This document shows, in pieces, positions 1 to 64,000 of a stretch of 64,000 nucleotides of DNA. Origin of the DNA: an uncultured Acidobacteriota bacterium. Its GTDB lineage: Bacteria; Acidobacteriota; Thermoanaerobaculia; Gp7-AA8. Made by a program: the position numbers and the translations under genes. The notes beneath the pieces were generated by a model. That model worked only from the letters and a program-made list of their open reading frames with translations, did no database searches and had not been told where the DNA came from. Positions within the stretch are counted from its first letter, which is position 1. Each line of letters opens with the position of its first letter. Location: NCBI GenBank assembly GCA_963822445.1, contig CAWGHO010000003.1, forward strand, positions 416,001 through 480,000, in the 5' to 3' direction.

Positions 1-378
1 CAGACCGGGGCGGTCTGGGCGGAAAAGGACGATCCTCGGCGCACGCGCGTGGGTGGTTTCATCCGGGCGTGGTCTCTGGACGAGCTGCCCCAGCTCTGGA
101 ACGTATTGGTCGGCGACATGAGCGTGATCGGCCCGCGGCCGGAGCGTCCGGAGTTCGTCGAGCAGTTCCGGGCGGAGTTCCCACACTACATGCTCCGCCA
201 CAAAGTCCGCGCCGGCATGACCGGCTGGGCCCAGGTGCATGGCTGGCGCGGCAACACCTCGATCCGCATGCGCATCGAGCACGACCTGTACTACATCGAG
301 AACTGGTCGCTGCTGCTGGATGTGAAGATCCTGTTCATGACGCTCGTGCATGGGTTGCGGCATGAGAATGCGTACTGA
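1..378 (+). CDS. Polyprenyl glycosylphosphotransferase (WcaJ/WbaP-type sugar transferase), 5'-truncated by the window edge
   Basis: Bacterial sugar transferase motifs SLDELPQLWNVLVGDMSVIGPRPERP, GMTGWAQVHG and DLYYIENWSLLLD. Confidence 0.9.
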   Translation, partial: QTGAVWAEKDDPRRTRVGGFIRAWSLDELPQLWNVLVGDMSVIGPRPERPEFVEQFRAEFPHYMLRHKVRAGMTGWAQVHGWRGNTSIRMRIEHDLYYIENWSLLLDVKILFMTLVHGLRHENAY

Positions 379-424
379 TTCTTCGTGGTGTAGAAGAGTT
401 GACACGCCGAGGTAGGATTGGTTC

Positions 425-661
425 ATGGCAGACGACGTGATTCTTGGCGCACTCCTAAAACTGCAGCGTGAGGTGCTCCGGCGCTTCGATGCGGTGGACC
501 AGCGGTTCGATGCCCTGGAACAGCGATTCGATACCGAGCACGACTTCGTCACCGGCAATTTCGACGCGATCTACCATCGCTTTGATCGACTCGAGGACGA
601 GTACCAAGCACTGCGTTCCGCAGTAAAACGCATCGAAGACGGCCAACAGCCGCCGATGTGA
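425..661 (+). CDS. Small coiled-coil hypothetical protein
   Basis: 78 aa with heptad repeats RFDAVDQ/RFDALEQ; TAGGAT -10-like box 6 nt before the ATG. Confidence 0.7.
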   Translation: MADDVILGALLKLQREVLRRFDAVDQRFDALEQRFDTEHDFVTGNFDAIYHRFDRLEDEYQALRSAVKRIEDGQQPPM

Positions 662-718
662 GCGGCCGCGTTCACGGGGATCTTCGTCGGAATTGACTCA
701 CCGAGGTAGGATCGGCGC

Positions 719-904
719 ATGGCGACTGAGACTGATGAACTGGCCGTCCTTCGAGTCGACATCCTTGACCGCCTGGAGATGATCTCGAGAACACTCATTC
801 GAATCGAGGCGGAGTCTCTGAAAATCAAGTCGTCCATCGGTCGGATCGAGAACCGAGTGGCGACTCTCGTCGAGACTCAAGCCAAGCGCGACGGTTCCCC
901 CTGA
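719..904 (+). CDS. Small coiled-coil hypothetical protein
   Basis: 61 aa amphipathic helix; same upstream motif as the 425 ORF. Confidence 0.6.
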   Translation: MATETDELAVLRVDILDRLEMISRTLIRIEAESLKIKSSIGRIENRVATLVETQAKRDGSP

Positions 905-993
905 GCCTTTGCGCCTTCCGTGCGCCACATCACCCGCCCCTGTGCTCCGCCCGCGCAAAACACGACACGCGCCCGTACTAGAATCCGCCCCCC

Positions 994-2283
994 ATGGGTA
1001 AGCAATCGGATGCTCTCTTTCAACGTGCTCAGGAAGTAATCCCCGGCGGCGTCAACTCGCCCGTTCGGGCGTTTCGTGGTGTGGGCGGCACGCCGCCTTT
1101 CATCGAGATGGCGCAAGGGGCGCGCATCTTCGACGCGGACAACCTTCAATACATCGACTGTGTCGGTTCCTGGGGACCGATGATCCTTGGCCACTGCCAT
1201 CGCTACGTCGTCGAAGCCGTGAAGAAGGCGGCTACGCGCGGGTTCTCCTTCGGCGCGCCGACGGCGGGGGAGATCGAGCTCGCGGAGATGGTCATTCAGG
1301 CCGTGCCTTCGATGGAAATGGTGCGGCTGGTCAGCTCCGGTACCGAAGCGACGATGAGCGCGCTGCGGCTCGCGCGCGCGGCCACGGGACGCAAGAAAGT
1401 CCTCAAGTTCGAAGGCGGCTATCACGGTCATGTCGACTCGCTCCTGGTCAAAGCCGGATCGGGCGGCGCGACGTTCAACGTTCCCGACTCCGCCGGTGTC
1501 CCGGAAGAACTCACCAACCTGACGCTCATCGCCCGCTACAACGACATCGAGGACGTCCGCGCGAAGATGAGCAACGAAGTCGCGGCGATCATCGTCGAGC
1601 CGGTCGCGGGCAACATGGGCTGCATTCCGCCCGAGCCCGGATTCCTGAAAGGTCTGCGCGACGTCTGCGATCAGCACGGCGCGCTGCTGATCCTCGACGA
1701 AGTCATGACCGGATTCCGTGTCGCGTACGGCGGCGCGCAGGAGCGCTACGCGATCCGCCCCGACATCACCACCCTCGGCAAGATCATCGGCGGCGGCATG
1801 CCCATCGGCGCGTACGGAGCCTCGCGCAAATTGATGGAGCTGGTCTCGCCGCTCGGTCCGATGTACCAGGCCGGCACGCTCTCCGGAAATCCTGTCGCCG
1901 TGGCGGCCGGCCGCGCAACCTTGAGCGTCCTGAAGAACTCCGCGATCTACGACGATCTCGAAGAGCGCGGCGCGGAGTTCGAAGACGGCGTGCGCAAGGC
2001 CGCCGACAAGCACAACGTGCCGATCACCTTCAATCGCGTCGGCTCGATGTGGACGCTCTTCTTCACCGAGGGGCCGGTCATCGACTTCGACACGGCGAAT
2101 ACGTCGAATCGCGAGAAATTCGCGCGGTTCTTCCACCTCATGCTCGCTGAAGGTGTGTACCTGCCGCCGTCGCAACTCGAGGCCGCGTTCTTCTCAGCGG
2201 CCCATGCAAAGAAAGACATCGGGCAGATGGTCGAGCGCGTCGACCGCGTATTGAAGAAGGTGGCCTGGGAGTTCGGGACCTGA
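994..2283 (+). CDS. hemL: Glutamate-1-semialdehyde 2,1-aminomutase
   Basis: PGGVNSPVRAF, SGTEATMSALRLAR, DEVMTGFR, GKIIGGGMP and YQAGTLSGNP motifs. Confidence 0.97.
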   Translation: MGKQSDALFQRAQEVIPGGVNSPVRAFRGVGGTPPFIEMAQGARIFDADNLQYIDCVGSWGPMILGHCHRYVVEAVKKAATRGFSFGAPTAGEIELAEMVIQAVPSMEMVRLVSSGTEATMSALRLARAATGRKKVLKFEGGYHGHVDSLLVKAGSGGATFNVPDSAGVPEELTNLTLIARYNDIEDVRAKMSNEVAAIIVEPVAGNMGCIPPEPGFLKGLRDVCDQHGALLILDEVMTGFRVAYGGAQERYAIRPDITTLGKIIGGGMPIGAYGASRKLMELVSPLGPMYQAGTLSGNPVAVAAGRATLSVLKNSAIYDDLEERGAEFEDGVRKAADKHNVPITFNRVGSMWTLFFTEGPVIDFDTANTSNREKFARFFHLMLAEGVYLPPSQLEAAFFSAAHAKKDIGQMVERVDRVLKKVAWEFGT

Positions 2284-4878
2284 TTACTGCAGCGGTGCCG
2301 AGTCGTACTGGAACAGCGAGATGTAGTCGCTGGGGTCGGGCACGGTGTTCATCAGCAGCCCCTTCTTCGTCACGGCGGCGATGCCGTAGTTGCGCGAGGG
2401 TGGCGTGAACAGCGAGATCGGTTTCCCGGGGACGACCCGGTCGCCGTCGTAGTTCAAGGGGATGCTCGCCCGGTCGTTCTGAAGCGTGCGGACGAGTAGC
2501 TCGGAGCCGTCGAGGCCCCATACGAACCCGACCAGACCTTCTGTCGTGATCTGCGTCGTCCGGCCTCCGTCGACGCGCCGCATGTAGAGCTCATCGCGCC
2601 CGGAACGATCAGACATGTAGACGATCCACCGCCCATCCGGCGAGAAGTCCGCTCCAGTCTCCATGGCCTCGGTGGCGACGAGCGGGCGCCGCTTATCTGG
2701 CGCATCGACCGGGACCAGCATGATGTCGCCCTGGTTTTCATCTGTGAATTCACCGGCCAGCAGCGTGTCGCCCGCGGGAGAGATGTCGTACAACGCCTTG
2801 TCCCTGGTGCTTTTCCAGATCGGGACGGCGGGAGTCGCGCCGTCTTCGGCCTGGGCAAAGATGTCGTACGGACCGTCTCGATCGGAGACGAAGTAGATCC
2901 GGTCGCCGGTGGGGCTCCAGACCGGATCGACGTTGTTGGAAAGACCGGACGTGACGCGGGTGCGGATCCCGCGGGCCAGGTCGACGACGTAGATGTCGTT
3001 CGCGCCCTTGACCGGATCGAACTTCTCGGCCGCCACGCGGGTCTCGTCAGCGGAAAGCACTCGCATGAACGAATCGGCGTCTTCGAGGATCTTTTCCAGG
3101 CGGCGGGCATTGCGGTCATACCAGCCCCACTCGACGGTACGGTCGCTCACCGGACGGTAGAGGACCGCCCCGGTAGCGGCCACGGACGCATCGGAGTTCG
3201 CCTCGGGCTCGTAGAAATAGACACGCTCGACGACCCTGCGAGGCTGTCCCAGCAGACGGAGGTCGTCTTCGTCGAGCTCCTGCGCGTACATCGCTCCGTC
3301 GCGCACGAAGTAGACATGTCCCTGCGCCAGTCCGACCAGGCTGTCGGCGCGCATGACCATCTTCTTCAGTTTTCCGTCGATCGATCCGGCCCAGATCTCG
3401 TTCTTCTGCGAAGCGATCGTGTGAATGACGTAGAGAAAGCGTTTGCCGTCGGAGAGGAACCGAGGCATCGCATGGAACGACTCGCGCTTCTTTTGATCGA
3501 TGGTGGTGACGACGGTGGTGTCGCCGCCCGCGATCGGCAGTGCATGGAGCCCGTCGCCGATGTTCCGGCTGTAGACGAGCGTGCCGTTCGGGCTCCAGGC
3601 TCCGTGCACGACACGGAAGTTGCGCTGGATGACCTCCGGCGGTCCACCGTCGACGGCGATTTTGTTGAGCTGGCGGCCGGCCTGGCTGCGGCTGGTGTAG
3701 GCGATCCACTTCGAGTCGGGCGACCAGGCCACGAGGTAGTCCTCGCGGCTCGTGGTGAGGCGCCTGGCCTCGAAGGCATCGGTGGGCCGGATCCAGATTC
3801 CCCCTTCGTCCTTCGAATTGTTCGCCAGAAACGCGATCTTGCTGCCGTCGGGTGAAAGGACGCCGCCGTTGAAGGAGAACCCCTTGGGCGGCACCAGCGA
3901 GAAAGCTACACGTGGTCTCGGCGCATTTCGCGCGCGCCACAACATGGCCGTGACGCCGGCGAGTGCGAGCGCAAGGATGATTGCGGCGGCCGTGGCGAAC
4001 TTCGCGGCGCGACCGGTCGCCACTTTCTGATCGGGCGGCGTCGTCGCGATCCACTTCAGTTCCTCGGCCACGTCATGCGCGCTCTGCCAGCGATCATCGC
4101 GGTCTTTCTCGAGGCATTTCTGGATGACGTGATCGAGCGCCGCCGGCGTCAGCGGGATGAGCTGGGAGATCGGCTTGGGCTGCGCGGCGACGATCGCGGC
4201 GATCAGCGACGTTCTGGTCTTGCCGTCGAAGGCCCGCTTGCCGGTAGCCATCTCGTAGAGCACCGCGCCGAGGGCGAAGATGTCGGTGCGGGCGTCGGCT
4301 TCTTCGGCTTCGAGTTGCTCCGGAGCCATGTACTGGAACGTGCCGAGGATCGTGCCTTCCTGGGTGAGAGTCTTGTCGTGTCTTTGCGTCTCGCCGTCGG
4401 GTGACACCTGCGCCGTGGCCGTCTTGGCAAGTCCGAAGTCGAGCAGCTTGGCGCCGGCCTTGGTGATCATCACGTTGGCCGGTTTGAGATCGCGATGGAC
4501 GATGCCGGCGCGGTGCGCGCGATCGAGCGCGTCCGCGATCTGCGCGCCGTACTTGAGGACGTCGGGCAGCGGCAACGGCCCTTTGTTCAGACGGTCGGCG
4601 AGCGTTTCGCCTTCCATCAGCTCCATCACCAGGTAGCCGTCGCCGACGTCGTACAGCGTGCAGATGTTCGGATGATTGAGCTGGGAGATGGCCTTGGCTT
4701 CCCGCTCGAAGCGCACCTTCAACTGCGAGTTGCGCGCGAACTCCTCGGGCAGGACTTTGATGGCCACGCTGCGATCGAGGCGGGTGTCTTTCGCGCGGAA
4801 GACTTCGCCCATCCCGCCGGCGCCGATGCGGGAGACGATCTCGTAGGGGCCAAGGCGGCTGCCGGGAGTCACATCCAT
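2284..4878 (-). CDS. Ser/Thr protein kinase with TM helix and TolB/PD40-like beta-propeller
   Basis: GAGGMGEV, HRDLKPAN, DFGLAK, GTFQYMAPE; hydrophobic helix; WSPDG-like repeats. Confidence 0.92.
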   Translation of the reverse strand: MDVTPGSRLGPYEIVSRIGAGGMGEVFRAKDTRLDRSVAIKVLPEEFARNSQLKVRFEREAKAISQLNHPNICTLYDVGDGYLVMELMEGETLADRLNKGPLPLPDVLKYGAQIADALDRAHRAGIVHRDLKPANVMITKAGAKLLDFGLAKTATAQVSPDGETQRHDKTLTQEGTILGTFQYMAPEQLEAEEADARTDIFALGAVLYEMATGKRAFDGKTRTSLIAAIVAAQPKPISQLIPLTPAALDHVIQKCLEKDRDDRWQSAHDVAEELKWIATTPPDQKVATGRAAKFATAAAIILALALAGVTAMLWRARNAPRPRVAFSLVPPKGFSFNGGVLSPDGSKIAFLANNSKDEGGIWIRPTDAFEARRLTTSREDYLVAWSPDSKWIAYTSRSQAGRQLNKIAVDGGPPEVIQRNFRVVHGAWSPNGTLVYSRNIGDGLHALPIAGGDTTVVTTIDQKKRESFHAMPRFLSDGKRFLYVIHTIASQKNEIWAGSIDGKLKKMVMRADSLVGLAQGHVYFVRDGAMYAQELDEDDLRLLGQPRRVVERVYFYEPEANSDASVAATGAVLYRPVSDRTVEWGWYDRNARRLEKILEDADSFMRVLSADETRVAAEKFDPVKGANDIYVVDLARGIRTRVTSGLSNNVDPVWSPTGDRIYFVSDRDGPYDIFAQAEDGATPAVPIWKSTRDKALYDISPAGDTLLAGEFTDENQGDIMLVPVDAPDKRRPLVATEAMETGADFSPDGRWIVYMSDRSGRDELYMRRVDGGRTTQITTEGLVGFVWGLDGSELLVRTLQNDRASIPLNYDGDRVVPGKPISLFTPPSRNYGIAAVTKKGLLMNTVPDPSDYISLFQYDSAPLQ

Positions 4879-4894
4879 GCGGTGGAGGCCGCCA

Positions 4895-5833
4895 TTATGC
4901 CTCGGTGCGCTCGCGAACCGACAGCCAGCTCCCGAACCATCCCGCGAGCATCCCGCCGCCGATCAGCGCCGCGACTTTCTGCCACGGAAGGAATCCGCGG
5001 AACAGAAAGCCCCAGACGATCGACGTCGACGGATCGAGCATCCGCCGCGACATCTCGAACAAGGCGAAGAGGAGAACGACGGAGAGGACGCCGCCAAGCG
5101 TTCCCTGGATAAATCCCTCGATCAGAAACGGGCCGCGGATGATCCGTTCCGTCGCGCCGACGAGGCGCATGATCTCGATCTCCTCGCGATAGAGCATCAT
5201 CGTCAGACGGATCACGTTGGCGATCGTGAACGCGGCCGCGACGGCGAGCACGCCGCCGGCTACGAGTCCGATCACGTTGATGAGATGGACGAGGCGGCGC
5301 AGGCGCTCGATCCACTCCCAGTCGTACTGCACCTGATCAACGCCGGGCATCGCTTTGACGATGCCCATCTGCTGTGCGAAGACCGCGGAACGGGCCAAGG
5401 TGGGTGTGATGTCGACTTCGAAGGATGGCGGGAAGGGATTCTCCTCGAGCTGGCTGATGACTTCCGCGAGATTCGCGAAGTAGCTCTTGAAGCGCGCCAG
5501 GGCCTGGTCGCGCGTGACGAAACGGCGTCCGGCGAGTTCGCGCTGCGAGGCGAGGTAGCTATCGACGGCGCGGATCTGTGCCTCATTCGCCGCGGAATCG
5601 AAATAGATGATGACGCGCGACTTGCCCTGCCATTCCTCGGCGGCGCGGCCGAGGTTTTCGGCGATGAGGAGAAAGCAGCCGACGAGCAGCAGGGAGATGG
5701 CGATCATCGTCACGGCCACGAAGCTGGTGCGCTTCGAGACCCAGATGCGGCGCAGGGCTTCGCGGAAGAAGTAGGAAAAGGTGTTGGAGGGGATATCCGG
5801 TTCGCGACGGCCTGGGATGAAGTCTTTCGGCAT
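4895..5833 (-). CDS. ftsX: Cell division permease FtsX
   Basis: ENPFPPSF and REEIEIMRLVGAT..IRGPFLIEG motifs; downstream of ftsE. Confidence 0.9.
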   Translation of the reverse strand: MPKDFIPGRREPDIPSNTFSYFFREALRRIWVSKRTSFVAVTMIAISLLLVGCFLLIAENLGRAAEEWQGKSRVIIYFDSAANEAQIRAVDSYLASQRELAGRRFVTRDQALARFKSYFANLAEVISQLEENPFPPSFEVDITPTLARSAVFAQQMGIVKAMPGVDQVQYDWEWIERLRRLVHLINVIGLVAGGVLAVAAAFTIANVIRLTMMLYREEIEIMRLVGATERIIRGPFLIEGFIQGTLGGVLSVVLLFALFEMSRRMLDPSTSIVWGFLFRGFLPWQKVAALIGGGMLAGWFGSWLSVRERTEA

Positions 5834-5842
5834 CGGGGCTTT

Positions 5843-5956
5843 TCAGTTTATCCCGCGCGAAGACGCGGGATCTCTCCGTGCACGAACGAGGATCGCGCGT
5901 GGCTTCGGTCGTCTCGGTGTAGCGGGGAGATCCCGCGTCTGCGCGCGGGATAAAAT
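5843..5956. repeat. REPIN-like inverted pair of REP palindromes (core CCCGCG-CGAAGA-CGCGGG)
   Basis: tttatcccgcgcgaagacgcgggatctc (5847-5874) and its near-perfect reverse complement at 5927-5954. Confidence 0.85.
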
Positions 5957-5963
5957 CAAAGGC

Positions 5964-6677
5964 TCAACCGATACCGAACAACCCTGCCTCGCGCTGGATC
6001 CGCGGCTCGATCACGCGCGCCTTTTCGTCGGCGATGCGGCCGTGCTCGAGGGTGATCACGCGGCGGCCGCTGGTGCGGATCAGATCGCGATCGTGCGTCG
6101 CCAGGAGTACCGTCGATCCGCGCAGGTTCGCCTCGGCGAAGATCTGCACGATCTCCGTCGAAAGGTCGGGATCGAGATTGCCCGTCGGCTCGTCGGCAAC
6201 GAGCACGAGCGGATCATTGATCAGCGCGCGGGCGATGGCGACGCGCTGCTGCTCGCCGCCGGAGAGCTGCGGCGGATAGGCATTCAGCTTGTGATGCAGG
6301 CTGACCATGCGCAACGCCTGATACGCCTTTTTCTTGTGCTCTTTCGGCGGGACGTTGAGGACGGTGAGGATGAAGGAGAGGTTCTCGAAGACGGTCATCC
6401 GCTCGATGAGCTTGAAGTCCTGGAAGACCATGCCGATCTCGCGGCGGAAGTAGGGGAGCTGCGATTTCTTCATCGACGCGAGATTGCGGCCGTTCACGAC
6501 GATCTGTCCTTCGGAGGGCTCCATCTGCCGGAGGATCAGCTTGAGGAGCGTCGATTTGCCGGCGCCGCTGGGCCCGGTCAGGAAAACGAACTCGCCCTTG
6601 TCGATGTGAAAGGTCACGTCGTACAGCGCGGTCGAGTAACGGTCGAAGCGCTTGGTGACGTGGTAGAAGTGGATCAT
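5964..6677 (-). CDS. ftsE: Cell division ATP-binding protein FtsE
   Basis: GPSGAGKST, RREIGMVFQDFKL, LSGGEQQRVAIARA, ADEPTGNLD. Confidence 0.93.
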   Translation of the reverse strand: MIHFYHVTKRFDRYSTALYDVTFHIDKGEFVFLTGPSGAGKSTLLKLILRQMEPSEGQIVVNGRNLASMKKSQLPYFRREIGMVFQDFKLIERMTVFENLSFILTVLNVPPKEHKKKAYQALRMVSLHHKLNAYPPQLSGGEQQRVAIARALINDPLVLVADEPTGNLDPDLSTEIVQIFAEANLRGSTVLLATHDRDLIRTSGRRVITLEHGRIADEKARVIEPRIQREAGLFGIG

Positions 6678-6729
6678 GGCGGCTGTCCTGCGCTGTAGTT
6701 TACCTCGCGTTCCTTAGTTCACCCCTTTG

Positions 6730-6774
6730 AGTTCACCCCGCGCGAAGACGCGGGGTCAATGGAGCAACCTTCGG
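6730..6774 (+). repeat. 45-bp direct repeat, copy 1 (REP palindrome plus arm)
   Basis: agttcaccccgcgcgaagacgcggggtcaatggagcaaccttcgg, identical to 7098-7142. Confidence 0.95.
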
Positions 6775-6775
6775 A

Positions 6776-7081
6776 ATGTCCGATTGGTACGTGTACATCA
6801 TCAGCAACAACGCGCACACGCTGTACACAGGTGCTACGCACGACCTGCCGAAGCGGATTCAACAGCACAAGGAGCGCACGTACGCGACGTCTTTCACCGC
6901 GAGGTACACGTTCGACCGGTGCGTGTACTACGAATGGGTCGGCGCGCAGACAGCAGCCATCGAGCGCGAACAGCAGATCAAACGGTGGCCGCGGAGGAGG
7001 CGCGTGGCGCTGATCGAGAGCGTGAATCCAAACTGGATCGATCTGAGTGCGCGATGGGCGCTCGATCGAGTGCTTTCGTAG
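6776..7081 (+). CDS. Small GIY-YIG nuclease family protein
   Basis: WYVYII...LYTGATHDLPKRIQQH...FTARY...YYE...AIEREQQIKRWPR...LIESVNPNWIDL. Confidence 0.9.
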   Translation: MSDWYVYIISNNAHTLYTGATHDLPKRIQQHKERTYATSFTARYTFDRCVYYEWVGAQTAAIEREQQIKRWPRRRRVALIESVNPNWIDLSARWALDRVLS

Positions 7082-7097
7082 GTTGGTTTCCGCTCTC

Positions 7098-7191
7098 AGT
7101 TCACCCCGCGCGAAGACGCGGGGTCAATGGAGCAACCTTCGGGATCTAGCAGGTTGCGCCGCTGATCCCGCGTCTTCGCGCGGGATAAACT
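7098..7191. repeat. REPIN-like hairpin: 45-bp repeat copy 2 plus inverted partner
   Basis: 7098-7142 identical to 6730-6774; 7151-7191 (aggttgc...gatcccgcgtcttcgcgcgggataaact) is the imperfect reverse complement. Confidence 0.9.
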
Positions 7192-7201
7192 AAGAAACCC
7201 C

Positions 7202-8389
7202 CTACGAACCCCGCAAAGCCACCGCCACCGGCGTGCGCACCGCGCGAATCGCGGGGAACAACCCGCCGATCAAGCCGATGATCAGCGCGTAGGCGATGGC
7301 CCAGGTCATGAGGCGGGCGTTCACGTCGAAGGCGAAGGCGACCTGGCTGAAGGTCTGCCAGTTCATCGTCGCGGTGCGGTAGCCGTCGAAGGCCAGGTAC
7401 GCGCCGATGGCACCGACGGCGCCGCCGACCAAAGCCAGGAGCAGAGCCTCGAAGACGACGGAGATCATGACGGCGCTGCCGCGGAATCCGAGGGCTTCGA
7501 GGGTTGCGATCTCGCGGGCTCGGGCGGAGACGGCGGTGTACATCGTGTTGAGCGCGCCGAAGATCGCGCCGAGTCCCATCAGCGTGCAGACGAACACCGC
7601 CAGCCCACGGACGAGACCCTGCAGCGTCTTCGACTGCTCGGCGTAAAACTCCGTCTCGCGCTGGATCTTCAGATTCACGCGCGGGTCGGCGGTGAGGGCG
7701 TCCTTGAACTGATTGAAGCTGCCGGCCGAGGCGAGTTTCACGAGAACGGTCTGATAAGAGTTGCCTCGCTGGTACGCGGGTGCGAGCACGGCTGCATCGG
7801 CCCAGACCTCCGATTCGGAGATCCCGCCGCTGCCTTCGAAGAGGCCAACCACCTTCCAGCGCGTCTGGCCGAACTTCATCTCCGTCCCGACATCAGTCTT
7901 CGCGAACTGCGAATGCGCGGAGCGTCCCACGATGACCTCGTTCGTTCCCCAGCGGAACATCTGCCCTTGGACGATCTTGATCTCCGGCCGCACGGCGAAT
8001 GCTTCCTGCGTCACGCCGCGCATGGGCACGTTCGCGCTGGTGCCGGTCGACCGTTTCTCCAGATCGACGAGCACGAACAGCTCCGGTGACGCCATCGGCT
8101 TGTCGCCCTGTCGCGCGACGGCGGGCGCGTTGCGAATCACATCCACTTCATCGCGCGCGAGCACGCTGGACATCTCGCTGTCCGAGCCGCCGCGCAGCAC
8201 GACCACCGAATCCGGCGAGCCGGCGACGGTCATCACTCGCGCAAACCCTTCACCGATGGAGAGCACGCCGACGAGCACGGCGACGACACCCGCGACTCCG
8301 AACACTGCGGCGGCCGCGGACCCGAACCGCGCGGGAAGAGTGCGCAGGTTGAAACCGATCAGCGCCGCGATCTGTGAGAACCAGTTCAT
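7202..8389 (-). CDS. ABC transporter permease (MacB/FtsX family)
   Basis: LNTMYTAVSARAREIATLEALGF; GGLFPAIRA C-terminus. Confidence 0.9.
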   Translation of the reverse strand: MNWFSQIAALIGFNLRTLPARFGSAAAAVFGVAGVVAVLVGVLSIGEGFARVMTVAGSPDSVVVLRGGSDSEMSSVLARDEVDVIRNAPAVARQGDKPMASPELFVLVDLEKRSTGTSANVPMRGVTQEAFAVRPEIKIVQGQMFRWGTNEVIVGRSAHSQFAKTDVGTEMKFGQTRWKVVGLFEGSGGISESEVWADAAVLAPAYQRGNSYQTVLVKLASAGSFNQFKDALTADPRVNLKIQRETEFYAEQSKTLQGLVRGLAVFVCTLMGLGAIFGALNTMYTAVSARAREIATLEALGFRGSAVMISVVFEALLLALVGGAVGAIGAYLAFDGYRTATMNWQTFSQVAFAFDVNARLMTWAIAYALIIGLIGGLFPAIRAVRTPVAVALRGS

Positions 8390-8392
8390 CGA

Positions 8393-9543
8393 CTACTCCC
8401 TCCGCAGCGCGTCGACGGCGTTGAGGCGCATGGCCTGCAGCGCCGGCAAGAGGCCGGTGATGATGCCCAGAAGAACCACGAAGACGATGCCGCGAATGAT
8501 CTCGTCGGTCGCGAAGTAGAAGACCGGCAGCGCGCCGCCGGTCGGGTCGCCGCCCTTCACCATCAGCCATCCGATGAGCAGGCCCAGGCCTCCGCCGACT
8601 CCGGTGATCAGCAGCGATTCGACGAGCACCATCATCAAGGTCTGCGCGTCGGTGAAGCCGATGGCTTTGAGCACGCCCAGCTCGCTGGTCCGCTCGCGCA
8701 CCGCCTGGGCCATGGTGTTGCCGGCCACGAGGAGGATGGTGAAGAAGACCGCGGTGAGGATGGCCGTGACGATCGCGCCGATGTTGCCCATCTGCTCGGC
8801 GAATCCCTGCATGAACGCTTTCTCGGTTTCCGTTCGGGTCTCGTGCGGCGAATTGGCGAAGCGCTCGTCGATGGCTTTCACCACCGCTTCGGCGAACTTC
8901 GGGTCCTTCACCTTGATGTTGTACCAGCCGGTCAGACCCTCGCCGCGGAGTCGGTTCTCATCGAGGTAGTCGTGGCGAAAGTACATCGACGCCTCTTCGA
9001 CGTTCTCCGTCGCGCCGGTGTAGATGCCCACCAGATCGAACGTCCAGGTGTTGCCGCCGCTTTTCGGCGTGTTCCAGGTGGCCTGGATGGGGATCTTCTG
9101 GCCGACCTTCCAGCCGAAGCGCTCCGCGAGATCACGGCCGGCGATCGCGCCGGTGCGCGTCTTCAGCCACGCTTCCTTTTCCGCGGGCGTGAGCAGGTAC
9201 TCGGGGTAAATCAGAAAGAACTCTTCAGGGTCGACAGCGACCTGCCCGAATGGCGAGCGATTGTCCTGATACAGACCGCCGAACCAGGACGCCTGCGTCG
9301 CCACGGCCACTCCTTCGATCTGCTCGATGCGCGCCTCGTACGCCTGCGGCAACGGTTGAATGAGGCTGATGCGATTGCGGACGACGAGGCGATCCGCGCC
9401 GGCCACGCTCACGCCCATCTGAAAGGCCTGGCGGATCGCGGCGAGATAGCCGAAGAGGATGAACGCGACCATGATCGAGAGCACGGTCAGGATCGTGCGC
9501 GTCTTGTGGCGCTTGAAGTTGGACAGGATCAGGCGCAGGAACT

Positions 9544-9547
<4 letters not shown>
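8393..9547 (-). CDS. ABC transporter permease (MacB/FtsX family)
   Basis: GNTMAQAVRERTSELGVLKAIGF; 4-TM topology. Confidence 0.9.
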
Positions 9548-10227
<680 letters not shown>

Positions 10228-11448
10228 GCTGTTTCTCCCTACTTTTTCGACTTCCACGTTTTCCCCATCCACCAGCTCCGGCCCTTCGATCACGACCTGC
10301 TCGCCGCCGCTGACCCCGGACGCGAGACGCACCACGTCGCCTTCGGTGCTCATGACCTTCACCGCGCGGCGCTCGACCTTCTCGTCCTTCAGGACGAAGA
10401 CGATGTCGTTGTTGCCGTCGCGGCGGATGGCGGCTTTGGGGATCTCCACGGACGTCGTCACGCGGCTCGGCGCGGTATCGCTGGTGATGAACGAGACCTT
10501 CACGGCCATGTCCGGCAGGATGCGCTGGTCGCGCTGATCGAAAGCGATGCGGACTTTCACCGTCGCCTTCTGGCGATCGGCGGTCGGCACGGCGGTGATG
10601 ACGTGGCCGGGGATGCGCCAGTCGGGATAGGCGTCGAGCACCGCTTCGATCCGCTGATTCGGCGTGACGCGGTTGATGTAGGCCTCGTTCACGTCGACTT
10701 CGATCTCCAGCGAGTCCATGTCGACGATCGTGCAGATGCCGGTGCGGGTGAAGCCGCCGCCCGCGGAAACGGGGGAGATCATCTCGCCGGGCTGCGCGTC
10801 CTTCGAAACGACGATGCCGTCGAACGGCGCGCGGATGATCGTGTCTTCGACGTTCTGGCGCTGCAGCGCGGTCTGCTGCCGGGCGGTGTTGAGCTGATCG
10901 GCCTGCGCGTTCAGTCTCGCCTTCGTCGCGTCGAGTTGCGCTTTCGCGCGATCGACGTCGGCCTTGCTCGAGATCTCGCTCTGCGCGAGCCGCGCCGCGC
11001 GCTCGTATTCGAGCTGCGCCTCGCGAATGCGCACGCGCGTCTCTTCGAGCGCACTCGCCGCCGCCTGCGCCTCGGCCTGAGCGACCGAAAGCCCGCGCGA
11101 AACGTAAGAGGCATCGAGACGCGCCAGCTCCTGACCGGCTTTCACGCGCATGCCTTCCTCGATGAAGACCTCGATGACTTTGCCGGTGACTTTCGAGGAA
11201 ACCGTGGCTTGCCGGCGCGCGGTGACATATCCGGTCGCGTTCAGCACCGCGCCCTGCGATTGACCGGCGGCGATCGCTTTCGCGGGAGCGACGCGGACCT
11301 CTTTGCCGCCGCCGCGGAGGAGGGTCCAGGCCAGTCCGCCGAGCACGAGAATGGCGACCGGCACGATCACCAGCCATTGCGAGCGCCGCGGACGATCCTC
11401 ATCGGCGCGCTGGATCCGCAAACCCTCGAGTGCAGCCTTGTCGACCAT
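10228..11448 (-). CDS. Efflux periplasmic adaptor (MacA/HlyD-type MFP); reads in frame into the ATPase as sequenced
   Basis: N-terminal TM, SSKVTGKV, IRAPFDGIV, EVDVNEAYI; start and true stop uncertain. Confidence 0.85.
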
Positions 11449-11523
11449 TGGACGGGCCATTATCGACACTAAGCGTCCGGTAACAAGTTGTGACAAAGGA
11501 AACGGTGGCGTTACCGGTGCTGG

Positions 11524-13142
<1,619 letters not shown>

Positions 13143-13146
<4 letters not shown>

Positions 13147-13820
13147 CCAGAATCCTGATTGTCGAAGACGATCCGGCGATGTCCGTCGCACTGCGCGACG
13201 GATTCGAGTTCGAGAAACATGTCGTGACGATGGCCGCCGACGGCGACGAGGGCTTCCGCCTGGCCAGCGACGGCGATCACAACGTGATCATCCTCGACGT
13301 GATGCTGCCGAAGAAAAGCGGCCTGGATGTGTGCAAGGAGCTGCGGCGGAACGGCAAGCAGACGCCGATCATCATGCTCACCGCCCGCGGTCAGGAGATC
13401 GACAAGATCGTCGGTCTGAAGCTCGGCGCGGACGACTACGTGACCAAGCCGTTCAGCTTCATGGAACTGCTGGCGCGAGTCGAAGCGGTGCTGCGACGCA
13501 TGGCGCGCACGGCGGCCGGCGATGAGTACAAGTTCGGCGAGATTCAGCTCGACTTCCGCACGTACCAGGCCTTGAAGACAGGCGCGCCGCTGGACCTGAC
13601 GCCGCGCGAGTTCCGCATCCTCCGCTACTTCATCGATCACACCGATGAGGTGGTGAGTCGCGAGGCGCTGCTCAATCACGTGTGGGGTTACGACAGCTCG
13701 GCGTTCACGCGCACAGTCGACACGCACATGGCCCGTCTGCGGCAGAAGATCGAGAACGTGCCCGGGGAGCCGAGGCACCTGATCACGGTGCATCGGGTCG
13801 GGTACAAGTTTGTGCCGTGA
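13143..13820 (+). CDS. OmpR-family response regulator
   Basis: [24 protein letters not shown], winged-helix TVHRVGYKF. Confidence 0.93.
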
Positions 13821-13822
13821 AG

Positions 13823-13912
13823 CGGGTTGGCGAGTTGTCGGGTGATCAGGTTGTCAGGTAGTTCTTTTCCGTCTGACACCGGACAACCTGACAACCCGAC
13901 AACCTGACAACT
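13823..13912. repeat. Inverted arrays of octamer tandem repeats (GGTTGTCA / TGACAACC)
   Basis: gagttgtcgggtgatcaggttgtcagg ... ggacaacctgacaacccgacaacctgacaact between convergent genes. Confidence 0.85.
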
Positions 13913-14729
13913 AGTGCGCGAAGCGCTCGAGCACTCCCAACATCAGCGCGATGAATTCCTTCTTCACGCGGGCCGTGGTGTCCATGACCTCCTGGTGCGT
14001 GAGCTTCTGCTTGAGGATGCCCGCGGCCATGTTGGTGATGCAGGAGATGCCGAGGACGGGGATGCCCATGTGGGACATGGCGATGACCTCGGGGACGGTG
14101 GACATGCCCACCGCATCGGCGCCGAGCGTGCGGAACGCGCGGATCTCCGCGGGCGTCTCGTAAGTCGGGCCGGAAAGCGCGAGATACACACCTTCCTGCA
14201 GTTTCAGATTCATCTTCGCCGCGACTTCCTTGGCGATGCCGCGCAGCGATTCGGGATAGGCCTCGCTCATGTCCGGGAAGCGGACGCCGAGTGCTTCGAC
14301 GTTCGGGCCGCGCAGCGGATTCACGCCCATGAAGTTGATGTGATCGGAGATGAGCATCAGGTCGCCGGCCGAGTACGACGTGTTCACGCCGCCCGCGGCG
14401 TTCGTGACGATGAGCTTCTTGATGCCGAGGCGGCCGAGGACGCGGGAGAGGAACATGACTTCTGCCATGTCGTAGCCCTCGTAAAAATGCACGCGGCCCT
14501 GCATCACGGCGACGTCGATGCCATTCGCTTTCCCGAGGATCATCCGGCCCTGGTGGCCCAGGACCGTCGATGCGCGGGCGCCCGGAATCTCGTCGTAGGG
14601 GATCGTCACGCTGGTCTCGACTGCTTCTACGAATTCGCCGAGGCCGGACCCGAGGATCACGCCGACGTGGGGCTGGACGGTGCTTTTGCTGCGGATGTAG
14701 TCGACCGCGGTCGTGATCGCGTCAATCAT
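13911..14729 (-). CDS. punA: Purine nucleoside phosphorylase (trimeric PunA/XapA type)
   Basis: GVILGSGLG, GRVHFYEG, TNAAGG, GPTYETPAE, GMSTVPE, ITNMAAG. Confidence 0.92.
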   Translation of the reverse strand: MIDAITTAVDYIRSKSTVQPHVGVILGSGLGEFVEAVETSVTIPYDEIPGARASTVLGHQGRMILGKANGIDVAVMQGRVHFYEGYDMAEVMFLSRVLGRLGIKKLIVTNAAGGVNTSYSAGDLMLISDHINFMGVNPLRGPNVEALGVRFPDMSEAYPESLRGIAKEVAAKMNLKLQEGVYLALSGPTYETPAEIRAFRTLGADAVGMSTVPEVIAMSHMGIPVLGISCITNMAAGILKQKLTHQEVMDTTARVKKEFIALMLGVLERFAH

Positions 14730-14799
14730 GGCGGGCGAGTATAGAGGAGGATCGTTTATCCTTGCGGCCGGTTCCAAATCGCACAAGACGGAGTAAGCA

Positions 14800-16200
14800 A
14801 TGGAGCGTTTCACTGCGCTGATCGGGTTCGTTGCGATCCTGCTGATTGCGTTCGCCATTTCCACCAACCGGCGGGCCATCAAGTGGAAGCCGGTGTTCTG
14901 GGGCCTCGTCCTTCAGATCATCGTGGCCATCCTGGTGCTCAAGGGGGTCTGGATCGCGAACGCGCTCGCTCCGATCGCCCTGCCGCTGGAGCGATGGGGC
15001 GCGGCGCTGATCTTCATCCTCGCGGCGATCATCGCCACCCAGATCGCGAAACGCATTGCTCCCGGAGCGCGGCGCATCCTCTGGATTGCCTTCGGCGTCT
15101 TCGCGCTCTACCTCTTCCTGGCCTTCAACCTCCTGGCCTTCCTCTTCGAGACGATGAAGGAAGTGGTGAACCGGCTGATCGGATTCACGGCCGAGGGGGC
15201 GAAGTTCGTCTTCGGGAATCTCGCGGTCGGTGAGCAGCCGATCGGCTTCGTGTTCGCCGCGCAGGTGCTGCCGACGATCATCTTCATCGCCTCGATCTTC
15301 GCGATCCTCTACTACATCGGTGTGATGCAGCACGTGGTGAAGTTCTTCGCGAAGATCATGACCCGCTTCATGGGCGTGTCCGGCGCGGAATCGACGTCCG
15401 TGGCCGCGTCGATCTTCATGGGTCAGACCGAGGCGCCGCTGACCATCCGGCCGTTCCTGCCGGACATGACCCGGTCGGAGCTGATGACCATCATGACCGC
15501 GGGCATGGCTCACATTTCCGGCGGGATCATGGCCGCATACGTTCTGATCGCGAAGGTCGACGTCATCCACCTCCTGACCGCGGTGATCATGACCGCGCCG
15601 GGCGCGATCATGATGGCCAAGATGGTCGTGCCGGAGGAAGAAGAGCCGAAGACCGGCGGCGACGTGGAAGTGGTGGTGCCGCAGCAGGACGTGAACGTGA
15701 TCGACGCCGCCGGACGGGGCGCGATCGAAGGGTTGCATCTCTCGTTGAACGTGGCCGGAATGCTGATCGCGTTCATCGCCCTCGTGGCCATGGTGAACGG
15801 GATGTTCGGCTACGTGCACGGTTTCCTGGCCTGGTTCCCGGCCAGCCTTGACATCCTCCTGGGCTGGATCTTCCGTCCCATCGCCTGGGCCATGGGTGTT
15901 GCCTGGAAGGACAGCCTCCAGGTCGGCAACCTCCTCGGCACGCGCATGGTGCTGAACGAGTTCGTGGCCTTCGCCAAGCTCGGCCCCATCGCCGACTCCC
16001 TCGATCACCGCAGCTTCGTCATCGCCACGTACGCCCTGTGCGGCTTCGCGAATTTCTCGTCCATCGCCATCCAGATCGGCGGCATCGGCTCGCTCGCGCC
16101 CACGCGACGCGGCGATCTGGCGAGGCTGGGGTTGAGGGCGATGATCGCGGGAACGCTGGCGAATTTCTTGACGGCGACGATTGCGGGGATGTTGTTGTGA
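14800..16200 (+). CDS. nupC: Concentrative nucleoside transporter (CNT/NupC family)
   Basis: VLPTIIF, FMGQTEAPL, LNEFVAF, YALCGFANFSSIAIQIGG. Confidence 0.92.
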   Translation: MERFTALIGFVAILLIAFAISTNRRAIKWKPVFWGLVLQIIVAILVLKGVWIANALAPIALPLERWGAALIFILAAIIATQIAKRIAPGARRILWIAFGVFALYLFLAFNLLAFLFETMKEVVNRLIGFTAEGAKFVFGNLAVGEQPIGFVFAAQVLPTIIFIASIFAILYYIGVMQHVVKFFAKIMTRFMGVSGAESTSVAASIFMGQTEAPLTIRPFLPDMTRSELMTIMTAGMAHISGGIMAAYVLIAKVDVIHLLTAVIMTAPGAIMMAKMVVPEEEEPKTGGDVEVVVPQQDVNVIDAAGRGAIEGLHLSLNVAGMLIAFIALVAMVNGMFGYVHGFLAWFPASLDILLGWIFRPIAWAMGVAWKDSLQVGNLLGTRMVLNEFVAFAKLGPIADSLDHRSFVIATYALCGFANFSSIAIQIGGIGSLAPTRRGDLARLGLRAMIAGTLANFLTATIAGMLL

Positions 16201-16204
16201 GCTT

Positions 16205-16240
16205 GGGTTGCGGGGTTACGGAGTTTCGCGGTTACGGGGT
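16205..16240 (+). repeat. Octamer tandem array (GGGTTGCG/GGGTTACG), left of the four-helix-bundle gene
   Basis: gggttgcg gggttacg gagtttcg cggttacg gggt. Confidence 0.8.
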
Positions 16241-16307
16241 GGATCCGAGGTAGACTCGCGGTCCCACCTGCGCCGGTCGCGTTTCACGCCTTCCGACCCA
16301 ACCGCGT

Positions 16308-16766
16308 ATGTCTTCATTTCGGGAACTTCATGTGTTCAGGCTCGCGCTTGGACTGATGCGAATGGTGTACGCCGAAACGGCGGCGTTTCCCAGTCACGAG
16401 TTGTACGGCCTCACGTCGCAGATGCGACGCGCATCGATTGGCATTCTCAGCAGCATCGCCGAAGGTGAAGGGCGCCTGACGCCCGGCGAGTGGCGCCACA
16501 TGCTCAGTCAATCACGCGGGTCGCTGTTCGAAGTGGAAGCGCAGGCGCTCGCGGCTCACGATCTCGGATATCTCGACGAGGAGAGGCTCGCGAAACTCGA
16601 GCGTCAGATTCGCCGCGTCGGGAAGGCCCTGATCGGCTTCATCCGCTTCGTCCAGTCAAAGGAGGAAACTCCACCCCGTAACCCCGCAACCTCGAAACCC
16701 CGCAACGTCACCGAAGCAGCGCCAGCAACCCCGCAAAATCACCAGGCACATCCGCCTGAAACGTAA
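16308..16766 (+). CDS. Four helix bundle protein (23S rRNA IVS / bAvd-like family)
   Basis: SFRELHVF...FPSHELYGLTSQMRRASIGILSSIAEG...SRGSLFEVEAQ...LGYL. Confidence 0.88.
   Translation: MSSFRELHVFRLALGLMRMVYAETAAFPSHELYGLTSQMRRASIGILSSIAEGEGRLTPGEWRHMLSQSRGSLFEVEAQALAAHDLGYLDEERLAKLERQIRRVGKALIGFIRFVQSKEETPPRNPATSKPRNVTEAAPATPQNHQAHPPET
16673..16706 (-). repeat. Octamer tandem array, inverted relative to 16205-16240
   Basis: accccgtaaccccgcaacctcgaaaccccgcaac. Confidence 0.8.
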
Positions 16767-17649
16767 GCGTGCTCCCGCGATGCTCAAAGGTGATCCTCCA
16801 CGCATGCAACATCTGCCTTTCGATAGCGGCGATCGCTTTCTGGATCTTCTTGTCCGGGATGCCGCGCCATTGGGGGCCGGAGTAGACGGGGTCGCCGATG
16901 ATGGGGTGGCCCAGATGTTTCAGATGCACGCGGATCTGGTGGGTGCGGCCGGTGCGGAGGGAGCAGCGGATCAGCGAGGCGTGGCGGAGGCGTTCCACCA
17001 CTTCGTAGTCGGTGATCGCGCGGCGGCCGGTCGGGACGACGGCCATGCGCTTGCGGTTGTGCGGGTCGCGACCGATCGGGGCTTCGATCGTGCCGCGTGA
17101 CTCGGTCGGCGTTCCGTAGACCAGGGCCAGGTACTCCTTGCGGACCTTGTCCGTGTTCCAGGCCGTGGTCAGGGCGCGGTGGGTCTCGTCATTCTTCGCG
17201 ATCACCATCACGCCGCTCGTGTCCTTGTCGAGCCGGTGGACGATGCCCGGGCGGATCTCGCCGCCGATGCCGCTCAGGTCCTTGACCCTAAACAAAAGCG
17301 CGTTGACGAGCGTCTGATCGGCATGTCCGGCCGCGGGATGCACGACGAGACCTGCCGACTTGTCGATCACGACGAGATTCTCATCTTCGAACAGCACCGT
17401 CAGGGGCAGATCCTGGGCTTCGACGGTCGAAGGGGCAGCGGGCGGAATGTCGATCTCGATCTGCTGCCCTTCCTCCACGCGATGGGAGGGTTTGCCTACG
17501 GTCCGGGAGTCGACGCGCACCGATCCGGACTCGACCAGGCGGGCCAGAAAACTCCGGCTGAAGTCGGGGAAGAGCTCGCCCAGAGCGCGATCGAGACGGG
17601 CGCCGGCCTGCGCGGGACTGGTCTTCGCGGCGCGCGTGGTGTCGGTCAT
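16708..17649 (-). CDS. rluD: RluA-family 23S rRNA pseudouridine synthase with S4 domain
   Basis: RLDRAL S4 start, GIVHRLDKDTSG, TGRTHQIRVH. Confidence 0.88.
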   Translation of the reverse strand: MTDTTRAAKTSPAQAGARLDRALGELFPDFSRSFLARLVESGSVRVDSRTVGKPSHRVEEGQQIEIDIPPAAPSTVEAQDLPLTVLFEDENLVVIDKSAGLVVHPAAGHADQTLVNALLFRVKDLSGIGGEIRPGIVHRLDKDTSGVMVIAKNDETHRALTTAWNTDKVRKEYLALVYGTPTESRGTIEAPIGRDPHNRKRMAVVPTGRRAITDYEVVERLRHASLIRCSLRTGRTHQIRVHLKHLGHPIIGDPVYSGPQWRGIPDKKIQKAIAAIERQMLHAWRITFEHRGSTLTFQADVPGDFAGLLALLR

Positions 17650-17786
17650 GTGACGCTCTTCACGCGTGGTGCGTATAGGAATGGTGACAAAGCTAGTGAC
17701 ACCTCGAGAGTTCGTTTAGAATGCCGGTCCAGCATAAAAATGCCGTTCATCGTTATCACATCTCGTTTTGGGTTAAAGGGGAGAAT

Positions 17787-18809
17787 ATGTCCATGAAAAA
17801 ACTTGCTGTTGCGGCGGCCCTGACGTTGTGCGCGTTCAGCGCGACCGCGAGCAACTTCCGCGGTGCCGATCAGGTTTATATCCCGGCCGCAGGCAACTTC
17901 CAGGGTGCGAGCGGACGCTTCGTGTCCGACGTTTACCTGGCGAACCTCGAGACCGACGTCGACGTCGAGGTTTCGGTGATCTTCCAGCAGCTCGGTGCTG
18001 GCGGCGGAGCGGGCACTGAGTTCAAGAACATCATCACCCTCAGGGCCGGCGAGCGTAAGGAGTACAAGAACTTCCTGCAGAGCGTGCTCGGCCTCACCGC
18101 CGGCAACGAGTTCGGCCAGCTCATCTTCAACGGCTGCCTCAAGGGCGCCAGCTGCGGACCCGAGACGCAGAACACGGACGGCGTCAGCCCCAACTTCAAG
18201 AACATCAGCGCCACCAGCCGCGTGTACGCGATTCCCAACGCCCCGGCCGATCAGCGCCTGACCACCGGTCAGCTCTTCACCGGCATTCCCTGGTATCACT
18301 TCGTCAGCTCCCTCCAGGCCAGCAACGGCCTCGACAAGGTCTTCATCACCGGCCTTCGCCAGACCGGCAACCCCGGAGAGGCGGGCACCTACCGCAGCAA
18401 CATCGGGCTCGTGAACGCGTCGCAGTACTCGCGCTCCACGATTCACGTGACCCTCTACCAGGGCACGACGGCTCTGGCCGACAAGAAGGGTGAGTTCGAG
18501 GTCGTTCTCGAGCCGCTCGGCTCGGTGCAGCAGGGCTTCTCGCAGATGTTCGGCACCGGAGTCACCGGTGAGAACTACTTCGTGATCGTCGAGCAGCGCA
18601 ATCCGGAGCCGGTCGGCGCCGTTCCGTCGACCTGCGTGCAGGGCTGCCCGGCGTTCCTCGCGTACGGCTCGGTGCTCGACAACGGCACCAGCGACGCGAC
18701 GACGCTCGAAGCGCAGTACCTCAAGCCGCTCACCGACGCGGCGATCGTCGTGATCTACCCGGGCAGCAGCTCCGGCAAGGCCGGCGTGCGCCGCAGCGTC
18801 CGCCACTAA
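17787..18809 (+). CDS. Secreted hypothetical protein with C-terminal RRSVRH tail
   Basis: Signal peptide MKKLAVAAALTLCAFSATA; YRSNIGLVN and AYGSVLDNGTSDAT motifs; strongly biased codon usage. Confidence 0.8.
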   Translation: MSMKKLAVAAALTLCAFSATASNFRGADQVYIPAAGNFQGASGRFVSDVYLANLETDVDVEVSVIFQQLGAGGGAGTEFKNIITLRAGERKEYKNFLQSVLGLTAGNEFGQLIFNGCLKGASCGPETQNTDGVSPNFKNISATSRVYAIPNAPADQRLTTGQLFTGIPWYHFVSSLQASNGLDKVFITGLRQTGNPGEAGTYRSNIGLVNASQYSRSTIHVTLYQGTTALADKKGEFEVVLEPLGSVQQGFSQMFGTGVTGENYFVIVEQRNPEPVGAVPSTCVQGCPAFLAYGSVLDNGTSDATTLEAQYLKPLTDAAIVVIYPGSSSGKAGVRRSVRH

Positions 18810-18832
18810 GCCATCGCACTCAGTGATTTGTG

Positions 18833-18864
18833 AGGCCGCGCCATTCCGGCGCGGCCTTTTTTTT
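18833..18864 (+). terminator. Rho-independent terminator
   Basis: aggccgcgcc-attcc-ggcgcggcct followed by a T run. Confidence 0.85.
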
Positions 18865-18913
18865 GCGCCGGGCCGACGACTTTTTTGCGCCTCGCGCAAT
18901 ACATTTCGCCTCG

Positions 18914-19645
18914 ATGGAACCCCGTACCCGACGCGTGCAGCGGGTGCATCTCGCGCAACCGCTACTGGCTCGCCTGGGCACGACCCAGGTGCTCATCGTC
19001 GACGTCAGCGTCCTCGGTGCGCGCGTCGAGCATCACGTTCCACTGGCCGCGGGCGGCAACTCCGCGTTTTCGTTCAAGTGGGAGGACCACGAGATCGTCA
19101 GCCAGTGCCGGATCGTGCGGTCGCGGCTGGAGCGGATGTCCGTCGGCACGGATGGCCTGACCGTTTACCACTCCGGGCTCGAGTTCGAGGACATGGCTGA
19201 CGACACCCGAGGCCGGCTGAAGGCGATGATCGCCCGCTTCATCACCCGCGCGCTGGAAGAGCAGAAGCTGAACGCGCGGGGAGTCGTCCCCCAGCACGAC
19301 GTGAACAAAATGCCCATCTTCCGCTTCGGCGGCCAGCTCACCGCCGACACGAAAGACAAGCGCGCCGTGGTCCCGTCGTATCTGCCCGCCTCCCGGCTCA
19401 TCAAAGAGACGGGCTACATCTGCTACAACCTCGAGAACAACAGTTGGCGCCGCAAGCGCACGCATGACCCCGGTCAGCCGATGGAAGGCTTCACGATTTC
19501 GGCGACCGAGGACCTCACCCAGGCCCAGTTGTTATGCGATGCGTACGTCCGTTCAGACCACTCCGGAAGGCGCCTGATTCAGCTCTTCGCCCAGCTCAGC
19601 ATTGTCGACGGCGAAGGGGTTCAACTGACCCGTTTCGAGCCCTGA
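18914..19645 (+). CDS. PilZ-domain-containing protein
   Basis: RRVQRV (RxxxR) and DVSVLG (DxSxxG) motifs, plus SGLEF. Confidence 0.7.
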   Translation: MEPRTRRVQRVHLAQPLLARLGTTQVLIVDVSVLGARVEHHVPLAAGGNSAFSFKWEDHEIVSQCRIVRSRLERMSVGTDGLTVYHSGLEFEDMADDTRGRLKAMIARFITRALEEQKLNARGVVPQHDVNKMPIFRFGGQLTADTKDKRAVVPSYLPASRLIKETGYICYNLENNSWRRKRTHDPGQPMEGFTISATEDLTQAQLLCDAYVRSDHSGRRLIQLFAQLSIVDGEGVQLTRFEP

Positions 19646-19731
19646 AAAGGGAATCGTTTCCGGCCTGTCCGCGTTGTCCGGAACCGTAGCGCTGTGTTAG
19701 ACTTCGACGGCTTTCGAGCAGCTTTCTTTCG

Positions 19732-19758
19732 AAAGCGGCCTTTCCGGCCGCTTTTTTT
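19732..19758 (+). terminator. Terminator-like hairpin in the rimP leader
   Basis: aaagcggcc-tttcc-ggccgcttt + T run 14 nt before rimP; TGnTAGACT extended -10 at about 19695-19703. Confidence 0.65.
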
Positions 19759-19772
19759 GTTCTAGGGGTGAA

Positions 19773-20240
19773 ATGAGCGGGATTCCCGAACAGGTCGAGC
19801 AGCAGATCCAGCGGATTGTCGAATCCGAAGGGCTGGAGCTCGTCCACATCGACTACAGGAAGCAGGGCCGCGGTTACCTGCTCCGGGTCGATATCGACAA
19901 GGAAGGCGGCGTCAACATCGACGACTGCCAGCTCATTTCGACGCAGATCTCGACGTGGCTCGACGTCGACGATCCCATCCCGGCGGAGTACGAACTGCAG
20001 GTCTCGTCGCCGGGCCTCGACCGGAAGTTCTACAAGACATCGGACTACCAGAAGTTCATCGGCCGTCTCGTGCGCGTGAAGACCAGCAAGGCCATTCGCG
20101 GCCTGCACGTCATCGTCGGCCGGCTGAAGGAGTTCGATGGAGAGCGGGTCGTCGTGACTGATCCGGTGGTCAAGAAAGATCCCGATTACACGATTCCGCT
20201 TGCTGAGATCAAAGAGACACGTCTGGAAGTGGAGATCTAA
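19773..20240 (+). CDS. rimP: Ribosome maturation factor RimP
   Basis: GVNIDDC, YELQVSSPGLDR; first gene of the nusA operon. Confidence 0.95.
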   Translation: MSGIPEQVEQQIQRIVESEGLELVHIDYRKQGRGYLLRVDIDKEGGVNIDDCQLISTQISTWLDVDDPIPAEYELQVSSPGLDRKFYKTSDYQKFIGRLVRVKTSKAIRGLHVIVGRLKEFDGERVVVTDPVVKKDPDYTIPLAEIKETRLEVEI

Positions 20241-20243
20241 CGG

Positions 20244-21806
20244 ATGTTCAACGACAAAGACATCAAGGCGCTGGCGTACGAGAAGTCGATCGACGTCGAT
20301 CGCGTCTACAAGGCCCTCGAGGATGCCCTCGCGACTGCTGCGCGCAAGTATTACAAGACGCGCGAGCCGCTCGAGGCCGTTCTCGATCGCAGCAACGGCG
20401 GAGTGACCATCTTCGCCGTCAAGGAAATCGTCGAAAACGAGGACCAGATCGAGGATCCGCAGGCCCAGTGGCCGCTCGACGTGGCCCAGAAGATCGATCC
20501 CGGCGTGCAGACGGGCGGCATCGTCAAGCTCGACTACATCAGCAAGGAAGTCGTCGACGTCGTGAAGGATCCGAACACGCAGATCCGCACGTACGAGGCG
20601 CAGAAGATCGACCCCGAAGTCGAGCAGGGCGACGAGGTCAAGATCCCCCTGACCACGCCTCCCGCGGACCTCGGCCGCATCGCCGCGCAGTCGGCCAAGC
20701 AGGTCCTGTATCAGAAGGTCCGCGAGGCCGAGCGGGAGAAGGTCTTCAACGAGTTCAAGGACAAGATGGGCGAGCTCGAGAACGGCTACGTGAAGCGTTT
20801 CGAGCGCGGCGACATGATCATCGACCTCAACGGCAAGACCGAGGGGATCATCCCTCGCTCGCAGCAGTCGCGCGCCGAGCGTTACTCGCAGGGCGACCGC
20901 ATCAAGGCCGTGATCGTCGACGTCCACACCCAGCCCAAGGGACCGCAGGTGGTGCTCTCGCGCACCGACCCGCGTCTGCTCATCAAGCTCTTCGAGATGG
21001 AAGTGCCGGAGATCTACGACGGAACGGTCGTGATCAAGGGCGCCGTCCGCGAGCCGGGTGAGCGCGCCAAGATCGCCGTCTCTTCGCGCGAGCGCGACGT
21101 CGATCCGGTCGGCGCCTGCGTCGGCATGAAGGGCTCCCGCGTGCAGTCGATCATCCGCGAGCTTCGCGGCGAGAAGATCGACATCATTCCCTGGCACGAC
21201 GACATCGTGAATTACGCGCAGAACGCCCTGGCGCCTGCGAAGATCACCCGCGTCTCCGTCACCTCCGATGACGGCGCGCACCGTCCGCATCTCGACGTCA
21301 TCGTCGACAACGATCAGCTCTCGCTGGCCATCGGCAAGCGCGGTCTGAACGTCCGTCTGGCCGCCGAGTTGATCGGCGCGAAGATCGACATCAAGTCGGA
21401 AGAGGAAGTGAAGGGCGAAGTCGCCGACGCGCTCGCGGCCATGCTGCAGGAAGCGATGGCCGAGTCGCGCTCCCAGACCGCCGTTCGCGACATCGAGAAC
21501 CTTCCCGCGGAGTGGGCGCAGCTTCTCGAAGACGCCGGCTACGACGATCTCGACTCGGTGATCAACGCCTCGGTCGAGGATCTGACCGCGATCGAAGGCG
21601 TCGATGAGGACATGGCCGCCCAGATGATCGAGATCGCCCGCAAGAGCGAGCAGGTCGATGAGGGCGGGGACGACGACGACGAGTCCGACGAGGACGAAGG
21701 CGAAGACTCCGACGACGATTCCGAAGAGGAAGAAGAAGTCGAAGAAGAAGAAACCGAAGAGGAAGAAGCCTCGGACGAGAAGCAAGCCGAAGCTTCTGTT
21801 GAGTGA
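20244..21806 (+). CDS. nusA: Transcription termination factor NusA
   Basis: GRIAAQSAKQV, DPVGACVGMKGSRV, SLAIGKRGLNVRLA; acidic tail. Confidence 0.96.
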   Translation: MFNDKDIKALAYEKSIDVDRVYKALEDALATAARKYYKTREPLEAVLDRSNGGVTIFAVKEIVENEDQIEDPQAQWPLDVAQKIDPGVQTGGIVKLDYISKEVVDVVKDPNTQIRTYEAQKIDPEVEQGDEVKIPLTTPPADLGRIAAQSAKQVLYQKVREAEREKVFNEFKDKMGELENGYVKRFERGDMIIDLNGKTEGIIPRSQQSRAERYSQGDRIKAVIVDVHTQPKGPQVVLSRTDPRLLIKLFEMEVPEIYDGTVVIKGAVREPGERAKIAVSSRERDVDPVGACVGMKGSRVQSIIRELRGEKIDIIPWHDDIVNYAQNALAPAKITRVSVTSDDGAHRPHLDVIVDNDQLSLAIGKRGLNVRLAAELIGAKIDIKSEEEVKGEVADALAAMLQEAMAESRSQTAVRDIENLPAEWAQLLEDAGYDDLDSVINASVEDLTAIEGVDEDMAAQMIEIARKSEQVDEGGDDDDESDEDEGEDSDDDSEEEEEVEEEETEEEEASDEKQAEASVE

Positions 21807-21874
21807 TGTTGACGCGGAGCGTCACCATGTAAAGCGAATCACGCGGCAGGCGAGCTAGACCCAAGGGAGATTGA

Positions 21875-24790
21875 ATGGCGGCAGCAGCAAAAATCAAAGT
21901 GAGCGACATTGCGAAGCGGATGGGCAAGTCCGAGAAGGACCTCATCTTCCAGCTTCAGTCGCTCGGCGCCGAAGTGTCGGATGCCAATCAGGTCCTCGAG
22001 CCTGAAGTCATCCAGGCGCTCATTACCGGCAAGAAGCTGAACACCCGGACGCGCAGCGTCATCATGCGCGAGGACAAGCCTCAGCCGGAAAAGAAGAAGG
22101 AAGCAGTTCGTCCGCCACGGCCGATCGTGCAGCCGCCTGCGCGGAAGAAGACCGAGGTTCCGAAAGAGGAGCCGGTGGTCACCCCGCCGCCGTCGGTGAT
22201 CATCCCCGAGTTCGTCGAAGCCGCCGAGGCCGAGGAGCGCGCCGCGAAGGAAGCGCCGACGCCGAAAGCGCGACCGAAGAAAGTCGCCGCCGAAGCCCCG
22301 GCCGCCGCTGCCGCACCGGAGAAGCGGGTCGACAAGCCCGTCGAAACACCGACGGCCGTCGAGACCGAGCGTCCCGCCGCCGCTGCGCCAGCGCATCCGC
22401 CGGCCCATGCGCCGTCGCCGTCCCATCATCGTCCCTCTCCGACGGGCCCGACCGGTCCGCGTGCGCGTGCGCCGCAGGCCGCGCGTCCGAACTACGCCGG
22501 CCAGACGCCGATGCAACAGCCGCAACGCCCCAGCGCTCCGCCGCAGGGCGCGCGACCGGGTGGTGCGCCGATGAGCGCACGTCCTTCCGGTCCCGGCGGT
22601 GCAACGCGGCCGATGGGTCCGGGTGGTGGTCCGGGAGCACGTCCGCCGATGGGCTCGCGTCCGTCAGGCGGCGGCCAGGGCATGCGTCCGGGCGGCCAGG
22701 GTTTCCGTCCGGGACAGGGTCCCGCGCGTCCGCCGCTCGCTCCGACTCCGCCGAGCATGCCCGGCGCGAACATCATCCGTCGCAAGAAGGAAGACGATCG
22801 CACCGAGGAGCACGACAAGAAGAAGGGGAAACGCGTCAAGACCGTTCGCGGCGCGGAGTTCGATCAGGAGCTGCTGACCAAGGGCCCGTTCAGCGGGAGC
22901 CAGGTCATCAACGACGACATCGGTCCGGACATCGTTCTCCCCGAGCTCGAAGATCCGAAGCGCGTCTCCGCGCGCCGCGATGCGCGTAAGCAGGCCGCGC
23001 CGACGGGCAAGGTCCTCGAGTTCAAGAAGCCGACCGGCAAGGTCGCGCTGACTGAAGGCGTGACCGTGAAAGAGCTCGCCGAGAAGCTCGACGTCAAGGC
23101 CAGCGATCTCATGAAGCATCTCTTCATGAAGAAGGGCCTGATGGTCTCCATCAACCAGCCCCTCGGCGCCGACCTCGCGCTCGAGCTCTCCCGTGAGCTC
23201 GGCATCGACGCGGAGATGGTCTCCTTCGAAGAGGCCGTCGAGCTCGAAGCGATGGAGAAGACCGCAGCAGCGGGCACCGGCACCACGCCGCGCGGCCCGG
23301 TCATCACCGTCATGGGTCACGTCGACCACGGCAAGACCTCTCTGCTCGACGCCATCCGCGAGACCAACGTCGCGGCCGGTGAAGCGGGCGGCATCACGCA
23401 GCACATCGGTGCGTATCACGTCGAAAAGCGTGGCCGGAAGATCGTCTTCCTCGACACGCCGGGCCACGAGGCCTTCACGATGATGCGTGCGCGCGGCGCG
23501 AAGGTGACGGACATCGTCATCCTGGTCGTCGCGGCCGACGACGGCGTCATGCCCCAGACCAAGGAAGCAATCGACCACGCCAAGGCGGCCAAGGTGCCGA
23601 TGATCGTGGCCATCAACAAGATCGACAAACCGAACGCGAACGTCGAGCGCGTGCGCCGCGAGCTCGCGGATGCGAACGTCCTCGTCGAGCAGTGGGGCGG
23701 CGACGTCGTTTCCGTCGAAGTCTCCGCGGTCAAGAAGCAGGGCATCGACGATCTCCTCGACATGATTCTGCTCACCGCGGACATGCTCGATGCGAAGTCG
23801 AACCCGGAGATGCCCGCGAAGGGCGTCGTCCTCGAAGCGCAGAAGGAAGTCGGCCGCGGCATCGTCGGCACCGTTCTCATTCAGGACGGCACGCTGAAGA
23901 TCGGCGACCCGTTCTTCTCAGGTACGACCTGGGGCCGCGTCCGCGCAATGGCGGACGAGCGCGGCAAGCGCATCAACGAAGCGGGTCCCGCGACGCCGGT
24001 CCAGATCACCGGATTCGACGACGTCCCGAACGCCGGCGACTCGCTGTCGGTGGTTGACGACGAAACGCAGGCGCGCATGATCGGCCAGCTCCGCCAGGAG
24101 AAGGCCCGTGAGGCAGCGCAGAACAAGGGCGGCCGCATGTCGCTCGATCAGCTCTTCCAGCGCATGCAGTCCGGCGGCGTGAAGGAGCTGAACCTGATCG
24201 TGAAGGGCGACGTGCAGGGCTCGGTGGAAGTGCTCAACGACACGCTGCGCAAGCTCTCCACGAACGAGGTCAAGGTCAACGTCATCCACTCCTCGGTCGG
24301 CGCGATCTCGACGAACGACATCCTTCTGGCCACGGCGTCGGAGGCCATCGTCATCGGCTTCAACGTCCGTCCGGAGCGCAACGCCGCGGATCTGGCGGAG
24401 AAGGAAGGCGTCGACGTACGGATGTACACGGTCATCTACAACCTCGTCGATGAGATGAAGGCCGCGATGACCGGTCTGCTCGATCCGAAGTTCCAGGAAG
24501 TCTTCCAGGGCCGCGCGGAAGTGCGCGAGACCTTCAAGGTGCCGAAGATCGGCGTCATCGCCGGCTGCATGGTCACGGACGGCGTCATTCCCCGGACGGC
24601 AAGCATCCGCCTGCTGCGAGACAACCGGGTCATCCTCGAAGGCAAGATCGGCTCGCTCCGGCACTTCAAGAACGACGTCTCCGAAGTCCGCCAGGGCTTC
24701 GAGTGCGGCATCGGCATCGAGAGGTTCCAGGACGTGAAGGTCGGCGACATCATCGAGGCGTTCAAGACCGAGAAGATGGAGTCCGTACTT

Positions 24791-24796
<6 letters not shown>
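21875..24796 (+). CDS. infB: Translation initiation factor IF-2
   Basis: [37 protein letters not shown]. Confidence 0.98.
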
Positions 24797-24896
<100 letters not shown>

Positions 24897-24898
24897 TC

Positions 24899-25207
24899 AT
24901 GATCGTCTGCGTCGCACTGTTCGAGCTGCACATCGAGTACGCGCAGTCCCTCAAGGAAAAGCGGATGGTGGTGCGGAGCTTGCGCGACAAGCTCCGCCGC
25001 CGTTTCAACATCTCCGCGAATGAAGTCGCGTATCACGATCTCCATCAGCGCGCCCGTTTGGGCCTGAGCTTCATCGCCGATCGCCGCGACTCGGCAGACT
25101 CATTGCTGGATACAATCCAGGGCTTCGTCGAGTCGCACGCCGATGCCCGCCTGATGGGATGGACCAGCGAGAAGCTGGATTTCGATGAAGAAGCCGACCT
25201 GACATGA
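24899..25207 (+). CDS. DUF503 (YlxP) family protein
   Basis: SLKEKRMVVRSL...RRFNISANEV..HDLHQRA; lies between infB and rbfA. Confidence 0.88.
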   Translation: MIVCVALFELHIEYAQSLKEKRMVVRSLRDKLRRRFNISANEVAYHDLHQRARLGLSFIADRRDSADSLLDTIQGFVESHADARLMGWTSEKLDFDEEADLT

Positions 25208-25590
25208 AGAAAACACGCAGAACCTCCAGAGTGGGTGAGAACGTGCGGGATGCGCTGTCCGAGGTCCTGCGGCGCGACATCAGCGACGTGCGGATCGGCT
25301 GGTCGTCCATCAGCGAGGTCGAGGTCAGCCCCGATCTCCACTACGCCAAGGTCTACATGACCGGCCTGAAGGAAGAAGACACCCAGGCGGACGTGGAGAT
25401 GCTGCGCAAGCTCGCTCCCAAGATCCGCCACTTCCTCGGCAAGCGTCTCAAGCTCAAGTACACGCCGGAGCTCGACTTCCGCTACGACGAGACGGCCATG
25501 AAAGCGTTGCGCGTGGAGACGCTGCTGCGCGATGTGATTCCGCCGAATCCCGAGAACGAGCATCTCGAGAGCGACGACGACGAGTCGTAG
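25204..25590 (+). CDS. rbfA: Ribosome-binding factor A
   Basis: VEVSPDLHYAKVY, LKYTPELDFRYD. Confidence 0.94.
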   Translation: MKKTRRTSRVGENVRDALSEVLRRDISDVRIGWSSISEVEVSPDLHYAKVYMTGLKEEDTQADVEMLRKLAPKIRHFLGKRLKLKYTPELDFRYDETAMKALRVETLLRDVIPPNPENEHLESDDDES

Positions 25591-26142
25591 TTACTTCTTC
25601 ACAAAGACGTGCTCGCGGTAGTACCGCAGCTCTTCGATCGACTCCTCGATGTCGGCGAGCGCGCGATGCAGCTCCTTCTTCTTCGGCGACTCGTACCGGC
25701 CGCCGTACCACTCCTTGGCCAGGACCTTGATCGAGCTCACGTCCACGACTTTGTAGTGGAGAAAGTCTTCGAGTTCGGGCATGTACTTGGCGATGAAGCG
25801 CTTGTCCTGGCCGATCGAGTTGCCGCAGAGCGGAGCCGTCTTCTTGTAGCAGTACTTCTTGATGAAGCTCAGGGTCTGCCGTTCCGCTTCGGCCGTGGTG
25901 ACCCCTTCGGCACGGATGCGGTCCAGAAGCCCGCTCTTCCTGTGGGTGCTCTGGTTCCAGCGGTCCATCTTCTCGAGGCGCGCCTCGCTCGTGCGGATGG
26001 CCAGGACCGGTCCCGTGGCTACGATCTCGAGGTCGTAGTCGGTGATGATGGTGGCGATCTCGAGAAGGGTGTTGTGCACCGGATCGAGTCCGGTCATCTC
26101 GCAATCGATCCACACCAGATGCTTCTTGCTTCGTTTGAACAA
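25591..26142 (-). CDS. orn: Oligoribonuclease
   Basis: LVWIDCEMTGLD, PLCGNSIGQD, HRALADIEESIEELRYY. Confidence 0.95.
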   Translation of the reverse strand: MFKRSKKHLVWIDCEMTGLDPVHNTLLEIATIITDYDLEIVATGPVLAIRTSEARLEKMDRWNQSTHRKSGLLDRIRAEGVTTAEAERQTLSFIKKYCYKKTAPLCGNSIGQDKRFIAKYMPELEDFLHYKVVDVSSIKVLAKEWYGGRYESPKKKELHRALADIEESIEELRYYREHVFVKK

Positions 26143-26185
26143 GCGTCTTTCCCGCGCGGCGGATTCTATCGATACTGAACGTCTG

Positions 26186-26653
26186 ATGGCTGCCGATCCC
26201 CGCTTCTGCTCGAACTGCCGCGTCGAATTGCCGGCGAAAGCGGACGCCTGCCCGGCCTGCGGCGTCTTCGCCGGCGACCTTTACGACGAGCGGATGCATC
26301 GCCCGCGCACGCGGTTCGCGATGTTCGCCACGCTGCTGTTTCTCGCGCTCGCGGCCGCGGGTGCGGCGGTCTGGTGGAGCTCTGGGCGGCCACTTACGGT
26401 GCGCCGGCCGCAGACGGCGCAACCGATACCGCAACCGCCACGGCCTTCCGGCCCGGTGAAGAATGAGATCGAGGCTATTCGCATCGTGCGGCGGCACCTG
26501 GTCGAGTCGAAGGGCCTCAAGAACGAATGCGTGGTGCTCCTCGGCCGCGGCCTGAGCAGAGGTGCCTACACGGTGAGAGCACGCGACCATTGCTCGGATA
26601 CGCGGCTCGGCGACTTCCGCGTCAACGCCAAAACGGGCGAGGTCACGCGTTAG
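26186..26653 (+). CDS. Zinc-ribbon membrane-anchored hypothetical protein
   Basis: CSNC...CPACG followed by a TM helix. Confidence 0.7.
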   Translation: MAADPRFCSNCRVELPAKADACPACGVFAGDLYDERMHRPRTRFAMFATLLFLALAAAGAAVWWSSGRPLTVRRPQTAQPIPQPPRPSGPVKNEIEAIRIVRRHLVESKGLKNECVVLLGRGLSRGAYTVRARDHCSDTRLGDFRVNAKTGEVTR

Positions 26654-27906
26654 AGCTCTTCGATCCGGAGCGTGGCCTTGTGCTCTCTGCACGGCACCTC
26701 AGGCTGGCACTTCGCGCAGTCGGGGAAATCGATCGATGCCGCGTCGCGATCGAACTGCTCCTCCATCAGCCGGCGCATCTCTTTCGCCGAGACACGCGCA
26801 CTGATCGTCGCGCCGCAGCCCGGGCAGATGGTCACGCCGGCGGGAATCTCGGCGTCGCAGTCGTCGAAGCCGCAGACGTACCGCCGTGTTTTCGAGACCG
26901 TCCAGATCGAGGTTCCGGCGACGGCGACGCCCACGACCGCGAAGATCTTCCAGAGCTCGACGCTTTCACCGACCATTGCCGCGATCGTCGCCAGCAACAG
27001 CCCGGGCAACACCGTCAGAATCAGCCCTTCGACGAGACCACCATGGCGAACGGCGGCGACGGTCTCCCCCTCGTTTCGCTTCGGATCGTCATCGGCGTCG
27101 TACTCCGGCTCCTCGACGTTGTTCTTATCCGGCTCCACCACGTCGATGAGCTGGTACTCCCATCGCGGCGGCCGCTTGGCCTGAATCGCAAGCGCCTCGA
27201 GCCATGACGGATCCGATTCGATCTCGCGCAACGCATCCCGGAACCACGCCTGCTGGTTCGGCTCCAGCTCGCGCGCGATGGCCTTCCTCTCCTCGCGATC
27301 GCCGCGCGCGGCTGCCTGCAGCGCCAGCAGCCAGGCCATGGCCTGCGGCGGAAGATAGCCGGCCTTGGACACCGACCAGCGCGTTCCGTTGGCGTCTCCC
27401 GACGATCGATAGCGATCGGTGTTGTTGGTCGTGAAGACGCCGAAGCCGAGGTAGATGGTGGTGAGGTCGGTGAGGAGCTCTTCCCGGTCGCGGGAGTCGG
27501 CGAAGAGGTTGTGATGCGTGCGGAACGCATGCGCAACTTCATGGGCCATCACCCCAACGGCCGCCTCGGGATCACCGAGTTGCTGGACGTGCACGCCGAA
27601 GAAGCACTGACCGTCGATGATCCCCGCGAACCACCCCGCCGTTCCACTGTCCCACGCTTCGCTCTCGCCTTCGAATCCGGCGAGGGAGAAGGAAAGATGC
27701 TCGAGGTCCGCCTGGGCCATCAATCGCTGGGTGAGGCGATGAACGTCGGCGACGGAGCCGCTCCAGCGATCCGGAAAGTATTTCGGCGACGGCAGGAGGA
27801 TGGGCGCGAGAACGAATCGCTCCCAGCCCATCCGCTCGATCAGCTTGCGCAGGTAGCGCCCGAGCCATTTCCGTTCCTCGGCCGAAGGAAGACTGCTGAC
27901 GATCAT
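26650..27906 (-). CDS. Hypothetical protein with HExxH motif, TM helices and Cys clusters
   Basis: MAHEVAH, EELLTDL, CGFDDC..CPGCG. Confidence 0.7.
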   Translation of the reverse strand: MIVSSLPSAEERKWLGRYLRKLIERMGWERFVLAPILLPSPKYFPDRWSGSVADVHRLTQRLMAQADLEHLSFSLAGFEGESEAWDSGTAGWFAGIIDGQCFFGVHVQQLGDPEAAVGVMAHEVAHAFRTHHNLFADSRDREELLTDLTTIYLGFGVFTTNNTDRYRSSGDANGTRWSVSKAGYLPPQAMAWLLALQAAARGDREERKAIARELEPNQQAWFRDALREIESDPSWLEALAIQAKRPPRWEYQLIDVVEPDKNNVEEPEYDADDDPKRNEGETVAAVRHGGLVEGLILTVLPGLLLATIAAMVGESVELWKIFAVVGVAVAGTSIWTVSKTRRYVCGFDDCDAEIPAGVTICPGCGATISARVSAKEMRRLMEEQFDRDAASIDFPDCAKCQPEVPCREHKATLRIEEL

Positions 27907-27935
27907 TCGTGTCCGTCGATACTAAACTCCTTCCC

Positions 27936-30428
27936 ATGTCTCTCGTAACCGGCTCGCGCGTGGGCGTCTACGAGATCGTCGGCCTCCTCGGCGCCGGCGG
28001 AATGGGGGAGGTTTACCGCGCGCATGACACGCGCCTCGATCGCGATGTGGCGATCAAGGTTCTACCGGAGCGTTCGACCGGCGATCGCGAGGCCGTGGCG
28101 CGATTGCAGTCCGAGGCGCGAACGGCTTCGGCGCTGAACCATCCGAACATCCTTACGATCTACGACGTCGGCGTCATCGACTCCGAACCGCCTCGCGACT
28201 ACATCGCCATGGAGTACATCGACGGCGAGACGCTGCGCGAACGCCTCGGCCGCGCACGCGAACAGGAACCGCTCCTCGACGTGCTGATTCAGGTCGCCGC
28301 GGGGCTGGCAAAGGCTCACGAGGCCAACATCATCCATCGCGATCTCAAGCCGGAGAACATCATGATCACCGGCGACGGCTACGCGAAGATCCTCGACTTC
28401 GGCCTGGCCAAGCTGCTCAGCGGCGAGCTCGATGCGAACGCGAAAACGGCGGCGCTCACGTCCGCGGGAAGAGTCGTGGGAACGCTCGGGTACATGGCGC
28501 CGGAGCAACTGAGCGGGCAAACGGTCGATGCTCGGGTAGACATCTTCGCCTTCGGGTGCATCCTCTACGAGTCGCTGACGGGACGACGTCCGTTCGCGAC
28601 GATCGAGCAACTCTTCTCCGGCAACGCCGCACCTTTGACGGCGCCGCTCGAGCTGCAGCGCATCGTCTGGCGGTGTCTGGCCCGCGATCCGGCTCGACGC
28701 TACGCGAGCATGCGCGACGTGCTGTCCGACCTGCGACGCCGGCGCGCACCGCGCGAGCGCGTGCCGTTGCGGCTCACACAGCTCACCTTCGACAAGCACG
28801 TCGAGCAATACCCGGCCATCTCGCCCGACGCCACGCGGGTGATCTTCAGCCGCGACGTGGGCAAGGTCCGCAATCTGTTCGTGACGACGATCGGCGAGGG
28901 CCGCGACGAGCAGATCACCTCCGGCGACTTCGACGACCTGCAGCCGTCGTGGTCGCCCGATGGCGAGGCGATTCTCTTCGTGCGAGGGAAGACGTCCGGC
29001 TCCCGCGTCGAGAGCTCCGACGTCTTCGGCCGCTACCTCGACGCGGACATCTGGCGTCTCGATCTCGAGTCAAAGAAAAGCACGCTGCTGATCAACGACG
29101 CCGCGAATCCATCCTGGTCGCCGGATGGGACCCGCATCGCGTTCGACGCCGGCCGCGGCGGTCCGCATCGCATCTGGATCGCAGACTCCCGCGGCCGCAA
29201 TCCGCAACAGCTCTCCAGCGACGACACCGACGCGGCGCATCACGTGCGTCCGCGCTGGTCGCCGGACGGCGCTCACGTCGTGTTTCAGAGCCTGGAGGGG
29301 ACGAAGTTCGACGTGCGCGTCGTGAGCGTGGAGAGCCGGCGCACCAACGCCGTGACCGATGACTACACGATGGACATCCAGCCGGTGTGGTCGCCGGACG
29401 GCGAGTGGATCTACTTCTCGTCGTACCGCAGCGGCGGCATCAACGTCTGGCGCATGCCCGTCGATCGCGAAGGGCTGCCCATCGGCGCGATGGAGCAGGT
29501 GACGGCGGGTCCGGGACATGACCTCGATCTCGACATCGCTCCGACGGGTCGGATCGTGTTCGCGATCCTCAAGCAGAACGCGGACATCTGGCGTTTGCCG
29601 GTCGATCCGCAGACCGGCGTGGCCACGGGACCGGCCGAGGAAGTGATCGCCACGACGCGGGAGAACTCGCGTGGGGCCTGGTCGCCGGAAGGACAGACCA
29701 TCGCCTTCAGCTCCGATCGCGGCGGCGAGATGAATCTCTGGCTGATGTCGTTAGCGGATGGACGCACACGGCAGCTGACGAAAGGCGCGGGCGGTGACTT
29801 TCAGCCGAACTGGTCGCCGGACGGAAAGAGCCTGGTGTTCTTCTCCGGCCGCAGCGGCACGCTCGACCTCTGGCGCATCGATGTCGAGCAGGGCTCGGAG
29901 CCGCAGCGGCTGACGCGCGGCGAAGGGATCAACATCAATCCGTTTTACTCGCCCGACGGAGCGAGGATCGCGTTCATGTCCGATCGCGACGGCCGTCTGG
30001 AAGTGTGGGTGATGAACGCGGACGGCTCGGGCGCGCGTGAGCTCACCACCTCCGGTGTGATCGGCCACTTTCTGCGCTGGTCATCGGACGGTCAGCGGAT
30101 CTTCTTCCGCTGCCCGACAGGATCGAAGCCGCGGACGATGACCGTTTCGCTGAACGGCGGCGATGTCGAGCAGACCGCGGAAGTCATCGGCGGCGCGCAC
30201 ATGTCGCTGTCTCCCGATCAGTCGCTGGTGATGGACGTCGTCGCGCACCGCACGCTGTGGGTCTCGCCGCTCAACGGTGAGCCGCCGCGCAAGGTCTTCG
30301 AGTTCGACGACCCCGAGAGCCGCATCGACTATCCGGTCTGGTCGCCGGACGGACGGTGGATCATGTTCGACCGCTTCGTTCCGCACGGCGGGGATGTGTG
30401 GATGGTGGAAAGCGAGGGGAGGGCGTGA
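27936..30428 (+). CDS. Ser/Thr protein kinase with PD40/TolB repeats
   Basis: GAGGMGEV, HRDLKPEN, DFGLAK, GYMAPE; many PxWSPDG repeats. Confidence 0.92.
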   Translation: MSLVTGSRVGVYEIVGLLGAGGMGEVYRAHDTRLDRDVAIKVLPERSTGDREAVARLQSEARTASALNHPNILTIYDVGVIDSEPPRDYIAMEYIDGETLRERLGRAREQEPLLDVLIQVAAGLAKAHEANIIHRDLKPENIMITGDGYAKILDFGLAKLLSGELDANAKTAALTSAGRVVGTLGYMAPEQLSGQTVDARVDIFAFGCILYESLTGRRPFATIEQLFSGNAAPLTAPLELQRIVWRCLARDPARRYASMRDVLSDLRRRRAPRERVPLRLTQLTFDKHVEQYPAISPDATRVIFSRDVGKVRNLFVTTIGEGRDEQITSGDFDDLQPSWSPDGEAILFVRGKTSGSRVESSDVFGRYLDADIWRLDLESKKSTLLINDAANPSWSPDGTRIAFDAGRGGPHRIWIADSRGRNPQQLSSDDTDAAHHVRPRWSPDGAHVVFQSLEGTKFDVRVVSVESRRTNAVTDDYTMDIQPVWSPDGEWIYFSSYRSGGINVWRMPVDREGLPIGAMEQVTAGPGHDLDLDIAPTGRIVFAILKQNADIWRLPVDPQTGVATGPAEEVIATTRENSRGAWSPEGQTIAFSSDRGGEMNLWLMSLADGRTRQLTKGAGGDFQPNWSPDGKSLVFFSGRSGTLDLWRIDVEQGSEPQRLTRGEGININPFYSPDGARIAFMSDRDGRLEVWVMNADGSGARELTTSGVIGHFLRWSSDGQRIFFRCPTGSKPRTMTVSLNGGDVEQTAEVIGGAHMSLSPDQSLVMDVVAHRTLWVSPLNGEPPRKVFEFDDPESRIDYPVWSPDGRWIMFDRFVPHGGDVWMVESEGRA

Positions 30429-30446
30429 CGCCCTCCCCTCGATGTT

Positions 30447-33400
30447 TCAGGGCGTGGTGACGATCACGTCGTCGATGAATGTGTTGTTCCCGTACGCGCT
30501 GATGCCGAGGAAGCCCAGTTGCACGGTGGTTCCCTTGTACGCGGTCAAGTCGATGGTGTGCTGCTTCCAGCCCGTCGATCCGTCGTAACGATTCACCGCC
30601 GTGCCGACGTTCGTCCAGCCGGCGCCGGTCGATACCTGCACCTGCACCTTGTCGATGTACGACGAGTAGCCGGTGTCGTGGTTCATCCAGAACTTCAGCG
30701 TGGCCGTGGTGGCCGTGCCCGGAATCGCGAAGCCTGTCGTGCGGTAGATCCGCGTCTGCGATCCGCTCGAGGCATCGTACGAGTTGAACTTCGCCAGGTA
30801 GCTGCCGCCGTGCGGGGCCGTTGTGGGCAGGGTGCCCGAGGTGTTGAAGGTCCAGTTGCCGGCGGTTCCTGCCACATCGACGATGGCCCAGCCGGTGCTG
30901 ATCTCGAAGCCGTTTGAGAAGAGCGTGATCGGACCGCTGCAGGTGGCCGTGAAGTTCTTGCCGGTCGCATTCGCACCGCTGATCGTCACTGAGAGGCTCG
31001 CCGGCGAGAACGTGCAGCCGCTCTTCGAGGGCGTCACGGTGTAGGTCCCATTGGCGAGACCGGAGATGGTGTAGTTGTTCGAGGCGTCGCTGGTCGCGCC
31101 TTGCGATCCCGCGGTGACCGTCGCGCCCGGCGTTCCGGCGCTGCCGGAGATCGAGTAAGTGGCAACGGGCGTCGTCACGGTGCCGGTCACCGTGAAGCTG
31201 CCGGCGGCATAGCCCTGAACGCCGACCCACCATGTGCCCGAGGCGGGGTTGGTAGCGGAACAGGTCTCGTTGCCGGAGCCGCTGTACGGCCGGCAGATGT
31301 AGGACGACAGCGTCGGTTTCGCGTTGAACTGCGTGTAGATGTCGACGTCGCCGACGGCGTTCGTCGTCGCGAAGGTGAGGTTCGTGGCGCCCGCGGGAAC
31401 GGTGATGTAGTAGTACTTCCAGGCGCCCTGCGCCACGTTCTGGCCGGTCACCGGCACGCCGCTCGTGAGCTGGGTGTCGCCGCTGCCGCAGGAGGCGGTG
31501 AAGCTCGCGGTGACGTTGGCCGAGGTGATGGTCACGGAGCTCGAGGCGGGCGAGAAGGTGCAGCCCGACTTGCTCGGCGTGACTGTGTAAGTGCCCGCCG
31601 CGAAACCGGACATGGCGTAGTTGCCCGAGGCGTCGCTCGTGGTGGATGACGCGCCCGCGGTCACGGTCGCGCCCGAGGTCCCGACGTTGCCGCTGATCGA
31701 GAACGTCGGCGCCGTGCAGTTGGCGGTGAAGTTGACGCCGGTGACGTTCGCCGACGTGATCGTCACGGAGCTCGAAGACGGCGAGAACGTGCAGCCGCTC
31801 TTCGTCGGCGTGACCGTGTAAGTCCCCGCCGCCAGGCTGGCGATCGTGTAGTTGCTCGAGCCGTCGCTGGTCGTCGATCCGGAGCCGGCGGTGACCGTCG
31901 CGCCCGAAGTTCCGGCGCTGCCGGAGATCGAATACGTCGCCGTCGAGCTCGCGGTGATCGGCGCGGTCCAGATCTCTTCCTTGGAGTTGTTGCGGCGATC
32001 GGTCCACGAGGGGAAGAACTTGTTGGCGTGGGCGGAGAGGCTGTTGTAGTCGCCGAACTGGTTGCCGGAATCGGCACCGGAGATGGTCTCGTCGGTCATG
32101 GCCGTCGTGACCTTGATCGGCGCTTCCCAGCTCACGCCGCCGTTGGTGGAGAGCTGGAAGTAGATGTCGACCTTCTTGCGGCCGGCATCGTTGACGGTGT
32201 CGTAGTACATCGCGCCGATGTTGCCGTTGGTCTCGTCGATGGCCAGGAACGGGTTGAACTGGTCGTTCAGACCGCTCTGGTTGTTGATCTTCACCCGCGT
32301 GCTCCAGGTGGTGCCGCCGTCAGTCGAGCGCGAGAACCAGACCCGGGTCTTGCAGGTCGAGCTCGTGCTCGCACCGGGCTCGTTCGAGGCGGTCGTGCAG
32401 CCGGTGTCGCCCGAGAGATCGGCCCACAGTGCGTAGACGTTGTTGGTGGTGCCGTTGCGGTACGTGCCGCCGGAGACGTAGATCAGAATGCGGCGGTTGT
32501 TGAAGGCCGGCACGCCGATGTCGTACGAATCGTAGGTCGTGACGATCCGCGTCGGCGTGGAGTAGCTCGCGCCGCCGTTGGTCGACTTCACGACGTAGAT
32601 GCCGCGCGACCCGGTGTCGGGCCAGAAGCCGAAGACGTCGCCGGCGGAGTTGGTCTTGACGTCCGCGCCGATCGACGTCCCGGTCGTTTCCGTCAAGCTG
32701 ACCTTGATCGGAGTGCCCCAGCCCGCGGACGTGCGGCGGTTCATGTACGCCGGCGCGCCGTTGTGCCAGATCACGTAGTTCTGATCTTTGTACGGCGAGG
32801 TTGCGCTGTGGTCGATCCACTGCATCTGCTTGTCGGTGCTGGTCTGAGTGCCCGAGACCGTGCCGTCGAAGATCCAGGTCGCGCCGCCGTTCGACGAGCG
32901 GTACGACTGCACCTTCAGCACGCTCCCGTTGATGCCCATCGTGGTGGACCAGGCCGTGCCGTCCGAGCTCCAGTCGACCGTCGGGTCGGAGTGGAAGGAG
33001 TCGCCGCTGGCCAGCGGCAGGTTGGTCTGGCCCCAGGTCACGCCGCCGTCGGTCGACCAGTACATGCCCTGCTGGCCCGAGCCGCCGATGTTGTTCGAGC
33101 CGGCGATGATCTTGTTCGGGTCCCAGTAGTTGATGCGGATGTCGGATTCGCTGCGTCGAGCTGGTCTGCGTTCCCGAGGTGCGGACGTTTGCTCCCGAGG
33201 TGGCGTCGTCGGTACCGATCTTCCGTCCCGGCGCGCGCGAGCTGTGTTCGCCGCTCTCGTCCCGATCCCCGAACTCATATCCCGGCCCCATGTTCGCCTC
33301 GGGATGCCCGGGCTTCAGGTCCTGGTGGCTGACCATCCACTCCAGGATCTCCTTGAGCACGTGCGGATAGCCGCCCATCGGATCGTTCTCGTTGTCGTAA

Positions 33401-33645
33401 TTGCCTTCGGGATGGCCCTTGCGCCAGTAAACCTTCAGCCAGGGCGGCACGATCTTGTCGTCCGCGTCCTTGTCTTTGAGTTTCTTGAAGTCCTGGTTTT
33501 CCTTGATGAGCTTCTCCAGCGCGCTGCCCTTCTTGACGTGGGCGGCCTTGAGCTGCTCTTCGAGGGTGGGGAACTTGGGCGCGGCGCTGGCGATCTGCGC
33601 CGCAAAGAGAACGAGGGCGATTAAAAAGAGAGAGGTTTTCTTCAC
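30447..33645 (-). CDS. Large secreted BNR/Asp-box (sialidase-like) protein with repeated beta-sandwich and PPC domains; one frameshift near 33156
   Basis: Signal peptide in ORF 32320-33645; STDGGxTW Asp boxes, three YTVTPxKSGCTFSP repeats and a PPC domain in ORF 30447-33278. Confidence 0.8.
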
Positions 33646-33702
33646 GTACGTTTCCCTTCACTGAACGGCTTATTTTTTTAAGGCGGGATGGCGCTCTCCA
33701 TC

Positions 33703-33717
33703 TCAAGGCGCGTGCCG
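33703..33717 (-). promoter_or_regulatory. Possible sigma-54 promoter for the BNR protein
   Basis: Minus strand CGGCACGCGCCTTGA resembles TGGCAC-N5-TTGC. Confidence 0.4.
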
Positions 33718-33839
33718 CGCGAAAAGCGCTTGTTTTTGGCCGATTTCAGCCATTCGGTAGTTTTCCTGACCCGCGAAGAGAGCGAATGGCGGGTCATGCT
33801 TTGAGCATCGCGGCAGGGCGTGACCCACGCGATCAATCC

Positions 33840-33907
33840 TGAACAAGTTCAAAAATCTCCTTGACCGTGGTGAGATCGCGGCTTATCTTTCAATTGAACG
33901 CGTTCAA
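33840..33907 (+). promoter_or_regulatory. Sigma-70 promoter flanked by two palindromic operators
   Basis: TTGACC(33861)-17 nt-TATCTT(33884); TGAACaaGTTCA at 33840-33851 and TTGAACGCGTTCAA at 33894-33907. Confidence 0.75.
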
Positions 33908-33932
33908 ATCGCGTTCGGAAAGGCTGAAAGCC

Positions 33933-34289
33933 ATGATTCCGCTCACCACTTATCTCCTCTACCTGGTCCTCAGCATCGGCGTGGCCGCGTTCGTCGCCCA
34001 CACGCTCCACCGGCGGGGGCGGGTGTTTCTGCTGGACACCTTCCGCGGCAACGAGACCCTGGCCGACTCGGTCAATCACCTCCGGCGCATCGGCTTCTAC
34101 CTGATCACCGTCGGCTACGTGGCCATGTCGATGTCGTGGGGAAAGACGCCGGACGATCTCATCGAAGCCACGGAGTTCCTGAGCGCGCGGATCGGCGTGG
34201 TCCTGCTCCTCATCGGATTCATGCACGTTCTCGCCACCAGCCGGCTCACCTGGATGCGCCGGCGGGCGGAGATGGGGAAGGTGGTGTGA
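33933..34289 (+). CDS. Hypothetical membrane protein
   Basis: Three hydrophobic segments; GRVFLLDTF..NETLADSVNHL. Confidence 0.75.
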   Translation: MIPLTTYLLYLVLSIGVAAFVAHTLHRRGRVFLLDTFRGNETLADSVNHLRRIGFYLITVGYVAMSMSWGKTPDDLIEATEFLSARIGVVLLLIGFMHVLATSRLTWMRRRAEMGKVV

Positions 34290-34291
34290 CC

Positions 34292-35251
34292 ATGAACATC
34301 GTCATTCCCGGCGGCTCCGGTCATCTCGGCACCCTCCTGGCCCGCGCGTTTCACACGAAGGGCTATCGCGTGGTCGTTCTCAGCCGCAATCCGCAGGCAG
34401 CGCCGTGGCGGGTGGTGGAGTGGGACGGGCGCACGGTCGGGCCATGGGCGCGCGAGCTCGAAGCCGCGGACGCGGTGATCAATCTCGCCGGCCGCAGCGT
34501 CGACTGCCGTTACGACGCGCGGCATCGCGAGGAAATCATCCGCTCGCGCGTCGACTCGACGCGTGTCATCGGCGAAGCCATCGCCCGCTGCACGATTCCG
34601 CCGCGAGCGTGGCTGCAGATGAGCACCGCCACGATTTACGCGCACCGCTTCGACAAGGCCAACGACGAGCGCGCGGGAATCCTCGGCGGCGGAGAGCCGG
34701 ACGCGCCTGAGACGTGGCGATTCAGTATCGAGGTCGCCAAGGCCTGGGAGCGCGCGCTGGAGGAAGCGCCGGCGCCGCATACGCGCAAGGTCACGCTGCG
34801 AACGGCGATGGTCATGACGCACGAGCGCGGCGGCACGTTCGACGTCCTCTTCCGTCACGTGCGCCGCGGCCTCGGCCGGTTCGGCGATGGACGGCAGTAC
34901 GTGTCGTGGATTCACGAGCGCGACTTCGTTCGCGCGGTGGAGTGGCTGATCAGGAACGAGAGCATCGAAGGCATCGTGAATCTGGCCGCTCCCAGTCCGC
35001 TGCCGATGCACGAGTTTCTGCGCGAGCTCGCCGGCGCCGCGGGAAGGCGCGTGCTGTTGCCGCTCAAGCCGTGGATGATCGAGCTCGGAACGTTCCTGCT
35101 GCGCACGGAATCGGAGCTGGTGATGAAGAGCCGCCGCGTGATTCCGACGCGGTTGCTGGAGCGCGGATTCGCGTTCGCTTATCCGCGCTGGCCGGCGGCC
35201 GCGCGCGACCTCGTGCAGCAGCGGCGAGGCGGCGCGGGCGCGGTCTGGTGA
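34292..35251 (+). CDS. NAD-dependent epimerase family protein (TIGR01777/DUF1731-like)
   Basis: IPGGSGHLG, INLAGRSV, KSRRVIPTRLLERGFAF. Confidence 0.85.
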   Translation: MNIVIPGGSGHLGTLLARAFHTKGYRVVVLSRNPQAAPWRVVEWDGRTVGPWARELEAADAVINLAGRSVDCRYDARHREEIIRSRVDSTRVIGEAIARCTIPPRAWLQMSTATIYAHRFDKANDERAGILGGGEPDAPETWRFSIEVAKAWERALEEAPAPHTRKVTLRTAMVMTHERGGTFDVLFRHVRRGLGRFGDGRQYVSWIHERDFVRAVEWLIRNESIEGIVNLAAPSPLPMHEFLRELAGAAGRRVLLPLKPWMIELGTFLLRTESELVMKSRRVIPTRLLERGFAFAYPRWPAAARDLVQQRRGGAGAVW

Positions 35252-35946
35252 GCGTGTATCCTGCGCTCGTGCTTCAGCCCAGGGCGCAGACGGCCAAGGC
35301 CGAGGAGACGCGGGCGCGGATTCTGGACACGGCACTGCGCCTCTTCCGCGAGCGCGGCTTCGATCAGACGACGATGCGCGACGTTGCTTCCGAGGCGGGC
35401 GTTGCGACCGGCGCGGCCTACTACTACTTCCGCTCGAAGGAAGAGCTGGTCATGGCGTTCTACCTCCGCACCGCGGAGATGGAACGCGAAGAATTCGCGG
35501 CCGCGCTGGCGTCGACGAAAGACCTGCGCAAACGCATCCGGGCATTGATCGACATCAAGCTTCGCCAGTTCGAAGACCACCGCTCGCTGCTCACGGCCCT
35601 GCTCAAAGCGGGCGTCGATCCGCGCGACCCGCTTTCGCCATTCGGCGAGCAAACCGCGCCGGTCCGCGAACAAAGCCTGGCCTGGTTCGCGCGCGCCGTG
35701 GAAGGCGCGGACATGAAAGTGCCGAAGGACATCGCCCCGCACTTGGCGCGATTGCTCTGGCTCTACCACATGGGCCTGATCTACTTCTGGATCGTCGACA
35801 CATCCCCCAGCCAGCGCCGGACCCAGAAACTGCTCGACGGAACACTAGATCTGATCATGCAGCTCCTGCGCATCGCTTCGCTCCCGCTCATGGGACCGGT
35901 GCGGAAACGCTTGCTGGGCGTGTTGAAGGCGGTGGAGGAGGAGTGA
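35248..35946 (+). CDS. TetR family transcriptional regulator
   Basis: ILDTALRLFRERGFDQTTMRDVASEAGVATGAAYYYFRSKEEL. Confidence 0.9.
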   Translation: MSVYPALVLQPRAQTAKAEETRARILDTALRLFRERGFDQTTMRDVASEAGVATGAAYYYFRSKEELVMAFYLRTAEMEREEFAAALASTKDLRKRIRALIDIKLRQFEDHRSLLTALLKAGVDPRDPLSPFGEQTAPVREQSLAWFARAVEGADMKVPKDIAPHLARLLWLYHMGLIYFWIVDTSPSQRRTQKLLDGTLDLIMQLLRIASLPLMGPVRKRLLGVLKAVEEE

Positions 35947-35953
35947 GGGGTGG

Positions 35954-36253
35954 TTATTCTGCGAACTCGCCGGCGACCAGTCGTTGCGCGAAGTTCCGAA
36001 CCGTGAGGATTGACACGCGTGATTTCTCGACGCGATAGATGACTCGATACGCTTTTCGGTATACGACTTCGCGAAACTCGGGCAGGCCGATCTCCGGTAC
36101 GACGCGGCCGGACTCCGGGAACCGTTCCAGCCGATCAGTGACTTCGAACAACCCCTCGAGCCATCGCAAAGCGGCTTCCGGTTTGTCACCCGCGATGAAT
36201 GCGGCCGCGTCGTACGCACGCTCGATTGCGAGCGGCGACCAGACGATTTTCAC
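35954..36253 (-). CDS. RelE/ParE family toxin
   Basis: IVWSPLA...LERFPESGRVVPE...YRVIYRV. Confidence 0.88.
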   Translation of the reverse strand: MKIVWSPLAIERAYDAAAFIAGDKPEAALRWLEGLFEVTDRLERFPESGRVVPEIGLPEFREVVYRKAYRVIYRVEKSRVSILTVRNFAQRLVAGEFAE

Positions 36254-36534
36254 TTCTTGAATCGTCTCCGAAGCTCAGCCTTGGCGTCACGGTTCGCAAC
36301 TGCCTGGCCGGTCTCGATCTGCTGGATTGAAGTCCTGACATCGCTGAGGAGCTCGATCTCATCGACCATCCGTTCGTACTCGCCGACGTCGATCAACACG
36401 GCTGCCGAATGGCCGCGTTGAGTGAGAACCAAGGGCCGCCCGCTGTCCTTGACATGTTCAATGAGCTCCGCGGCGTTCGCGCGGAATTCAGAGACCGGCC
36501 TGATGTCGGTGTTGAGCTTTACCCGTCGACCCAT
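36250..36534 (-). CDS. Phd/YefM family antitoxin
   Basis: IRPVSEFRAN...RPLVLTQRGHSAAVL; overlaps the toxin start. Confidence 0.88.
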   Translation of the reverse strand: MGRRVKLNTDIRPVSEFRANAAELIEHVKDSGRPLVLTQRGHSAAVLIDVGEYERMVDEIELLSDVRTSIQQIETGQAVANRDAKAELRRRFKK

Positions 36535-36609
36535 CGTACCTCCAGAAGTACGTGCAAGCGTACGTGAAGAGATCGCCGGCTGCAAACTGCGTTACCGAAG
36601 TTTGCGTGT

Positions 36610-36825
36610 TCAAACCCCGCGGGGATATTTCGATGTTCCCCGGGTAGGAGGTCGGTCATTCGATTGCGGATGTTGACCAGAACGACTGCGCCGATCAACG
36701 GCCGCTCGTAGCAGGACGCCGTTCCGCAACCCCTTTAACCCTTCGCGGCGAACGACAGCGGGCGCGAACTCCGCGAGGTACGGCTCGATTTGCTCTGGGA
36801 TCGTCTCGTCAATGAGCAACCGCAA
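36610..36825 (-). pseudogene. Truncated DUF5615 PIN-like toxin
   Basis: MRLLIDETIP...GLKGLRNGVLLRAA then similarity is lost; no LxTxD motif follows. Confidence 0.65.
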
Positions 36826-37033
36826 CGGCCGTTACCGCCTCTCGTGCGATTTCCAACGCAGCGACAGCCTGCTCACGCGACACAGTCGGAAACGCCTCGA
36901 GGAATTCATCCAGTGAGTCCCCAGCCTCGAGGTAATCGAACAGGCTCTGGACGGGGACACGCGTACCGACAAACACGGCCGTTCCACCCATGAGATCCGG
37001 ATCGGAATGAACGACATCGCGTGGGTTGGTCAT
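36809..37033 (-). CDS. DUF433 family antitoxin
   Basis: DPDLMGGTAVFVGTRVPV..LFDYLEAGDSLDEFLEAFPTV. Confidence 0.9.
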   Translation of the reverse strand: MTNPRDVVHSDPDLMGGTAVFVGTRVPVQSLFDYLEAGDSLDEFLEAFPTVSREQAVAALEIAREAVTAVAVAH

Positions 37034-37074
37034 GAGGCTCATCTTACGCCTCACGCCGCGATATCTTCGCCGAC

Positions 37075-37800
37075 GTGAGACCCCTTTTCTTGATCGCGAC
37101 CCTGCTCGCGTCCCTTCCCCTCGCAGCATCCAACCTCTATCTCCGCGGTGTTACGGGCTGGGACCGGAGCGAACCAACCGTCCTTCGCGATCGCGACTGT
37201 TCCAACACCCAACCGCCCGCCCTTTTCGGCTGTGGCTTTGAGGCACGAGGTGAATTTGACGACGCCCAACGGTGGGAGCTCGCCATCGGGACCGAGCTGG
37301 CGCGACGGGCGCGAGTCGAGCTCGCGCTCTCGCATCGCGATCTGGACCTGGCCGCCGACGCGAATTTCACCGGCGTCAGCGGCGCGCAGTCAGTCACTGC
37401 CAGCGGCAACTCCCGATCGGCGCTGGTCATCGGGACGTACGAGCTCGCGCAGAACTGGACGATGCGGCCTTTCGTCACCGCCGGCGCAGGCGTCGCGCGA
37501 AACGAGATCGGCGAGATCACCTTTTCCTTTCCCGGAATCGCGCCGGACGCCGTGACCATCACCCGCGGCGGATCGCACACGACCCTCGCCTGGATAGCAG
37601 GTTTGGGCGTCTCGGTGCCGCTGACCGACTCGCTCCATCTCGATCTCGCCATCCGGCATCAGAACAGCGGCGAAGTCCGCACAGACGCGGGTCCGGCCAC
37701 GATCATCCGTCCTCGCGGAACGCTCGTTCTCGACGTCGCCGCGACCCGCGCAAAGGTCCGATCGACGGGGGCGATGCTCTCCGTGCGTTATCGGCTTTGA
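37075..37800 (+). CDS. Outer-membrane beta-barrel protein (opacity/OmpW-like)
   Basis: Signal peptide, RPFVTAGAGVA strand, C-terminal VRYRL. Confidence 0.75.
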   Translation: MRPLFLIATLLASLPLAASNLYLRGVTGWDRSEPTVLRDRDCSNTQPPALFGCGFEARGEFDDAQRWELAIGTELARRARVELALSHRDLDLAADANFTGVSGAQSVTASGNSRSALVIGTYELAQNWTMRPFVTAGAGVARNEIGEITFSFPGIAPDAVTITRGGSHTTLAWIAGLGVSVPLTDSLHLDLAIRHQNSGEVRTDAGPATIIRPRGTLVLDVAATRAKVRSTGAMLSVRYRL

Positions 37801-37824
37801 CGCCGCGATATCCTTCGCCCCGCA

Positions 37825-38751
37825 ATGGACGTGAAGAAATCCGCTGACGGGGTCGTGCTCGTCGACAAAATCGAGGGCATCACCTCGCACGACGTGGTGG
37901 AGCGTTTCCGCCGCCGCGCAAAGATCAAGAAAGTCGGCCACACCGGCACGCTCGACCCCCTGGCCACGGGTCTGCTCGTGCTCTGCGTCGGCAAGGCCAC
38001 CCGCCTGCAGGCCTATCTCATGGGGATGGAAAAGACGTACGAGGGCACGTTCCAGTTCGGCTGGGCCACCGACTCGTACGACTCGACCGGAACGCCGGTC
38101 GGCGAGGCCGTGGAAGCGAACATCGAAGGCGTCGATCTCGCGCCGCACGTCGCCAAGTTCACCGGCCCGATCGAGCAGATGCCGCCGGCCTTCTCGGCGA
38201 AGAAAGTCGACGGCGTCCGCGCGTACGAGCTCGCCCGCAAAGGCGAGGAAGTGAAGCTCAAGGTCAAGAGCGTCAACGTCTACGAGTTTCAGATCCTCGA
38301 AGTGAAAGGGTCGACGGCGCGCTTTCTCGTCCGGTCCTCGGCCGGCACGTACATGCGCTCGCTCGCCCACGACCTCGGCCAGTCCCTCGGAATCCCCGCG
38401 CATCTGAAAGACCTGCGGCGGACCAAGATCGGCAACTTCCACATCGATCAGGCCATCCACTTCGACAAAATGTCCGAGTCTGGGCCGGATGTGCTGCTGG
38501 CCGCGCCGCACTTTCAATCGCTGTCGGACATCGATCTCCCGCTCGAGAAGCTGCGGATCGACTGGGCCCAGCAGGGCAAGCTGATGCAGGGGCAGGGAGT
38601 GATCATCGTTCCCGCGGTCCCGGTGGCGAAAGGGGATCTGCTGGCGCTGGGCAATCCGCACGATCAACTGGTCGCCATCGCCGAGGTGGTGAACGTGCTT
38701 CGCGAGGGCGGCCCGGTCGAAGTGAAACCGAAAGTCGTTCTGGCAGGGTGA
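37825..38751 (+). CDS. truB: tRNA pseudouridine(55) synthase
   Basis: TSHDVV, KVGHTGTLDPLATG, SAGTYMRSLAHDLG. Confidence 0.96.
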   Translation: MDVKKSADGVVLVDKIEGITSHDVVERFRRRAKIKKVGHTGTLDPLATGLLVLCVGKATRLQAYLMGMEKTYEGTFQFGWATDSYDSTGTPVGEAVEANIEGVDLAPHVAKFTGPIEQMPPAFSAKKVDGVRAYELARKGEEVKLKVKSVNVYEFQILEVKGSTARFLVRSSAGTYMRSLAHDLGQSLGIPAHLKDLRRTKIGNFHIDQAIHFDKMSESGPDVLLAAPHFQSLSDIDLPLEKLRIDWAQQGKLMQGQGVIIVPAVPVAKGDLLALGNPHDQLVAIAEVVNVLREGGPVEVKPKVVLAG

Positions 38752-39266
38752 CGGAGGACGCGATGAGCAAGAGCGCGAAAGAGACCTTCCTCGAAAACTA
38801 CGACCGCGAGCATGAGACGACGATGCGCGTGTTGCGCGCGTATCCCGAGGATCAGCTCGATCTGAAGCCGAGCCCGAAGTCGAATTCGGCGCGCGACCTC
38901 GCCTGGACGCTGCGCCTCGAGCGCTACCTCGGCACCCGCGTCTGGAACGACGAATTCGCGAAGGGCTTCGCCGGCGGCACGCCTCCGAAACGGCCGGATT
39001 CCTGGAGCGAGCAGCTCGAGGAGCTGGAAAAGGCGCACAAAGAGTTCCGCGCCCTGGTCGCGTCCGCCACGGACGAGGAGCTGCAGCAGAAAGTGAAGTT
39101 CTTTACCGCCCCGAAGACGATGGGCGACATCTCCCGTCTGGACTGGATCTGGTTCCTCCTCCACGACCAGATCCACCATCGCGGGCAGTTCTCCGTGTAT
39201 CTGAGGATGGCCGGCGGGAAGGTGCCCTCGATTTACGGGCCGACGGCGGATGAGCCGTGGGTTTAA
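38748..39266 (+). CDS. DinB family protein
   Basis: [15 protein letters not shown]...VPSIYGP. Confidence 0.85.
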
Positions 39267-39364
39267 CCGCCCGGGATTGTTTTCGTCCCTCCCCCCTGTT
39301 ATGGTGTCGCGTTCTAAAACTGACGTGTGCCATCAACAACCGTAACTCATTAGGAGAGAGTATT

Positions 39365-39634
39365 TTGTCCACGACTAAGGAACAGAAGTCGGACCTCATC
39401 ACCACGTATCGCGTCCATGACGCAGATACCGGGTCGCCAGAAGTGCAGATCGCACTCCTCTCGAACCGCATTAGCTACCTGACCGAGCATTTCAAGACCC
39501 ACGCGAAGGACCATCACTCGCGCCGCGGTCTTCTCAAGCTGGTCGGCCGTCGCCGCCGTCTGCTGGATTACCTCAAGCAGATCGACGTGGAGCGCTACCG
39601 CTCGATCATCGACAAGCTCGGCATTCGTAAGTAA
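39365..39634 (+). CDS. rpsO: 30S ribosomal protein S15
   Basis: [26 protein letters not shown]; TTG start gives 89 aa. Confidence 0.96.
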
Positions 39635-39647
39635 TAGCGATCCTCTC

Positions 39648-39684
39648 GAAGGGCGGGCCGCCGAGGCCCGCCCTTCACGTTTTT
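39648..39684 (+). terminator. Terminator after rpsO
   Basis: gaagggcgggcc / ggcccgcccttc stem followed by T-rich tract. Confidence 0.75.
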
Positions 39685-39801
39685 CGGGCCTAAAGCCTGC
39701 ACCCCTAAAAATCCTTCTGGCCGGATCCCATCATTCGGCCCAAGCGACAAAAAATCAGCGCGAGGTGATGAGTGGTCTCGCGCACCATCTGAAGGAAATC
39801 A

Positions 39802-42207
39802 ATGGCTCACAAGAGAGAATTGCAGATCGGCGGGAACGTCCTGTCCATGGAGACAGGTGCGATCGCCAAACAGGCCCATGGCTCGGTAGTCGTGCGCTTC
39901 GGAGACACGGTCGTCCTGGCGACGGCCTGCTACAAAGAGGGCAACGTCCTCGGCGACTTCATGCCGCTGACCGTTGACTACAAGGAATACACCTACGCCG
40001 GCGGACGCATCCCGGGAGGCTTCTTCAAACGCGAAGGACGGCCGACCGAGAAAGAGATCCTCACCTCCCGCCTCATCGACCGGCCCCTGCGCCCGTCGTT
40101 CCAGAAGGGCTACCGGCAGGAGACGCAGATCATCGCCCTCGTGCTGTCGGCTGACGGCGAGAACGATCCCGATGTGCTGGCGATCAACGGTGCCTCCGCG
40201 GCCCTGACCATCTCCGAGATCCCGTTCCACAACCCCATCGGTGCGGTCAGAGTCGGCTATGTCGACGGCCAGATCGTCATCAACCCCACCAATGCCCAGC
40301 GCGACCTTTCCGACCTCGACCTGATCGTGGCCGGAACCAAAGACGCCATCGTGATGGTCGAAGCCGGTGCGCGCGAAGTGAGCGAGTCAGTCATCCTCGA
40401 CGCGTTCGACGCGGCTCACGCCGAGATCAAGCGCATCTGCGAGATGCAGGCGCTGCTCCGCGGCGATGCCGGCAAAGAGAAGCTCAAAGTCGAGTACTCG
40501 CCGAAGTTCACGACCGAGCTGGTCGATGAGCTGATGGGTCAGTTCGGCGATTCGCTTCGCACGGCGATGCTCACCTTCGGCAAGCACGCCCGCTACGCCG
40601 CGCTTCGTGCGGTCAAGGAACAGGTCATCGGTTCCGTTCCGATCGAAGACACCGAGCGCCTCGCGGCCGTTTCCGCGGCCTGGGGCGAGATGGAAGTGCG
40701 GGTCTTCCGCAACGTGATCCTCAACGAGAAGCAGCGCGTCGACGGCCGCAAGTTCGACGAGATCCGCAACATCTCCATCGACCTCGGCGTCCTTCCCCGT
40801 ACCCACGGTTCCGCGATCTTCACCCGCGGCGAAACCCAGGCCCTGGTCACCGTCACCCTCGGTACGCCTCGTGAGGCCCAGAAGATCGAGGATTTCGAAG
40901 GCGAGACCTTCCAGCGCTTCATGCTCCATTACAACTTCCCGCCGTTCTCGGTCGGTGAAGTGAAGTTCCTGCGCGGACCCGCGCGCCGCGAGATCGGCCA
41001 CGGCAATCTCGCCCGCCGCGCGCTCGCGCCGCTCCTGCCGCCGGAAGACGAGTTCGCGTACGCGATCCGCATCGTCTCGGACATCCTCGAGTCGAACGGC
41101 TCTTCGTCGATGGCTTCGGTGTGCGGTGGCTCGCTGGCGATGATGCAGGCCGGCGTTCCGCTGCGCGCGTCGGTCGGTGGCGTGGCCATGGGTCTCGTCT
41201 CGAACGACGACAACTCGCAGTACGCGATCCTCTCCGACATCGCCGGCATGGAAGACCACGAAGGCGACATGGACTTCAAGGTCGCCGGCACGCGCAACGG
41301 CATCACCGCGCTGCAGATGGACATCAAGGTCAGCGGCCTTTCGCGCGACGTGATGGCCCAGGCGCTCGAGCAGGCCAAGGCCGGCCGCATTCACATCCTC
41401 GACAAGATGGATGCCGCGATTGCGACCCCGCGCGCCGAGCTCTCCGAGTTCGCGCCGCGCCTCTACACCATTCACGTTCCGAAGGACCGCATCCGCGACG
41501 TGATCGGCTCGGGTGGCAAGACCATCCGCTGGATCGTCGAGGAGACCGGCACGAAGATCGACGTCGACGACGACGGCAAGGTCACGATCGCCTCGACCGA
41601 TGCGAAATCGGCCGAGCGCGCCATCGACATCATCAAAGGACTCACCGCGACGCCCGACGTCGGCACGAACTACAAAGGCACGGTCAAGCGCATCGAGCCG
41701 TACGGAGCGTTCGTCGAGATCCTCCCGGGTCAGGACGGACTGCTGCACATCAGCGAGATGGCCCACACCCGCGTCGGTCAGGTGACCGATCTCTTCCAGC
41801 TCGGCGACGAGGTGGAAGTGCAGGTCGTGGCGATCGAGCCGGAGACCGGCAAGATCCGTCTGTCGCGCAAACCGCTCCTGCCGCCGCCGACCGAGGAAGA
41901 GCTCGCGGCTGCGCGTTCGGCGCGGGATTCGCGTCCGCCGCGTGAAGGCGGCGAGCGCGGCGATCGCGATCGCGGTCCTCGTCGCGACGGTGGTGGTGGC
42001 GGTGGATACCGCGGCGGTGGTGGCGGTGGTGGAGATCGCGATCGCGGTCCTCGCCGCGATCATGGCGATCGTGGTCCGCGCCGCGAAGGCGGTGGCGACC
42101 GCGGTCCCCGCCGCGACGGCGGCGACCGTCCCCCGCGCCGTGAAGGTGGCGGTGGCGGCGGCGAGAACACCGGCGGCAGCGGCGGTGGCGGCTCGCAGCC
42201 CGAGTAA
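39802..42207 (+). CDS. pnp: Polyribonucleotide nucleotidyltransferase
   Basis: GRIPGGFFKREG, HGSAIFTRGETQ, ESNGSSSMAS, KH and S1 domains; Gly/Arg/Asp tail. Confidence 0.98.
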   Translation: MAHKRELQIGGNVLSMETGAIAKQAHGSVVVRFGDTVVLATACYKEGNVLGDFMPLTVDYKEYTYAGGRIPGGFFKREGRPTEKEILTSRLIDRPLRPSFQKGYRQETQIIALVLSADGENDPDVLAINGASAALTISEIPFHNPIGAVRVGYVDGQIVINPTNAQRDLSDLDLIVAGTKDAIVMVEAGAREVSESVILDAFDAAHAEIKRICEMQALLRGDAGKEKLKVEYSPKFTTELVDELMGQFGDSLRTAMLTFGKHARYAALRAVKEQVIGSVPIEDTERLAAVSAAWGEMEVRVFRNVILNEKQRVDGRKFDEIRNISIDLGVLPRTHGSAIFTRGETQALVTVTLGTPREAQKIEDFEGETFQRFMLHYNFPPFSVGEVKFLRGPARREIGHGNLARRALAPLLPPEDEFAYAIRIVSDILESNGSSSMASVCGGSLAMMQAGVPLRASVGGVAMGLVSNDDNSQYAILSDIAGMEDHEGDMDFKVAGTRNGITALQMDIKVSGLSRDVMAQALEQAKAGRIHILDKMDAAIATPRAELSEFAPRLYTIHVPKDRIRDVIGSGGKTIRWIVEETGTKIDVDDDGKVTIASTDAKSAERAIDIIKGLTATPDVGTNYKGTVKRIEPYGAFVEILPGQDGLLHISEMAHTRVGQVTDLFQLGDEVEVQVVAIEPETGKIRLSRKPLLPPPTEEELAAARSARDSRPPREGGERGDRDRGPRRDGGGGGGYRGGGGGGGDRDRGPRRDHGDRGPRREGGGDRGPRRDGGDRPPRREGGGGGGENTGGSGGGGSQPE

Positions 42208-42226
42208 CAGCAGACGCAAGAAAATC

Positions 42227-42260
42227 CGAGGCCGGGCTCATCGCCCGGCCTCGTTGTTTT
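42227..42260. terminator. Terminator between convergent genes
   Basis: cgaggccgggc-tcatc-gcccggcctcg followed by ttgtttt. Confidence 0.75.
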
Positions 42261-42267
42261 GCAGCGG

Positions 42268-43362
42268 TTACGGCGTCTGCTTGCCGATCGCGTCGACCCA
42301 GATCTTGCCGCCGATGTTCTCGACTTTCACGCGCGTGATCGTCGCGCCGTCGAGCCCCACCGTCGATGCCGGGATCTCGATGCGGTTCCAGGTGTCCGAC
42401 GCCGGGATGGTCGTCCCCATGAACACCGCCGAGCTTTCCCCGCCGATCGAGGGAACGCCGACCGTTCCGTAATAGATCGAGCCAACGGTCGATCCGGCGT
42501 ACCAGGTGATCTTCAGCTCCGTGACCGACTTACAGCTCGTCGGCATCAGATACACGATCAGGTTGTCGCCGGAGCTCGTGGCCTCGTTCAGATCGTTGAC
42601 CGAGACCACGGCGGTTGCCGTCTGGCCGAAGTGCGGATACATGAGCGACTGCGTGCCGCTCGCTTCCTGCTCGTTGTCCCAGTAGCCGGTATAGAGGACG
42701 GCGCCGGAAGGAACGCCGTCATCGACCCAGACCGTGTCGCCGTACTCGAACGACGGCGTCGAGGCCACCGGCGGGACGCAACCGGCGCCGTCGGTGCCGA
42801 GGTGATCGAACCAGACGCGCCCGTCGTAGGTTTCGATCTGCAGCCAGTCCAGGGTTTGACCCTGCATGTTGAGAGGGACGTGAATCGGCACTTCCATGCG
42901 CGTCCAGACGCCGGTGGCCGGCAGGTTGCCGCGGCGGAAGTTGACCGGAGTGCCGCTGATCAGGTTCTCGCCCCAGTAAACGCTGGCAGTTCGATAGAGG
43001 CTCGAGTAGGTGACCTTGATCTCGCGCGTCGGCGAGCATTCGTCGATGAGCACGTAGAAGACGGCCTTGCCGCTGCCGAAGTTGTAGTACTGACTGAGGT
43101 CGTCGATGCGGACGGTATTCGTGCCCGCACCGGAGTGGTAGAAGGACTGCGAGCCGGTCGCGTACTGCGAGGTATCCCAATTCACGGAGCCGGTGGAAAC
43201 CGTGGCGCCGGCGGGGAGAGCGTCTTCGATGAGGACGACGTCGCCGCCGGGAGGCGAGGGCTGCGAGGCGAATGCGGTGGTGCACTGTGCGAATGCGGCC
43301 GGTGCCGCGAGGATGGCCACGAAAGACACGACGAGGATGCGGAGCGTGATGCTCAGTTTCAC
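42268..43362 (-). CDS. Secreted hypothetical protein with two internal repeat domains
   Basis: Signal peptide; GDVVLIEDALPAGA / GDTVWVDDGVPSGA and WTRMEVP / WNRIEIP repeats. Confidence 0.75.
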   Translation of the reverse strand: MKLSITLRILVVSFVAILAAPAAFAQCTTAFASQPSPPGGDVVLIEDALPAGATVSTGSVNWDTSQYATGSQSFYHSGAGTNTVRIDDLSQYYNFGSGKAVFYVLIDECSPTREIKVTYSSLYRTASVYWGENLISGTPVNFRRGNLPATGVWTRMEVPIHVPLNMQGQTLDWLQIETYDGRVWFDHLGTDGAGCVPPVASTPSFEYGDTVWVDDGVPSGAVLYTGYWDNEQEASGTQSLMYPHFGQTATAVVSVNDLNEATSSGDNLIVYLMPTSCKSVTELKITWYAGSTVGSIYYGTVGVPSIGGESSAVFMGTTIPASDTWNRIEIPASTVGLDGATITRVKVENIGGKIWVDAIGKQTP

Positions 43363-43463
43363 AAGAGCCTCCTTTTGGTGTTGCCCGTCGGCCGATCGAG
43401 ACGTGCATTCAGGATGCGTCCATCGCCCAAAAGGGACTAGGGACATTTCGTGACTTATGAGAG

Positions 43464-43817
43464 TCAGGAATGCCGGACATTCTTCCGGCGATACTCATCC
43501 GGGGACATCGACGTCCCGCGCCGGAACGCGCGGTACAGCGTGCGCCGCGTCCCGAAGCCGCAGAGGTAGGCGATCCGGGTCGTGGAGAGATCGGATCCGG
43601 ACAGCAGCGCCTGCGCGTGGGCGAGCTGCCGCTGTTTGAGGTACGCCGACAGCTGCACGCGGTATGCGGCGGCGAACGCGCGACTGAGCTTCTCTCGCGA
43701 GATGCCCAGCACCACGGCCAGCTCCGATACACGCGGCGGCTCTTCGGTGGCGAAGCAGCGGTCCAGATACTGCTCCACCGCCTCCCGGAGGTCCGACACG
43801 CAGGAGAAAGAGTACAC
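43464..43817 (-). CDS. AraC-type HTH protein (DNA-binding domain only)
   Basis: ELAVVLGISREKLSRAF...IAYLCGFGTRRTLYRAFRR..MSPDEYR. Confidence 0.85.
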   Translation of the reverse strand: MYSFSCVSDLREAVEQYLDRCFATEEPPRVSELAVVLGISREKLSRAFAAAYRVQLSAYLKQRQLAHAQALLSGSDLSTTRIAYLCGFGTRRTLYRAFRRGTSMSPDEYRRKNVRHS

Positions 43818-43867
43818 GCCTCGCCGTGAGTGGGGGCAAACGCTACTTTGCGTAGAATCGCGGGTTC

Positions 43868-45040
43868 ATGCGACGAGCCGTGCTCACCATCGCCGCGGCC
43901 GTCGTGGCCCTCCTTGCGCTCCGCCATTTCTGGCTTCAGCACGAGCGCGCGGCCGGTCTCGACTTCTACATCTACTTCGTCGCGGGCCAGCTCGCGGCGC
44001 GCGATGACATCGAGAACGTCTACGCCCCTGAGATTCAGGAACGGGTGGGGGAGGAGTATTACGAGCGCGCGCTGAGGAGCGGCTCGGAGATCCGCAAGTA
44101 CGACGCGAATCGCCGGCGCCGCCTCGACAACGTCTCCAGCCCGTTTCTCTACTCGACGATGCGCTGGGTGAGCCGCGATTACGAGCGCGCGCTCCGGCAG
44201 TACCACGTGCTCGTCCTCGTCGCATTCATCGGCGGTGTGCTGATGATCTGCAGGCGCGCAGCTGTGCCCTGGTGGGCCGCGCTGCTGCTCGTCGCGGCGC
44301 TGTTGTTCCTGTATCGAGGGTTCGAAGCCGATCTGCGCGTCGGCAACGTGAACTCGCTGCAGCTCTTCGCGCTGGCGGTGGCGTTCTGGAGTCCGCCGAT
44401 GCTCGCCGGCGCGATTCTGGGGATGCTGCTCTGCTTCAAGCCGAACCTCATCGTCGTCGCGTTATTGCTCGCGATCTCGCACGACCGGAAGCGCCTCACG
44501 CGCGAGACGATCGGCGGTGCGATCGGCGCCGCGATCGCCATCGTCATCGGCGCGATCAGTTACGGACCGCGTGCGTGGATCGACTGGGTCACGGCAGCGA
44601 ATCAGTTCTGGCATCGCCTGCCGACGCGCGCCGAACGCAACGTCACGCCGTTCCTCGAGCTCTTTCTCGAGTACGGCGAATGGCTGAGCTACGTCATCGC
44701 GGCGGTGCTGTTCGCCGCGGTGGTCGCCGTTCTTCGGCGCAGCAAACGGCAGGATGACGTGCTCGTTGCGGGTCTGGGCATCCTCATCTATCTGCTGTCC
44801 GCGACCGTGGTCTGGCTGCACTACATGGTGCTCGTCCTGCCGATTGCGATCGCGTTGATGCGCGATCGACGGACGGCGGTTATTGCCGTGCTCGCGCTGC
44901 TCGCGATCGCCGAGGAGCCGTTCGAGATGCTGTTCCGCGTGCCGGTTTATCCGAATGATGCGAGGTTGATCGGGCCGGCGTTGCTGGCGTTGTTCCTTTG
45001 CGGTTTGTGGACGCTACACCGCCGCCCAGCCACCGTCTGA
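43868..45040 (+). CDS. Glycosyltransferase family 87 (DUF2029)-like membrane protein
   Basis: LDFYIYF, GNVNSL, FKP, VWLHY; polytopic. Confidence 0.7.
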   Translation: MRRAVLTIAAAVVALLALRHFWLQHERAAGLDFYIYFVAGQLAARDDIENVYAPEIQERVGEEYYERALRSGSEIRKYDANRRRRLDNVSSPFLYSTMRWVSRDYERALRQYHVLVLVAFIGGVLMICRRAAVPWWAALLLVAALLFLYRGFEADLRVGNVNSLQLFALAVAFWSPPMLAGAILGMLLCFKPNLIVVALLLAISHDRKRLTRETIGGAIGAAIAIVIGAISYGPRAWIDWVTAANQFWHRLPTRAERNVTPFLELFLEYGEWLSYVIAAVLFAAVVAVLRRSKRQDDVLVAGLGILIYLLSATVVWLHYMVLVLPIAIALMRDRRTAVIAVLALLAIAEEPFEMLFRVPVYPNDARLIGPALLALFLCGLWTLHRRPATV

Positions 45041-46057
45041 CGCCGACCGCCGCGCGGCATCGAGCACGCGCTGCTGTATCAACCCATCCTCGAACGTTGC
45101 CGCCGGCGCGAGGGCCGAGCGATCGCCATCGTCGAGCGCGGCTCTCAAAGCTCGGCCCAGGTGGAGGGTGCCGGTGCCGAAGGCTCCGCCGTGGGAGTTG
45201 CCGGGGCGCTTGGCCATTTCATCACCAGCGAAACGGGTGAACGGCGCGCCGCCCTTCGAGATGAGCACTTCTTCCCCGACGAAACGAAGCGCCCCCTCCT
45301 CGCCGTGAATGGTCATCACGCTGCTCTCGTCGGGTCCTCGCGAGACGGCGCTGAACGCCATCGAGACGACCGCGCCGCCGCGCATGCGGAAGTGAACCGA
45401 CGTCCAGTCGTCGACGGTGACTTCCCGCATCGCGCCTTCGAAGGGCCGCTCTTCGATCGTCGTCCGCATCAGCGCTTGTGCGGCCTCGAACTCCATTCCG
45501 AAGTAGCGCAGCGCATCGGCGAAGTGCGATCCGACCGCGCCCCAGATGCCGCCGCCGCGCCTGGCATCGCTCCACCAGTTCCACTCCCTCGACCGATCGC
45601 CGCGCGCCGGACTGGAGTAGCGAACCTCGGCATACCGGATCGGTCCGATCTCGCCCATCCGCTCGCGCGTTTCCCGCCAGGCCGGCAGGAAGCGCAGCTC
45701 GTGATCGATGACGGCGATCTGTTCGGGTCGCGCTTTGGCCGCGGCCATGAGCTCTTTCGCCTCGCCGGCGTTGATCGCGGTCGGCTTCTCGCAGATCACA
45801 TGCTTGCCGGCCTCGAGCGCGGCGAGGGTCATCTCCCGATGCTCGGACGGCGGGGTAGTCACGGAGACGAGGTCGACGTCGCTGGCAATCAGCTCCCGCC
45901 AGTCGTCGTAGGCCGGAAGGCCGAGTCCGGCTGCCAGCTCACGGGTCTTCGCGGTGTGAAACCCAGCAATCGCAACGACTTGCAGGCCGGCCTCGCGAAA
46001 CAGGGGAACCTGGACGCGCGTGCCCCAACCAGTCCCGACGATGCCCACTCTGGCCAT
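45014..46057 (-). CDS. Gfo/Idh/MocA family oxidoreductase
   Basis: VGIVGTGWG, AGKHVICEKP. Confidence 0.9.
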   Translation of the reverse strand: MARVGIVGTGWGTRVQVPLFREAGLQVVAIAGFHTAKTRELAAGLGLPAYDDWRELIASDVDLVSVTTPPSEHREMTLAALEAGKHVICEKPTAINAGEAKELMAAAKARPEQIAVIDHELRFLPAWRETRERMGEIGPIRYAEVRYSSPARGDRSREWNWWSDARRGGGIWGAVGSHFADALRYFGMEFEAAQALMRTTIEERPFEGAMREVTVDDWTSVHFRMRGGAVVSMAFSAVSRGPDESSVMTIHGEEGALRFVGEEVLISKGGAPFTRFAGDEMAKRPGNSHGGAFGTGTLHLGRALRAALDDGDRSALAPAATFEDGLIQQRVLDAARRSASDGGWAAV

Positions 46058-46096
46058 TAGTTGGCAGCTCCCTTGAGTAAGAAACGGTTAATAACT

Positions 46097-46603
46097 ATGC
46101 AGATGAGCCGAGGCAGACCCGATCTTATCGTCCCGATCAAGGATCGGAGACAGCACAAGCGCTACCTGACCGTGCGCAACGGCGCCATCGCCTTCGCCGT
46201 GGCGGTGATGCTGTTCCTCGGCATCAGCATCTACTCGGAGATCGGCCCGCGCGGCGGCGATACGTTCGGAAGCCTGCTCGAGCGGGAGATGCCGAAGCAG
46301 CACGAAGCGAAGCCGCCGGAAGTCGTGACGGAAGCCGGCGCGCCGATCGACGATCACTCCGCCCCCGATCCCATGCTCGTCGCCCCCGCGGCGCGCGAGC
46401 AATGGCTCCACGACTCGACCAGCGCCGCCGCATCCGCCGCCGCGACGATCGAGCCGGTCGCCGCGCCCGCGCCCATCACGCTGTCCCGCCGCAGCGCCGC
46501 TGCTGACACAAGCATCGCCATCGTCGGCGGTCCGGAAGGCGTAGTCGTGGTCGAACAGAAGAAGAAGCAGCCGTTGCTCACGGGTGGATTCGGAAGGCAG
46601 TAA
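46097..46603 (+). CDS. Hypothetical membrane-anchored protein
   Basis: Single TM helix followed by an Ala/Pro-rich region. Confidence 0.65.
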   Translation: MQMSRGRPDLIVPIKDRRQHKRYLTVRNGAIAFAVAVMLFLGISIYSEIGPRGGDTFGSLLEREMPKQHEAKPPEVVTEAGAPIDDHSAPDPMLVAPAAREQWLHDSTSAAASAAATIEPVAAPAPITLSRRSAAADTSIAIVGGPEGVVVVEQKKKQPLLTGGFGRQ

Positions 46604-46614
46604 AACCTTCGACG

Positions 46615-48939
46615 CTACCGAACGGCGCGACGACGCGGTGCGTTGACGACGACGTCCTCCGAGTATGGTCCCGGGCCTCCGTCGTTGAACGCTCGGATCC
46701 GGAACGAGGCGCGAGCGCCACGCTCCGAGAGACGCACCTTGACGGAATGCTCACCGCGGTCAAACCAACGCTCGATTTCGTTCCAGGCGCCGTCACCGAT
46801 GCGTGCTTCCACGCGATAGCCGTTCACGGTGTCCGGAGGCGCGCTCCAGGTCAGGACCACCTCGTCCGGTTCAGGAGCGAAAGCGGCGAGCGTTGGACGC
46901 CCTGCCGGTTCGGGAAGGGCATCAACGCTACCGAGGGCCAGCATCAATCGCGCGCCACCGAAAAACGGTGCGTCGTTGTTGACTTGCGTGACGGCGTACC
47001 CGAGGCGAGACCCGATGGGCACCATCTGCAGTCCGTCGCCCGCGACAGGTTCCTCCCGGGCCGCTTCGGTGGTGGTTCCGCCGCTGTCGAGCGTCACGAA
47101 TCGGCGCGAGGAGCGTGGCCATGGCGATTCGGTCCAGCTCACGGCGACCTGGCCTTCGACCGCCGCGGCCCTGACCTCGCGCGGTTCACCGATGAAAGAC
47201 GTCGCGGGGGCAAGATCGATGACGCCGCCGGAGCGGCGTCCGTCGCGAGAAACGCGCGTCGCGTAAACACCGCGGGGCCACGTACTGGCGAAGACGACGA
47301 CGTAATCCTCACCGGTCCAGACCACGTCCGTCACCGCCGGATAATCGATCTCACCAATGCGCCGAGGGCCTTCGTCCAACAGATCGAGGTTCGGTCCGAG
47401 CCGAAATGCATACACGCGCGGGCTCTCCTGCCAGGCCACGAGCGTGTTGCGGCCATCGGAACCGATCCGCGGATAGCCGGCCCAGTAGCTGCTTGTTCTG
47501 TGGATCTGCACGATGACCGGCACCGAAAACGTGGAATCGACGGTGAACGCGGTGATCTGCTGCCCGCGGGTTCCGACGGCGACGTATCGCGAGCCGTTCC
47601 ACGCCACGTCGGTGATGACGTAATCAGGCCCGGTCAGCCTGACGGGCACACCACGCTGGCGGCCATCGGCGAGCAGGCGATGCGCCACCCATCCCCAGCC
47701 GGGACTATTGCCGACCACGATGAACTCGTCGCCGTTACTGGCCGCGACGATTCCGGTCATCCCGTTGGCGATTACCTGCTCGTTCCACGCACCGGCGTGC
47801 GTGCGGACGCCGGAGAAGACCTGGGAGCCTTCCGTCCAGATGAAGAGCGTCCCGCTCTCCGAGGAGGCGACGGCATGGAGGACCTGGTCCGTGGCGCGGT
47901 ATCCGGTCTCGAGCGGGCGTGCTTCCGTGCGCAGTTCTCGAACGGTTGCGGGTCCATCGAGCGCCGCGGTCAGGAGCATGAGCCGTCCGCCAAACGACAG
48001 AAGTCGAATGCGTGTGGTTCCCGGCGCCGACAGCAACTCGGGAGCCGCCATCATGGCTCCCTTCGTCGAGAGATGGCCGAACAGAATTTGCGTTGCCTCG
48101 CTGCGGTAGGCGACTGCGTATCCGTCGCCGATCCAGGCCAGGCCGCCGAGCCACGACCGTCGCGCGCTATCCACCATGACGATCTCGCCGACCGCGCCGT
48201 TTGTCGTGATCGGCACGGCCACGACGTGGCTCGTTTGTTCGTCGCCAACGGCGAGGTAGTCCTCGCCGTCGGAAGCGATCGCCAGATTCGTCACTCTCAG
48301 GTTCACCTGATTACTCGACCTCGACACTCCGTTCCTGTCGAGAGTCTGAATCGAAACGTTGTAGTAGTTCGACGCCACCACTGCGAATCCATCGCCGTTG
48401 CTGGCGATGTCGTGGTCGCTCGGGTATGGCACCGACAAGTGTTCTCTCCCGATCGGGGTGCCTGCCACGTCCAACGTCAGCGCTTCGAGGCTGGCTCCGC
48501 GCACCACGAGGACGCTGACCGAACCGTTGAAGGCGAGCTTCGGCCCAGAGCCCGCGCTGATGAAGAACTGCTTCCTGACAGGGGTGCCGTCCCGTTCCAC
48601 CAGCGTGCCGGCGATCCCGCTTTCACCCGTGGCCACGACCAGGAAGTGAGTGCCGTTCCAGATCACCGCCGGATCGTTGCGGGTGCCTTCGAGCACCACC
48701 CGTGCGGTTCGCGCGGTCTTGCCGTCCGCGACCCGGGCCATGCTGATCGTGCCTCTCGTGCCGAAGAAGACGTAGGCGTCGACGCCATCGGTCGCGAGTA
48801 CGGCGTTCTCCGCCGCGGCGAGTCCGTAACGCGTGTTTCCCAGGGGAAAAAAGCTGCCGTGGACGCCGTCGGCGGCGCTCGCGACGCCGGATAGAGTAAG
48901 GAAGGCAGTCACGAGAAGGACGTGTAATTTCAATCGCAT
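46615..48939 (-). CDS. Secreted repeat protein with C-terminal fibronectin type III domain and RRRAVR tail
   Basis: Signal peptide; WNGxxY/F repeats; LTWSAP..NGYRVE..FRIRAFNDGGPGPYS FN3 pattern. Confidence 0.8.
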   Translation of the reverse strand: MRLKLHVLLVTAFLTLSGVASAADGVHGSFFPLGNTRYGLAAAENAVLATDGVDAYVFFGTRGTISMARVADGKTARTARVVLEGTRNDPAVIWNGTHFLVVATGESGIAGTLVERDGTPVRKQFFISAGSGPKLAFNGSVSVLVVRGASLEALTLDVAGTPIGREHLSVPYPSDHDIASNGDGFAVVASNYYNVSIQTLDRNGVSRSSNQVNLRVTNLAIASDGEDYLAVGDEQTSHVVAVPITTNGAVGEIVMVDSARRSWLGGLAWIGDGYAVAYRSEATQILFGHLSTKGAMMAAPELLSAPGTTRIRLLSFGGRLMLLTAALDGPATVRELRTEARPLETGYRATDQVLHAVASSESGTLFIWTEGSQVFSGVRTHAGAWNEQVIANGMTGIVAASNGDEFIVVGNSPGWGWVAHRLLADGRQRGVPVRLTGPDYVITDVAWNGSRYVAVGTRGQQITAFTVDSTFSVPVIVQIHRTSSYWAGYPRIGSDGRNTLVAWQESPRVYAFRLGPNLDLLDEGPRRIGEIDYPAVTDVVWTGEDYVVVFASTWPRGVYATRVSRDGRRSGGVIDLAPATSFIGEPREVRAAAVEGQVAVSWTESPWPRSSRRFVTLDSGGTTTEAAREEPVAGDGLQMVPIGSRLGYAVTQVNNDAPFFGGARLMLALGSVDALPEPAGRPTLAAFAPEPDEVVLTWSAPPDTVNGYRVEARIGDGAWNEIERWFDRGEHSVKVRLSERGARASFRIRAFNDGGPGPYSEDVVVNAPRRRAVR

Positions 48940-49007
48940 GCAGACAACTTATGCGATAACAGCATACGCGGCAACACACGATTTTGGTGGGGCCTACAAT
49001 TCCCCGC

Positions 49008-50459
49008 ATGTCGTATCCCATCTCCTTCGGCACCGACGGCTGGCGCGCCGTCATTGCCGACACTTTTACCTTCGACAACGTGAAGCTGGTCAGCGACGCC
49101 ATCGCCGTCGCGGCGCGGACGCTGAAGCCGCCCGCGGACGTCGACGCGAACGCGCTGATCGTCGGATTCGATCGCCGGTTTCTGTCGCGTGAATTCGCGG
49201 CGCTGGTCGCGGAGTCTCTGCGCGCGGCCGGATATCGCGTTCTGCTCTCCGATCGTCCCACGCCCTCCCAGACCATCTCCTTCACCGCCCGTCATCGCAA
49301 GCTCCTCGGCGGCGTCGTCGTCACGGCCAGTCACAACCCGGCCAACTACAACGGACTCAAATTCAAGGCGTGGTACGGCGGATCGGCGTTGCCCGAGACG
49401 TACGCGGCCATCGCGGCGAGCGTCGGAAAACGCGATGCGCGCGAAGGCGGCTCGATTGCCGAAGAGAACATCCTCGACGACTACCTCGACGCGGTACGCG
49501 CGCAACTCGATCTCGATCTGCTCAAGTCGGCGAAGCTGGCGATTCTGCACGACCCCATCCACGGCGCCGCGGCGACGCTGCCGTCGAAGATCCTCGGCAT
49601 CGATTACGTCGGCTCGCGGCGGATCCTCAATCGCGTCGAGCATCCTTTCGAGACCACCCTCATCGACGGCATTCGCGGAGACGTCAATCCCTCGTTCGGC
49701 GGCGTGAATCCCGAGCCGATTCCTGAGAATCTGGCGGCGTCCCGCAACGTGATGCTCTCCGGCGATTACGACCTGGCCATCTGCAACGACGGCGACGCCG
49801 ACCGGCTGGGCATCCTCGATGAGCGCGGCGAATTCGTCTCACCGCACAAGATCATTTCCCTGCTCGCGCTGTATCTCGTGCGGGAGAAGAAGCGCGAAGG
49901 GGAGATCGTGAAGACGTTCTCCACCACCCGGCTCATCGAGCGCGTCGCGAAATCCCTCGGCGCGACGCTGCACGAGACGCCGATCGGCTTCAAGTACGTC
50001 GCCGATCTGATGCTCGCCCGCAACGTCCTTGTCGGCGGGGAGGAGAGCGGCGGCATCGGCTTCGGCGCGTTCATGCCCGAGCGCGACGGCGTGCTCTCGG
50101 GCCTGCTCGTCGCGGAAGCGGTCGCGCATTACGGACTGCCGCTCTCCGACATCATCGCCAGGATGGAAAAGGAGTTCGGCGCGCTGCATTACGACCGCCG
50201 CGACGTCCGCCGTCCGATGGAACAGTGCGCGCGGCTGATCGAGCGCGTCCGCGCCGGCGAGCTCGATCGCACGTTCGGCGACGGCTTCGAATCCCGCGAG
50301 GAAACCGACGGCGTGAAGATCAACTTCGCCGACGGCTCGTGGATCCTCTTCCGCAAGTCCGGCACCGAGCCGCTCATCCGCATTTACTGCGAGAGCCTCG
50401 AGGCGGCGCGGGTGCAGTCGATGCTGGACCGGGCTGTTGAAGAGCTGGATCGCGTCTGA
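49008..50459 (+). CDS. Phosphoglucomutase/phosphomannomutase family protein
   Basis: FGTDGWR, TASHNP, DGDADR, GGEESGG, RKSGTEP. Confidence 0.93.
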   Translation: MSYPISFGTDGWRAVIADTFTFDNVKLVSDAIAVAARTLKPPADVDANALIVGFDRRFLSREFAALVAESLRAAGYRVLLSDRPTPSQTISFTARHRKLLGGVVVTASHNPANYNGLKFKAWYGGSALPETYAAIAASVGKRDAREGGSIAEENILDDYLDAVRAQLDLDLLKSAKLAILHDPIHGAAATLPSKILGIDYVGSRRILNRVEHPFETTLIDGIRGDVNPSFGGVNPEPIPENLAASRNVMLSGDYDLAICNDGDADRLGILDERGEFVSPHKIISLLALYLVREKKREGEIVKTFSTTRLIERVAKSLGATLHETPIGFKYVADLMLARNVLVGGEESGGIGFGAFMPERDGVLSGLLVAEAVAHYGLPLSDIIARMEKEFGALHYDRRDVRRPMEQCARLIERVRAGELDRTFGDGFESREETDGVKINFADGSWILFRKSGTEPLIRIYCESLEAARVQSMLDRAVEELDRV

Positions 50460-50475
50460 GGTAGGATTCGGGCCG

Positions 50476-52841
<2,366 letters not shown>

Positions 52842-52842
<1 letters not shown>

Positions 52843-53168
52843 TGCTCGCAAAGACTCCTGATCCGCCCTATTACGCCGTGATCTTCACGTCGCTGCGCAC
52901 GCCGGTCGCGGAGGGTTACGACGACATGTCCGCGAAGATGGTGGAGATGGCCGCGCAGCAGCCCGGCTTCCTCGGCGTGGAAAGCGCTCGCGGCGAAGAT
53001 GGCCTGGGCATCACCGTTTCGTACTGGGAGAGCGAAGAGGCCATTGCCAACTGGCGCGCCAACGCCGAGCATCGCGTCGCGCAGTCGCAGGGTCGCGAGC
53101 AGTGGTACACCGAGTTCGTGACACGCGTGGCCAAGGTCGAGCGCGCGCGGACGTTCGCCGCGGGCTGA
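52842..53168 (+). CDS. Antibiotic biosynthesis monooxygenase (ABM) family protein
   Basis: PPYYAVIFTS, QPGFLGVESAR, GITVSYW, EHRVAQ..GREQWY. Confidence 0.88.
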
Positions 53169-53181
53169 GGGGAAACGACCA

Positions 53182-53300
53182 GGGGCCTCCGGCGGGCCGG
53201 CACGGCCGGCAGCGCTGATGTTGGCGTAAACGCGACCCGCGCTGGCTACCGCGAGCTCGGCAGAAGGCACAATCAACGCTGCCGGCCGTGCCGGCCCGCC
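53182..53300. repeat. REP-like 33-bp inverted repeat whose right arm is interrupted by the IS (remainder at 54842-54850)
   Basis: 53182-53214 is the exact reverse complement of 53277-53300 joined to 54842-54850. Confidence 0.9.
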
Positions 53301-53560
53301 TATAGCTTGTCCGACCGTCTCTCCGCTTCTCCCTCAGCCTTCACAGAAATACCCGTTGCGTGGCGATCAGGAGAACCGAGTTCAGACGGCGCGATACTAA
53401 GAAGAAGGGTTCGTCCCGCTACGAATTCCGCCCGTGTTCGGATCGACGAATCCCTCCGGACTTTCGAGCGGGACGAAGTGCTTTGGCCCGAAACGCATTC
53501 TCAGATGCTGTCGGAGCACGACTCGACTATAGGCCTTGCGCGCGGCCAAAGCCAACCCGA
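53301..53560 (+). ncRNA. Putative IS110 bridge RNA in the non-coding left end
   Basis: Two stem-enclosed loops (53410-53477, 53480-53552) containing matches to the target and donor junctions. Confidence 0.8.
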
Positions 53561-53572
53561 AGGGAGGGTGTG

Positions 53573-54817
53573 ATGAGCGAGTTCGAGTTTGGGGCGTTGG
53601 TGGGACTGGATTGGGGTGACACATCGCACGAGGTGGCTCTTTGGGACGAGCAACAGCAGACGTGCACGAACGAGCGCATCGAGCACACGCCTGCGGCTCT
53701 GCGCGCATGGATCGAAGGCTCGGATGAAACGCCTCACGATACCGGGCTGCACTGCGTGGGTTGATCGGATACAACGTGACGAACGGATAGCCGCTGAGCG
53801 CGTCGAAGACCGCGCCGCGGGACTGCTCGATGGCCACGGCGATCGGTGCCCCGCCGAAGCGCGCCTGCAGCGCTTTCGAAAGACGATCCGACCGACGCGG
53901 CGTCCTTGCTCGACCTGCTCCGTAAGCACCGCAACGAGCTGCGCCCGTTCATCGCCGACGACGCTTCTACGCGTCTGCTGCGGCTTCTGACCGAGGATCG
54001 GCGGGAGCTCGTCGATCAGAGGACGCAACACGTCCAACGCATGACCGATCGGCTCAAGACGTACTACCCGCAGGCGCTCCGGTGGGCCGGCGCGTTGATT
54101 ACGGCGCAGGCCTGTGACTTCCTCGAACGCTGGCCGACGCTCGAGGCCATCCAAAGGGCTCGGCCGTCCGCGATACGGAGGTTCTATGCGGGTCATCATC
54201 ACGCGGCCGCGTGGATCGACCAGAAGCTCGCCGAGATCCGTTCAGAGGTCGCGTTCCACGACGATCAGGTCACCACTGACGCTGCCGTGCTGCTGATCGG
54301 AAGCGAGGTTGCGCAGATCCGGGCCCTCAACGCGAGCATCGCCACGTACGACCAGAAGATCTCGGCGGCGTTCGCCGCCCACCAGGACGCGTCGATCTTC
54401 GCGAGCTTCCCTGGCGCCGGCCAACAGCTCGCGCCGCGGCTCGCCGCCGCCTTCGGGACCGATCGCAAGCGCTTCGGCAGCGCCGTCAACGTCGCCACCC
54501 GAAGCGGCATCGCCCCGGTTCTCCGCCGGAGCGGCAAAACGGCGGTCGTGCACATGCGCTGGGCCTGTCCGAAGTTCCTGCGTCAGACGTTCCATGAGTA
54601 CGCCCGCGTGTCGATCGGTCAGTCCGAATGGGCTCGAGCCTTCTACAAGCAGCAACGCGCGCGCGGACACAGCCACCACGAGGCTATCCGCACGCTCGCT
54701 TACCGCTGGATCCGCGTCCTTTACGCCTGCTGGAACAATCGCACCGTCTACGACGAAGCTCTCTATCTGCGGCAGCTCGCCACGCGAGGCTCAACCCTCG
54801 CCACAGCTGCTGCCTGA
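53573..54817 (+). pseudogene. IS110 transposase/recombinase disrupted by an internal inversion (53717-53873)
   Basis: GLDWG, KDDPTDA, SFPGAG and SGIAPV..SGK on +; AIEQSRG..INP on -; re-inversion gives an uninterrupted 414-aa ORF. Confidence 0.9.
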
Positions 54818-54863
54818 CTTGACAGGAAGGCTCAGATGTCCGGAGGCCCCACGGTCGTTCTCT

Positions 54864-55631
54864 CTAGCCCCGCACCCGCTGACCGCCCGTGTACACGTTG
54901 AAGCGCCCGTCGCGCACGAATCCGAGGAGCGTGAGGTTGAATTCGCTCGCGAGCTCGATCGCCAGCGAGGACGGTGCACCGACCGCGGCCAGGACCGCGA
55001 TGCGCGCGACCAGCGCCTTCTGCACGATCTCGAAACTGGTCCGGCCGCTGACGACCATCACCCGATCGGCGATGCTCGCGCCTTCGCGGAAAAACGAGCC
55101 GATCACTTTGTCGACGGCGTTGTGCCGGCCGATGTCCTCACGAATGCGGACGAGCTCACCGGTTGTCGTGAAGATCCCGGCGGCGTGAATCGCACCGGTG
55201 GCGTCGAATGCCTTCTGTGCGGCGCGGAGTGTTTCGGGCAGCGACGAGATGATGGCGGGGGAGACCCGCGCGTTCGATTCGATTGGCGTGAGGTGCACGC
55301 GCAACGCGTCGATCGAGACCTTGCCGCACACACCGCACGACGACGTCGAATAGAAATGGCGTTGCAGGCGCTGCAGATCGAGTTTTTCACGGGCCTCTAC
55401 GCGCACGATGTTCGATGAGCCCCAGTGACGGATCGACACGATTTCCGTGGCTGCTCTGAGAATCGATTCGGTGAACAGGAACCCCGCGGCCAGGTCGAAG
55501 TCCTCGCCGGGCGTTCGCAGGGTTACCGAGACGGGCTTCTCGCCGACACGGATCTCCAGCGGTTCCTCGACGGCGACGATGTCCTCGGCTTCGGTGGGGA
55601 CGCCTGCTTCGTATCGGGTGATGCGCGTCAT
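54864..55631 (-). CDS. fdhD: Formate dehydrogenase accessory sulfurtransferase FdhD
   Basis: EEPLEI, SSCGVCGK, EDIGRHNAVDK, SGRTSFE, APSSLA. Confidence 0.95.
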   Translation of the reverse strand: MTRITRYEAGVPTEAEDIVAVEEPLEIRVGEKPVSVTLRTPGEDFDLAAGFLFTESILRAATEIVSIRHWGSSNIVRVEAREKLDLQRLQRHFYSTSSCGVCGKVSIDALRVHLTPIESNARVSPAIISSLPETLRAAQKAFDATGAIHAAGIFTTTGELVRIREDIGRHNAVDKVIGSFFREGASIADRVMVVSGRTSFEIVQKALVARIAVLAAVGAPSSLAIELASEFNLTLLGFVRDGRFNVYTGGQRVRG

Positions 55632-55672
55632 CGTTCGACATGCTAGTGGAGCACTCCATTAAACTCCCGCCC

Positions 55673-58624
55673 ATGTGGCCGATCCTCCGCCAACTCCTGG
55701 GTGACAAGAACGCCGCAGTCAGCGAACGCACCCGCAACCTGCAGCCGAAAAACGAGAACACCAGCGTCGCGCGATCGGTCTGCCCGTACTGCGCGGTCGG
55801 CTGCGGACAGCTGGTCTTTCACCGCGGCGATCGCGTGGTCAGCATCGAAGGCGATCCCGCATCGCCCATCTCCCGCGGCCACCTCTGTCCCAAAGGCGCC
55901 GCGAGCTACGAGCTGGTCACGCACGCCGGTCGAGCCACGCGAGTGAAATACCGCGCACCGCGATCGCGCAAGTGGACGGAGCTCGATCTCGAGACGGCGG
56001 TGGACATGGTCGCCGACCGCATCTGGGCGACGCGCGAGCGCACCTTCGACGAAAAGCACAACCACACCACCGGCATCGCCCACCTCGGCGGCGCGACGCT
56101 CGACATCGAAGAGAACTACCTCATCAAGAAGCTCTTCACCGCCGGACTGGGGATGGTCTGCCTGAGCAATCAGGCGCGGATATGACACAGCTCCACGGTG
56201 CCCGGTCTGGGTACCACTTACGGCCGCGGCGGCGCCACGACCGCGCAGCAGGACCTCGCCAATTCCGACGCCATTCTGATCATGGGCTCGTCGATGGCCG
56301 AGAACCATCCAGTCGGATTCCAGTGGGTGATCGAAGCGCGCGAAAAGAATCACGCGAAGGTCATCCATGTCGACCCGCGATTCACTCGCACGTCGGCCAT
56401 GGCCGATTACTGGCTCCCACTGCGCGCCGGCAGCGACCTGATCTTCCTCGGCGCGATGATCAACTACGTCATCGCGAACGACCGCTGGTTCCGCGAGTAC
56501 GTCGTGCGCTACACGAATGCGGCGGTGATCGTCCGCGATGATTTCGTCGATACCGAGGATCTCGGTGGCGTTTTTTCGGGTCCGGAGACGTGGTTGTATC
56601 CGGACGCGCCGTCGGGATCGCGCGACACCGGCCATCGCGGCGAAGCACAAGGCGCGCCGCAAACGCCGCCCGATCCACCGCGCGACGAAACGCTGCAGCA
56701 TCCGCGATGCGTGTTCCAGGTGCTGAAGCGCCACTTCGCGCGGTACACGCCGGAGATGGTCGAGCGCTCGTGCGGGATTCCGGCGGCATCGTTTCTCGAG
56801 GTAGCGGACGTCTTCACGAGCGCTTCCGGACCGGAGAAGACCGCGTCGATCTGTTACGCCGTCGGCTGGACGCAGCATTCGAGCGGCGTGCAGACCATCC
56901 GCGCCGCGGCCATCCTTCAATTACTGCTCGGCAACGTCGGCCGTCCCGGCGGAGGAATCATGGCCCTCCGCGGACACGCGTCGATTCAGGGCTCGACGGA
57001 CATCCCCACGCTCTACGACATCCTGCCCGGCTACCTGCCCATGCCCACGTCGAGCGAGCCGTCCCTTGGCGACTACCTGAAGAAACACAAAGCGGCGAAG
57101 GGCTGGTGGTTCAACGTCGACAACTACCTCGTCTCGCTGCTGAAGGCTTACTACGGCGATGAGGCGAAACGCGAAAACGACTTCGGATACGCGTGGCTGC
57201 CGCGGCTCACCGGCGATCACTCCTACTTCGGCTACTGGCTGGACATGGCCGACGGCAAGCTCGAAGGGCTGATGGTCATGGGCCAAAACCCGGCGGTCGG
57301 CTCGCCGAACGCGAAGCTCGAGCGCGACGCGATGAAGAAGCTGAAGTGGATGGTTGTGCGGGAGATGGTCGAGACCGAAACGGCGATGTTCTGGCAGGAC
57401 GGGCCGGATGACGTCGAGACCGAGGTGTTCTTCTTCCCCGCGGCATCCCATGTCGAGAAGGACGGAACGTTCACCAACACCCAGCGCCTGCTGCAGTGGC
57501 GCGAGAAAGCGGTCGAGCCGCCCGGCGACGCCCGGAGTGAGCTGCAATTCATGGTCGCCCTCGGCCGCAAGCTCAAGGCCAAGGCGACGGACGCGCCGCG
57601 CGATGCGGCGCTCCGCGCGTTGACGTGGGATTACGCGGATGAAGATGCGGAGGAAGTGCTGCGGGAGATTCATGGCGGCCCGCGCATCAAGCACTTCGGC
57701 GAATTGAAAAACGACGGCTCGACCTACTGCGGCTGCTGGATCTACTCCGGCGTCTTCGACGGCGAGAACAAAGCAAACAACCGCGCGCCGAAAGGCCGCC
57801 ACGCGCACGGCTGGGGCTACGCGTGGCCGCTCGATCGCCGCATCCTCTACAACCGCGCCTCCGCGCGGCCGGACGGCAGACCATGGAGCGAGCGCAAGGC
57901 CCTGGTCTGGTGGGATGAAGAAAAGCGCGAGTGGGTCGGTCACGACGTGCCCGACTTCACTCGGGGAAAAGCACCCGACTATGTTCCAACCGCGGAGAGC
58001 GGCGGCGATGAAGCGCTGGCCGGCGACGCGCCGTTCATCATGCATCCCGACGGCATGGGCTGGTTGTGGGTTCCATCGGGCCTGAAGGACGGACCGTTGC
58101 CGGCGCATTACGAGCCGCTCGAATCGAACATCCGCAATCCGCTGTACGAACAGCAATCCAATCCCGCGGCTCTCCGTTTCGAGCGACCCGATAATCCGTA
58201 CGCCTCGTCACCCGACGCGCGATTCCCGTTCGTCCTCACCACCTATCGCCTGACTGAGCATCACACCGCCGGTGGCATGTCCCGCACGCTCTCGCATCTC
58301 GCGGAGCTTCAGCCCGAGCTCTTCGCGGAGATCTCGCCGGAGCTCGCGACGCAGGTCGGCGTGTCCAACGGTGAGTTCGTGACGATCTCCACGGCCCGCG
58401 GCGCGATCAATGCGCGTGCGCTCGTGACGACGCGCATGCCCTCGCTGCAGATTGACGGACAGACCGTGCACCAGGTCGGCCTGCCGTATCACTGGGGCGA
58501 TCGCGGTCTGGTGAAAGGGGACGTCGTCAACGATCTCCTGGCGATCTCCGAAGAGCCGAACGTGAAGATCTTCGAGTCGAAGGGGCTGACCTGCAATCTG
58601 ACGCGGAGTGCGTCAGCGGAATAG
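55673..58624 (+). CDS. Selenocysteine-containing formate dehydrogenase alpha subunit (FdnG/FdoG type)
   Basis: CPYCAVGC...LCPKG; in-frame TGA at 56183-56185 in the NQARI-U-HSSTV context; same frame continues to 58624. Confidence 0.92.
56183..56225 (+). promoter_or_regulatory. Sec UGA codon with bacterial SECIS hairpin
   Basis: TGA cacagctccac ggtgccc ggtct gggtacc: stem with a GT-containing apical loop 11 nt after the UGA. Confidence 0.8.
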
Positions 58625-59146
58625 CCAGTCATACCTCGCGCCGACCGACAAAGCGAAAAGCGCCACCGCCGGAACAGTCACCGCAAGAGTCTTCCATGCG
58701 CGCGCGCGGAACTTCGGCGGAAAGAACGCAGCATCGAGCAACAGGGGCGCTGTCAGCAGCAGGAGAGAACCAAGCCAGGCCAGACTCCAGCCGATGAGGA
58801 AGAAGAGTGTGGCCTCGGCCGACATCGGGCCGGTGTAGGGTCCCGTGAGCAGGAAACCGATTCGCGCGCTGGCGACAATCAATGTTGCTGCTCCTGCCAA
58901 CGCCGCGATGGACGACGCGATCAACTCCGCCATTTGGGACGCGGCACTCTGTGAAGCCTCGCGCCACCAGATCGTGACAGGCAGCGCGGCGCTGATCAGG
59001 AGCACGACCATAAGCCAGGTTGACCGCGCGGTGTCGGTAGGCGAAGCGGCGAGCGTGATGATCAGGAGCGGCACGAAGACCATGAAGGCCTGCGTGAGTC
59101 GCCTGCCTGCCTCGCGTGCCGTTGTAAATGCCGGTCGTGCGTTCAC
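58613..59146 (-). CDS. Hypothetical integral membrane protein
   Basis: About five hydrophobic segments; no recognised motif. Confidence 0.55.
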   Translation of the reverse strand: MNARPAFTTAREAGRRLTQAFMVFVPLLIITLAASPTDTARSTWLMVVLLISAALPVTIWWREASQSAASQMAELIASSIAALAGAATLIVASARIGFLLTGPYTGPMSAEATLFFLIGWSLAWLGSLLLLTAPLLLDAAFFPPKFRARAWKTLAVTVPAVALFALSVGARYDWLFR

Positions 59147-59149
59147 GAT

Positions 59150-59998
59150 TTACCAGCGCGTCGGGTACGTTCCGAGGATCGTTACCGCGTCCGCCATCGA
59201 TCGGAGATTGTCCAGCGCCCGCGAAACCGGCTCTTCCGTCGCCTTGCCGATGACGTCGAGGTAGAAGCCGTACTCCCAGGGGCGGCCTTCGATCGGGCGC
59301 GACTCGATCTTCGACAGATCGATGTCCACCAGCGCGAATGCGCCGAGGGCGCGGAAGAGCGAGCCGGGCTTGTTCGCGATCCGCAGAAGAATCGACGTCT
59401 TCCAGCGGCGGGTCAGGGACTCGGCTGACGGTCTGACGTTTGAATCGGGCAGGGCAGCGAGAAAGAAGCGGGTGAAGTTCTGACTGTTGTCCTCGATCCC
59501 GGCCTCGATCACGCTTCCGCCATACAGCTCCGCGGCGCGGACGGACGCGATCGCGGCTTCGTCCTCGAGTCCACGTTCCATCACCAACCGGACCGCGCCG
59601 GCGGTGTCGTGAACGGGCACTGGTTCCAGGTTCGGATGGGCGCGCAGGAAGCGTCCGCACTGCGCGAGTGCGACAGGGTGGGAGTAGACCCGCCGCAGTT
59701 CGCGTGCGTTCGTCGCCGGTGGCGCGATGAGGTTGTGCGCGATGCGCAGGTTCGTTTCACCGCGAACGGTCAGCTGCGACTCGAGCAGCAGGTCGTAGTT
59801 CCGGTGGATCGATCCGGCGAGGCTGTTCTCGATCGGCGCGACGCAGCAATCGGCCGTTCCGAAGCGCACGGCGTCGAACATCTCTTCGAACGATCGAAAG
59901 GAAAGCGCCGTCATCGGCTCGCCGATGAGCCGTTCCGCGGCCGATTCGCTGAATGCGCCTGGTTCCCCCTGGTAAGCAACTCGAACCCGTTCGATCAT
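59150..59998 (-). CDS. pheA: Prephenate dehydratase (PDT plus ACT domain)
   Basis: AYQGEPGAFSE, PIENSLAG, SHPVALAQC, NFTRF, LSKIESRP. Confidence 0.94.
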   Translation of the reverse strand: MIERVRVAYQGEPGAFSESAAERLIGEPMTALSFRSFEEMFDAVRFGTADCCVAPIENSLAGSIHRNYDLLLESQLTVRGETNLRIAHNLIAPPATNARELRRVYSHPVALAQCGRFLRAHPNLEPVPVHDTAGAVRLVMERGLEDEAAIASVRAAELYGGSVIEAGIEDNSQNFTRFFLAALPDSNVRPSAESLTRRWKTSILLRIANKPGSLFRALGAFALVDIDLSKIESRPIEGRPWEYGFYLDVIGKATEEPVSRALDNLRSMADAVTILGTYPTRW

Positions 59999-60010
59999 CC
60001 GTTCCTCCTG

Positions 60011-60050
60011 AAAAGCAAAAGGCCCGCTCCTGTGTGATCAGGAGCGGGCC
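60011..60050 (-). terminator. Attenuator terminator of the pheA leader
   Basis: Minus strand ggcccgctcctg-atcaca-caggagcgggcc-ttttgctttt, ending 12 nt before pheA. Confidence 0.85.
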
Positions 60051-60075
60051 GCTGGATCGCGTTGGTGTGCTGGTC

Positions 60076-60162
60076 TTAGCGGGCGATCAAGTGCGCTCCT
60101 GTGCGGCCGAAGCCGAAAAATCGGCCGGCAAACAGAAACAGCGCAAACGATCGATGACGCAT
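60076..60162 (-). CDS. Phe-rich leader peptide (PheL-like)
   Basis: MRHRSFALFLFAGRFFGFGRTGAHLIAR: 6 Phe in 28 aa, directly upstream of the terminator and pheA. Confidence 0.8.
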   Translation of the reverse strand: MRHRSFALFLFAGRFFGFGRTGAHLIAR

Positions 60163-60213
60163 GGACGGTGAGAATAGCACGACGTCCGCGCGGCTTGCCC
60201 CGTACTACAGGGC

Positions 60214-62136
60214 GTGCGTGCCCCGGTGCTCCTCGTTGCCCTTCTCCTCGTCTCGTCCATCCACGCTGAGATCCCGATCTCGCGGCCCGACATCGTTCCT
60301 CTCGATCGCGCCGCCTGGTCGGCCGATCCGCCTTCGGTTGCGTCCGGTGACGGCTTCCTCGTCGTCTGGTCCGAGCGGCTGTTCGGCGGCTGGCCCGGGC
60401 CGGTGAAGCTTCGCACGTACGACGACGACGGCACGCCGCGCCAGCCGCTCTCGATCGAGCTCGGCCATGGTCACTCGCCCCACGCATTCTGGAACGGCAG
60501 CGAATACGTGGTCGTCTTCGCGCTGCCGATCTCCCGGTTCGGAAGTCCCACGCCGCTGCCGTCAGTCGTGGCTGTGCGCGTGCGCGCGGACGGGACGATC
60601 GTCGAAGACTCCCGCGTGACGCTACTTTCCTCTCGATCGAGCGCCGGCATCGCCGACGTGGCCTGGGACGGCATGAACGCGCTCGTCGCCATCGCCTATC
60701 CAACTCCTTCGCAACTCCTTCGCCTCGATCGCAACGGAAACCTGCTCGAGCAAACGACGCTCGACGCGCAACCGACGGCGCTCGAGACGAAAGCGGGCGG
60801 AGGGTTTTTCGTGCTGCCCCTGGATCAGGGCGAGGCAGTCGCGCGCGGCGACGATCGATTCGCCGTGCTCGATCATCAGCAGAACGGCGTGACGGAGGTG
60901 ATCCTCCTCGATGCCGCGGGCAGCGAGCTCGAACGGTTCGTGTTGTCGAGCAACGCCGGCTGGCAGAGCGCGATCGTGTGGGATGGTCGCGCGTGGGTCG
61001 CCTCGTACACGCAGAACGGCGCACTCTGCACGGCGCGTTTCACTTCTTCGTCGGACGTCGACCGAACCTGTGACGCGCAGACGAACGCGTACGGCCCGGC
61101 GCTCGCCGTCGGCGGCCGAGGGATCTTCAAGGCCTGGACGAATGACGGTCAGGTGCTGACCGATTCCGGGCTCGCATCGACAGCCTGGTCTTCCGCGGTC
61201 CTGCCCGCGGCGGTCATCGACGAGACGGGCGTGCTCGCGGCCTGGGTCGAGGCCGGTCGGATTCGCATCGGCGGCATTGCCAACGATCGCACGCCGCGGC
61301 CCGAAGAGACTGTCGGCGGCGCTGTGAATTACGACGCGCCCGTTCTGTCGCGAGCGGGCAATCAAACGCTGCTGGCCTGGATCGACGACAAACCGCGGGC
61401 GGTCATCATCGGCTCCGACGGCAAGCCTGTCTCCGATCCGATCGAACTGCCGGAGATGCACTCCGCGCCCGCCATCGCAGCGCGCGGCGACGAATGGGTG
61501 CTGGCCTGGTACACGCCGAACGGCATCCAGTCCTCGCGACTCACGCGCGACCTCGAGCTCGTCGGCTTCGAAGAATTCGGCGGTACCTCGATTCAGGATC
61601 CTCCGCGTATCGCGGCAACCGCGACCGGCTATCTCCTGGCCTGGACGGAACATGAAAACGGACGATCGCGTGTGGTGGTCGAGCCGCTCGATGCGAACGG
61701 CCGGCGGACGGTGGGTGGGATTCACATCGCCGACGACGTCACCGCGCCTTCTTCTCTCGCCGTCGAGTGTGGCCCGGTGACCTGCGTCGTCACGTGGCAG
61801 GCCGGACAAGGCGAACGCTGGTTCGCGCTGGTTCGTCACGACGGCACGCAGGTCTCGGCCAATCGCGTTTTCGAGTCGAAGACGGCGGGGCAGGGCACCG
61901 TCGTCGACGCTCTCCACGACGCCTCCTTCCGCATCTACTTCGGCAACACCGTCATGCCGGTCTCACGAGCCGGCGAGCCCGGACTGGCCATGCCCTGGCA
62001 TTCGGCGCCGGTCGCGATCGGCAGTGTGGTCACCTGGCGCGGGCGCGTCACCGCCGTCTACTCGCGACCGAACGGCGGAACGAGCCAGGTCTTCGCGCGC
62101 GAATTCGTATCGCGCGGCCGCTCCATCCGTCACTGA
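60214..62136 (+). CDS. Secreted repeat protein with C-terminal RGRSIRH tail
   Basis: Signal peptide; ASGDGFLVVW / WNGSEYVVVF repeats similar to the 46615-48939 protein. Confidence 0.78.
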   Translation: MRAPVLLVALLLVSSIHAEIPISRPDIVPLDRAAWSADPPSVASGDGFLVVWSERLFGGWPGPVKLRTYDDDGTPRQPLSIELGHGHSPHAFWNGSEYVVVFALPISRFGSPTPLPSVVAVRVRADGTIVEDSRVTLLSSRSSAGIADVAWDGMNALVAIAYPTPSQLLRLDRNGNLLEQTTLDAQPTALETKAGGGFFVLPLDQGEAVARGDDRFAVLDHQQNGVTEVILLDAAGSELERFVLSSNAGWQSAIVWDGRAWVASYTQNGALCTARFTSSSDVDRTCDAQTNAYGPALAVGGRGIFKAWTNDGQVLTDSGLASTAWSSAVLPAAVIDETGVLAAWVEAGRIRIGGIANDRTPRPEETVGGAVNYDAPVLSRAGNQTLLAWIDDKPRAVIIGSDGKPVSDPIELPEMHSAPAIAARGDEWVLAWYTPNGIQSSRLTRDLELVGFEEFGGTSIQDPPRIAATATGYLLAWTEHENGRSRVVVEPLDANGRRTVGGIHIADDVTAPSSLAVECGPVTCVVTWQAGQGERWFALVRHDGTQVSANRVFESKTAGQGTVVDALHDASFRIYFGNTVMPVSRAGEPGLAMPWHSAPVAIGSVVTWRGRVTAVYSRPNGGTSQVFAREFVSRGRSIRH

Positions 62137-62156
62137 CCGGTGTACTCTTTTCCGCC

Positions 62157-62639
62157 ATGGTGCAGAGCAAAGCGAAAACCGTCGCCGAGTATCTGGATGA
62201 GTTGCCCGAGGACCGCCGCGCTGCGATCTCCAAAGTGCGGTCGGTGGTGAAGAAGAACCTGCCCAAGGGCTACAAAGAGCGGATGGGCTTCGGGATGATC
62301 ACTTACGAGATCCCTCTCGATGAGTATCCCGACACCTACAACGGCCGGCCGCTCTGCTACATCGGTCTCGCTTCGCAGAAGAGCCACATGGCCCTCTACC
62401 TCACCAACGTCTACGCGGATCCGGAGCAGGAGAAGTTCCTCGCCGACGCGTTCAAGCAGGCCGGCAAGAAAATGGACATGGGCAAGTCCTGCCTGCGATT
62501 CAGGAACGTCGAGGACCTGCCGCTCGATGCGATCGGGAAGATCGTTGCCAGCACACCACCCGAAGCGATGATCGCGAAAACGGAAAAGGCGCACTCCACG
62601 AAAAAGACGGCGAAGAAGGCCCCCGCGAAGAAAAAGTGA
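62157..62639 (+). CDS. DUF1801 domain protein
   Basis: TVAEYLDELPEDRR, LASQKSHMALY, DMGKSCLRF. Confidence 0.85.
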   Translation: MVQSKAKTVAEYLDELPEDRRAAISKVRSVVKKNLPKGYKERMGFGMITYEIPLDEYPDTYNGRPLCYIGLASQKSHMALYLTNVYADPEQEKFLADAFKQAGKKMDMGKSCLRFRNVEDLPLDAIGKIVASTPPEAMIAKTEKAHSTKKTAKKAPAKKK

Positions 62640-63421
62640 CGGTCACCACCGGCTTCTTCACCGACTCCACCCTTTGCATCGGCTGCAAGGCCTGCGAGGT
62701 CGCGTGCAAGGAGTGGAACGACGTTCCCAGCGACGGGTTCACTTTCTCCGGCAACTCCTACGACAACACCATCGGCCTCGGCCACTCCACCTGGCGCCAT
62801 GTGAAATTCGTGGAGAGCGGCACGACCATCGGCGCGGGCGGTAACAATCCCGATCTGCTGTCGTGGCAGTTCTCCTCCGACGTCTGCAAGCACTGCGAGC
62901 ACGCGGGATGTCTGGAAGCCTGCCCGACGGGCTCGATCATCCGCACCGAGTTCGGCGGCGTCTACATCCAGCCCGACATCTGCAACGGCTGCGGCTATTG
63001 CGTCGTCACCTGTCCGTTCGGAGTGGTCGATCGCAGGCCTGACGACGGCCGTGCCTTCAAATGCACGTTCTGCTACGACCGCCAGAAAGTCGGCGAACAG
63101 CCGGCGTGCGCGAAAGCCTGTCCCACGCAATCGATTCTCTTCGGCGATCTCGAAGAGCTCGAGCGTGCCGCCGACGCGCGCATCGCCAAGTTGCATGACG
63201 CCGGGATGACCGACGCGAACATCTGGAATCCGAAGAACACCTCCGTCGGCGGCACGCACGCGTTCTTTCTCATTCGCGGCGACAGCGAGCAGTACAACCT
63301 GCCGAAGAATCCTGAAGTGCCGACGGTGTTGCTTGGCGCAGCATGGCGTTCGGCGGCCGCGGCGGCGGGGGTGATCGCCGTCGGTGCGTTGCTGAACTTC
63401 GCCTTCACCCGGAGGCGTTGA
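62636..63421 (+). CDS. Formate dehydrogenase iron-sulfur (beta) subunit, FdnH/FdoH type
   Basis: CIGCKACEVACKEWN, CKHCEHAGCLEACP, CNGCGYCVVTCPF, KCTFC; C-terminal TM helix. Confidence 0.9.
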   Translation: MTVTTGFFTDSTLCIGCKACEVACKEWNDVPSDGFTFSGNSYDNTIGLGHSTWRHVKFVESGTTIGAGGNNPDLLSWQFSSDVCKHCEHAGCLEACPTGSIIRTEFGGVYIQPDICNGCGYCVVTCPFGVVDRRPDDGRAFKCTFCYDRQKVGEQPACAKACPTQSILFGDLEELERAADARIAKLHDAGMTDANIWNPKNTSVGGTHAFFLIRGDSEQYNLPKNPEVPTVLLGAAWRSAAAAAGVIAVGALLNFAFTRRR

Positions 63422-63464
63422 TCCGGAGTGCTATCCTTCCGTCACACGTCAGTCGCGTGCCCAC

Positions 63465-64000
63465 ATGGCCCGGCTCTTCATCTCCTACGCAAGAGCAGAC
63501 GGCACGGCCTTCGCCGACCAGCTGCAGCGCGACCTTCAACCACACGAGGTGTGGCTGGACCGGTCGGAGATCAGCGGCGGCGCGCAGTGGGAGGCTGAGC
63601 TCGAGCAGGCGATCGACGGTTGCGACGCCGCCCTTGCCGTTTTGACGCGGGCCTATCCCGCCTCGCGAGTCTCACGCGATGAGCTGCAGCGCACGCGTCG
63701 CAGGAAGAAGCCGATCATTCCGCTCCTCGTGCATGCGGATGCGGAACGGCAGCTGCTGCTCGAAAGCGTGCAGTACATCGATTTCTCGAATCCCGCCACG
63801 CGCGAGACGAGCATGGGCCAGTTGCGCGACCTCATCGCCAATCCCGGCGAGATCCCCCGTCCCGCCGACGCGGCGCCGGAGCTCACCTGGCAAACGATTG
63901 CCGCCCATGCTGGAAAGCAGGCGCGCCGTTTCGTGCAGGATCTCGAAGGAACGGCGAAAGCGCCCGGCACTTTCATCCCCGACGTGTACGTCCGGCGCGA
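63465..64000 (+). CDS. TIR-domain protein, 3'-truncated by the window edge
   Basis: Manual translation MARLFISYARADG...VWLDRSEISGGAQW..ELEQAID...SRVSRDEL...IIPLL. Confidence 0.85.
   Translation, partial: MARLFISYARADGTAFADQLQRDLQPHEVWLDRSEISGGAQWEAELEQAIDGCDAALAVLTRAYPASRVSRDELQRTRRRKKPIIPLLVHADAERQLLLESVQYIDFSNPATRETSMGQLRDLIANPGEIPRPADAAPELTWQTIAAHAGKQARRFVQDLEGTAKAPGTFIPDVYVRR

Follow-up and report, generated by a model that had tools for sequence, protein, structure and literature searches.

Three proteins encoded in the window analyzed here, a 64,000-nucleotide stretch of the genome of an uncultured soil Thermoanaerobaculia acidobacterium, carry signal-peptide-like N termini and end in a short Arg-rich sequence, which raises the question of whether these endings constitute a C-terminal signal. 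The predicted endings were confirmed by re-translation of the three open reading frames, and the features concerned are as follows.

17787..18809, + strand: protein 1 gene, ORF of 340 amino acids from the ATG at 17787, ending ...GKAGVRRSVRH
17787..17852, + strand: signal-peptide-like N terminus of protein 1, MSMKKLAVAAALTLCAFSATAS (translation; by eye and in-house heuristic)
18786..18806, + strand: Arg tail of protein 1, VRRSVRH; stop codon TAA (re-translation)
46615..48939, - strand: protein 2 gene, ORF of 774 amino acids, ending ...NAPRRRAVR
46618..46638, - strand: Arg tail of protein 2, PRRRAVR; stop codon TAG (re-translation)
48874..48939, - strand: signal-peptide-like N terminus of protein 2, MRLKLHVLLVTAFLTLSGVASA (translation)
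60214..62136, + strand: protein 3 gene, ORF of 640 amino acids, ending ...VSRGRSIRH
60214..60270, + strand: signal-peptide-like N terminus of protein 3, VRAPVLLVALLLVSSIHAE (translation; GTG start)
62110..62133, + strand: Arg tail of protein 3, SRGRSIRH; stop codon TGA (re-translation)

Protein 1 is comprised of a signal peptide, two tandem β-sandwich domains, a disordered linker, and the Arg tail. An AlphaFold2 model of the protein has a mean pLDDT of 85.7, falling below 50 for residues 325–340. No Pfam or NCBIfam family was matched by the β-sandwich domains, and the fold gave weak matches only, to tandem β-sandwich proteins such as RbmA and arrestins. Protein 2 contains a signal peptide, a repeat (propeller-like) region, and an fn3 domain at residues 690–764 (Pfam match, E = 1.3e-5) ahead of its tail, and protein 3 a signal peptide and a repeat region with weak similarity to that of protein 2, also followed by the tail. 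Protein 1 is, as originally proposed, unrelated to the other two, which are themselves weakly alike at the level of the shared repeat (best BLASTP E = 7e-4).

Genome-wide Occurrence of the Arg Tail

The 6.0-Mb, 94.7%-complete genome was scanned using 5198 crude gene calls from an in-house codon-usage caller, not a standard annotation. Approximately 40 predicted proteins across the whole genome end in a Pro-rich linker followed by [RK]-R-R-[AST]-[VIA]-R-(H/K/R), reproducing on a larger scale the pattern first noticed on three, and the 40 tail proteins fall into 27 BLAST-unrelated clusters. The expression put forward in the original prediction, R.R[AS][VI]R.?$, matched 20 of the crude calls and recovered proteins 2 and 3 but missed protein 1, because V occupies the position of the first R. 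The pattern [KR]R[AST][VI]R.?$ was found at 24 C termini in the genome compared with an expectation of 0.16, derived from 28 internal copies of [KR]R[AST][VI]R in 1,775,224 residues, an enrichment of ∼150-fold, and the longer [KR]RR[AST][VI]R has 22 C-terminal and four internal copies. No model describing the tail was found in Pfam or NCBIfam, nor any paper describing it in the literature searched.

Such endings could arise by chance, from the Arg-rich composition of a high-GC genome, or from a conserved DNA element lying over gene ends. In keeping with such an origin, C termini in this genome are generally enriched about four-fold in basic triplets (RRR, 106 observed and 26 expected), and two clearly cytoplasmic proteins have look-alike ends. 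However, the enrichment of the motif far exceeds this background; among the crude gene calls the reversed motif is present at 0 C termini compared with 43 internal copies, and the motif shifted to 3–50 residues before the end occurs 0–1 times. Between four and six different Arg codons are used at each tail Arg position of the 40 tail proteins, the Ala, Ser, and Thr positions use eight different codons in all, and the stops that follow are TGA (20), TAG (15), and TAA (5), with DNA 3' of the stops that is unrelated as judged by eye. Variation of the Arg, Ala, and Ser codons, and of the stop codons among all three types, shows selection at the protein level; together with the unrelated downstream DNA and conservation of the tail in orthologues at 28–68% identity, it argues against such an origin. 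This explanation is therefore considered refuted.

The 10 residues preceding the tail are 17.5% Pro, compared with 5.2% proteome-wide. Within the tail, R is much favored over K and the residues keep a fixed order, the consensus having [AST] in 44/47, V in 29/47, and [VIA] in 47/47 sequences, the last by construction of the expression. No hydrophobic helix was found near the C terminus, the highest 17-residue Kyte-Doolittle mean in the last 50 residues of all 40 proteins being 1.52; the claim that no transmembrane helix precedes the tail holds for 40/40 tail proteins by hydropathy windows.

Exported Proteins as Carriers of the Tail

The carriers are mostly signal-peptide, and hence exported, proteins. 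A motif no commoner at the C termini of secreted than of cytoplasmic proteins had been named as the outcome that would overturn the original prediction, and the reverse was observed: using crude signal-peptide calls (an in-house heuristic), 24 of 33 tail proteins have a signal-peptide-like N terminus without further helices, compared with 987 of 4368 others (odds ratio 9.1, p = 1.6e-9). At least three of the nine tail proteins missed gain a signal peptide upstream of a mis-called start. Tat-type N termini are present, by eye, on some tailed database homologues (P0054, P0060, P0073, and P0085). Were the tail to replace a lipid anchor, mutual exclusion with lipoprotein signals would be expected; these were seen in 0/31 tail proteins and 110/1003 others (p = 0.067), which is a trend only and was counted against the idea.

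The cargo includes four subtilases, a matrixin, a copper amine oxidase, and two GSDH proteins, together with PhoX-like, DMFA2_C-like, DUF4185, Kelch, di-haem peroxidase-like, PL8 lyase, and DUF3500 proteins, several of which have a PKD, fn3, TIG, or Calx-beta domain directly before the tail. The two cytoplasmic look-alikes are, by eye, a sigma-factor-like protein ending in RRSVRRS and a thioredoxin-domain-like protein ending in RRAIRRG.

Conservation and Replacement of the Tail in Homologues

In orthologues the tail is kept while the linker drifts. All 29 complete same-genus orthologues of protein 1 end in the loose form R[SATLVP][VIAL][RHN].{0,2}$ (26/26 after leaving out the source genome and the unpublished genomes G002 and G025), and 24 of the 29 end in [RK]R[SATLVP][VIA]R.{0,2}$. 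The tail is present in 6/6 database homologues of protein 2 at 28–54% identity (loose expression), and R-x-R-[AS]-[VIL]-R-[RHP] ends 14/14 database homologues of protein 3 at 42–51% identity, all of which also fit the loose expression. The orthologue loci belong to Thermoanaerobaculia, in agreement with the original mention of similar endings in proteins of that class.

Homologues outside this lineage have a membrane helix, T9SS domain, dockerin, or different lineage-specific tail at the same site. Among the best 120 DMFA2_C-like proteins (query included), a type I C-terminal transmembrane anchor alternates with the Arg tail: 29 end instead in a hydrophobic helix plus basic residues, compared with 47 that have a strict tail, or 68 when the 21 loose tails are included. 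Unlike this anchor the Arg tail cannot span a membrane, and it could touch one only peripherally, through electrostatic attraction. Among the 22 GSDH homologues scanned in other lineages, Por_Secre_tail forms the C terminus of 11 and a dockerin that of three. The S8 proteases of sister families have conserved endings of their own, namely ...WVEQE on nine tandem genes in the sister lineage L090 and ...DGFE[ST]GD..W.. in families f7 and f8.

Comparison with Known C-terminal Signals

The tail was originally said to fit none of the LPXTG, PEP-CTERM, GlyGly-CTERM, and T9SS signals, and this is upheld by its lack of both a membrane helix and a folded sorting domain. The signals of LPXTG/sortase, PEP-CTERM/exosortase, GlyGly-CTERM/rhombosortase, MYXO-CTERM/myxosortase, and IPTL-CTERM are also short signatures at the extreme C terminus, and these tripartite signals, like the Arg tail, occur dozens of times per genome on otherwise unrelated signal-peptide proteins and include a terminal Arg cluster. 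The Arg tail, which looks like this third part standing alone, has no hydrophobic transmembrane segment and no cognate enzyme was found for it; without that segment, the membrane-embedded enzymes that read tripartite signals would have nothing to hold. The T9SS CTD (Por_Secre_tail, PF18962) occupies the same site on GSDH homologues and is found on similar cargo (proteases, lyases, and oxidoreductases with Ig-like domains), but is a folded domain of ∼75 residues, compared with 7–8 disordered residues for the Arg tail, and T9SS belongs to a different phylum group. No PF18962 match was found on the tail proteins.

A helix-free, positively charged, Arg-rich extreme C terminus is also the transport signal of T4SS (VirB/D4) substrates, and the tail might be a translocation signal of the type found in Agrobacterium. 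The likeness is superficial: those substrates are cytoplasmic proteins lacking a signal peptide, the tail carriers have one, and the near-complete genome yielded no match to VirB4 (PF03135) or to a coupling protein of the VirD4 type (PF02534), making this explanation barely credible.

The tail could alternatively be a processing site, a short pro-piece cut off by a basic-residue-specific protease such as one of the ∼30 subtilase matches, or a degradation tag read by a tail-specific protease that controls enzyme levels. RRR followed by a small and a β-branched residue resembles dibasic or kexin-type cleavage sites, and the genome has 30 Peptidase_S8 matches and one P_proprotein domain. However, the P-domain does not track the tail, it is hard to see why three or four residues should be trimmed from the members of 27 unrelated families, and internal [KR]RR[AST][VI]R is neither enriched nor visibly avoided, with four copies in 1.78 million residues against ∼3 expected from a rough composition estimate. 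The helices and sorting domains that replace the tail in homologues point to localization instead, and processing or degradation is considered improbable.

Possible Sorting Signal or Envelope Retention

That the Arg tail is a real localization tag is likely, and its mode of action is the less certain part. It may serve as a genuine signal for sorting or secretion, recognized by a dedicated machine of the periplasm or outer membrane. Such a machine could be a transpeptidase/protease that cuts inside RRR|[AS][VI]R and couples the protein to a molecule at the cell surface, or a transporter that moves tagged proteins across the outer membrane, and the tail would then belong to a set of lineage-specific labels that are interchangeable in Thermoanaerobaculia. 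The fixed residue order and conserved non-basic positions are consistent with this, as are the other tails at the same site of sister-lineage S8 proteases and the T9SS CTDs on GSDH homologues elsewhere, although the latter fit an anchor as well as a secretion signal. The tail has six of the seven features given by Haft for small C-terminal sorting signals (10.1101/2023.06.07.544157), the hydrophobic helix alone being missing.

Against a sorting machine, no candidate was found. P_proprotein (kexin-type) is present in 55/61 relatives, including families without Arg tails, and was not found in f12, whose tails are RRRL-type. Peptidase_C11 was looked for and not found, a single Peptidase_C25 domain lies within a 3417-residue ORF, exosortase gave one weak partial match only (E = 1e-10), and no transporter or sortase is evident in the 145-kb region holding nine of the tail genes. 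Moreover, to our knowledge all sorting enzymes of this kind require a membrane helix in the signal. A sorting signal is considered rather unlikely, if still a serious contender.

Retention by binding, as opposed to recognition by an enzyme of sorting or secretion, is the reading we tentatively prefer, at somewhat less than even odds. The consensus x-R-R-R-[AS]-V-R-x matches the heparin-binding, or Cardin-Weintraub, polyanion-binding pattern XBBBXXBX as defined in PMC12445077, and an Arg-rich segment of Neisseria NHBA is described in PMC5472700 as binding heparin and extracellular DNA electrostatically. Such heparin-binding and polybasic motifs lie in the interior of individual proteins and bind host or matrix, whereas the Arg tail is a terminal tag on 27 unrelated families and, unlike them, conserves its non-basic positions also; these positions, the preference for R over K, and the fixed order argue for specific protein recognition over plain charge attraction.

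Collectively, these data suggest that the three endings in the window are copies of one genome-wide, helix-free C-terminal tag, which consists of a short, proline-enriched, disordered linker and [R/K]-R(or x)-R-[A/S/T]-[V/I/A]-R, often with a further basic residue or His. Sec or Tat signal peptides would take the tail proteins out of the cytoplasm, after which the exposed, extended Arg motif could hold the enzyme on the envelope non-covalently. Its binding partner would be either an anionic component of the envelope (lipid or LPS phosphates or acidic polysaccharide) or a cognate acidic receptor, and the motif may in this way stand in for the C-terminal membrane helix found in sister proteins. 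No reading machinery, whether a transporter, protease, or receptor tracking the tail, was found, and we infer the function from context; of the lineage-specific C-terminal signal originally proposed, the motif, the lineage restriction, and the exported cargo stand, and the role in export, surface attachment, or processing is putative. Most likely, the tag places or holds proteins in the cell envelope after export, and a seven-residue Arg-rich tail on ∼40 unrelated exported proteins appears to be a novel and very short label for addressing or anchoring.

Three Exported Proteins Share an Arg-rich C-terminal Tail

Re-translation of the window reproduced the three open reading frames of the original prediction, 17787–18809 (+), 46615–48939 (−), and 60214–62136 (+) (proteins 1, 2, and 3, respectively), with the same tails and N termini, the latter resembling a signal peptide in each case. 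All three proteins end in the Arg tail, a short motif of the general form [RK]-R-R-[AST]-[VIA]-R-(H/K/R), located behind a Pro-rich linker and lacking a membrane helix.

Arg tails of the three proteins (positions in the window)
18786–18806 (+), Arg tail of protein 1, VRRSVRH
46618–46638 (−), Arg tail of protein 2, PRRRAVR
62110–62133 (+), Arg tail of protein 3, SRGRSIRH

The sole Pfam match among the three proteins is an fn3 domain just upstream of the tail in protein 2, and no NCBIfam model matched any of them. Protein 1 had been described as unrelated to the other two, which was borne out; the kinship between proteins 2 and 3 proved weak and confined to the level of repeats (E 7e-4). The predicted structure of protein 1 (mean pLDDT 85.7) consists of two β-sandwich domains followed by the linker and tail (residues 325–340), where pLDDT falls below 50, and a fold search produced only weak matches, to tandem β-sandwich proteins. 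The end of the second domain (..AYGS.LDN.T.D.TT.E..) recurs at the extreme C terminus of a 1727-residue S8 protein from another family (locus L096, genome G056) and is also C-terminal in a database homologue of GSDH (P0234); it is a common, unnamed β domain of exoproteins in Thermoanaerobaculia.

The Tail Is Concentrated at C Termini throughout the Genome

The assembly of the genome under study (G000) comprises 6.0 Mb in 3 contigs at 64.5% GC, in which 5198 genes were called with a crude custom codon-usage caller; the window spans G000:C3:416001–480000. The pattern put forward in the original prediction, R.R[AS][VI]R.?$, gave 20 matches among these calls. The related pattern [KR]R[AST][VI]R.?$ was found at 24 C termini, where its 28 internal occurrences in 1,775,224 residues would predict 0.16. 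The longer [KR]RR[AST][VI]R occurs 22 times at the C terminus and 4 times internally, and the reversed motif 0 and 43 times, respectively, with only 0–1 occurrences of the motif at 3–50 residues from the C terminus. This enrichment of ∼150-fold compares with a general enrichment of basic triplets at the C termini of the proteome of ∼4-fold. Short degenerate DNA patterns for the motif, run on G000, were noisy (e.g. 61 matches versus 46 for the reversed control).

A relaxed pattern, which accepts Ala as the hydrophobic residue and as many as three residues after the core, gave 47 matches. Eight were dropped, including two that look cytoplasmic (by eye, one resembles a sigma factor and the other a thioredoxin-domain protein), one with a membrane helix ahead of it, and others that were short or degenerate; a further three went when Pro was barred from the small position, and a looser length limit restored four, giving 40 tail proteins, or ∼0.8% of the proteome. 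With the last 15 residues removed, these 40 fall into 27 clusters unrelated by BLAST. The consensus is [A/P]-[P/G]-[R/K]-R-R-[A/S/T]-[V/A/I]-R, where Arg occupies motif positions 0, 1, and 4 in 39, 47, and 37 of the 47 matches, position 2 is a small residue and position 3 is Val, Ile, or Ala (positions 1–3 being partly set by the pattern itself). The consensus is followed by nothing in 18 of the 47, by His in 12, by Lys and Arg in four each, and by other residues in the remainder; 0, 1, 2, or 3 residues lie past the last core Arg in 18, 23, 4, and 2 cases, respectively. A similar motif was also seen behind a membrane helix, in a 616-residue protein with a signal peptide (G000:C2:905724–907574 (+)) that ends in a hydrophobic helix and a terminal YRRRAVA, and likewise in a DMFA2_C-like homologue (P0048), where a helix is followed by RRSRPVRRS.

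Selection Acts on the Protein, and the Carriers Are Exported

Selection on the Arg tail is at the level of protein and not of DNA, as seen from the variation in codons and stops and from the unrelated DNA that follows. Each Arg position uses four to six different Arg codons, the Ala/Ser/Thr position uses eight codons, the stops of the 40 tail genes are TGA (20), TAG (15), and TAA (5), and the sequences downstream of these stops are, by eye, unrelated.

The proposed link between tail and export was upheld: a signal peptide with no further helix was found in 24 of 33 tail proteins as compared with 987 of 4368 others (odds ratio 9.1, p = 1.6e-9), where signal peptides and lipoboxes were called with custom heuristics, not SignalP, at a background rate of 22.6%. 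In at least three of the nine misses, a signal peptide appears once the frame is extended upstream; a frameshifted subtilase accounts for another, and two appear cytoplasmic. Over the last 50 residues of the 40 tail proteins, hydropathy (Kyte-Doolittle mean of 17 residues) peaks at 1.52 (median 0.79), and 9% of the whole proteome reaches 1.8 or more; in the ten residues before the tail, Pro is enriched 3.4-fold. Lipoprotein signals were found in none of 31 tail proteins versus 110 of 1003 others, a mutual exclusion that is only a trend (p = 0.067).

A Pfam survey of 27 carriers and neighboring ones revealed a cargo of Peptidase_S8 (four, plus one frameshifted), GSDH (two, one also with a dockerin), and Kelch (two), together with matrixin, copper amine oxidase, PhoX-like, DMFA2_C-like, DUF4185, di-haem peroxidase-like, PL8 lyase, DUF3500, and CarboxypepD_reg repeats. 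Many carriers have a PKD, fn3, TIG, or Calx-beta domain directly ahead of the tail, and one such domain scored 29.4 bits against the cut-off of 30 for the NCBIfam model "choice-of-anchor Z". The frameshifted subtilase gene (G000:C3:393392–394773 (+)) is split into two overlapping open reading frames, the first comprising an I9 propeptide and the start of the S8 domain, the second the rest of S8 and the Arg tail KKRRRSARQ; the split is a frameshift or a sequencing error.

The Tail Is Conserved among Relatives

Matches to protein 1 were found in 52 of the 61 genomes searched, G000 included. Each of the 29 complete orthologue loci closes with R[SATLVP][VIAL][RHN] followed by 0–2 residues, and 24 of the 29 fit a stricter [RK]R..R form; their best-matching segments share 50–67% identity with protein 1. 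When G000, G002 (L056), and G025 (L048), the last two unpublished, are set aside, the numbers become 26 of 26 and 21 of 26. A single-protein scan gave 11 orthologue loci, 10 titled Thermoanaerobaculia bacterium and 1 Acidobacteriota bacterium. The tail is kept in all six database homologues of protein 2 (28–54% identity), and all 14 of protein 3 (42–51% identity) end in R-x-R-[AS]-[VIL]-R-[RHP]; the orthologue sets preserve R-x-R-[AS]-[VI]-R.

Inside the class, protein 1 homologues of families f5 and f9 end directly after the domain, with no tail, whereas f8 and f12 homologues finish with RRP[VL] and a further 3–7 residues, the last often Arg. For the S8 proteases the endings are RRRL plus 3–4 residues (f12), PRRHAVRRPGSH (f2), and DRRRLTSRR (f3). 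Among 119 other best matches to the DMFA2_C-like protein, a strict pattern fits 48 and a loose one 53, and the stretch that joins the tail to the domain's last helix is variable in length. Homologues of this protein at E ≤ 1e-60 were found in 7 of the 201 Acidobacteriota genomes sampled; a sister genus supplies one, which ends in HPRRRAMH. Five are from outside the class: three are tail-less, one has a terminal helix, and one (unpublished G107) is cut by a contig end. The best 150 GSDH representatives gave no strict and two loose matches.

Other Endings Take the Place of the Tail

In the best 120 DMFA2_C-like proteins, 29 have a terminal hydrophobic helix where others have the tail, and of 22 GSDH homologues scanned, 11 end in Por_Secre_tail and three in a dockerin. 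The Arg tail therefore occupies a slot that is filled elsewhere by anchors or sorting domains.

Other families of the class carry further endings of their own. S8 proteases of f10 and f11 end in DGFxWSD..INVWVEQE, as seen in nine tandem genes at one locus (L090, G047:C190:275500–294208) and at L092, L094, and L099 in two further genomes of these families, and those of f7 and f8 end in DGFE[ST]GD..W.., the ending ..DGFE[ST]GD.S.WS.. being seen on S8 and other exoproteins at L106 (G043) and L108 (G048); no DGF-type tail was found in G000. Large exoproteins of f5 and f9 (1246–2210 residues; L117, L118, L120, L121, L122, and L125, in G057, G045, and G049) have Cys-containing tails that finish in ...TCP or ...NCP (e.g. 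..SSWG.S.SGQRNGTT.SG.CG...RDN.GTCP or ..C.AHGNC(L)P), which looks like another lineage-specific ending, and the Arg tail was found on none of about a dozen such proteins (one entry being of f6, from unpublished G042).

G000 itself has a second, unrelated tag of ∼34 residues, ..LGL.A..FTDP.LTAG.T.IKA(A/V)H(I/V).ELR.GV(K/Q/R), at the very end of at least 16 signal-peptide proteins of 351–2252 residues. It lies within five genes of 6 of 36 Arg-tail genes and is also found on the GSDH homologues P0129, P0190, and P0191.

Examples of genes with the ∼34-residue tag (G000)
C1:457737–462395 (−), tag gene
C3:943346 (−), tag gene
C1:653233–655026 (+), tag gene
C2:1004494–1006491 (+), tag gene
C3:646166–648472 (−), tag gene

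Comparison with Known Sorting Systems

We know of no small C-terminal sorting signal described in prokaryotes that does not need a membrane helix or a folded domain. Neither a description of the Arg tail nor a paper pairing Thermoanaerobaculia with "sorting signal" was found in full-text searches of the literature, and no Pfam or NCBIfam model matches it; such a disordered tail of seven residues would escape current annotation models.

The closest comparison is with the small tripartite signals, for which the Methods of 10.1101/2023.06.07.544157 list seven criteria. Six apply to the Arg tail and the one missing is the transmembrane segment. As in tripartite signals, the tail is at the extreme C terminus (the motif ends within 0–3 residues of the stop in all 47 matches), is present in multiple copies per genome (∼40 proteins), has a short conserved signature, ends in a basic cluster of two to five residues that are mostly Arg, is carried mostly by proteins with a signal peptide, and joins many pairs that are dissimilar outside the signal (27 clusters among 40). 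Tripartite signals, however, require a strongly hydrophobic stretch of transmembrane length, which the tail proteins lack (maximum hydropathy 1.52). NCBIfam sorting-signal models found nothing over the terminal residues of 28 C-terminal pieces at E values up to 10. In the search for a cognate sorting enzyme, Exosortase_EpsH gave only a weak partial match (E 1e-10) to a 245-residue open reading frame of G000.

The type IX signal is a folded domain of ∼75 residues, and PF18962 and TIGR04183 matched neither 30 tail proteins nor 28 C-terminal pieces of 80 residues (E ≤ 10). A search of the whole genome with these models was likewise without a match and is uninformative, since the control genomes were also silent. 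Substrates of VirB/D4 type IV systems are cytoplasmic and have no signal peptide, in contrast to the Arg-tail carriers, and VirB4 (PF03135) and VirD4 (PF02534) were not found in G000, which is 94.7% complete. A Tat signal was rejected because the motif lies at the C terminus and is not followed by a hydrophobic region; some carriers have, by eye, a separate Tat-type N terminus. A PDZ-type ligand was also rejected because there is no fixed register to the carboxylate, with 0–3 trailing residues in the 47 matches; in other families of the class 3–7 residues follow RR-x-[VL].

Taken together, these results show the Arg tail to be a terminal label that is conserved and exposed, is carried by exported proteins, and is exchangeable for anchors and sorting domains; its function we infer. 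It would most plausibly, although we favor this only tentatively, hold the enzyme non-covalently on an anionic surface of the envelope or on a receptor. Such retention would be suited by the preference for Arg, the flexible linker, the tolerance of 0–3 trailing residues, the alternation with a membrane helix, and the fit of the consensus x-[RK]-R-R-[AST]-[VIA]-R-x to the Cardin-Weintraub pattern XBBBXXBX, as that pattern is defined in PMC12445077. The Arg-rich segment of NHBA is a documented case of binding by charge (PMC5472700).

Search for a Machine That May Read the Tail

A dedicated machine, either a sorting enzyme or a transporter, could instead read the tail, which we rank second and regard as less likely. 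The fixed order of residues and the conserved small and β-branched positions would suit recognition by a specific protein, but no convincing candidate was found in G000. The motif resembles kexin/furin-type cleavage sites; the P_proprotein domain does not appear to follow the tail, since 55 of 61 relatives have it irrespective of tail type and it was not found in the two f12 genomes. Peptidase_C11 was not found in G000, and a single Peptidase_C25 domain (the gingipain/PorU family; E 2.9e-76) lies at G000:C3:704992–705999 (+), within an open frame of 3417 residues. The two secretins of the genome are uninformative, and the only recurrent neighbor family of the tail genes was rejected, since it shares the unrelated ∼34-residue tag.

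Nine Arg-tail genes lie within ∼146 kb (C3:349,784–495,730, window included), where a genome-wide density of 40 in 6 Mb would predict about one, although this cluster is a post hoc observation. The region is annotated with signaling proteins, c-di-GMP enzymes, and a GT2/GH26/TPR polysaccharide locus, and no obvious sortase or transporter was found in it. The window also holds a split molybdopterin oxidoreductase on the plus strand (an Fe4S4-domain frame at 55646–56182 and a Molybdopterin-domain frame at 56198–58621) adjoining an FdhD gene (54867–55631 (−)), a layout that would be expected if a selenocysteine codon (an in-frame TGA) interrupted a formate dehydrogenase gene, as well as a ParE/Phd toxin-antitoxin pair and an IS110-family transposase gene (35957–36534 (−) and 53906–54814 (+)).

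Implications

We tentatively favor non-covalent retention, and if the tail is such an anchor, it would give a soil lineage that is abundant but uncultured a cheap means of keeping its exo-enzymes at the cell; a tail recognized by a machine would instead imply a sorting or secretion pathway not yet described. The tail provides a simple rule for predicting the enzymes that work at the envelope in Thermoanaerobaculia, and a short portable tag that may be tried on reporter proteins. It is conceivable, if rather unlikely, that the tail is the first minimal C-terminal sorting signal, free of helix and domain, in a two-membrane bacterium, its seven disordered residues being recognized in the periplasm by an undescribed machine that would position dozens of enzymes on the cell surface or link them to it, and one of at least four mutually replaceable, lineage-specific labels in Thermoanaerobaculia, the others being ...WVEQE, DGFE[ST]GD, the Cys-containing ...TCP, and, in G000, ...KA(A/V)H(I/V)xELR. 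If so, these bacteria would have a modular tagging system with fast-evolving pairs of tag and reader.

What the first reader, a model, noticed from the sequence alone, without database searches (positions are those of the whole stretch)
53410..53552. Bridge RNA with readable target and donor guides
Seen: stem ttcgtcccgct/agcgggacgaa (53410-53420 / 53467-53477) encloses gcccg (53430-53434, matching the left target flank) and cctccgg (53453-53459, reverse complement of CCggagg, core plus right target). Stem gctttggcc/ggccaaagc (53480-53488 / 53544-53552) encloses ctcagatg (53500-53507, matching the right-end donor flank 54831-54838) and ctatagg (53527-53533, reverse complement of CCtatag, core plus left end). 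Established: this is the two-loop layout of IS110 bridge RNAs. Inference: a new programmable recombinase and guide pair with a CC core; the left target guide match is short.
Basis: partly seen in the sequence, partly recalled or inferred. Interest (0 to 1): 0.8.

Follow-up and report, generated by a model that had tools for sequence, protein, structure and literature searches.

The report
IS110 insertion sequence bridge RNA
This is the guide ("bridge") RNA of a small jumping gene of the IS110 family: its two loops spell out the site it inserts into and its own ends, so it is a real but ordinary new example of a known system.

Summary
Window 53301-54839 is an IS110-family insertion sequence bounded by a CC core (53299-53300 and 54840-54841). 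Its 273-nt left end encodes a two-loop RNA (model hit 53402-53563). Loop 1 carries the left target flank (53428-53434) and the complement of core plus right flank (53453-59). Loop 2 carries the right-end sequence (53500-07) and the complement of core plus left end (53527-33). All four matches in order occurred in 0 of 20,000 shuffles.

The genome holds 10 copies, all inserted at the same REP-like site, and 40 empty copies of that site. In homologues at 35-89% protein identity the RNA scaffold covaries: 34 of 41 pairs show compensatory changes. The guide segments track each element's own flanks (0 of 20,000 permutations reach the observed score). Core-reading bases agree between the two loops in 26 of 27 RNAs. 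The cross-loop "handshake" bases described for IS621 also fit.

This is a new member of a known kind, not a new system. The left target guide is 6 of 7 at this copy, and 7 of 7 at three other copies, so it is not short. The window copy's recombinase gene is broken by a 161-bp inversion, but nine paralogues are intact, so nothing needs repairing. Expression was not testable.

The parts
53186..53199 (-). Empty copy of the 14-nt target (LT7 + CC + RT5) on the opposite strand. With the occupied site it forms a convergent pair of REP-like repeats (arm 53182-53214).
   Evidence: Read; CCTCCGG at 53186; target family counted.
53281..53295 (+). GC hairpin of the target repeat (gccggc-cgt-gccggc). It ends 3 nt before the core and overlaps the left target.
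   Evidence: 49 of 51 target sites in the genome have a perfect 6-7 bp stem with a 3-nt loop in this position, in three compensating sequence variants.
53292..53300 (+). Left target (cggcccg, 53292-53298) and left copy of the CC core (53299-53300).
   Evidence: empty sites.
53301..53573 (+). Left end (273 nt, non-coding). Its first six bases, TATAGC, are the right donor and a -10-like box.
53402..53563 (+). Bridge RNA scaffold (covariance-model hit, 147.7 bits, E 4e-35; the only hit in the 64-kb window).
   Evidence: structure counts.
53410..53477 (+). Target-binding stem-loop. Left target guide ccgcccg 53428-53434 (ug 53435-36 at the core position). Inner hairpin 53437-53449. Right target guide cctcc+gg 53453-53459. 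Handshake bases ac 53460-61.
53480..53552 (+). Donor-binding stem-loop. Left donor guide ctcagatg 53500-53507. Inner hairpin 53510-53525. Right donor guide ctata+gg 53527-53533. Handshake base c 53534.
53574..53714 (+). Recombinase gene, codons 1-47 (includes D13).
53715..53875 (-). 161-bp segment of the recombinase gene (about codons 49-101, with catalytic E64), inverted in this copy only. The boundaries are ambiguous by 3 nt (AAG/CTT).
53876..54817 (+). Rest of the recombinase gene (D104, D105, D108, S320; Transposase_20 domain), stop at 54815-54817.
54818..54839 (+). Right end (22 nt) with -35-like TTGACA (54819-54824) and left donor ctcagatgt (54831-54839).
54840..54846 (+). Right copy of the CC core (54840-41) and right target ggagg (54842-46).

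Best explanation
Window 53301-54839 is one of ten copies of an IS110-family insertion sequence in an Acidobacteriota genome; its nearest relatives are in Thermoanaerobaculia MAGs. The left end encodes a bridge RNA. In the first stem-loop, the 5' side of the internal loop (53428-34) has the sequence of the left target's top strand, so it would pair with the bottom strand. The 3' side (53453-59) is complementary to the CC core plus the right target. The second stem-loop reads the element's own circle junction in the same way: the right end through 53500-07, and the core plus left end through 53527-33. Inferred by analogy with IS621: the element excises as a circle. Joining the right end to the left end creates a promoter (TTGACA, 17 bp, TATAGC) that drives the RNA and the recombinase. 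A recombinase tetramer holding the RNA pairs the donor junction with a REP-like target (C[C/G]GCCCG-CC-GGAGG) and exchanges strands at the CC core. The bases just 3' of each right guide (ac 53460-61, c 53534) pair with the other DNA after top-strand exchange. Shown here: anatomy, copy number, precise insertion sites, RNA covariation, guide-flank covariation, and conserved catalytic residues. Inferred: transcription, RNA-protein binding and catalysis. The window copy itself is not autonomous because its recombinase gene carries an inversion. Its RNA and ends are intact, so the nine intact paralogues could move it in trans.
For: Ten full copies are inserted at the same sequence...gcccg|CC|TATAG...GATGT|CC|ggagg. 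The genome has 40 empty 14-mers C[CG]GCCCGCCGGAGG against about 0.9 expected for one such 14-mer, which fixes the element boundaries and the 2-bp core.

The recombinase has DEDD_Tnp_IS110 (1.6e-28) and Transposase_20 (1.3e-11) domains. It passes NCBIfam NF033542, 'IS110 family RNA-guided transposase' (143.2 bits, cut-off 140). D13, E64, D104, D105, D108 and S320 are invariant in 14 homologues.

The RNA region 53410-53552 has one substitution among the 10 copies (53542, an unpaired linker). The preceding 104 nt differ at 11 positions between the window copy and the majority type.

The covariance model finds the RNA upstream of the recombinase gene in 60 of the 66 homologous loci given. On 50 distinct sequences, 89.2% of cells pair, 34 of 41 pairs show changes on both sides, 0 of 500 shuffles reach this, and slid controls give 34-41% paired.

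Guides against flanks, for 25 distinct guide pairs: own flanks score 4.84 of 7 (left) and 4.84 of 5 (right), other elements' flanks 2.80 and 1.95, and 0 of 20,000 permutations reach the observed sum. The right guide is 5 of 5 in 22 of 25. Core-reading bases of the two loops agree in 26 of 27 RNAs across cores CC, CT, AT, GT and AA.

Handshake bases: the target-loop base pairs with donor position 7 in 25 of 30 (with its own target position 7 in 7 of 30). The donor-loop base pairs with target position 7 in 20 of 30 (with its own donor in 6 of 30). Permutations reaching these values: 23 and 0 of 20,000.

A split promoter across the circle junction, with at least 5 of 6 matches to TTGACA at 17-18 bp from TATAGN, occurs in 22 of 30 distinct junctions. 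This matches the IS621 description (PMC11208160, passages read; PMC11208158).
Against: There is no evidence of transcription. No RNA run holds the sequence, no promoter-like site lies on the + strand inside the integrated left end, and no terminator-like site follows the RNA.

The 5'-side guides do not read the core. The positions after the left target guide are UG, not CC. They match the core in only 6 of 27 homologues, and those after the left donor guide in 0 of 27. For IS621, pairing to both strands of the core was 'strongly preferred' (PMC11208160).

The left guide has one mismatch to the flank at this copy and at 6 other copies. Left-guide matches are poor in some distant homologues: 2-4 of 7 in 9 of 25 under the controlled register.

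The recombinase is only remotely similar in sequence to the solved bridge recombinases (ISCro4 E 1.8e-5, IS621 E 3e-4, C-terminal domain only). No Rfam family matches. The window copy's recombinase gene is broken.
Confidence: 0.9

Rival explanations
1. The structured left end is only a cis-regulatory 5' leader of the recombinase mRNA, or a set of recombinase-binding repeats of the element's ends, with no role in choosing the target.
For: The RNA ends about 10 nt before the ribosome-binding site and no terminator-like site separates it from the gene. Internal repeats of terminal sequences serve as transposase-binding sites in other IS families (general knowledge). The donor loop is highly conserved.
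Against: Loop 1 matches DNA outside the element and changes with it from element to element (0 of 20,000 permutations). The donor-loop handshake base tracks target position 7 (20 of 30; 0 of 20,000). Core-reading bases change together in both loops (26 of 27). A leader or a protein-binding site explains none of these.
Confidence: 0.04
2. The four matches in this copy are chance, or a by-product of the GC-rich palindromic target.
For: GCCCG alone occurs in 51% of shuffles. The target is partly palindromic, so the guides can also pair with each other in the minimum-energy fold.
Against: All four matches in order occur in 0 of 20,000 shuffles. The same geometry holds in homologues with unrelated, AT-rich targets.
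Confidence: 0.01
3. Sub-claim only: the 161-bp inversion in the window copy is an assembly error, and the copy is in fact intact and autonomous.
For: Only 1 of 10 near-identical copies shows it. The boundaries share just a 3-nt inverted repeat. No laid contig bridges the junctions in the window's orientation. The one contig with a strand switch at 53717 comes from a relative with the usual orientation.
Against: The assembly is in 3 contigs with unique flanks on both sides of this copy. The inverted block is an exact reverse complement with clean junctions. Short inversions at quasi-palindromes do occur.
Confidence: 0.3

Closest known systems
IS621 bridge RNA and recombinase (E. coli; Durrant et al. 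2024, PMC11208160; Hiraizumi et al. 2024, PMC11208158; PDB 8wt6)
   Same: The RNA is encoded in the left end, with the target loop first and the donor loop second. The 5' sides equal the top strand and the 3' sides complement core plus 5 nt. There is a 7 + 2 + 5 target layout and a dinucleotide core at both ends. The first loop is variable and the second conserved. Donor position 7 is mismatched to its own guide. Handshake bases sit 3' of the right guides. A promoter is split across the circle junction, the left end is long and the right end short, and the target is a REP-like repeat.
   Different: The core is CC, not CT. The recombinase is 414 aa against 328 aa for the solved chain, and only the C-terminal domain aligns by sequence (E 3e-4). 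The 5'-side guides mostly do not read the core (6 of 27 and 0 of 27). In most homologues a closing helix encloses both stem-loops (7 of 8 pairs compensatory; only GGG/CCC in the window's subgroup). About 100 nt of variable sequence precede the scaffold.
ISCro4 / IS622 bridge recombinase (PDB 9t56; bioRxiv 10.1101/2025.05.14.653916, search listing and abstract only)
   Same: It is the best PDB sequence match (E 1.8e-5, residues 274-406 to 199-332). The S320-G321 motif aligns with its SG.
   Different: The similarity is remote.
ISPpu10 of Pseudomonas putida (bioRxiv 10.64898/2026.03.19.712850; abstract and section 7 read)
   Same: It inserts into one REP family. The target carries a GC-rich stem-loop on the 5' side that overlaps the left target, and REP targets often lie in convergent pairs. 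Here 49 of 51 sites have a 6-7 bp hairpin ending 3 nt before the core, and the window site has a convergent partner at 53186-53199.
   Different: It has a different host phylum, core (CT) and target sequence. Whether the hairpin matters for this element is untested.
seekRNA of IS1111-group elements (Siddiquee et al. 2024, PMC11187229; search listing and abstract only)
   Same: Both are non-coding RNAs of a DEDD-transposase IS that pair with the target and the element ends.
   Different: IS1111-group RNAs lie in the right end and the elements have long subterminal inverted repeats (PMC11208160). Here the RNA is in the left end, and the window element has no exact subterminal inverted repeat longer than 4 bp.

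Membership tests
IS110-group bridge RNA | Encoded in the non-coding left end, upstream of a DEDD/Tnp recombinase gene | tested here: met
   Left end 53301-53573, gene from 53574. The model hit lies upstream of the gene in 60 of 66 homologous loci.
IS110-group bridge RNA | Two stem-loops with large internal loops, supported by covariation | tested here: met
   22 of 33 pairs compensatory on 23 sequences; 34 of 41 on 50 distinct sequences, 89.2% paired, 0 of 500 shuffles.
IS110-group bridge RNA | Loop 1: 5' side equals the left target top strand; 3' side complements core plus right target; both covary with flanks | tested here: met
   (0 of 20,000 permutations; right guide 5 of 5 in 22 of 25).
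IS110-group bridge RNA | Loop 2: 5' side equals the right-end (left donor) sequence; 3' side complements core plus left-end start | tested here: met
   The complement of the right donor guide was found exactly at the left junction in most loci.
IS110-group bridge RNA | Same dinucleotide core read by both loops and present at both element ends | tested here: met
   CC at 53299-300 and 54840-41. Right-guide core bases of the two loops agree in 26 of 27.
IS110-group bridge RNA | Core included in all four guide pairings (as stated for IS621) | tested here: not met
   The left target guide is followed by UG and the left donor guide by C+UG. These positions match the core in 6 of 27 and 0 of 27 homologues. 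This is a property of IS621, not necessarily of the family.
IS110-group bridge RNA | Handshake bases 3' of the right guides complementary to position 7 of the non-cognate DNA | tested here: met
   A53460:T54839, C53461:G54838, C53534:G53298. In homologues 25 of 30 and 20 of 30.
IS110-group bridge RNA | Promoter reconstituted across the right-end/left-end circle junction | tested here: met
   By consensus only: TTGACA (54819-24), 17 bp, TATAGC (53301-06). At least 5 of 6 matches for the -35 box in 22 of 30 junctions.
IS110-group bridge RNA | RNA is expressed and binds the recombinase; recombination depends on it | not testable with these tools
   No RNA run holds the sequence.
IS110-family recombinase | RuvC-like DEDD domain plus Tnp domain with a catalytic serine | tested here: met
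   Pfam PF01548 and PF02371. NF033542 at 143.2 bits against a cut-off of 140. D13, E64, D104/D105, D108 and S320 are invariant. The fold was not tested because the prediction tool was not accepting jobs.
IS1111-group (seekRNA) element | RNA in a long right end; subterminal inverted repeats of 7-17 bp | tested here: not met
   The right end is 22 nt and the RNA is in the left end. The longest exact subterminal inverted repeat in the window element is 4 bp.
Rfam families | Match to a curated covariance model | tested here: not met
   Only one chance-level hit (gntR-DTE, E 9.1) elsewhere in 52800-55300.

The most novel reading that the evidence does not exclude
The element belongs to a distinct sub-class of bridge systems: recombinases of about 400-415 aa scattered through Acidobacteriota, Planctomycetota, Gemmatimonadota and marine Gammaproteobacteria. 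Its RNA differs from the IS621 model in rules that matter for programming. The 5'-side guides stop at position 7 and leave the core to the 3'-side guides alone. A closing helix makes a three-way junction in most members. The right donor doubles as the -10 box. A target-DNA hairpin may be a second specificity check. If so, it would offer an orthogonal scaffold with a CC core and its own design rules.
Probability: 0.35. Interest if true: 0.45.

Novelty: new member of a known kind. Interest (0 to 1): 0.33.

Why it matters
Bridge recombinases are being developed as programmable tools for DNA insertion, excision and inversion, and each natural orthologue with readable guides is a candidate scaffold. 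This one comes with a natural record of activity: ten insertions and forty empty sites in one genome. It also has an intact recombinase paralogue, a non-CT core and about two dozen relatives with different guides, which together give design rules without an experiment. For the biology, it shows that the full IS621 logic (two loops, shared core, handshake bases, junction promoter) holds in a soil Acidobacteriota lineage whose recombinase is barely alignable to IS621. It is not a new principle.

Tried and rejected
Rfam scan of 52800-55300 at E up to 10 gave nothing relevant.

Expression: no RNA holder was listed for 53150-54950. Laying contigs of four DNA runs gave only short pieces of relatives, and none bridged the inversion junctions in the window's orientation. 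Neither result says anything about expression or about the reality of the inversion.

The promoter and terminator scan of 53150-54950 found one promoter-like site, on the minus strand (53555-53526), and no terminator. It was not used.

I asked whether bridge recombination could have made the inversion. Its boundaries (AAG/CTT inside a TCGAAG/CTTTCGA quasi-palindrome) bear no likeness to the target or donor and have no CC core, so I rejected this.

Subterminal inverted repeats are present in some homologues (10 bp in L042, L044 and L045) but not in the window element (4 bp), so they do not define the clade.

The first 104 nt of the left end fold into a long hairpin in both sequence variants (-29.1 and -42.5 kcal/mol). 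Of the 11 differences between the variants, none changes both sides of a pair, so I claim no structure there.

The left-guide comparison with a free register (at least 5 of 7 in 23 of 27) has no matched control. The controlled figure is that.

For the 'CTCAGGG' subfamily I assumed that the right end is one base longer. Under that assumption the first core base at the right junction is G and differs from the left junction in 9 of 27 rows. I did not resolve whether the offset or the biology explains this.

Supplementary files of the papers were not consulted. The supplementary tables of PMC11208160 (orthologue lists) could show whether this clade was already in their set.

Full report
OBSERVATION. 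All strings and coordinates in the finding are correct. The two stems (53410-20/53467-77 and 53480-88/53544-52) are the outer helices of the minimum-energy fold of 53405-53557 (-63.6 kcal/mol, z = -3.2). Taken singly, the 5-nt left match is worthless (51% of dinucleotide-preserving shuffles of the left end contain it). The other three occur in 4.9%, 0.27% and 0.30% of shuffles. All four in the observed order occur in 0 of 20,000.

THE ELEMENT. The RNA lies in the 273-nt non-coding left end of an insertion sequence spanning 53301-54839. A CC dinucleotide sits on each side (53299-300 and 54840-41). The own genome (three contigs, 6.0 Mb, 64% G+C) holds ten full copies. All are inserted at ...g[c/g]c[c/g]gcccg|CC|...|CC|ggaggc.... 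It also holds 40 uninterrupted copies of C[CG]GCCCG-CC-GGAGG, where about 0.9 is expected for one such 14-mer. Empty and filled sites together fix the boundaries and the 2-bp core.

The target belongs to a REP-like repeat. In 49 of 51 sites a perfect 6-7 bp GC stem with a 3-nt loop ends 3 nt before the core, in three compensating variants. The window site also has an empty partner on the other strand at 53186-53199.

The intact paralogue encodes a 414-aa protein with DEDD_Tnp_IS110 and Transposase_20 domains. It just passes NCBI's 'IS110 family RNA-guided transposase' model (143.2 bits against 140). D13, E64, D104, D105, D108 and S320 are invariant across 14 homologues. Sequence similarity to the solved bridge recombinases is remote (ISCro4 1.8e-5, IS621 3e-4, C-terminal domain only).

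THIS COPY IS BROKEN. In the window copy alone, 53715-53875 (161 bp, about codons 49-101, including E64) is an exact reverse complement of the same stretch in the other nine copies. The boundaries are ambiguous by 3 nt. Public contigs could neither confirm nor refute the inversion. The RNA and both ends are intact.

CONSERVATION WITHIN THE GENOME. Among the ten copies, 53410-53552 has one substitution (53542, in an unpaired linker, in one copy). Two copies lack one C at 53556-58. In contrast, 53301-53404 differs at 11 positions between the window copy and the majority type. The block labels printed run 3 nt high after the first block; the coordinates given here are corrected.

HOMOLOGUES AND RNA STRUCTURE. 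A scan of one genome per species returned 72 loci encoding relatives at 35-89% identity. They come from Thermoanaerobaculia (83-89%), Vicinamibacterales, Blastocatellia, Planctomycetota, Gemmatimonadota, marine Gammaproteobacteria and others. Plain nucleotide-profile search with the left end already hit 34 of them, always over left-end positions about 100-255, which is the RNA.

An alignment of 23 distinct RNAs gave 17 of 23 RNAalifold pairs with compensatory changes. For my 33-pair structure with the two inner hairpins, 22 pairs were compensatory and 89.3% of cells paired. No shuffle of 500 reached this, and slid controls gave 34-42%.

A covariance model built from this alignment found the RNA just upstream of the recombinase gene in 60 of the 66 loci given. 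Six near-identical duplicates of the 72 were left out, and the six misses lack upstream sequence or are partial. It made one hit in the 64-kb window. On the resulting 50 distinct sequences, 34 of 41 pairs are compensatory. That count includes a closing helix around both stem-loops (7 of 8 pairs), which in the window's subgroup is reduced to GGG/CCC.

In a sample of 150 other genomes of the phylum, the model matched 2, and 0 of 4 in the same family. This is the sporadic distribution expected of a mobile element.

I located both junctions in each locus from the donor-loop strings alone, then compared the target loop with the flanks. Of 55 full-length RNAs, 32 had exactly one candidate for each junction, and these gave 25 distinct guide pairs.

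- Own flanks score 4.84 of 7 (left) and 4.84 of 5 (right).
- Other elements' flanks score 2.80 and 1.95.
- None of 20,000 permutations reaches the observed sum, or either term alone.
- The right guide is perfect in 22 of 25.
- The left guide is at least 5 of 7 in 16 of 25 under the controlled registers. The failures are mostly distant Gammaproteobacterial elements and one locus (L052) whose left flank does not fit at all.

The bases that read the core change together in the two loops (26 of 27, across CC, CT, AT, GT and AA). The guides therefore covary with the targets, and the finding passes.

HANDSHAKE BASES. For IS621 the two bases 3' of each right guide pair with positions 6-7 of the other DNA after top-strand exchange. 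Pairing with their own DNA blocks the reaction (PMC11208158, passages read). Here ac (53460-61) complements donor positions 7 and 6 (T54839, G54838) and not target position 7. C53534 complements target position 7 (G53298) and not donor position 7. Across 30 distinct rows:

- The target-loop base pairs with donor position 7 in 25, and with its own target in 7.
- The donor-loop base pairs with target position 7 in 20, and with its own donor in 6.
- Permutations reach these values 23 and 0 times in 20,000.

This also explains why T54839 is not matched by the left donor guide.

PROMOTER. TTGACA (54819-24) in the 22-nt right end lies 17 bp from TATAGC, the first six bases of the left end, once the ends are joined through one core. 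A -35 box with at least 5 of 6 matches at 17-18 bp is present in 22 of 30 distinct junctions. The same arrangement is described for IS621 (PMC11208160). No promoter-like site on the + strand lies inside the integrated left end. How the RNA is made before excision is therefore as open here as it was for IS621 (PMC13626964, abstract and section 4).

DIFFERENCES FROM IS621.
- The core is CC.
- The 5'-side guides usually stop before the core: the core positions match in 6 of 27 and 0 of 27. IS621 strongly prefers pairing to both core strands.
- Most members have a closing helix.
- About 100 variable nucleotides precede the scaffold.
- The protein is about 85 residues longer.

These are variations within the known design.

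VERDICT. This is a genuine bridge RNA of an IS110-family element. It is a new member of a known kind, of moderate practical interest and low conceptual interest. Expression and activity remain untested.

Noticed in passing
window 53715-53875: A 161-bp inversion inside the recombinase gene, present in this copy only (1 of 10). It is flanked by a 3-nt inverted repeat within a TCGAAG/CTTTCGA quasi-palindrome. It could be a real template-switch event or an assembly error.
   Followed up: partly
window 53182-53214 with 53278-53300 + 54840-54849: The insertion site is one arm of a convergent pair of REP-like repeats. The other arm holds an empty target on the minus strand (53186-53199). Genome-wide there are 41 empty and 10 filled sites, and 49 of 51 have a 6-7 bp GC hairpin ending 3 nt before the core.
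   Followed up: yes
G000:C1:940350-941438 (locus L011/L021): Two 3'-proximal fragments of the element are joined head to head at C1:941051 (positions 272-973 and 586-973 of the right part). This is a rearranged remnant beside the ten full copies.
   Followed up: no
loci L059-L062, L064, L065, L072, L086 (right junctions): In the subfamily whose right end reads CTCAGGGCGT, the first core base at the right junction is G, while the left junction and both right guides read C or A. Either the right end is one base longer than I assumed, or the two junctions keep different cores.
   Followed up: partly
locus L052, left junction: The right flank fits the right target guide 5 of 5, but the left flank fits the left guide only 2 of 7. 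A close relative (L050) fits 7 of 7. The left flank may have been replaced after insertion, or the insertion used a half-matching site.
   Followed up: no
loci L042, L044, L045: These Vicinamibacterales elements have a 10-bp subterminal inverted repeat (CGGCACAACT) flanking the donor sequence although their RNA lies in the left end. The window element has none longer than 4 bp.
   Followed up: partly
alignment A2, columns 1-8 with 252-259: A closing helix (for example GAACACGC/GCGUGUUC) encloses both stem-loops in most homologues, with compensatory changes in 7 of 8 pairs. It is nearly lost in the window's subgroup.
   Followed up: partly
window 56183-56185: An in-frame TGA joins ORFs 55640-56185 and 56198-58624. 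Read as selenocysteine it gives ...NQARIUHSSTVPGLG..., which I recall as the usual motif of formate dehydrogenase alpha. fdhD lies next to the element (54864-55631, minus strand; Pfam FdhD-NarQ 3e-70).
   Followed up: partly
window 53301-53404: The first 104 nt of the left end differ at 11 positions between this copy (shared in part with one other) and the eight majority copies. The majority variant folds much more stably (-42.5 against -29.1 kcal/mol).
   Followed up: partly

Follow-up and report, generated by a model that had tools for sequence, protein, structure and literature searches.

The window, a stretch of 64,000 nucleotides from one contig of an uncultured Acidobacteriota bacterium, carries a copy of an IS110-family insertion sequence on its plus strand. 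The element is 1541 bp long (53301–54841), its limits being given by an alignment of ten copies with differing flanks. It starts with TATAGCTTGTCC and ends with CTCAGATGTCC, and each junction is ambiguous by 2 bp (CC). Upstream of it lies a unique ABM gene (52617–53168), and fdhD (54864–55631) follows downstream. BLAST searches and a multiple alignment identified ten full copies of the element in this genome, the window copy included. The host is a soil bacterium whose assembly comprises 6.0 Mb in three contigs and is 94.7% complete, and the closest relatives of the window element are found in Thermoanaerobaculia MAGs.

All ten copies are inserted at one position of a REP-like palindromic repeat of about 135 bp, and for nine of the ten the flanks align through this repeat. 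In the window, its left and central part, the target of the insertion, occupies 53165–53300 and ends ...GGCCCGCC, where the final CC (53299–53300) is the target copy of the core. This segment matches many solo repeats across the genome, in both orientations. The outer right arm of the interrupted repeat follows the element at 54842–54862 (GGAGGCCCCACGGTCGTTC...); its sequence is reverse-complementary to the left end of the repeat, and the same arm lies 3' of the other IS copies. The empty target, the 12-mer GCCCG-CC-GGAGG, occurs 41 times in the genome, where about 8 occurrences are expected by composition, and 40 of these stand in the context of the REP-like repeat. The CC ambiguity, seen at both junctions of all ten copies, corresponds to site-specific insertion with a 2-bp core. 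Within the IS110 family the window element is unexceptional; its core is CC and its target REP-like. The genome also holds a second IS110-type element, present in three copies that show a CC ambiguity at their ends as well, and a further IS110-type gene, a singleton, at C1:96099.

In intact paralogues, the recombinase is encoded by an open frame of 414 amino acids (for example, L002:1201-2442). An intact paralogue matches Pfam PF01548 (DEDD_Tnp_IS110) over residues 10–166 (E = 1.6e-28) and PF02371 (Transposase_20) over residues 274–359, and narrowly passes the NCBIfam model NF033542, 'IS110 family RNA-guided transposase' (143.2 bits, the cut-off being 140). Comparison by phmmer with the IS621 and ISCro4 recombinases (PDB 8wt6 and 9t56) places D105 and D108 on the D..D pair of IS621 and aligns S320-G321 with its catalytic Ser-Gly, the match to 8wt6 reflecting weak sequence similarity (E = 3e-4). 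Residue numbers for IS621 and the role of its catalytic serine are those given in the portion of PMC11208158 used here. D13 and E64 are likely to be DEDD residues, as judged by motif and spacing: they lie 51 residues apart, against 49 for D11 and E60 of IS621 in the numbering of that same portion of PMC11208158. The original prediction had named the AIE motif, which contains E64, as the likely site of the second DEDD residue. The spacing, close to that in IS621, makes this plausible, but E64 falls outside the phmmer alignment, which spans the D105/D108 pair and the Ser-Gly site, and we infer its role from its position.

The non-coding left end of the element (53301–53572, plus strand) is presumed to encode a bridge RNA, given its guide complementarity to the rebuilt target and donor junctions. 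An exact-match scan found CCUCCGG at 53453–53459, antisense to the core and right target, and CUAUAGG at 53527–53533, antisense to the core and right donor. The same scan found CUCAGAUG at 53500–53507, in the same sense as the left donor. Matches for the left guides are 5–8 nt long and imperfect. A search of 53100–55000 returned no Rfam match for a bridge RNA at E <= 1, and the predicted RNA fold of the left-end region is no more stable than those of shuffled sequences (z = -1.18). The arrangement of these putative guides is as in the bridge RNA of IS621, to the extent that this is described in the part of PMC11208160 drawn on here. Between 53403 and 53542 the window copy shows no difference from the majority of copies, and its guide region is unchanged.

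The element invites comparison with IS621, as portrayed in the sections of PMC11208160 and PMC11208158 that we used. In both, the recombinase combines a DEDD RuvC-like domain with a Tnp domain that contains Ser-Gly, and the non-coding left end includes 7-nt stretches antisense to the core plus right target and to the core plus right donor; both also have a 2-bp core and one fixed insertion site in a REP-like repeat. The core is CC here and CT in IS621, and the protein has 414 amino acids here against 326 in IS621. Unlike in IS621, the 8-mer resembling the left donor stands 3 nt off the core, and the window copy is broken by an inversion.

This inversion lies within the recombinase gene. Between AAG (53715–53717) and CTT (53873–53875), 155 bp are flipped relative to the nine sister copies, with identical flanks. 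Read as its reverse complement, the interior (53718–53872, minus orientation) is letter-identical in eight of the nine sister copies, and in the ninth (C2:44501-44661) there is one mismatch within a 161-bp match. As AAG and CTT are mutually reverse-complementary, the length of the inversion can equally be given as 155, 157, 159 or 161 bp. The original prediction of a clean inversion in the IS110 recombinase is borne out by nine sister copies with the opposite orientation between the same flanks, and its 157 bp (53717–53873) is one of the equivalent lengths. Each junction 40-mer of the window allele occurs once in the 6.0-Mb genome; the flipped sequence is known here from the assembled contig.

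The consequences for the reading frame are readily followed. From the ATG at 53573 the plus strand encodes MSEF...RAWIE, after which three TGA stops occur in the flipped stretch, and the frame picks up again, unshifted, at 53873 as LSKDDPTDA. The minus strand of 53717–53873 encodes ALQARFGGAPIAVAIEQSRG...REAFHPS, that is, residues 49–100 of the recombinase, which include the AIE motif and, within it, E64, likely a catalytic residue. Translation agrees with the earlier assignment of RAWIE and SKDDPTDA to the plus strand and of the middle to the minus strand. A single 414-residue frame with no base gained or lost, anticipated from re-flipping the segment, is the open frame found in the intact copies. 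The 5' part of the gene (53573–53717, plus strand) comprises residues 1–48 and the first base of codon 49 and carries the GLDWGD motif with D13; the 63-residue remnant open reading frame that begins here (53573–53761) matches profile positions 1–43 of DEDD_Tnp_IS110 in Pfam. The 3' part (53873–54817, plus strand) comprises residues 101–414 and the stop codon and, by Pfam and phmmer, holds D105, D108, a coiled-coil region and the Transposase_20 domain with S320-G321; a 323-residue remnant frame (53846–54817) gives Pfam matches of its own. The DEDD domain of the window copy is accordingly split, with profile positions 1–43 and 92–155 on the plus strand and the middle on the minus strand. As read from the contig, the recombinase gene is broken: three stops interrupt it, and its product would lack residues 49–100, which belong to the RuvC-like DEDD domain and include E64, a likely metal-binding residue.

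We then asked which orientation is ancestral and whether the flip recurs. The other copies of the element, to which the original prediction had pointed as a comparison, are uninverted in nine of nine cases. Two other species of the genus keep the normal orientation, at 84–90% (G020) and 77–84% (G009) identity. A wider survey covered 152 related loci: species-representative genomes supplied 72 of them and metagenome contigs 80. Roughly 13 relatives are close, with 82–89% protein identity. Orientation was scored by a minus-strand match to recombinase residues ~48–101, a test needed because tblastn reads through the flipped stretch, its flanks being in frame; the window copy served as positive control and was detected. 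The normal order was found in 145 of the 152 loci, the remaining seven not spanning the region in one piece, and the minus-strand test found the inverted order in none of the 152. Identity within the stretch ranged from 25 to 96% among the 145 spanning loci, one of which carries a stop. The uninverted order is the ancestral one, judging from these sequence comparisons. Short-read assemblies would mask minority orientations, so that the absence of the flipped form from the 152 loci bears on a common fixed polymorphism, which it argues against, and not on rare switching.

The flip also appears to be recent. The coding parts of the window copy contain no private substitutions; the only private changes of this copy are four at 53314–53349, and seven further changes at 53359–53399 are common only to the window copy and a divergent copy on C3. 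The absence of private coding substitutions suggests that little time has passed since the event. Within the genome the inversion stands alone: a whole-genome self-comparison (4364 HSPs) revealed no other in-place inversion between repeat copies. Being the sole such case among the genome's repeat pairs, it reflects no systematic pattern in the assembly or the organism. A scan with a degenerate pattern for the left junction, in both orientations, gave 0 matches in metagenome contigs and 0 in genome contigs, a search from which the host genome's own records were possibly excluded.

These same observations bear on whether the flip exists in the organism at all. An assembly or consensus artefact, in which the organism has the normal orientation and the contig owes the flip to a single aberrant read or to an error of the assembler, is unlikely. 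It would accord with a three-contig, 94.7%-complete assembly known at the level of contigs, and with a flipped form that appears nowhere else, neither in the contig pattern scans nor at the 152 related loci; the missing private substitutions fit an artefact as well as they fit a recent event. An artefact would, however, require that two precise junctions fall on one and the same inverted microhomology of 3 bp without loss of a base, and the stretch between them is a letter-perfect reverse complement. Polishing against uninverted reads is unlikely to have left the flipped stretch free of errors. Nor do the assembly's repeat pairs contain any similar inversion, and, to our knowledge, assemblers do not normally make inversions of <200 bp within a 1.5-kb repeat that has been resolved ten times.

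The homology at the breakpoints is short, and both breakpoints lie in DNA that can fold. At the left, the microhomology AAG (53715–53717) emerges as a 3-base overlap of the BLAST pieces, which overlap by AAG in six of the other copies, those with a middle match across 53715–53875. In intact copies this AAG falls within the 5' arm of a hairpin, CGAAGCGC / GCGCTTCG, with an 8-bp stem and a 7-nt loop in the centroid DNA fold. At the right, the microhomology CTT (53873–53875), located by sequence and BLAST overlap, begins a 10-bp palindrome, CTTTCGAAAG (53873–53882), which had been noted beforehand at this breakpoint, and three paralogues have CTATCG instead of CTTTCG at this site. In the window sequence, a near-equivalent hairpin is re-formed at the right junction after the flip. 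The AAG/CTT micro-inverted repeats named in the original prediction are likewise present and perfect over 3 bp, and their flanks extend to TCGAAG / CTT-T-CGA, giving a gapped inverted match over 53712–53879 (98.8%). A microhomology of this kind of at least 3 bp is shared by 7.2% of all possible 100–219-bp inversions in the intact gene, and the 3 bp are accordingly barely above chance expectation and suggestive at most. The 211-nt region of an intact copy folds no better than shuffled sequences (z = +1.37).

The flip probably goes back to a single recent inversion mediated by microhomology, which inactivated one of the ten IS copies; a template switch during replication is its most likely route. 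A one-off inactivation fits best since one of the ten copies in this genome and none of the 152 related loci are flipped, private coding substitutions are absent, and the breakpoints can form hairpins. Of the three readings offered originally (a reversible off-switch, a one-off inactivation by template switching and an assembly chimera), the second thus provides the best fit. The event would have proceeded as an inter-strand template switch. A nascent strand ending ...TCGAAG would quit its template at the hairpin-prone site, and its last three bases would re-pair with CTT some 155 bp downstream. The stretch would then be copied backwards until the strand returned via the same AAG/CTT pair, with nothing gained or lost. 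Hairpin-prone DNA at both switch points would aid the switch.

In several respects the locus conforms to what such a route leaves behind. The exact reverse complement has taken the place of the original stretch, no base being gained or lost; microhomology is present at both junctions, and structure-prone DNA lies at both switch points in the form of the 8-bp-stem hairpin and the 10-bp palindrome. That inter-strand template switching can invert the spacer separating two short inverted repeats is an established model, at least as set out in the portion of PMC5453318 used here, which cites Ripley 1982 for bacteria. The event shares with template-switch mutations (Ripley; the four-point model of Loytynoja and Goldman, as far as that portion of PMC5453318 presents it) the exact swap for the reverse complement without net gain or loss. 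Here, too, short inverted homology is found at both switch points together with hairpin-prone breakpoints. It differs from them in that the arms are very short (3 bp perfect, 6/7 with one bulge), that the inverted stretch, at 155 bp, is rather long for a local event of this kind, and that no imperfect repeat was turned into a perfect one.

Several points count against a template switch. Classical template switches usually involve longer quasi-palindromic arms. The microhomology here is only marginally above chance (the 7.2% given above), the fold of the region is unremarkable (the z of +1.37), and four Ku homologues in the genome make end joining an available alternative. In that alternative, double-strand breaks were followed by backward re-ligation, through Ku/LigD-type or microhomology-mediated end joining, which would equally be a one-off inactivation. 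The four Ku-domain genes speak for it, both breakpoints lie in hairpin- or palindrome-forming, potentially cleavable sequence, and each junction has its 3 bp of microhomology. We nevertheless consider this route quite improbable. Two breaks would have to occur at once, 155 bp apart, and both joins be made with not one base lost or added, and end joining is usually imprecise. End joining and template switching are inseparable from sequence.

The precision of the exchange could also be read as the work of a recombinase. Off-target site-specific recombination, by the IS110 recombinase with its bridge RNA or by another recombinase at cryptic sites in the element's own gene, would be conservative and reciprocal, a hallmark of such reactions that the flip displays. 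Bridge recombinases can invert DNA between oppositely oriented sites, as stated in the part of PMC11208160 used here, and off-target 'half-match' events are reported in 10.64898/2026.08.31.748434. Moreover, GGAUCGA and CUUUCGA of the non-coding region recur at the two breakpoints. These 7-mer matches are not significant, however, as 18% of equally spaced pairs of positions in the gene match at both. The core of the element is CC, and it is there that an inversion guided by the bridge RNA would need to cross over; the second IS110-type element likewise has CC at its ends, whereas the crossover lies in AAG/CTT, without CC. The sequences flanking the breakpoints are unlike the target or donor half-sites, and the sole resolvase-domain gene lies on another contig. 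For these reasons we rate a recombinase-mediated inversion very unlikely. Bridge-RNA-guided self-inversion in particular is rejected on account of the missing CC core, the dissimilar flanks and the chance-level 7-mers.

That the flip is an intragenic inverton, programmed and reversible, by which this copy of the recombinase is turned off and on, we regard as highly improbable. The flip is exactly in frame and reversible in principle, and both the AAG/CTT pair and the flanking quasi-palindrome survive inversion. Intragenic invertons occur in other bacteria, according to the portion of 10.1101/2023.03.11.532203 used here; like those described there, the inversion lies wholly within coding sequence and recodes or truncates the product. 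Unlike them, it is not bounded by sizeable inverted repeats or accompanied by a resolvase-type invertase, and neither sister copies nor relatives show a second orientation. The perfect inverted repeats measure 3 bp, against 11 positions for one inverton repeat given in that portion of the paper. A search for Resolvase domains revealed no invertase nearby, the only match in the genome being on contig C2. None of the nine sister copies, whose sites are identical or nearly so, is flipped, nor is any relative (0 of 152), and three sister copies have CTA for CTT at the right site without visible consequence. In sum, this locus lacks inverted repeats of the kind an invertase recognizes, a nearby resolvase-type invertase, and both orientations among equivalent copies (1 of 10 in this genome, 0 of 152 among relatives). 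The 'reversible off-switch' of the original prediction is thus unlikely, with neither sizeable inverted repeats nor a nearby resolvase-type invertase nor a second orientation seen elsewhere. It is equally hard to credit that the flip is recurrent and reversible, with the short quasi-palindromic flanks allowing IS copies to toggle their recombinase at a measurable rate. Were such toggling to occur, non-autonomous copies that supply only bridge RNA would arise, and the transposition load would be tuned without a dedicated invertase. Finding both orientations in reads would then mean invertase-independent switching of a transposase and would be of real interest. On the best reading, the event adds one more case to a known kind of mutation and is no programmed inverton.

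With a one-off inactivation as the preferred explanation, the state of the window copy can be described. Its element ends and bridge-RNA guide region are unaltered. The copy would be non-autonomous, and it could still be moved by the recombinase of the nine intact copies. The inversion would thereby illustrate one path by which an RNA-guided IS110 copy becomes non-autonomous while its ends and bridge-RNA region are retained. The locus carries little weight alone; it does offer a clean natural case of a bacterial micro-inversion bounded by microhomology, for which the nine sister copies serve as controls. For annotation, the locus is an IS110-family recombinase pseudogene, not two genes.

Relatives of the element also appear in soil metagenomes. 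Contigs of three soil-metagenome runs contain 0.10, 0.06 and 0.05 of the sampled words; they do not bear on the window allele, and among the contig pieces listed for these runs none crosses either junction of the flipped form. One contig of run X2 joins 53717 to 53843 on opposite strands, which is the expected look of a related element in normal orientation when matched against the window. Run X1 contains near-identical pieces of the element together with the flank of another copy.

A REP-like palindromic repeat serves as the fixed target for insertion of the IS, the IS110-family insertion sequence whose recombinase gene carries the micro-inversion (53301–54841, + strand). In the window this imperfect palindrome of about 135 bp is interrupted by the element, which leaves its two parts at 53165–53300 and 54842–54862. 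Genome comparison listed about two dozen solo members of the repeat family throughout the source genome, each matching in both orientations (for example C1:245868–246012, C2:329358–329515 and C3:680585–680740 on its three contigs). The empty target 12-mer occurs 41 times in this genome, and 40 of these occurrences lie inside the REP-like repeat. The IS and its target repeat occupy the intergenic space between a gene for an ABM-domain monooxygenase-like protein (52617–53168, + strand) and an FdhD/NarQ gene (54864–55631, − strand); inspection of these flanking genes revealed no resistance or virulence gene adjoining the IS.

Outside the window, a head-to-head pair of 3′ fragments of the IS is found at C1:940350–941438 (loci L011 and L012). 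One fragment matches the reference copy over 702 bp with 100% identity and the other over 388 bp with 95%, and the pair is bordered on both sides by the outer arm of the repeat, in inverted orientation. This arrangement looks like two elements that inserted one per arm of a single palindromic repeat, the centre of which was then deleted.

The window copy also differs in sequence from its sister copies. Within the first 100 nt of its left end, four private substitutions fall at 53314–53349, and seven further substitutions, at 53359–53399, are shared only with the divergent copy at C3:120304–122012. The remainder is of the majority type; the window copy is therefore a mosaic, perhaps produced by gene conversion. 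In two other copies (C1:1171697–1173392 and C3:1462775–1464467) one C is absent upstream of the start codon, at the position equivalent to window 53556, which shortens the upstream open frame to 427 from 503 amino acids and leaves the ATG-initiated gene unaffected.

One contig of soil metagenome run X1 aligns to the element's right end (54652–54848) with two differences and runs on into the flank of another copy (C2:1260175–1261164), so the sample contains a near-identical strain at low depth.

The genome also carries a second IS110-type element of about 1.47 kb in three identical copies (at C1:330246–330683, C3:254433–254870 and C3:745535–745972), with termini CCAGATGAG... and ...GGAAGCCGCC and, here too, the CC ambiguity, as well as a distant singleton DEDD_Tnp_IS110 gene (C1:96099–96509). 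Four Ku-domain genes (C1:381393, C1:1345819, C1:1346618 and C2:1399168), two of them adjoining each other, constitute an end-joining complement of unusual richness.
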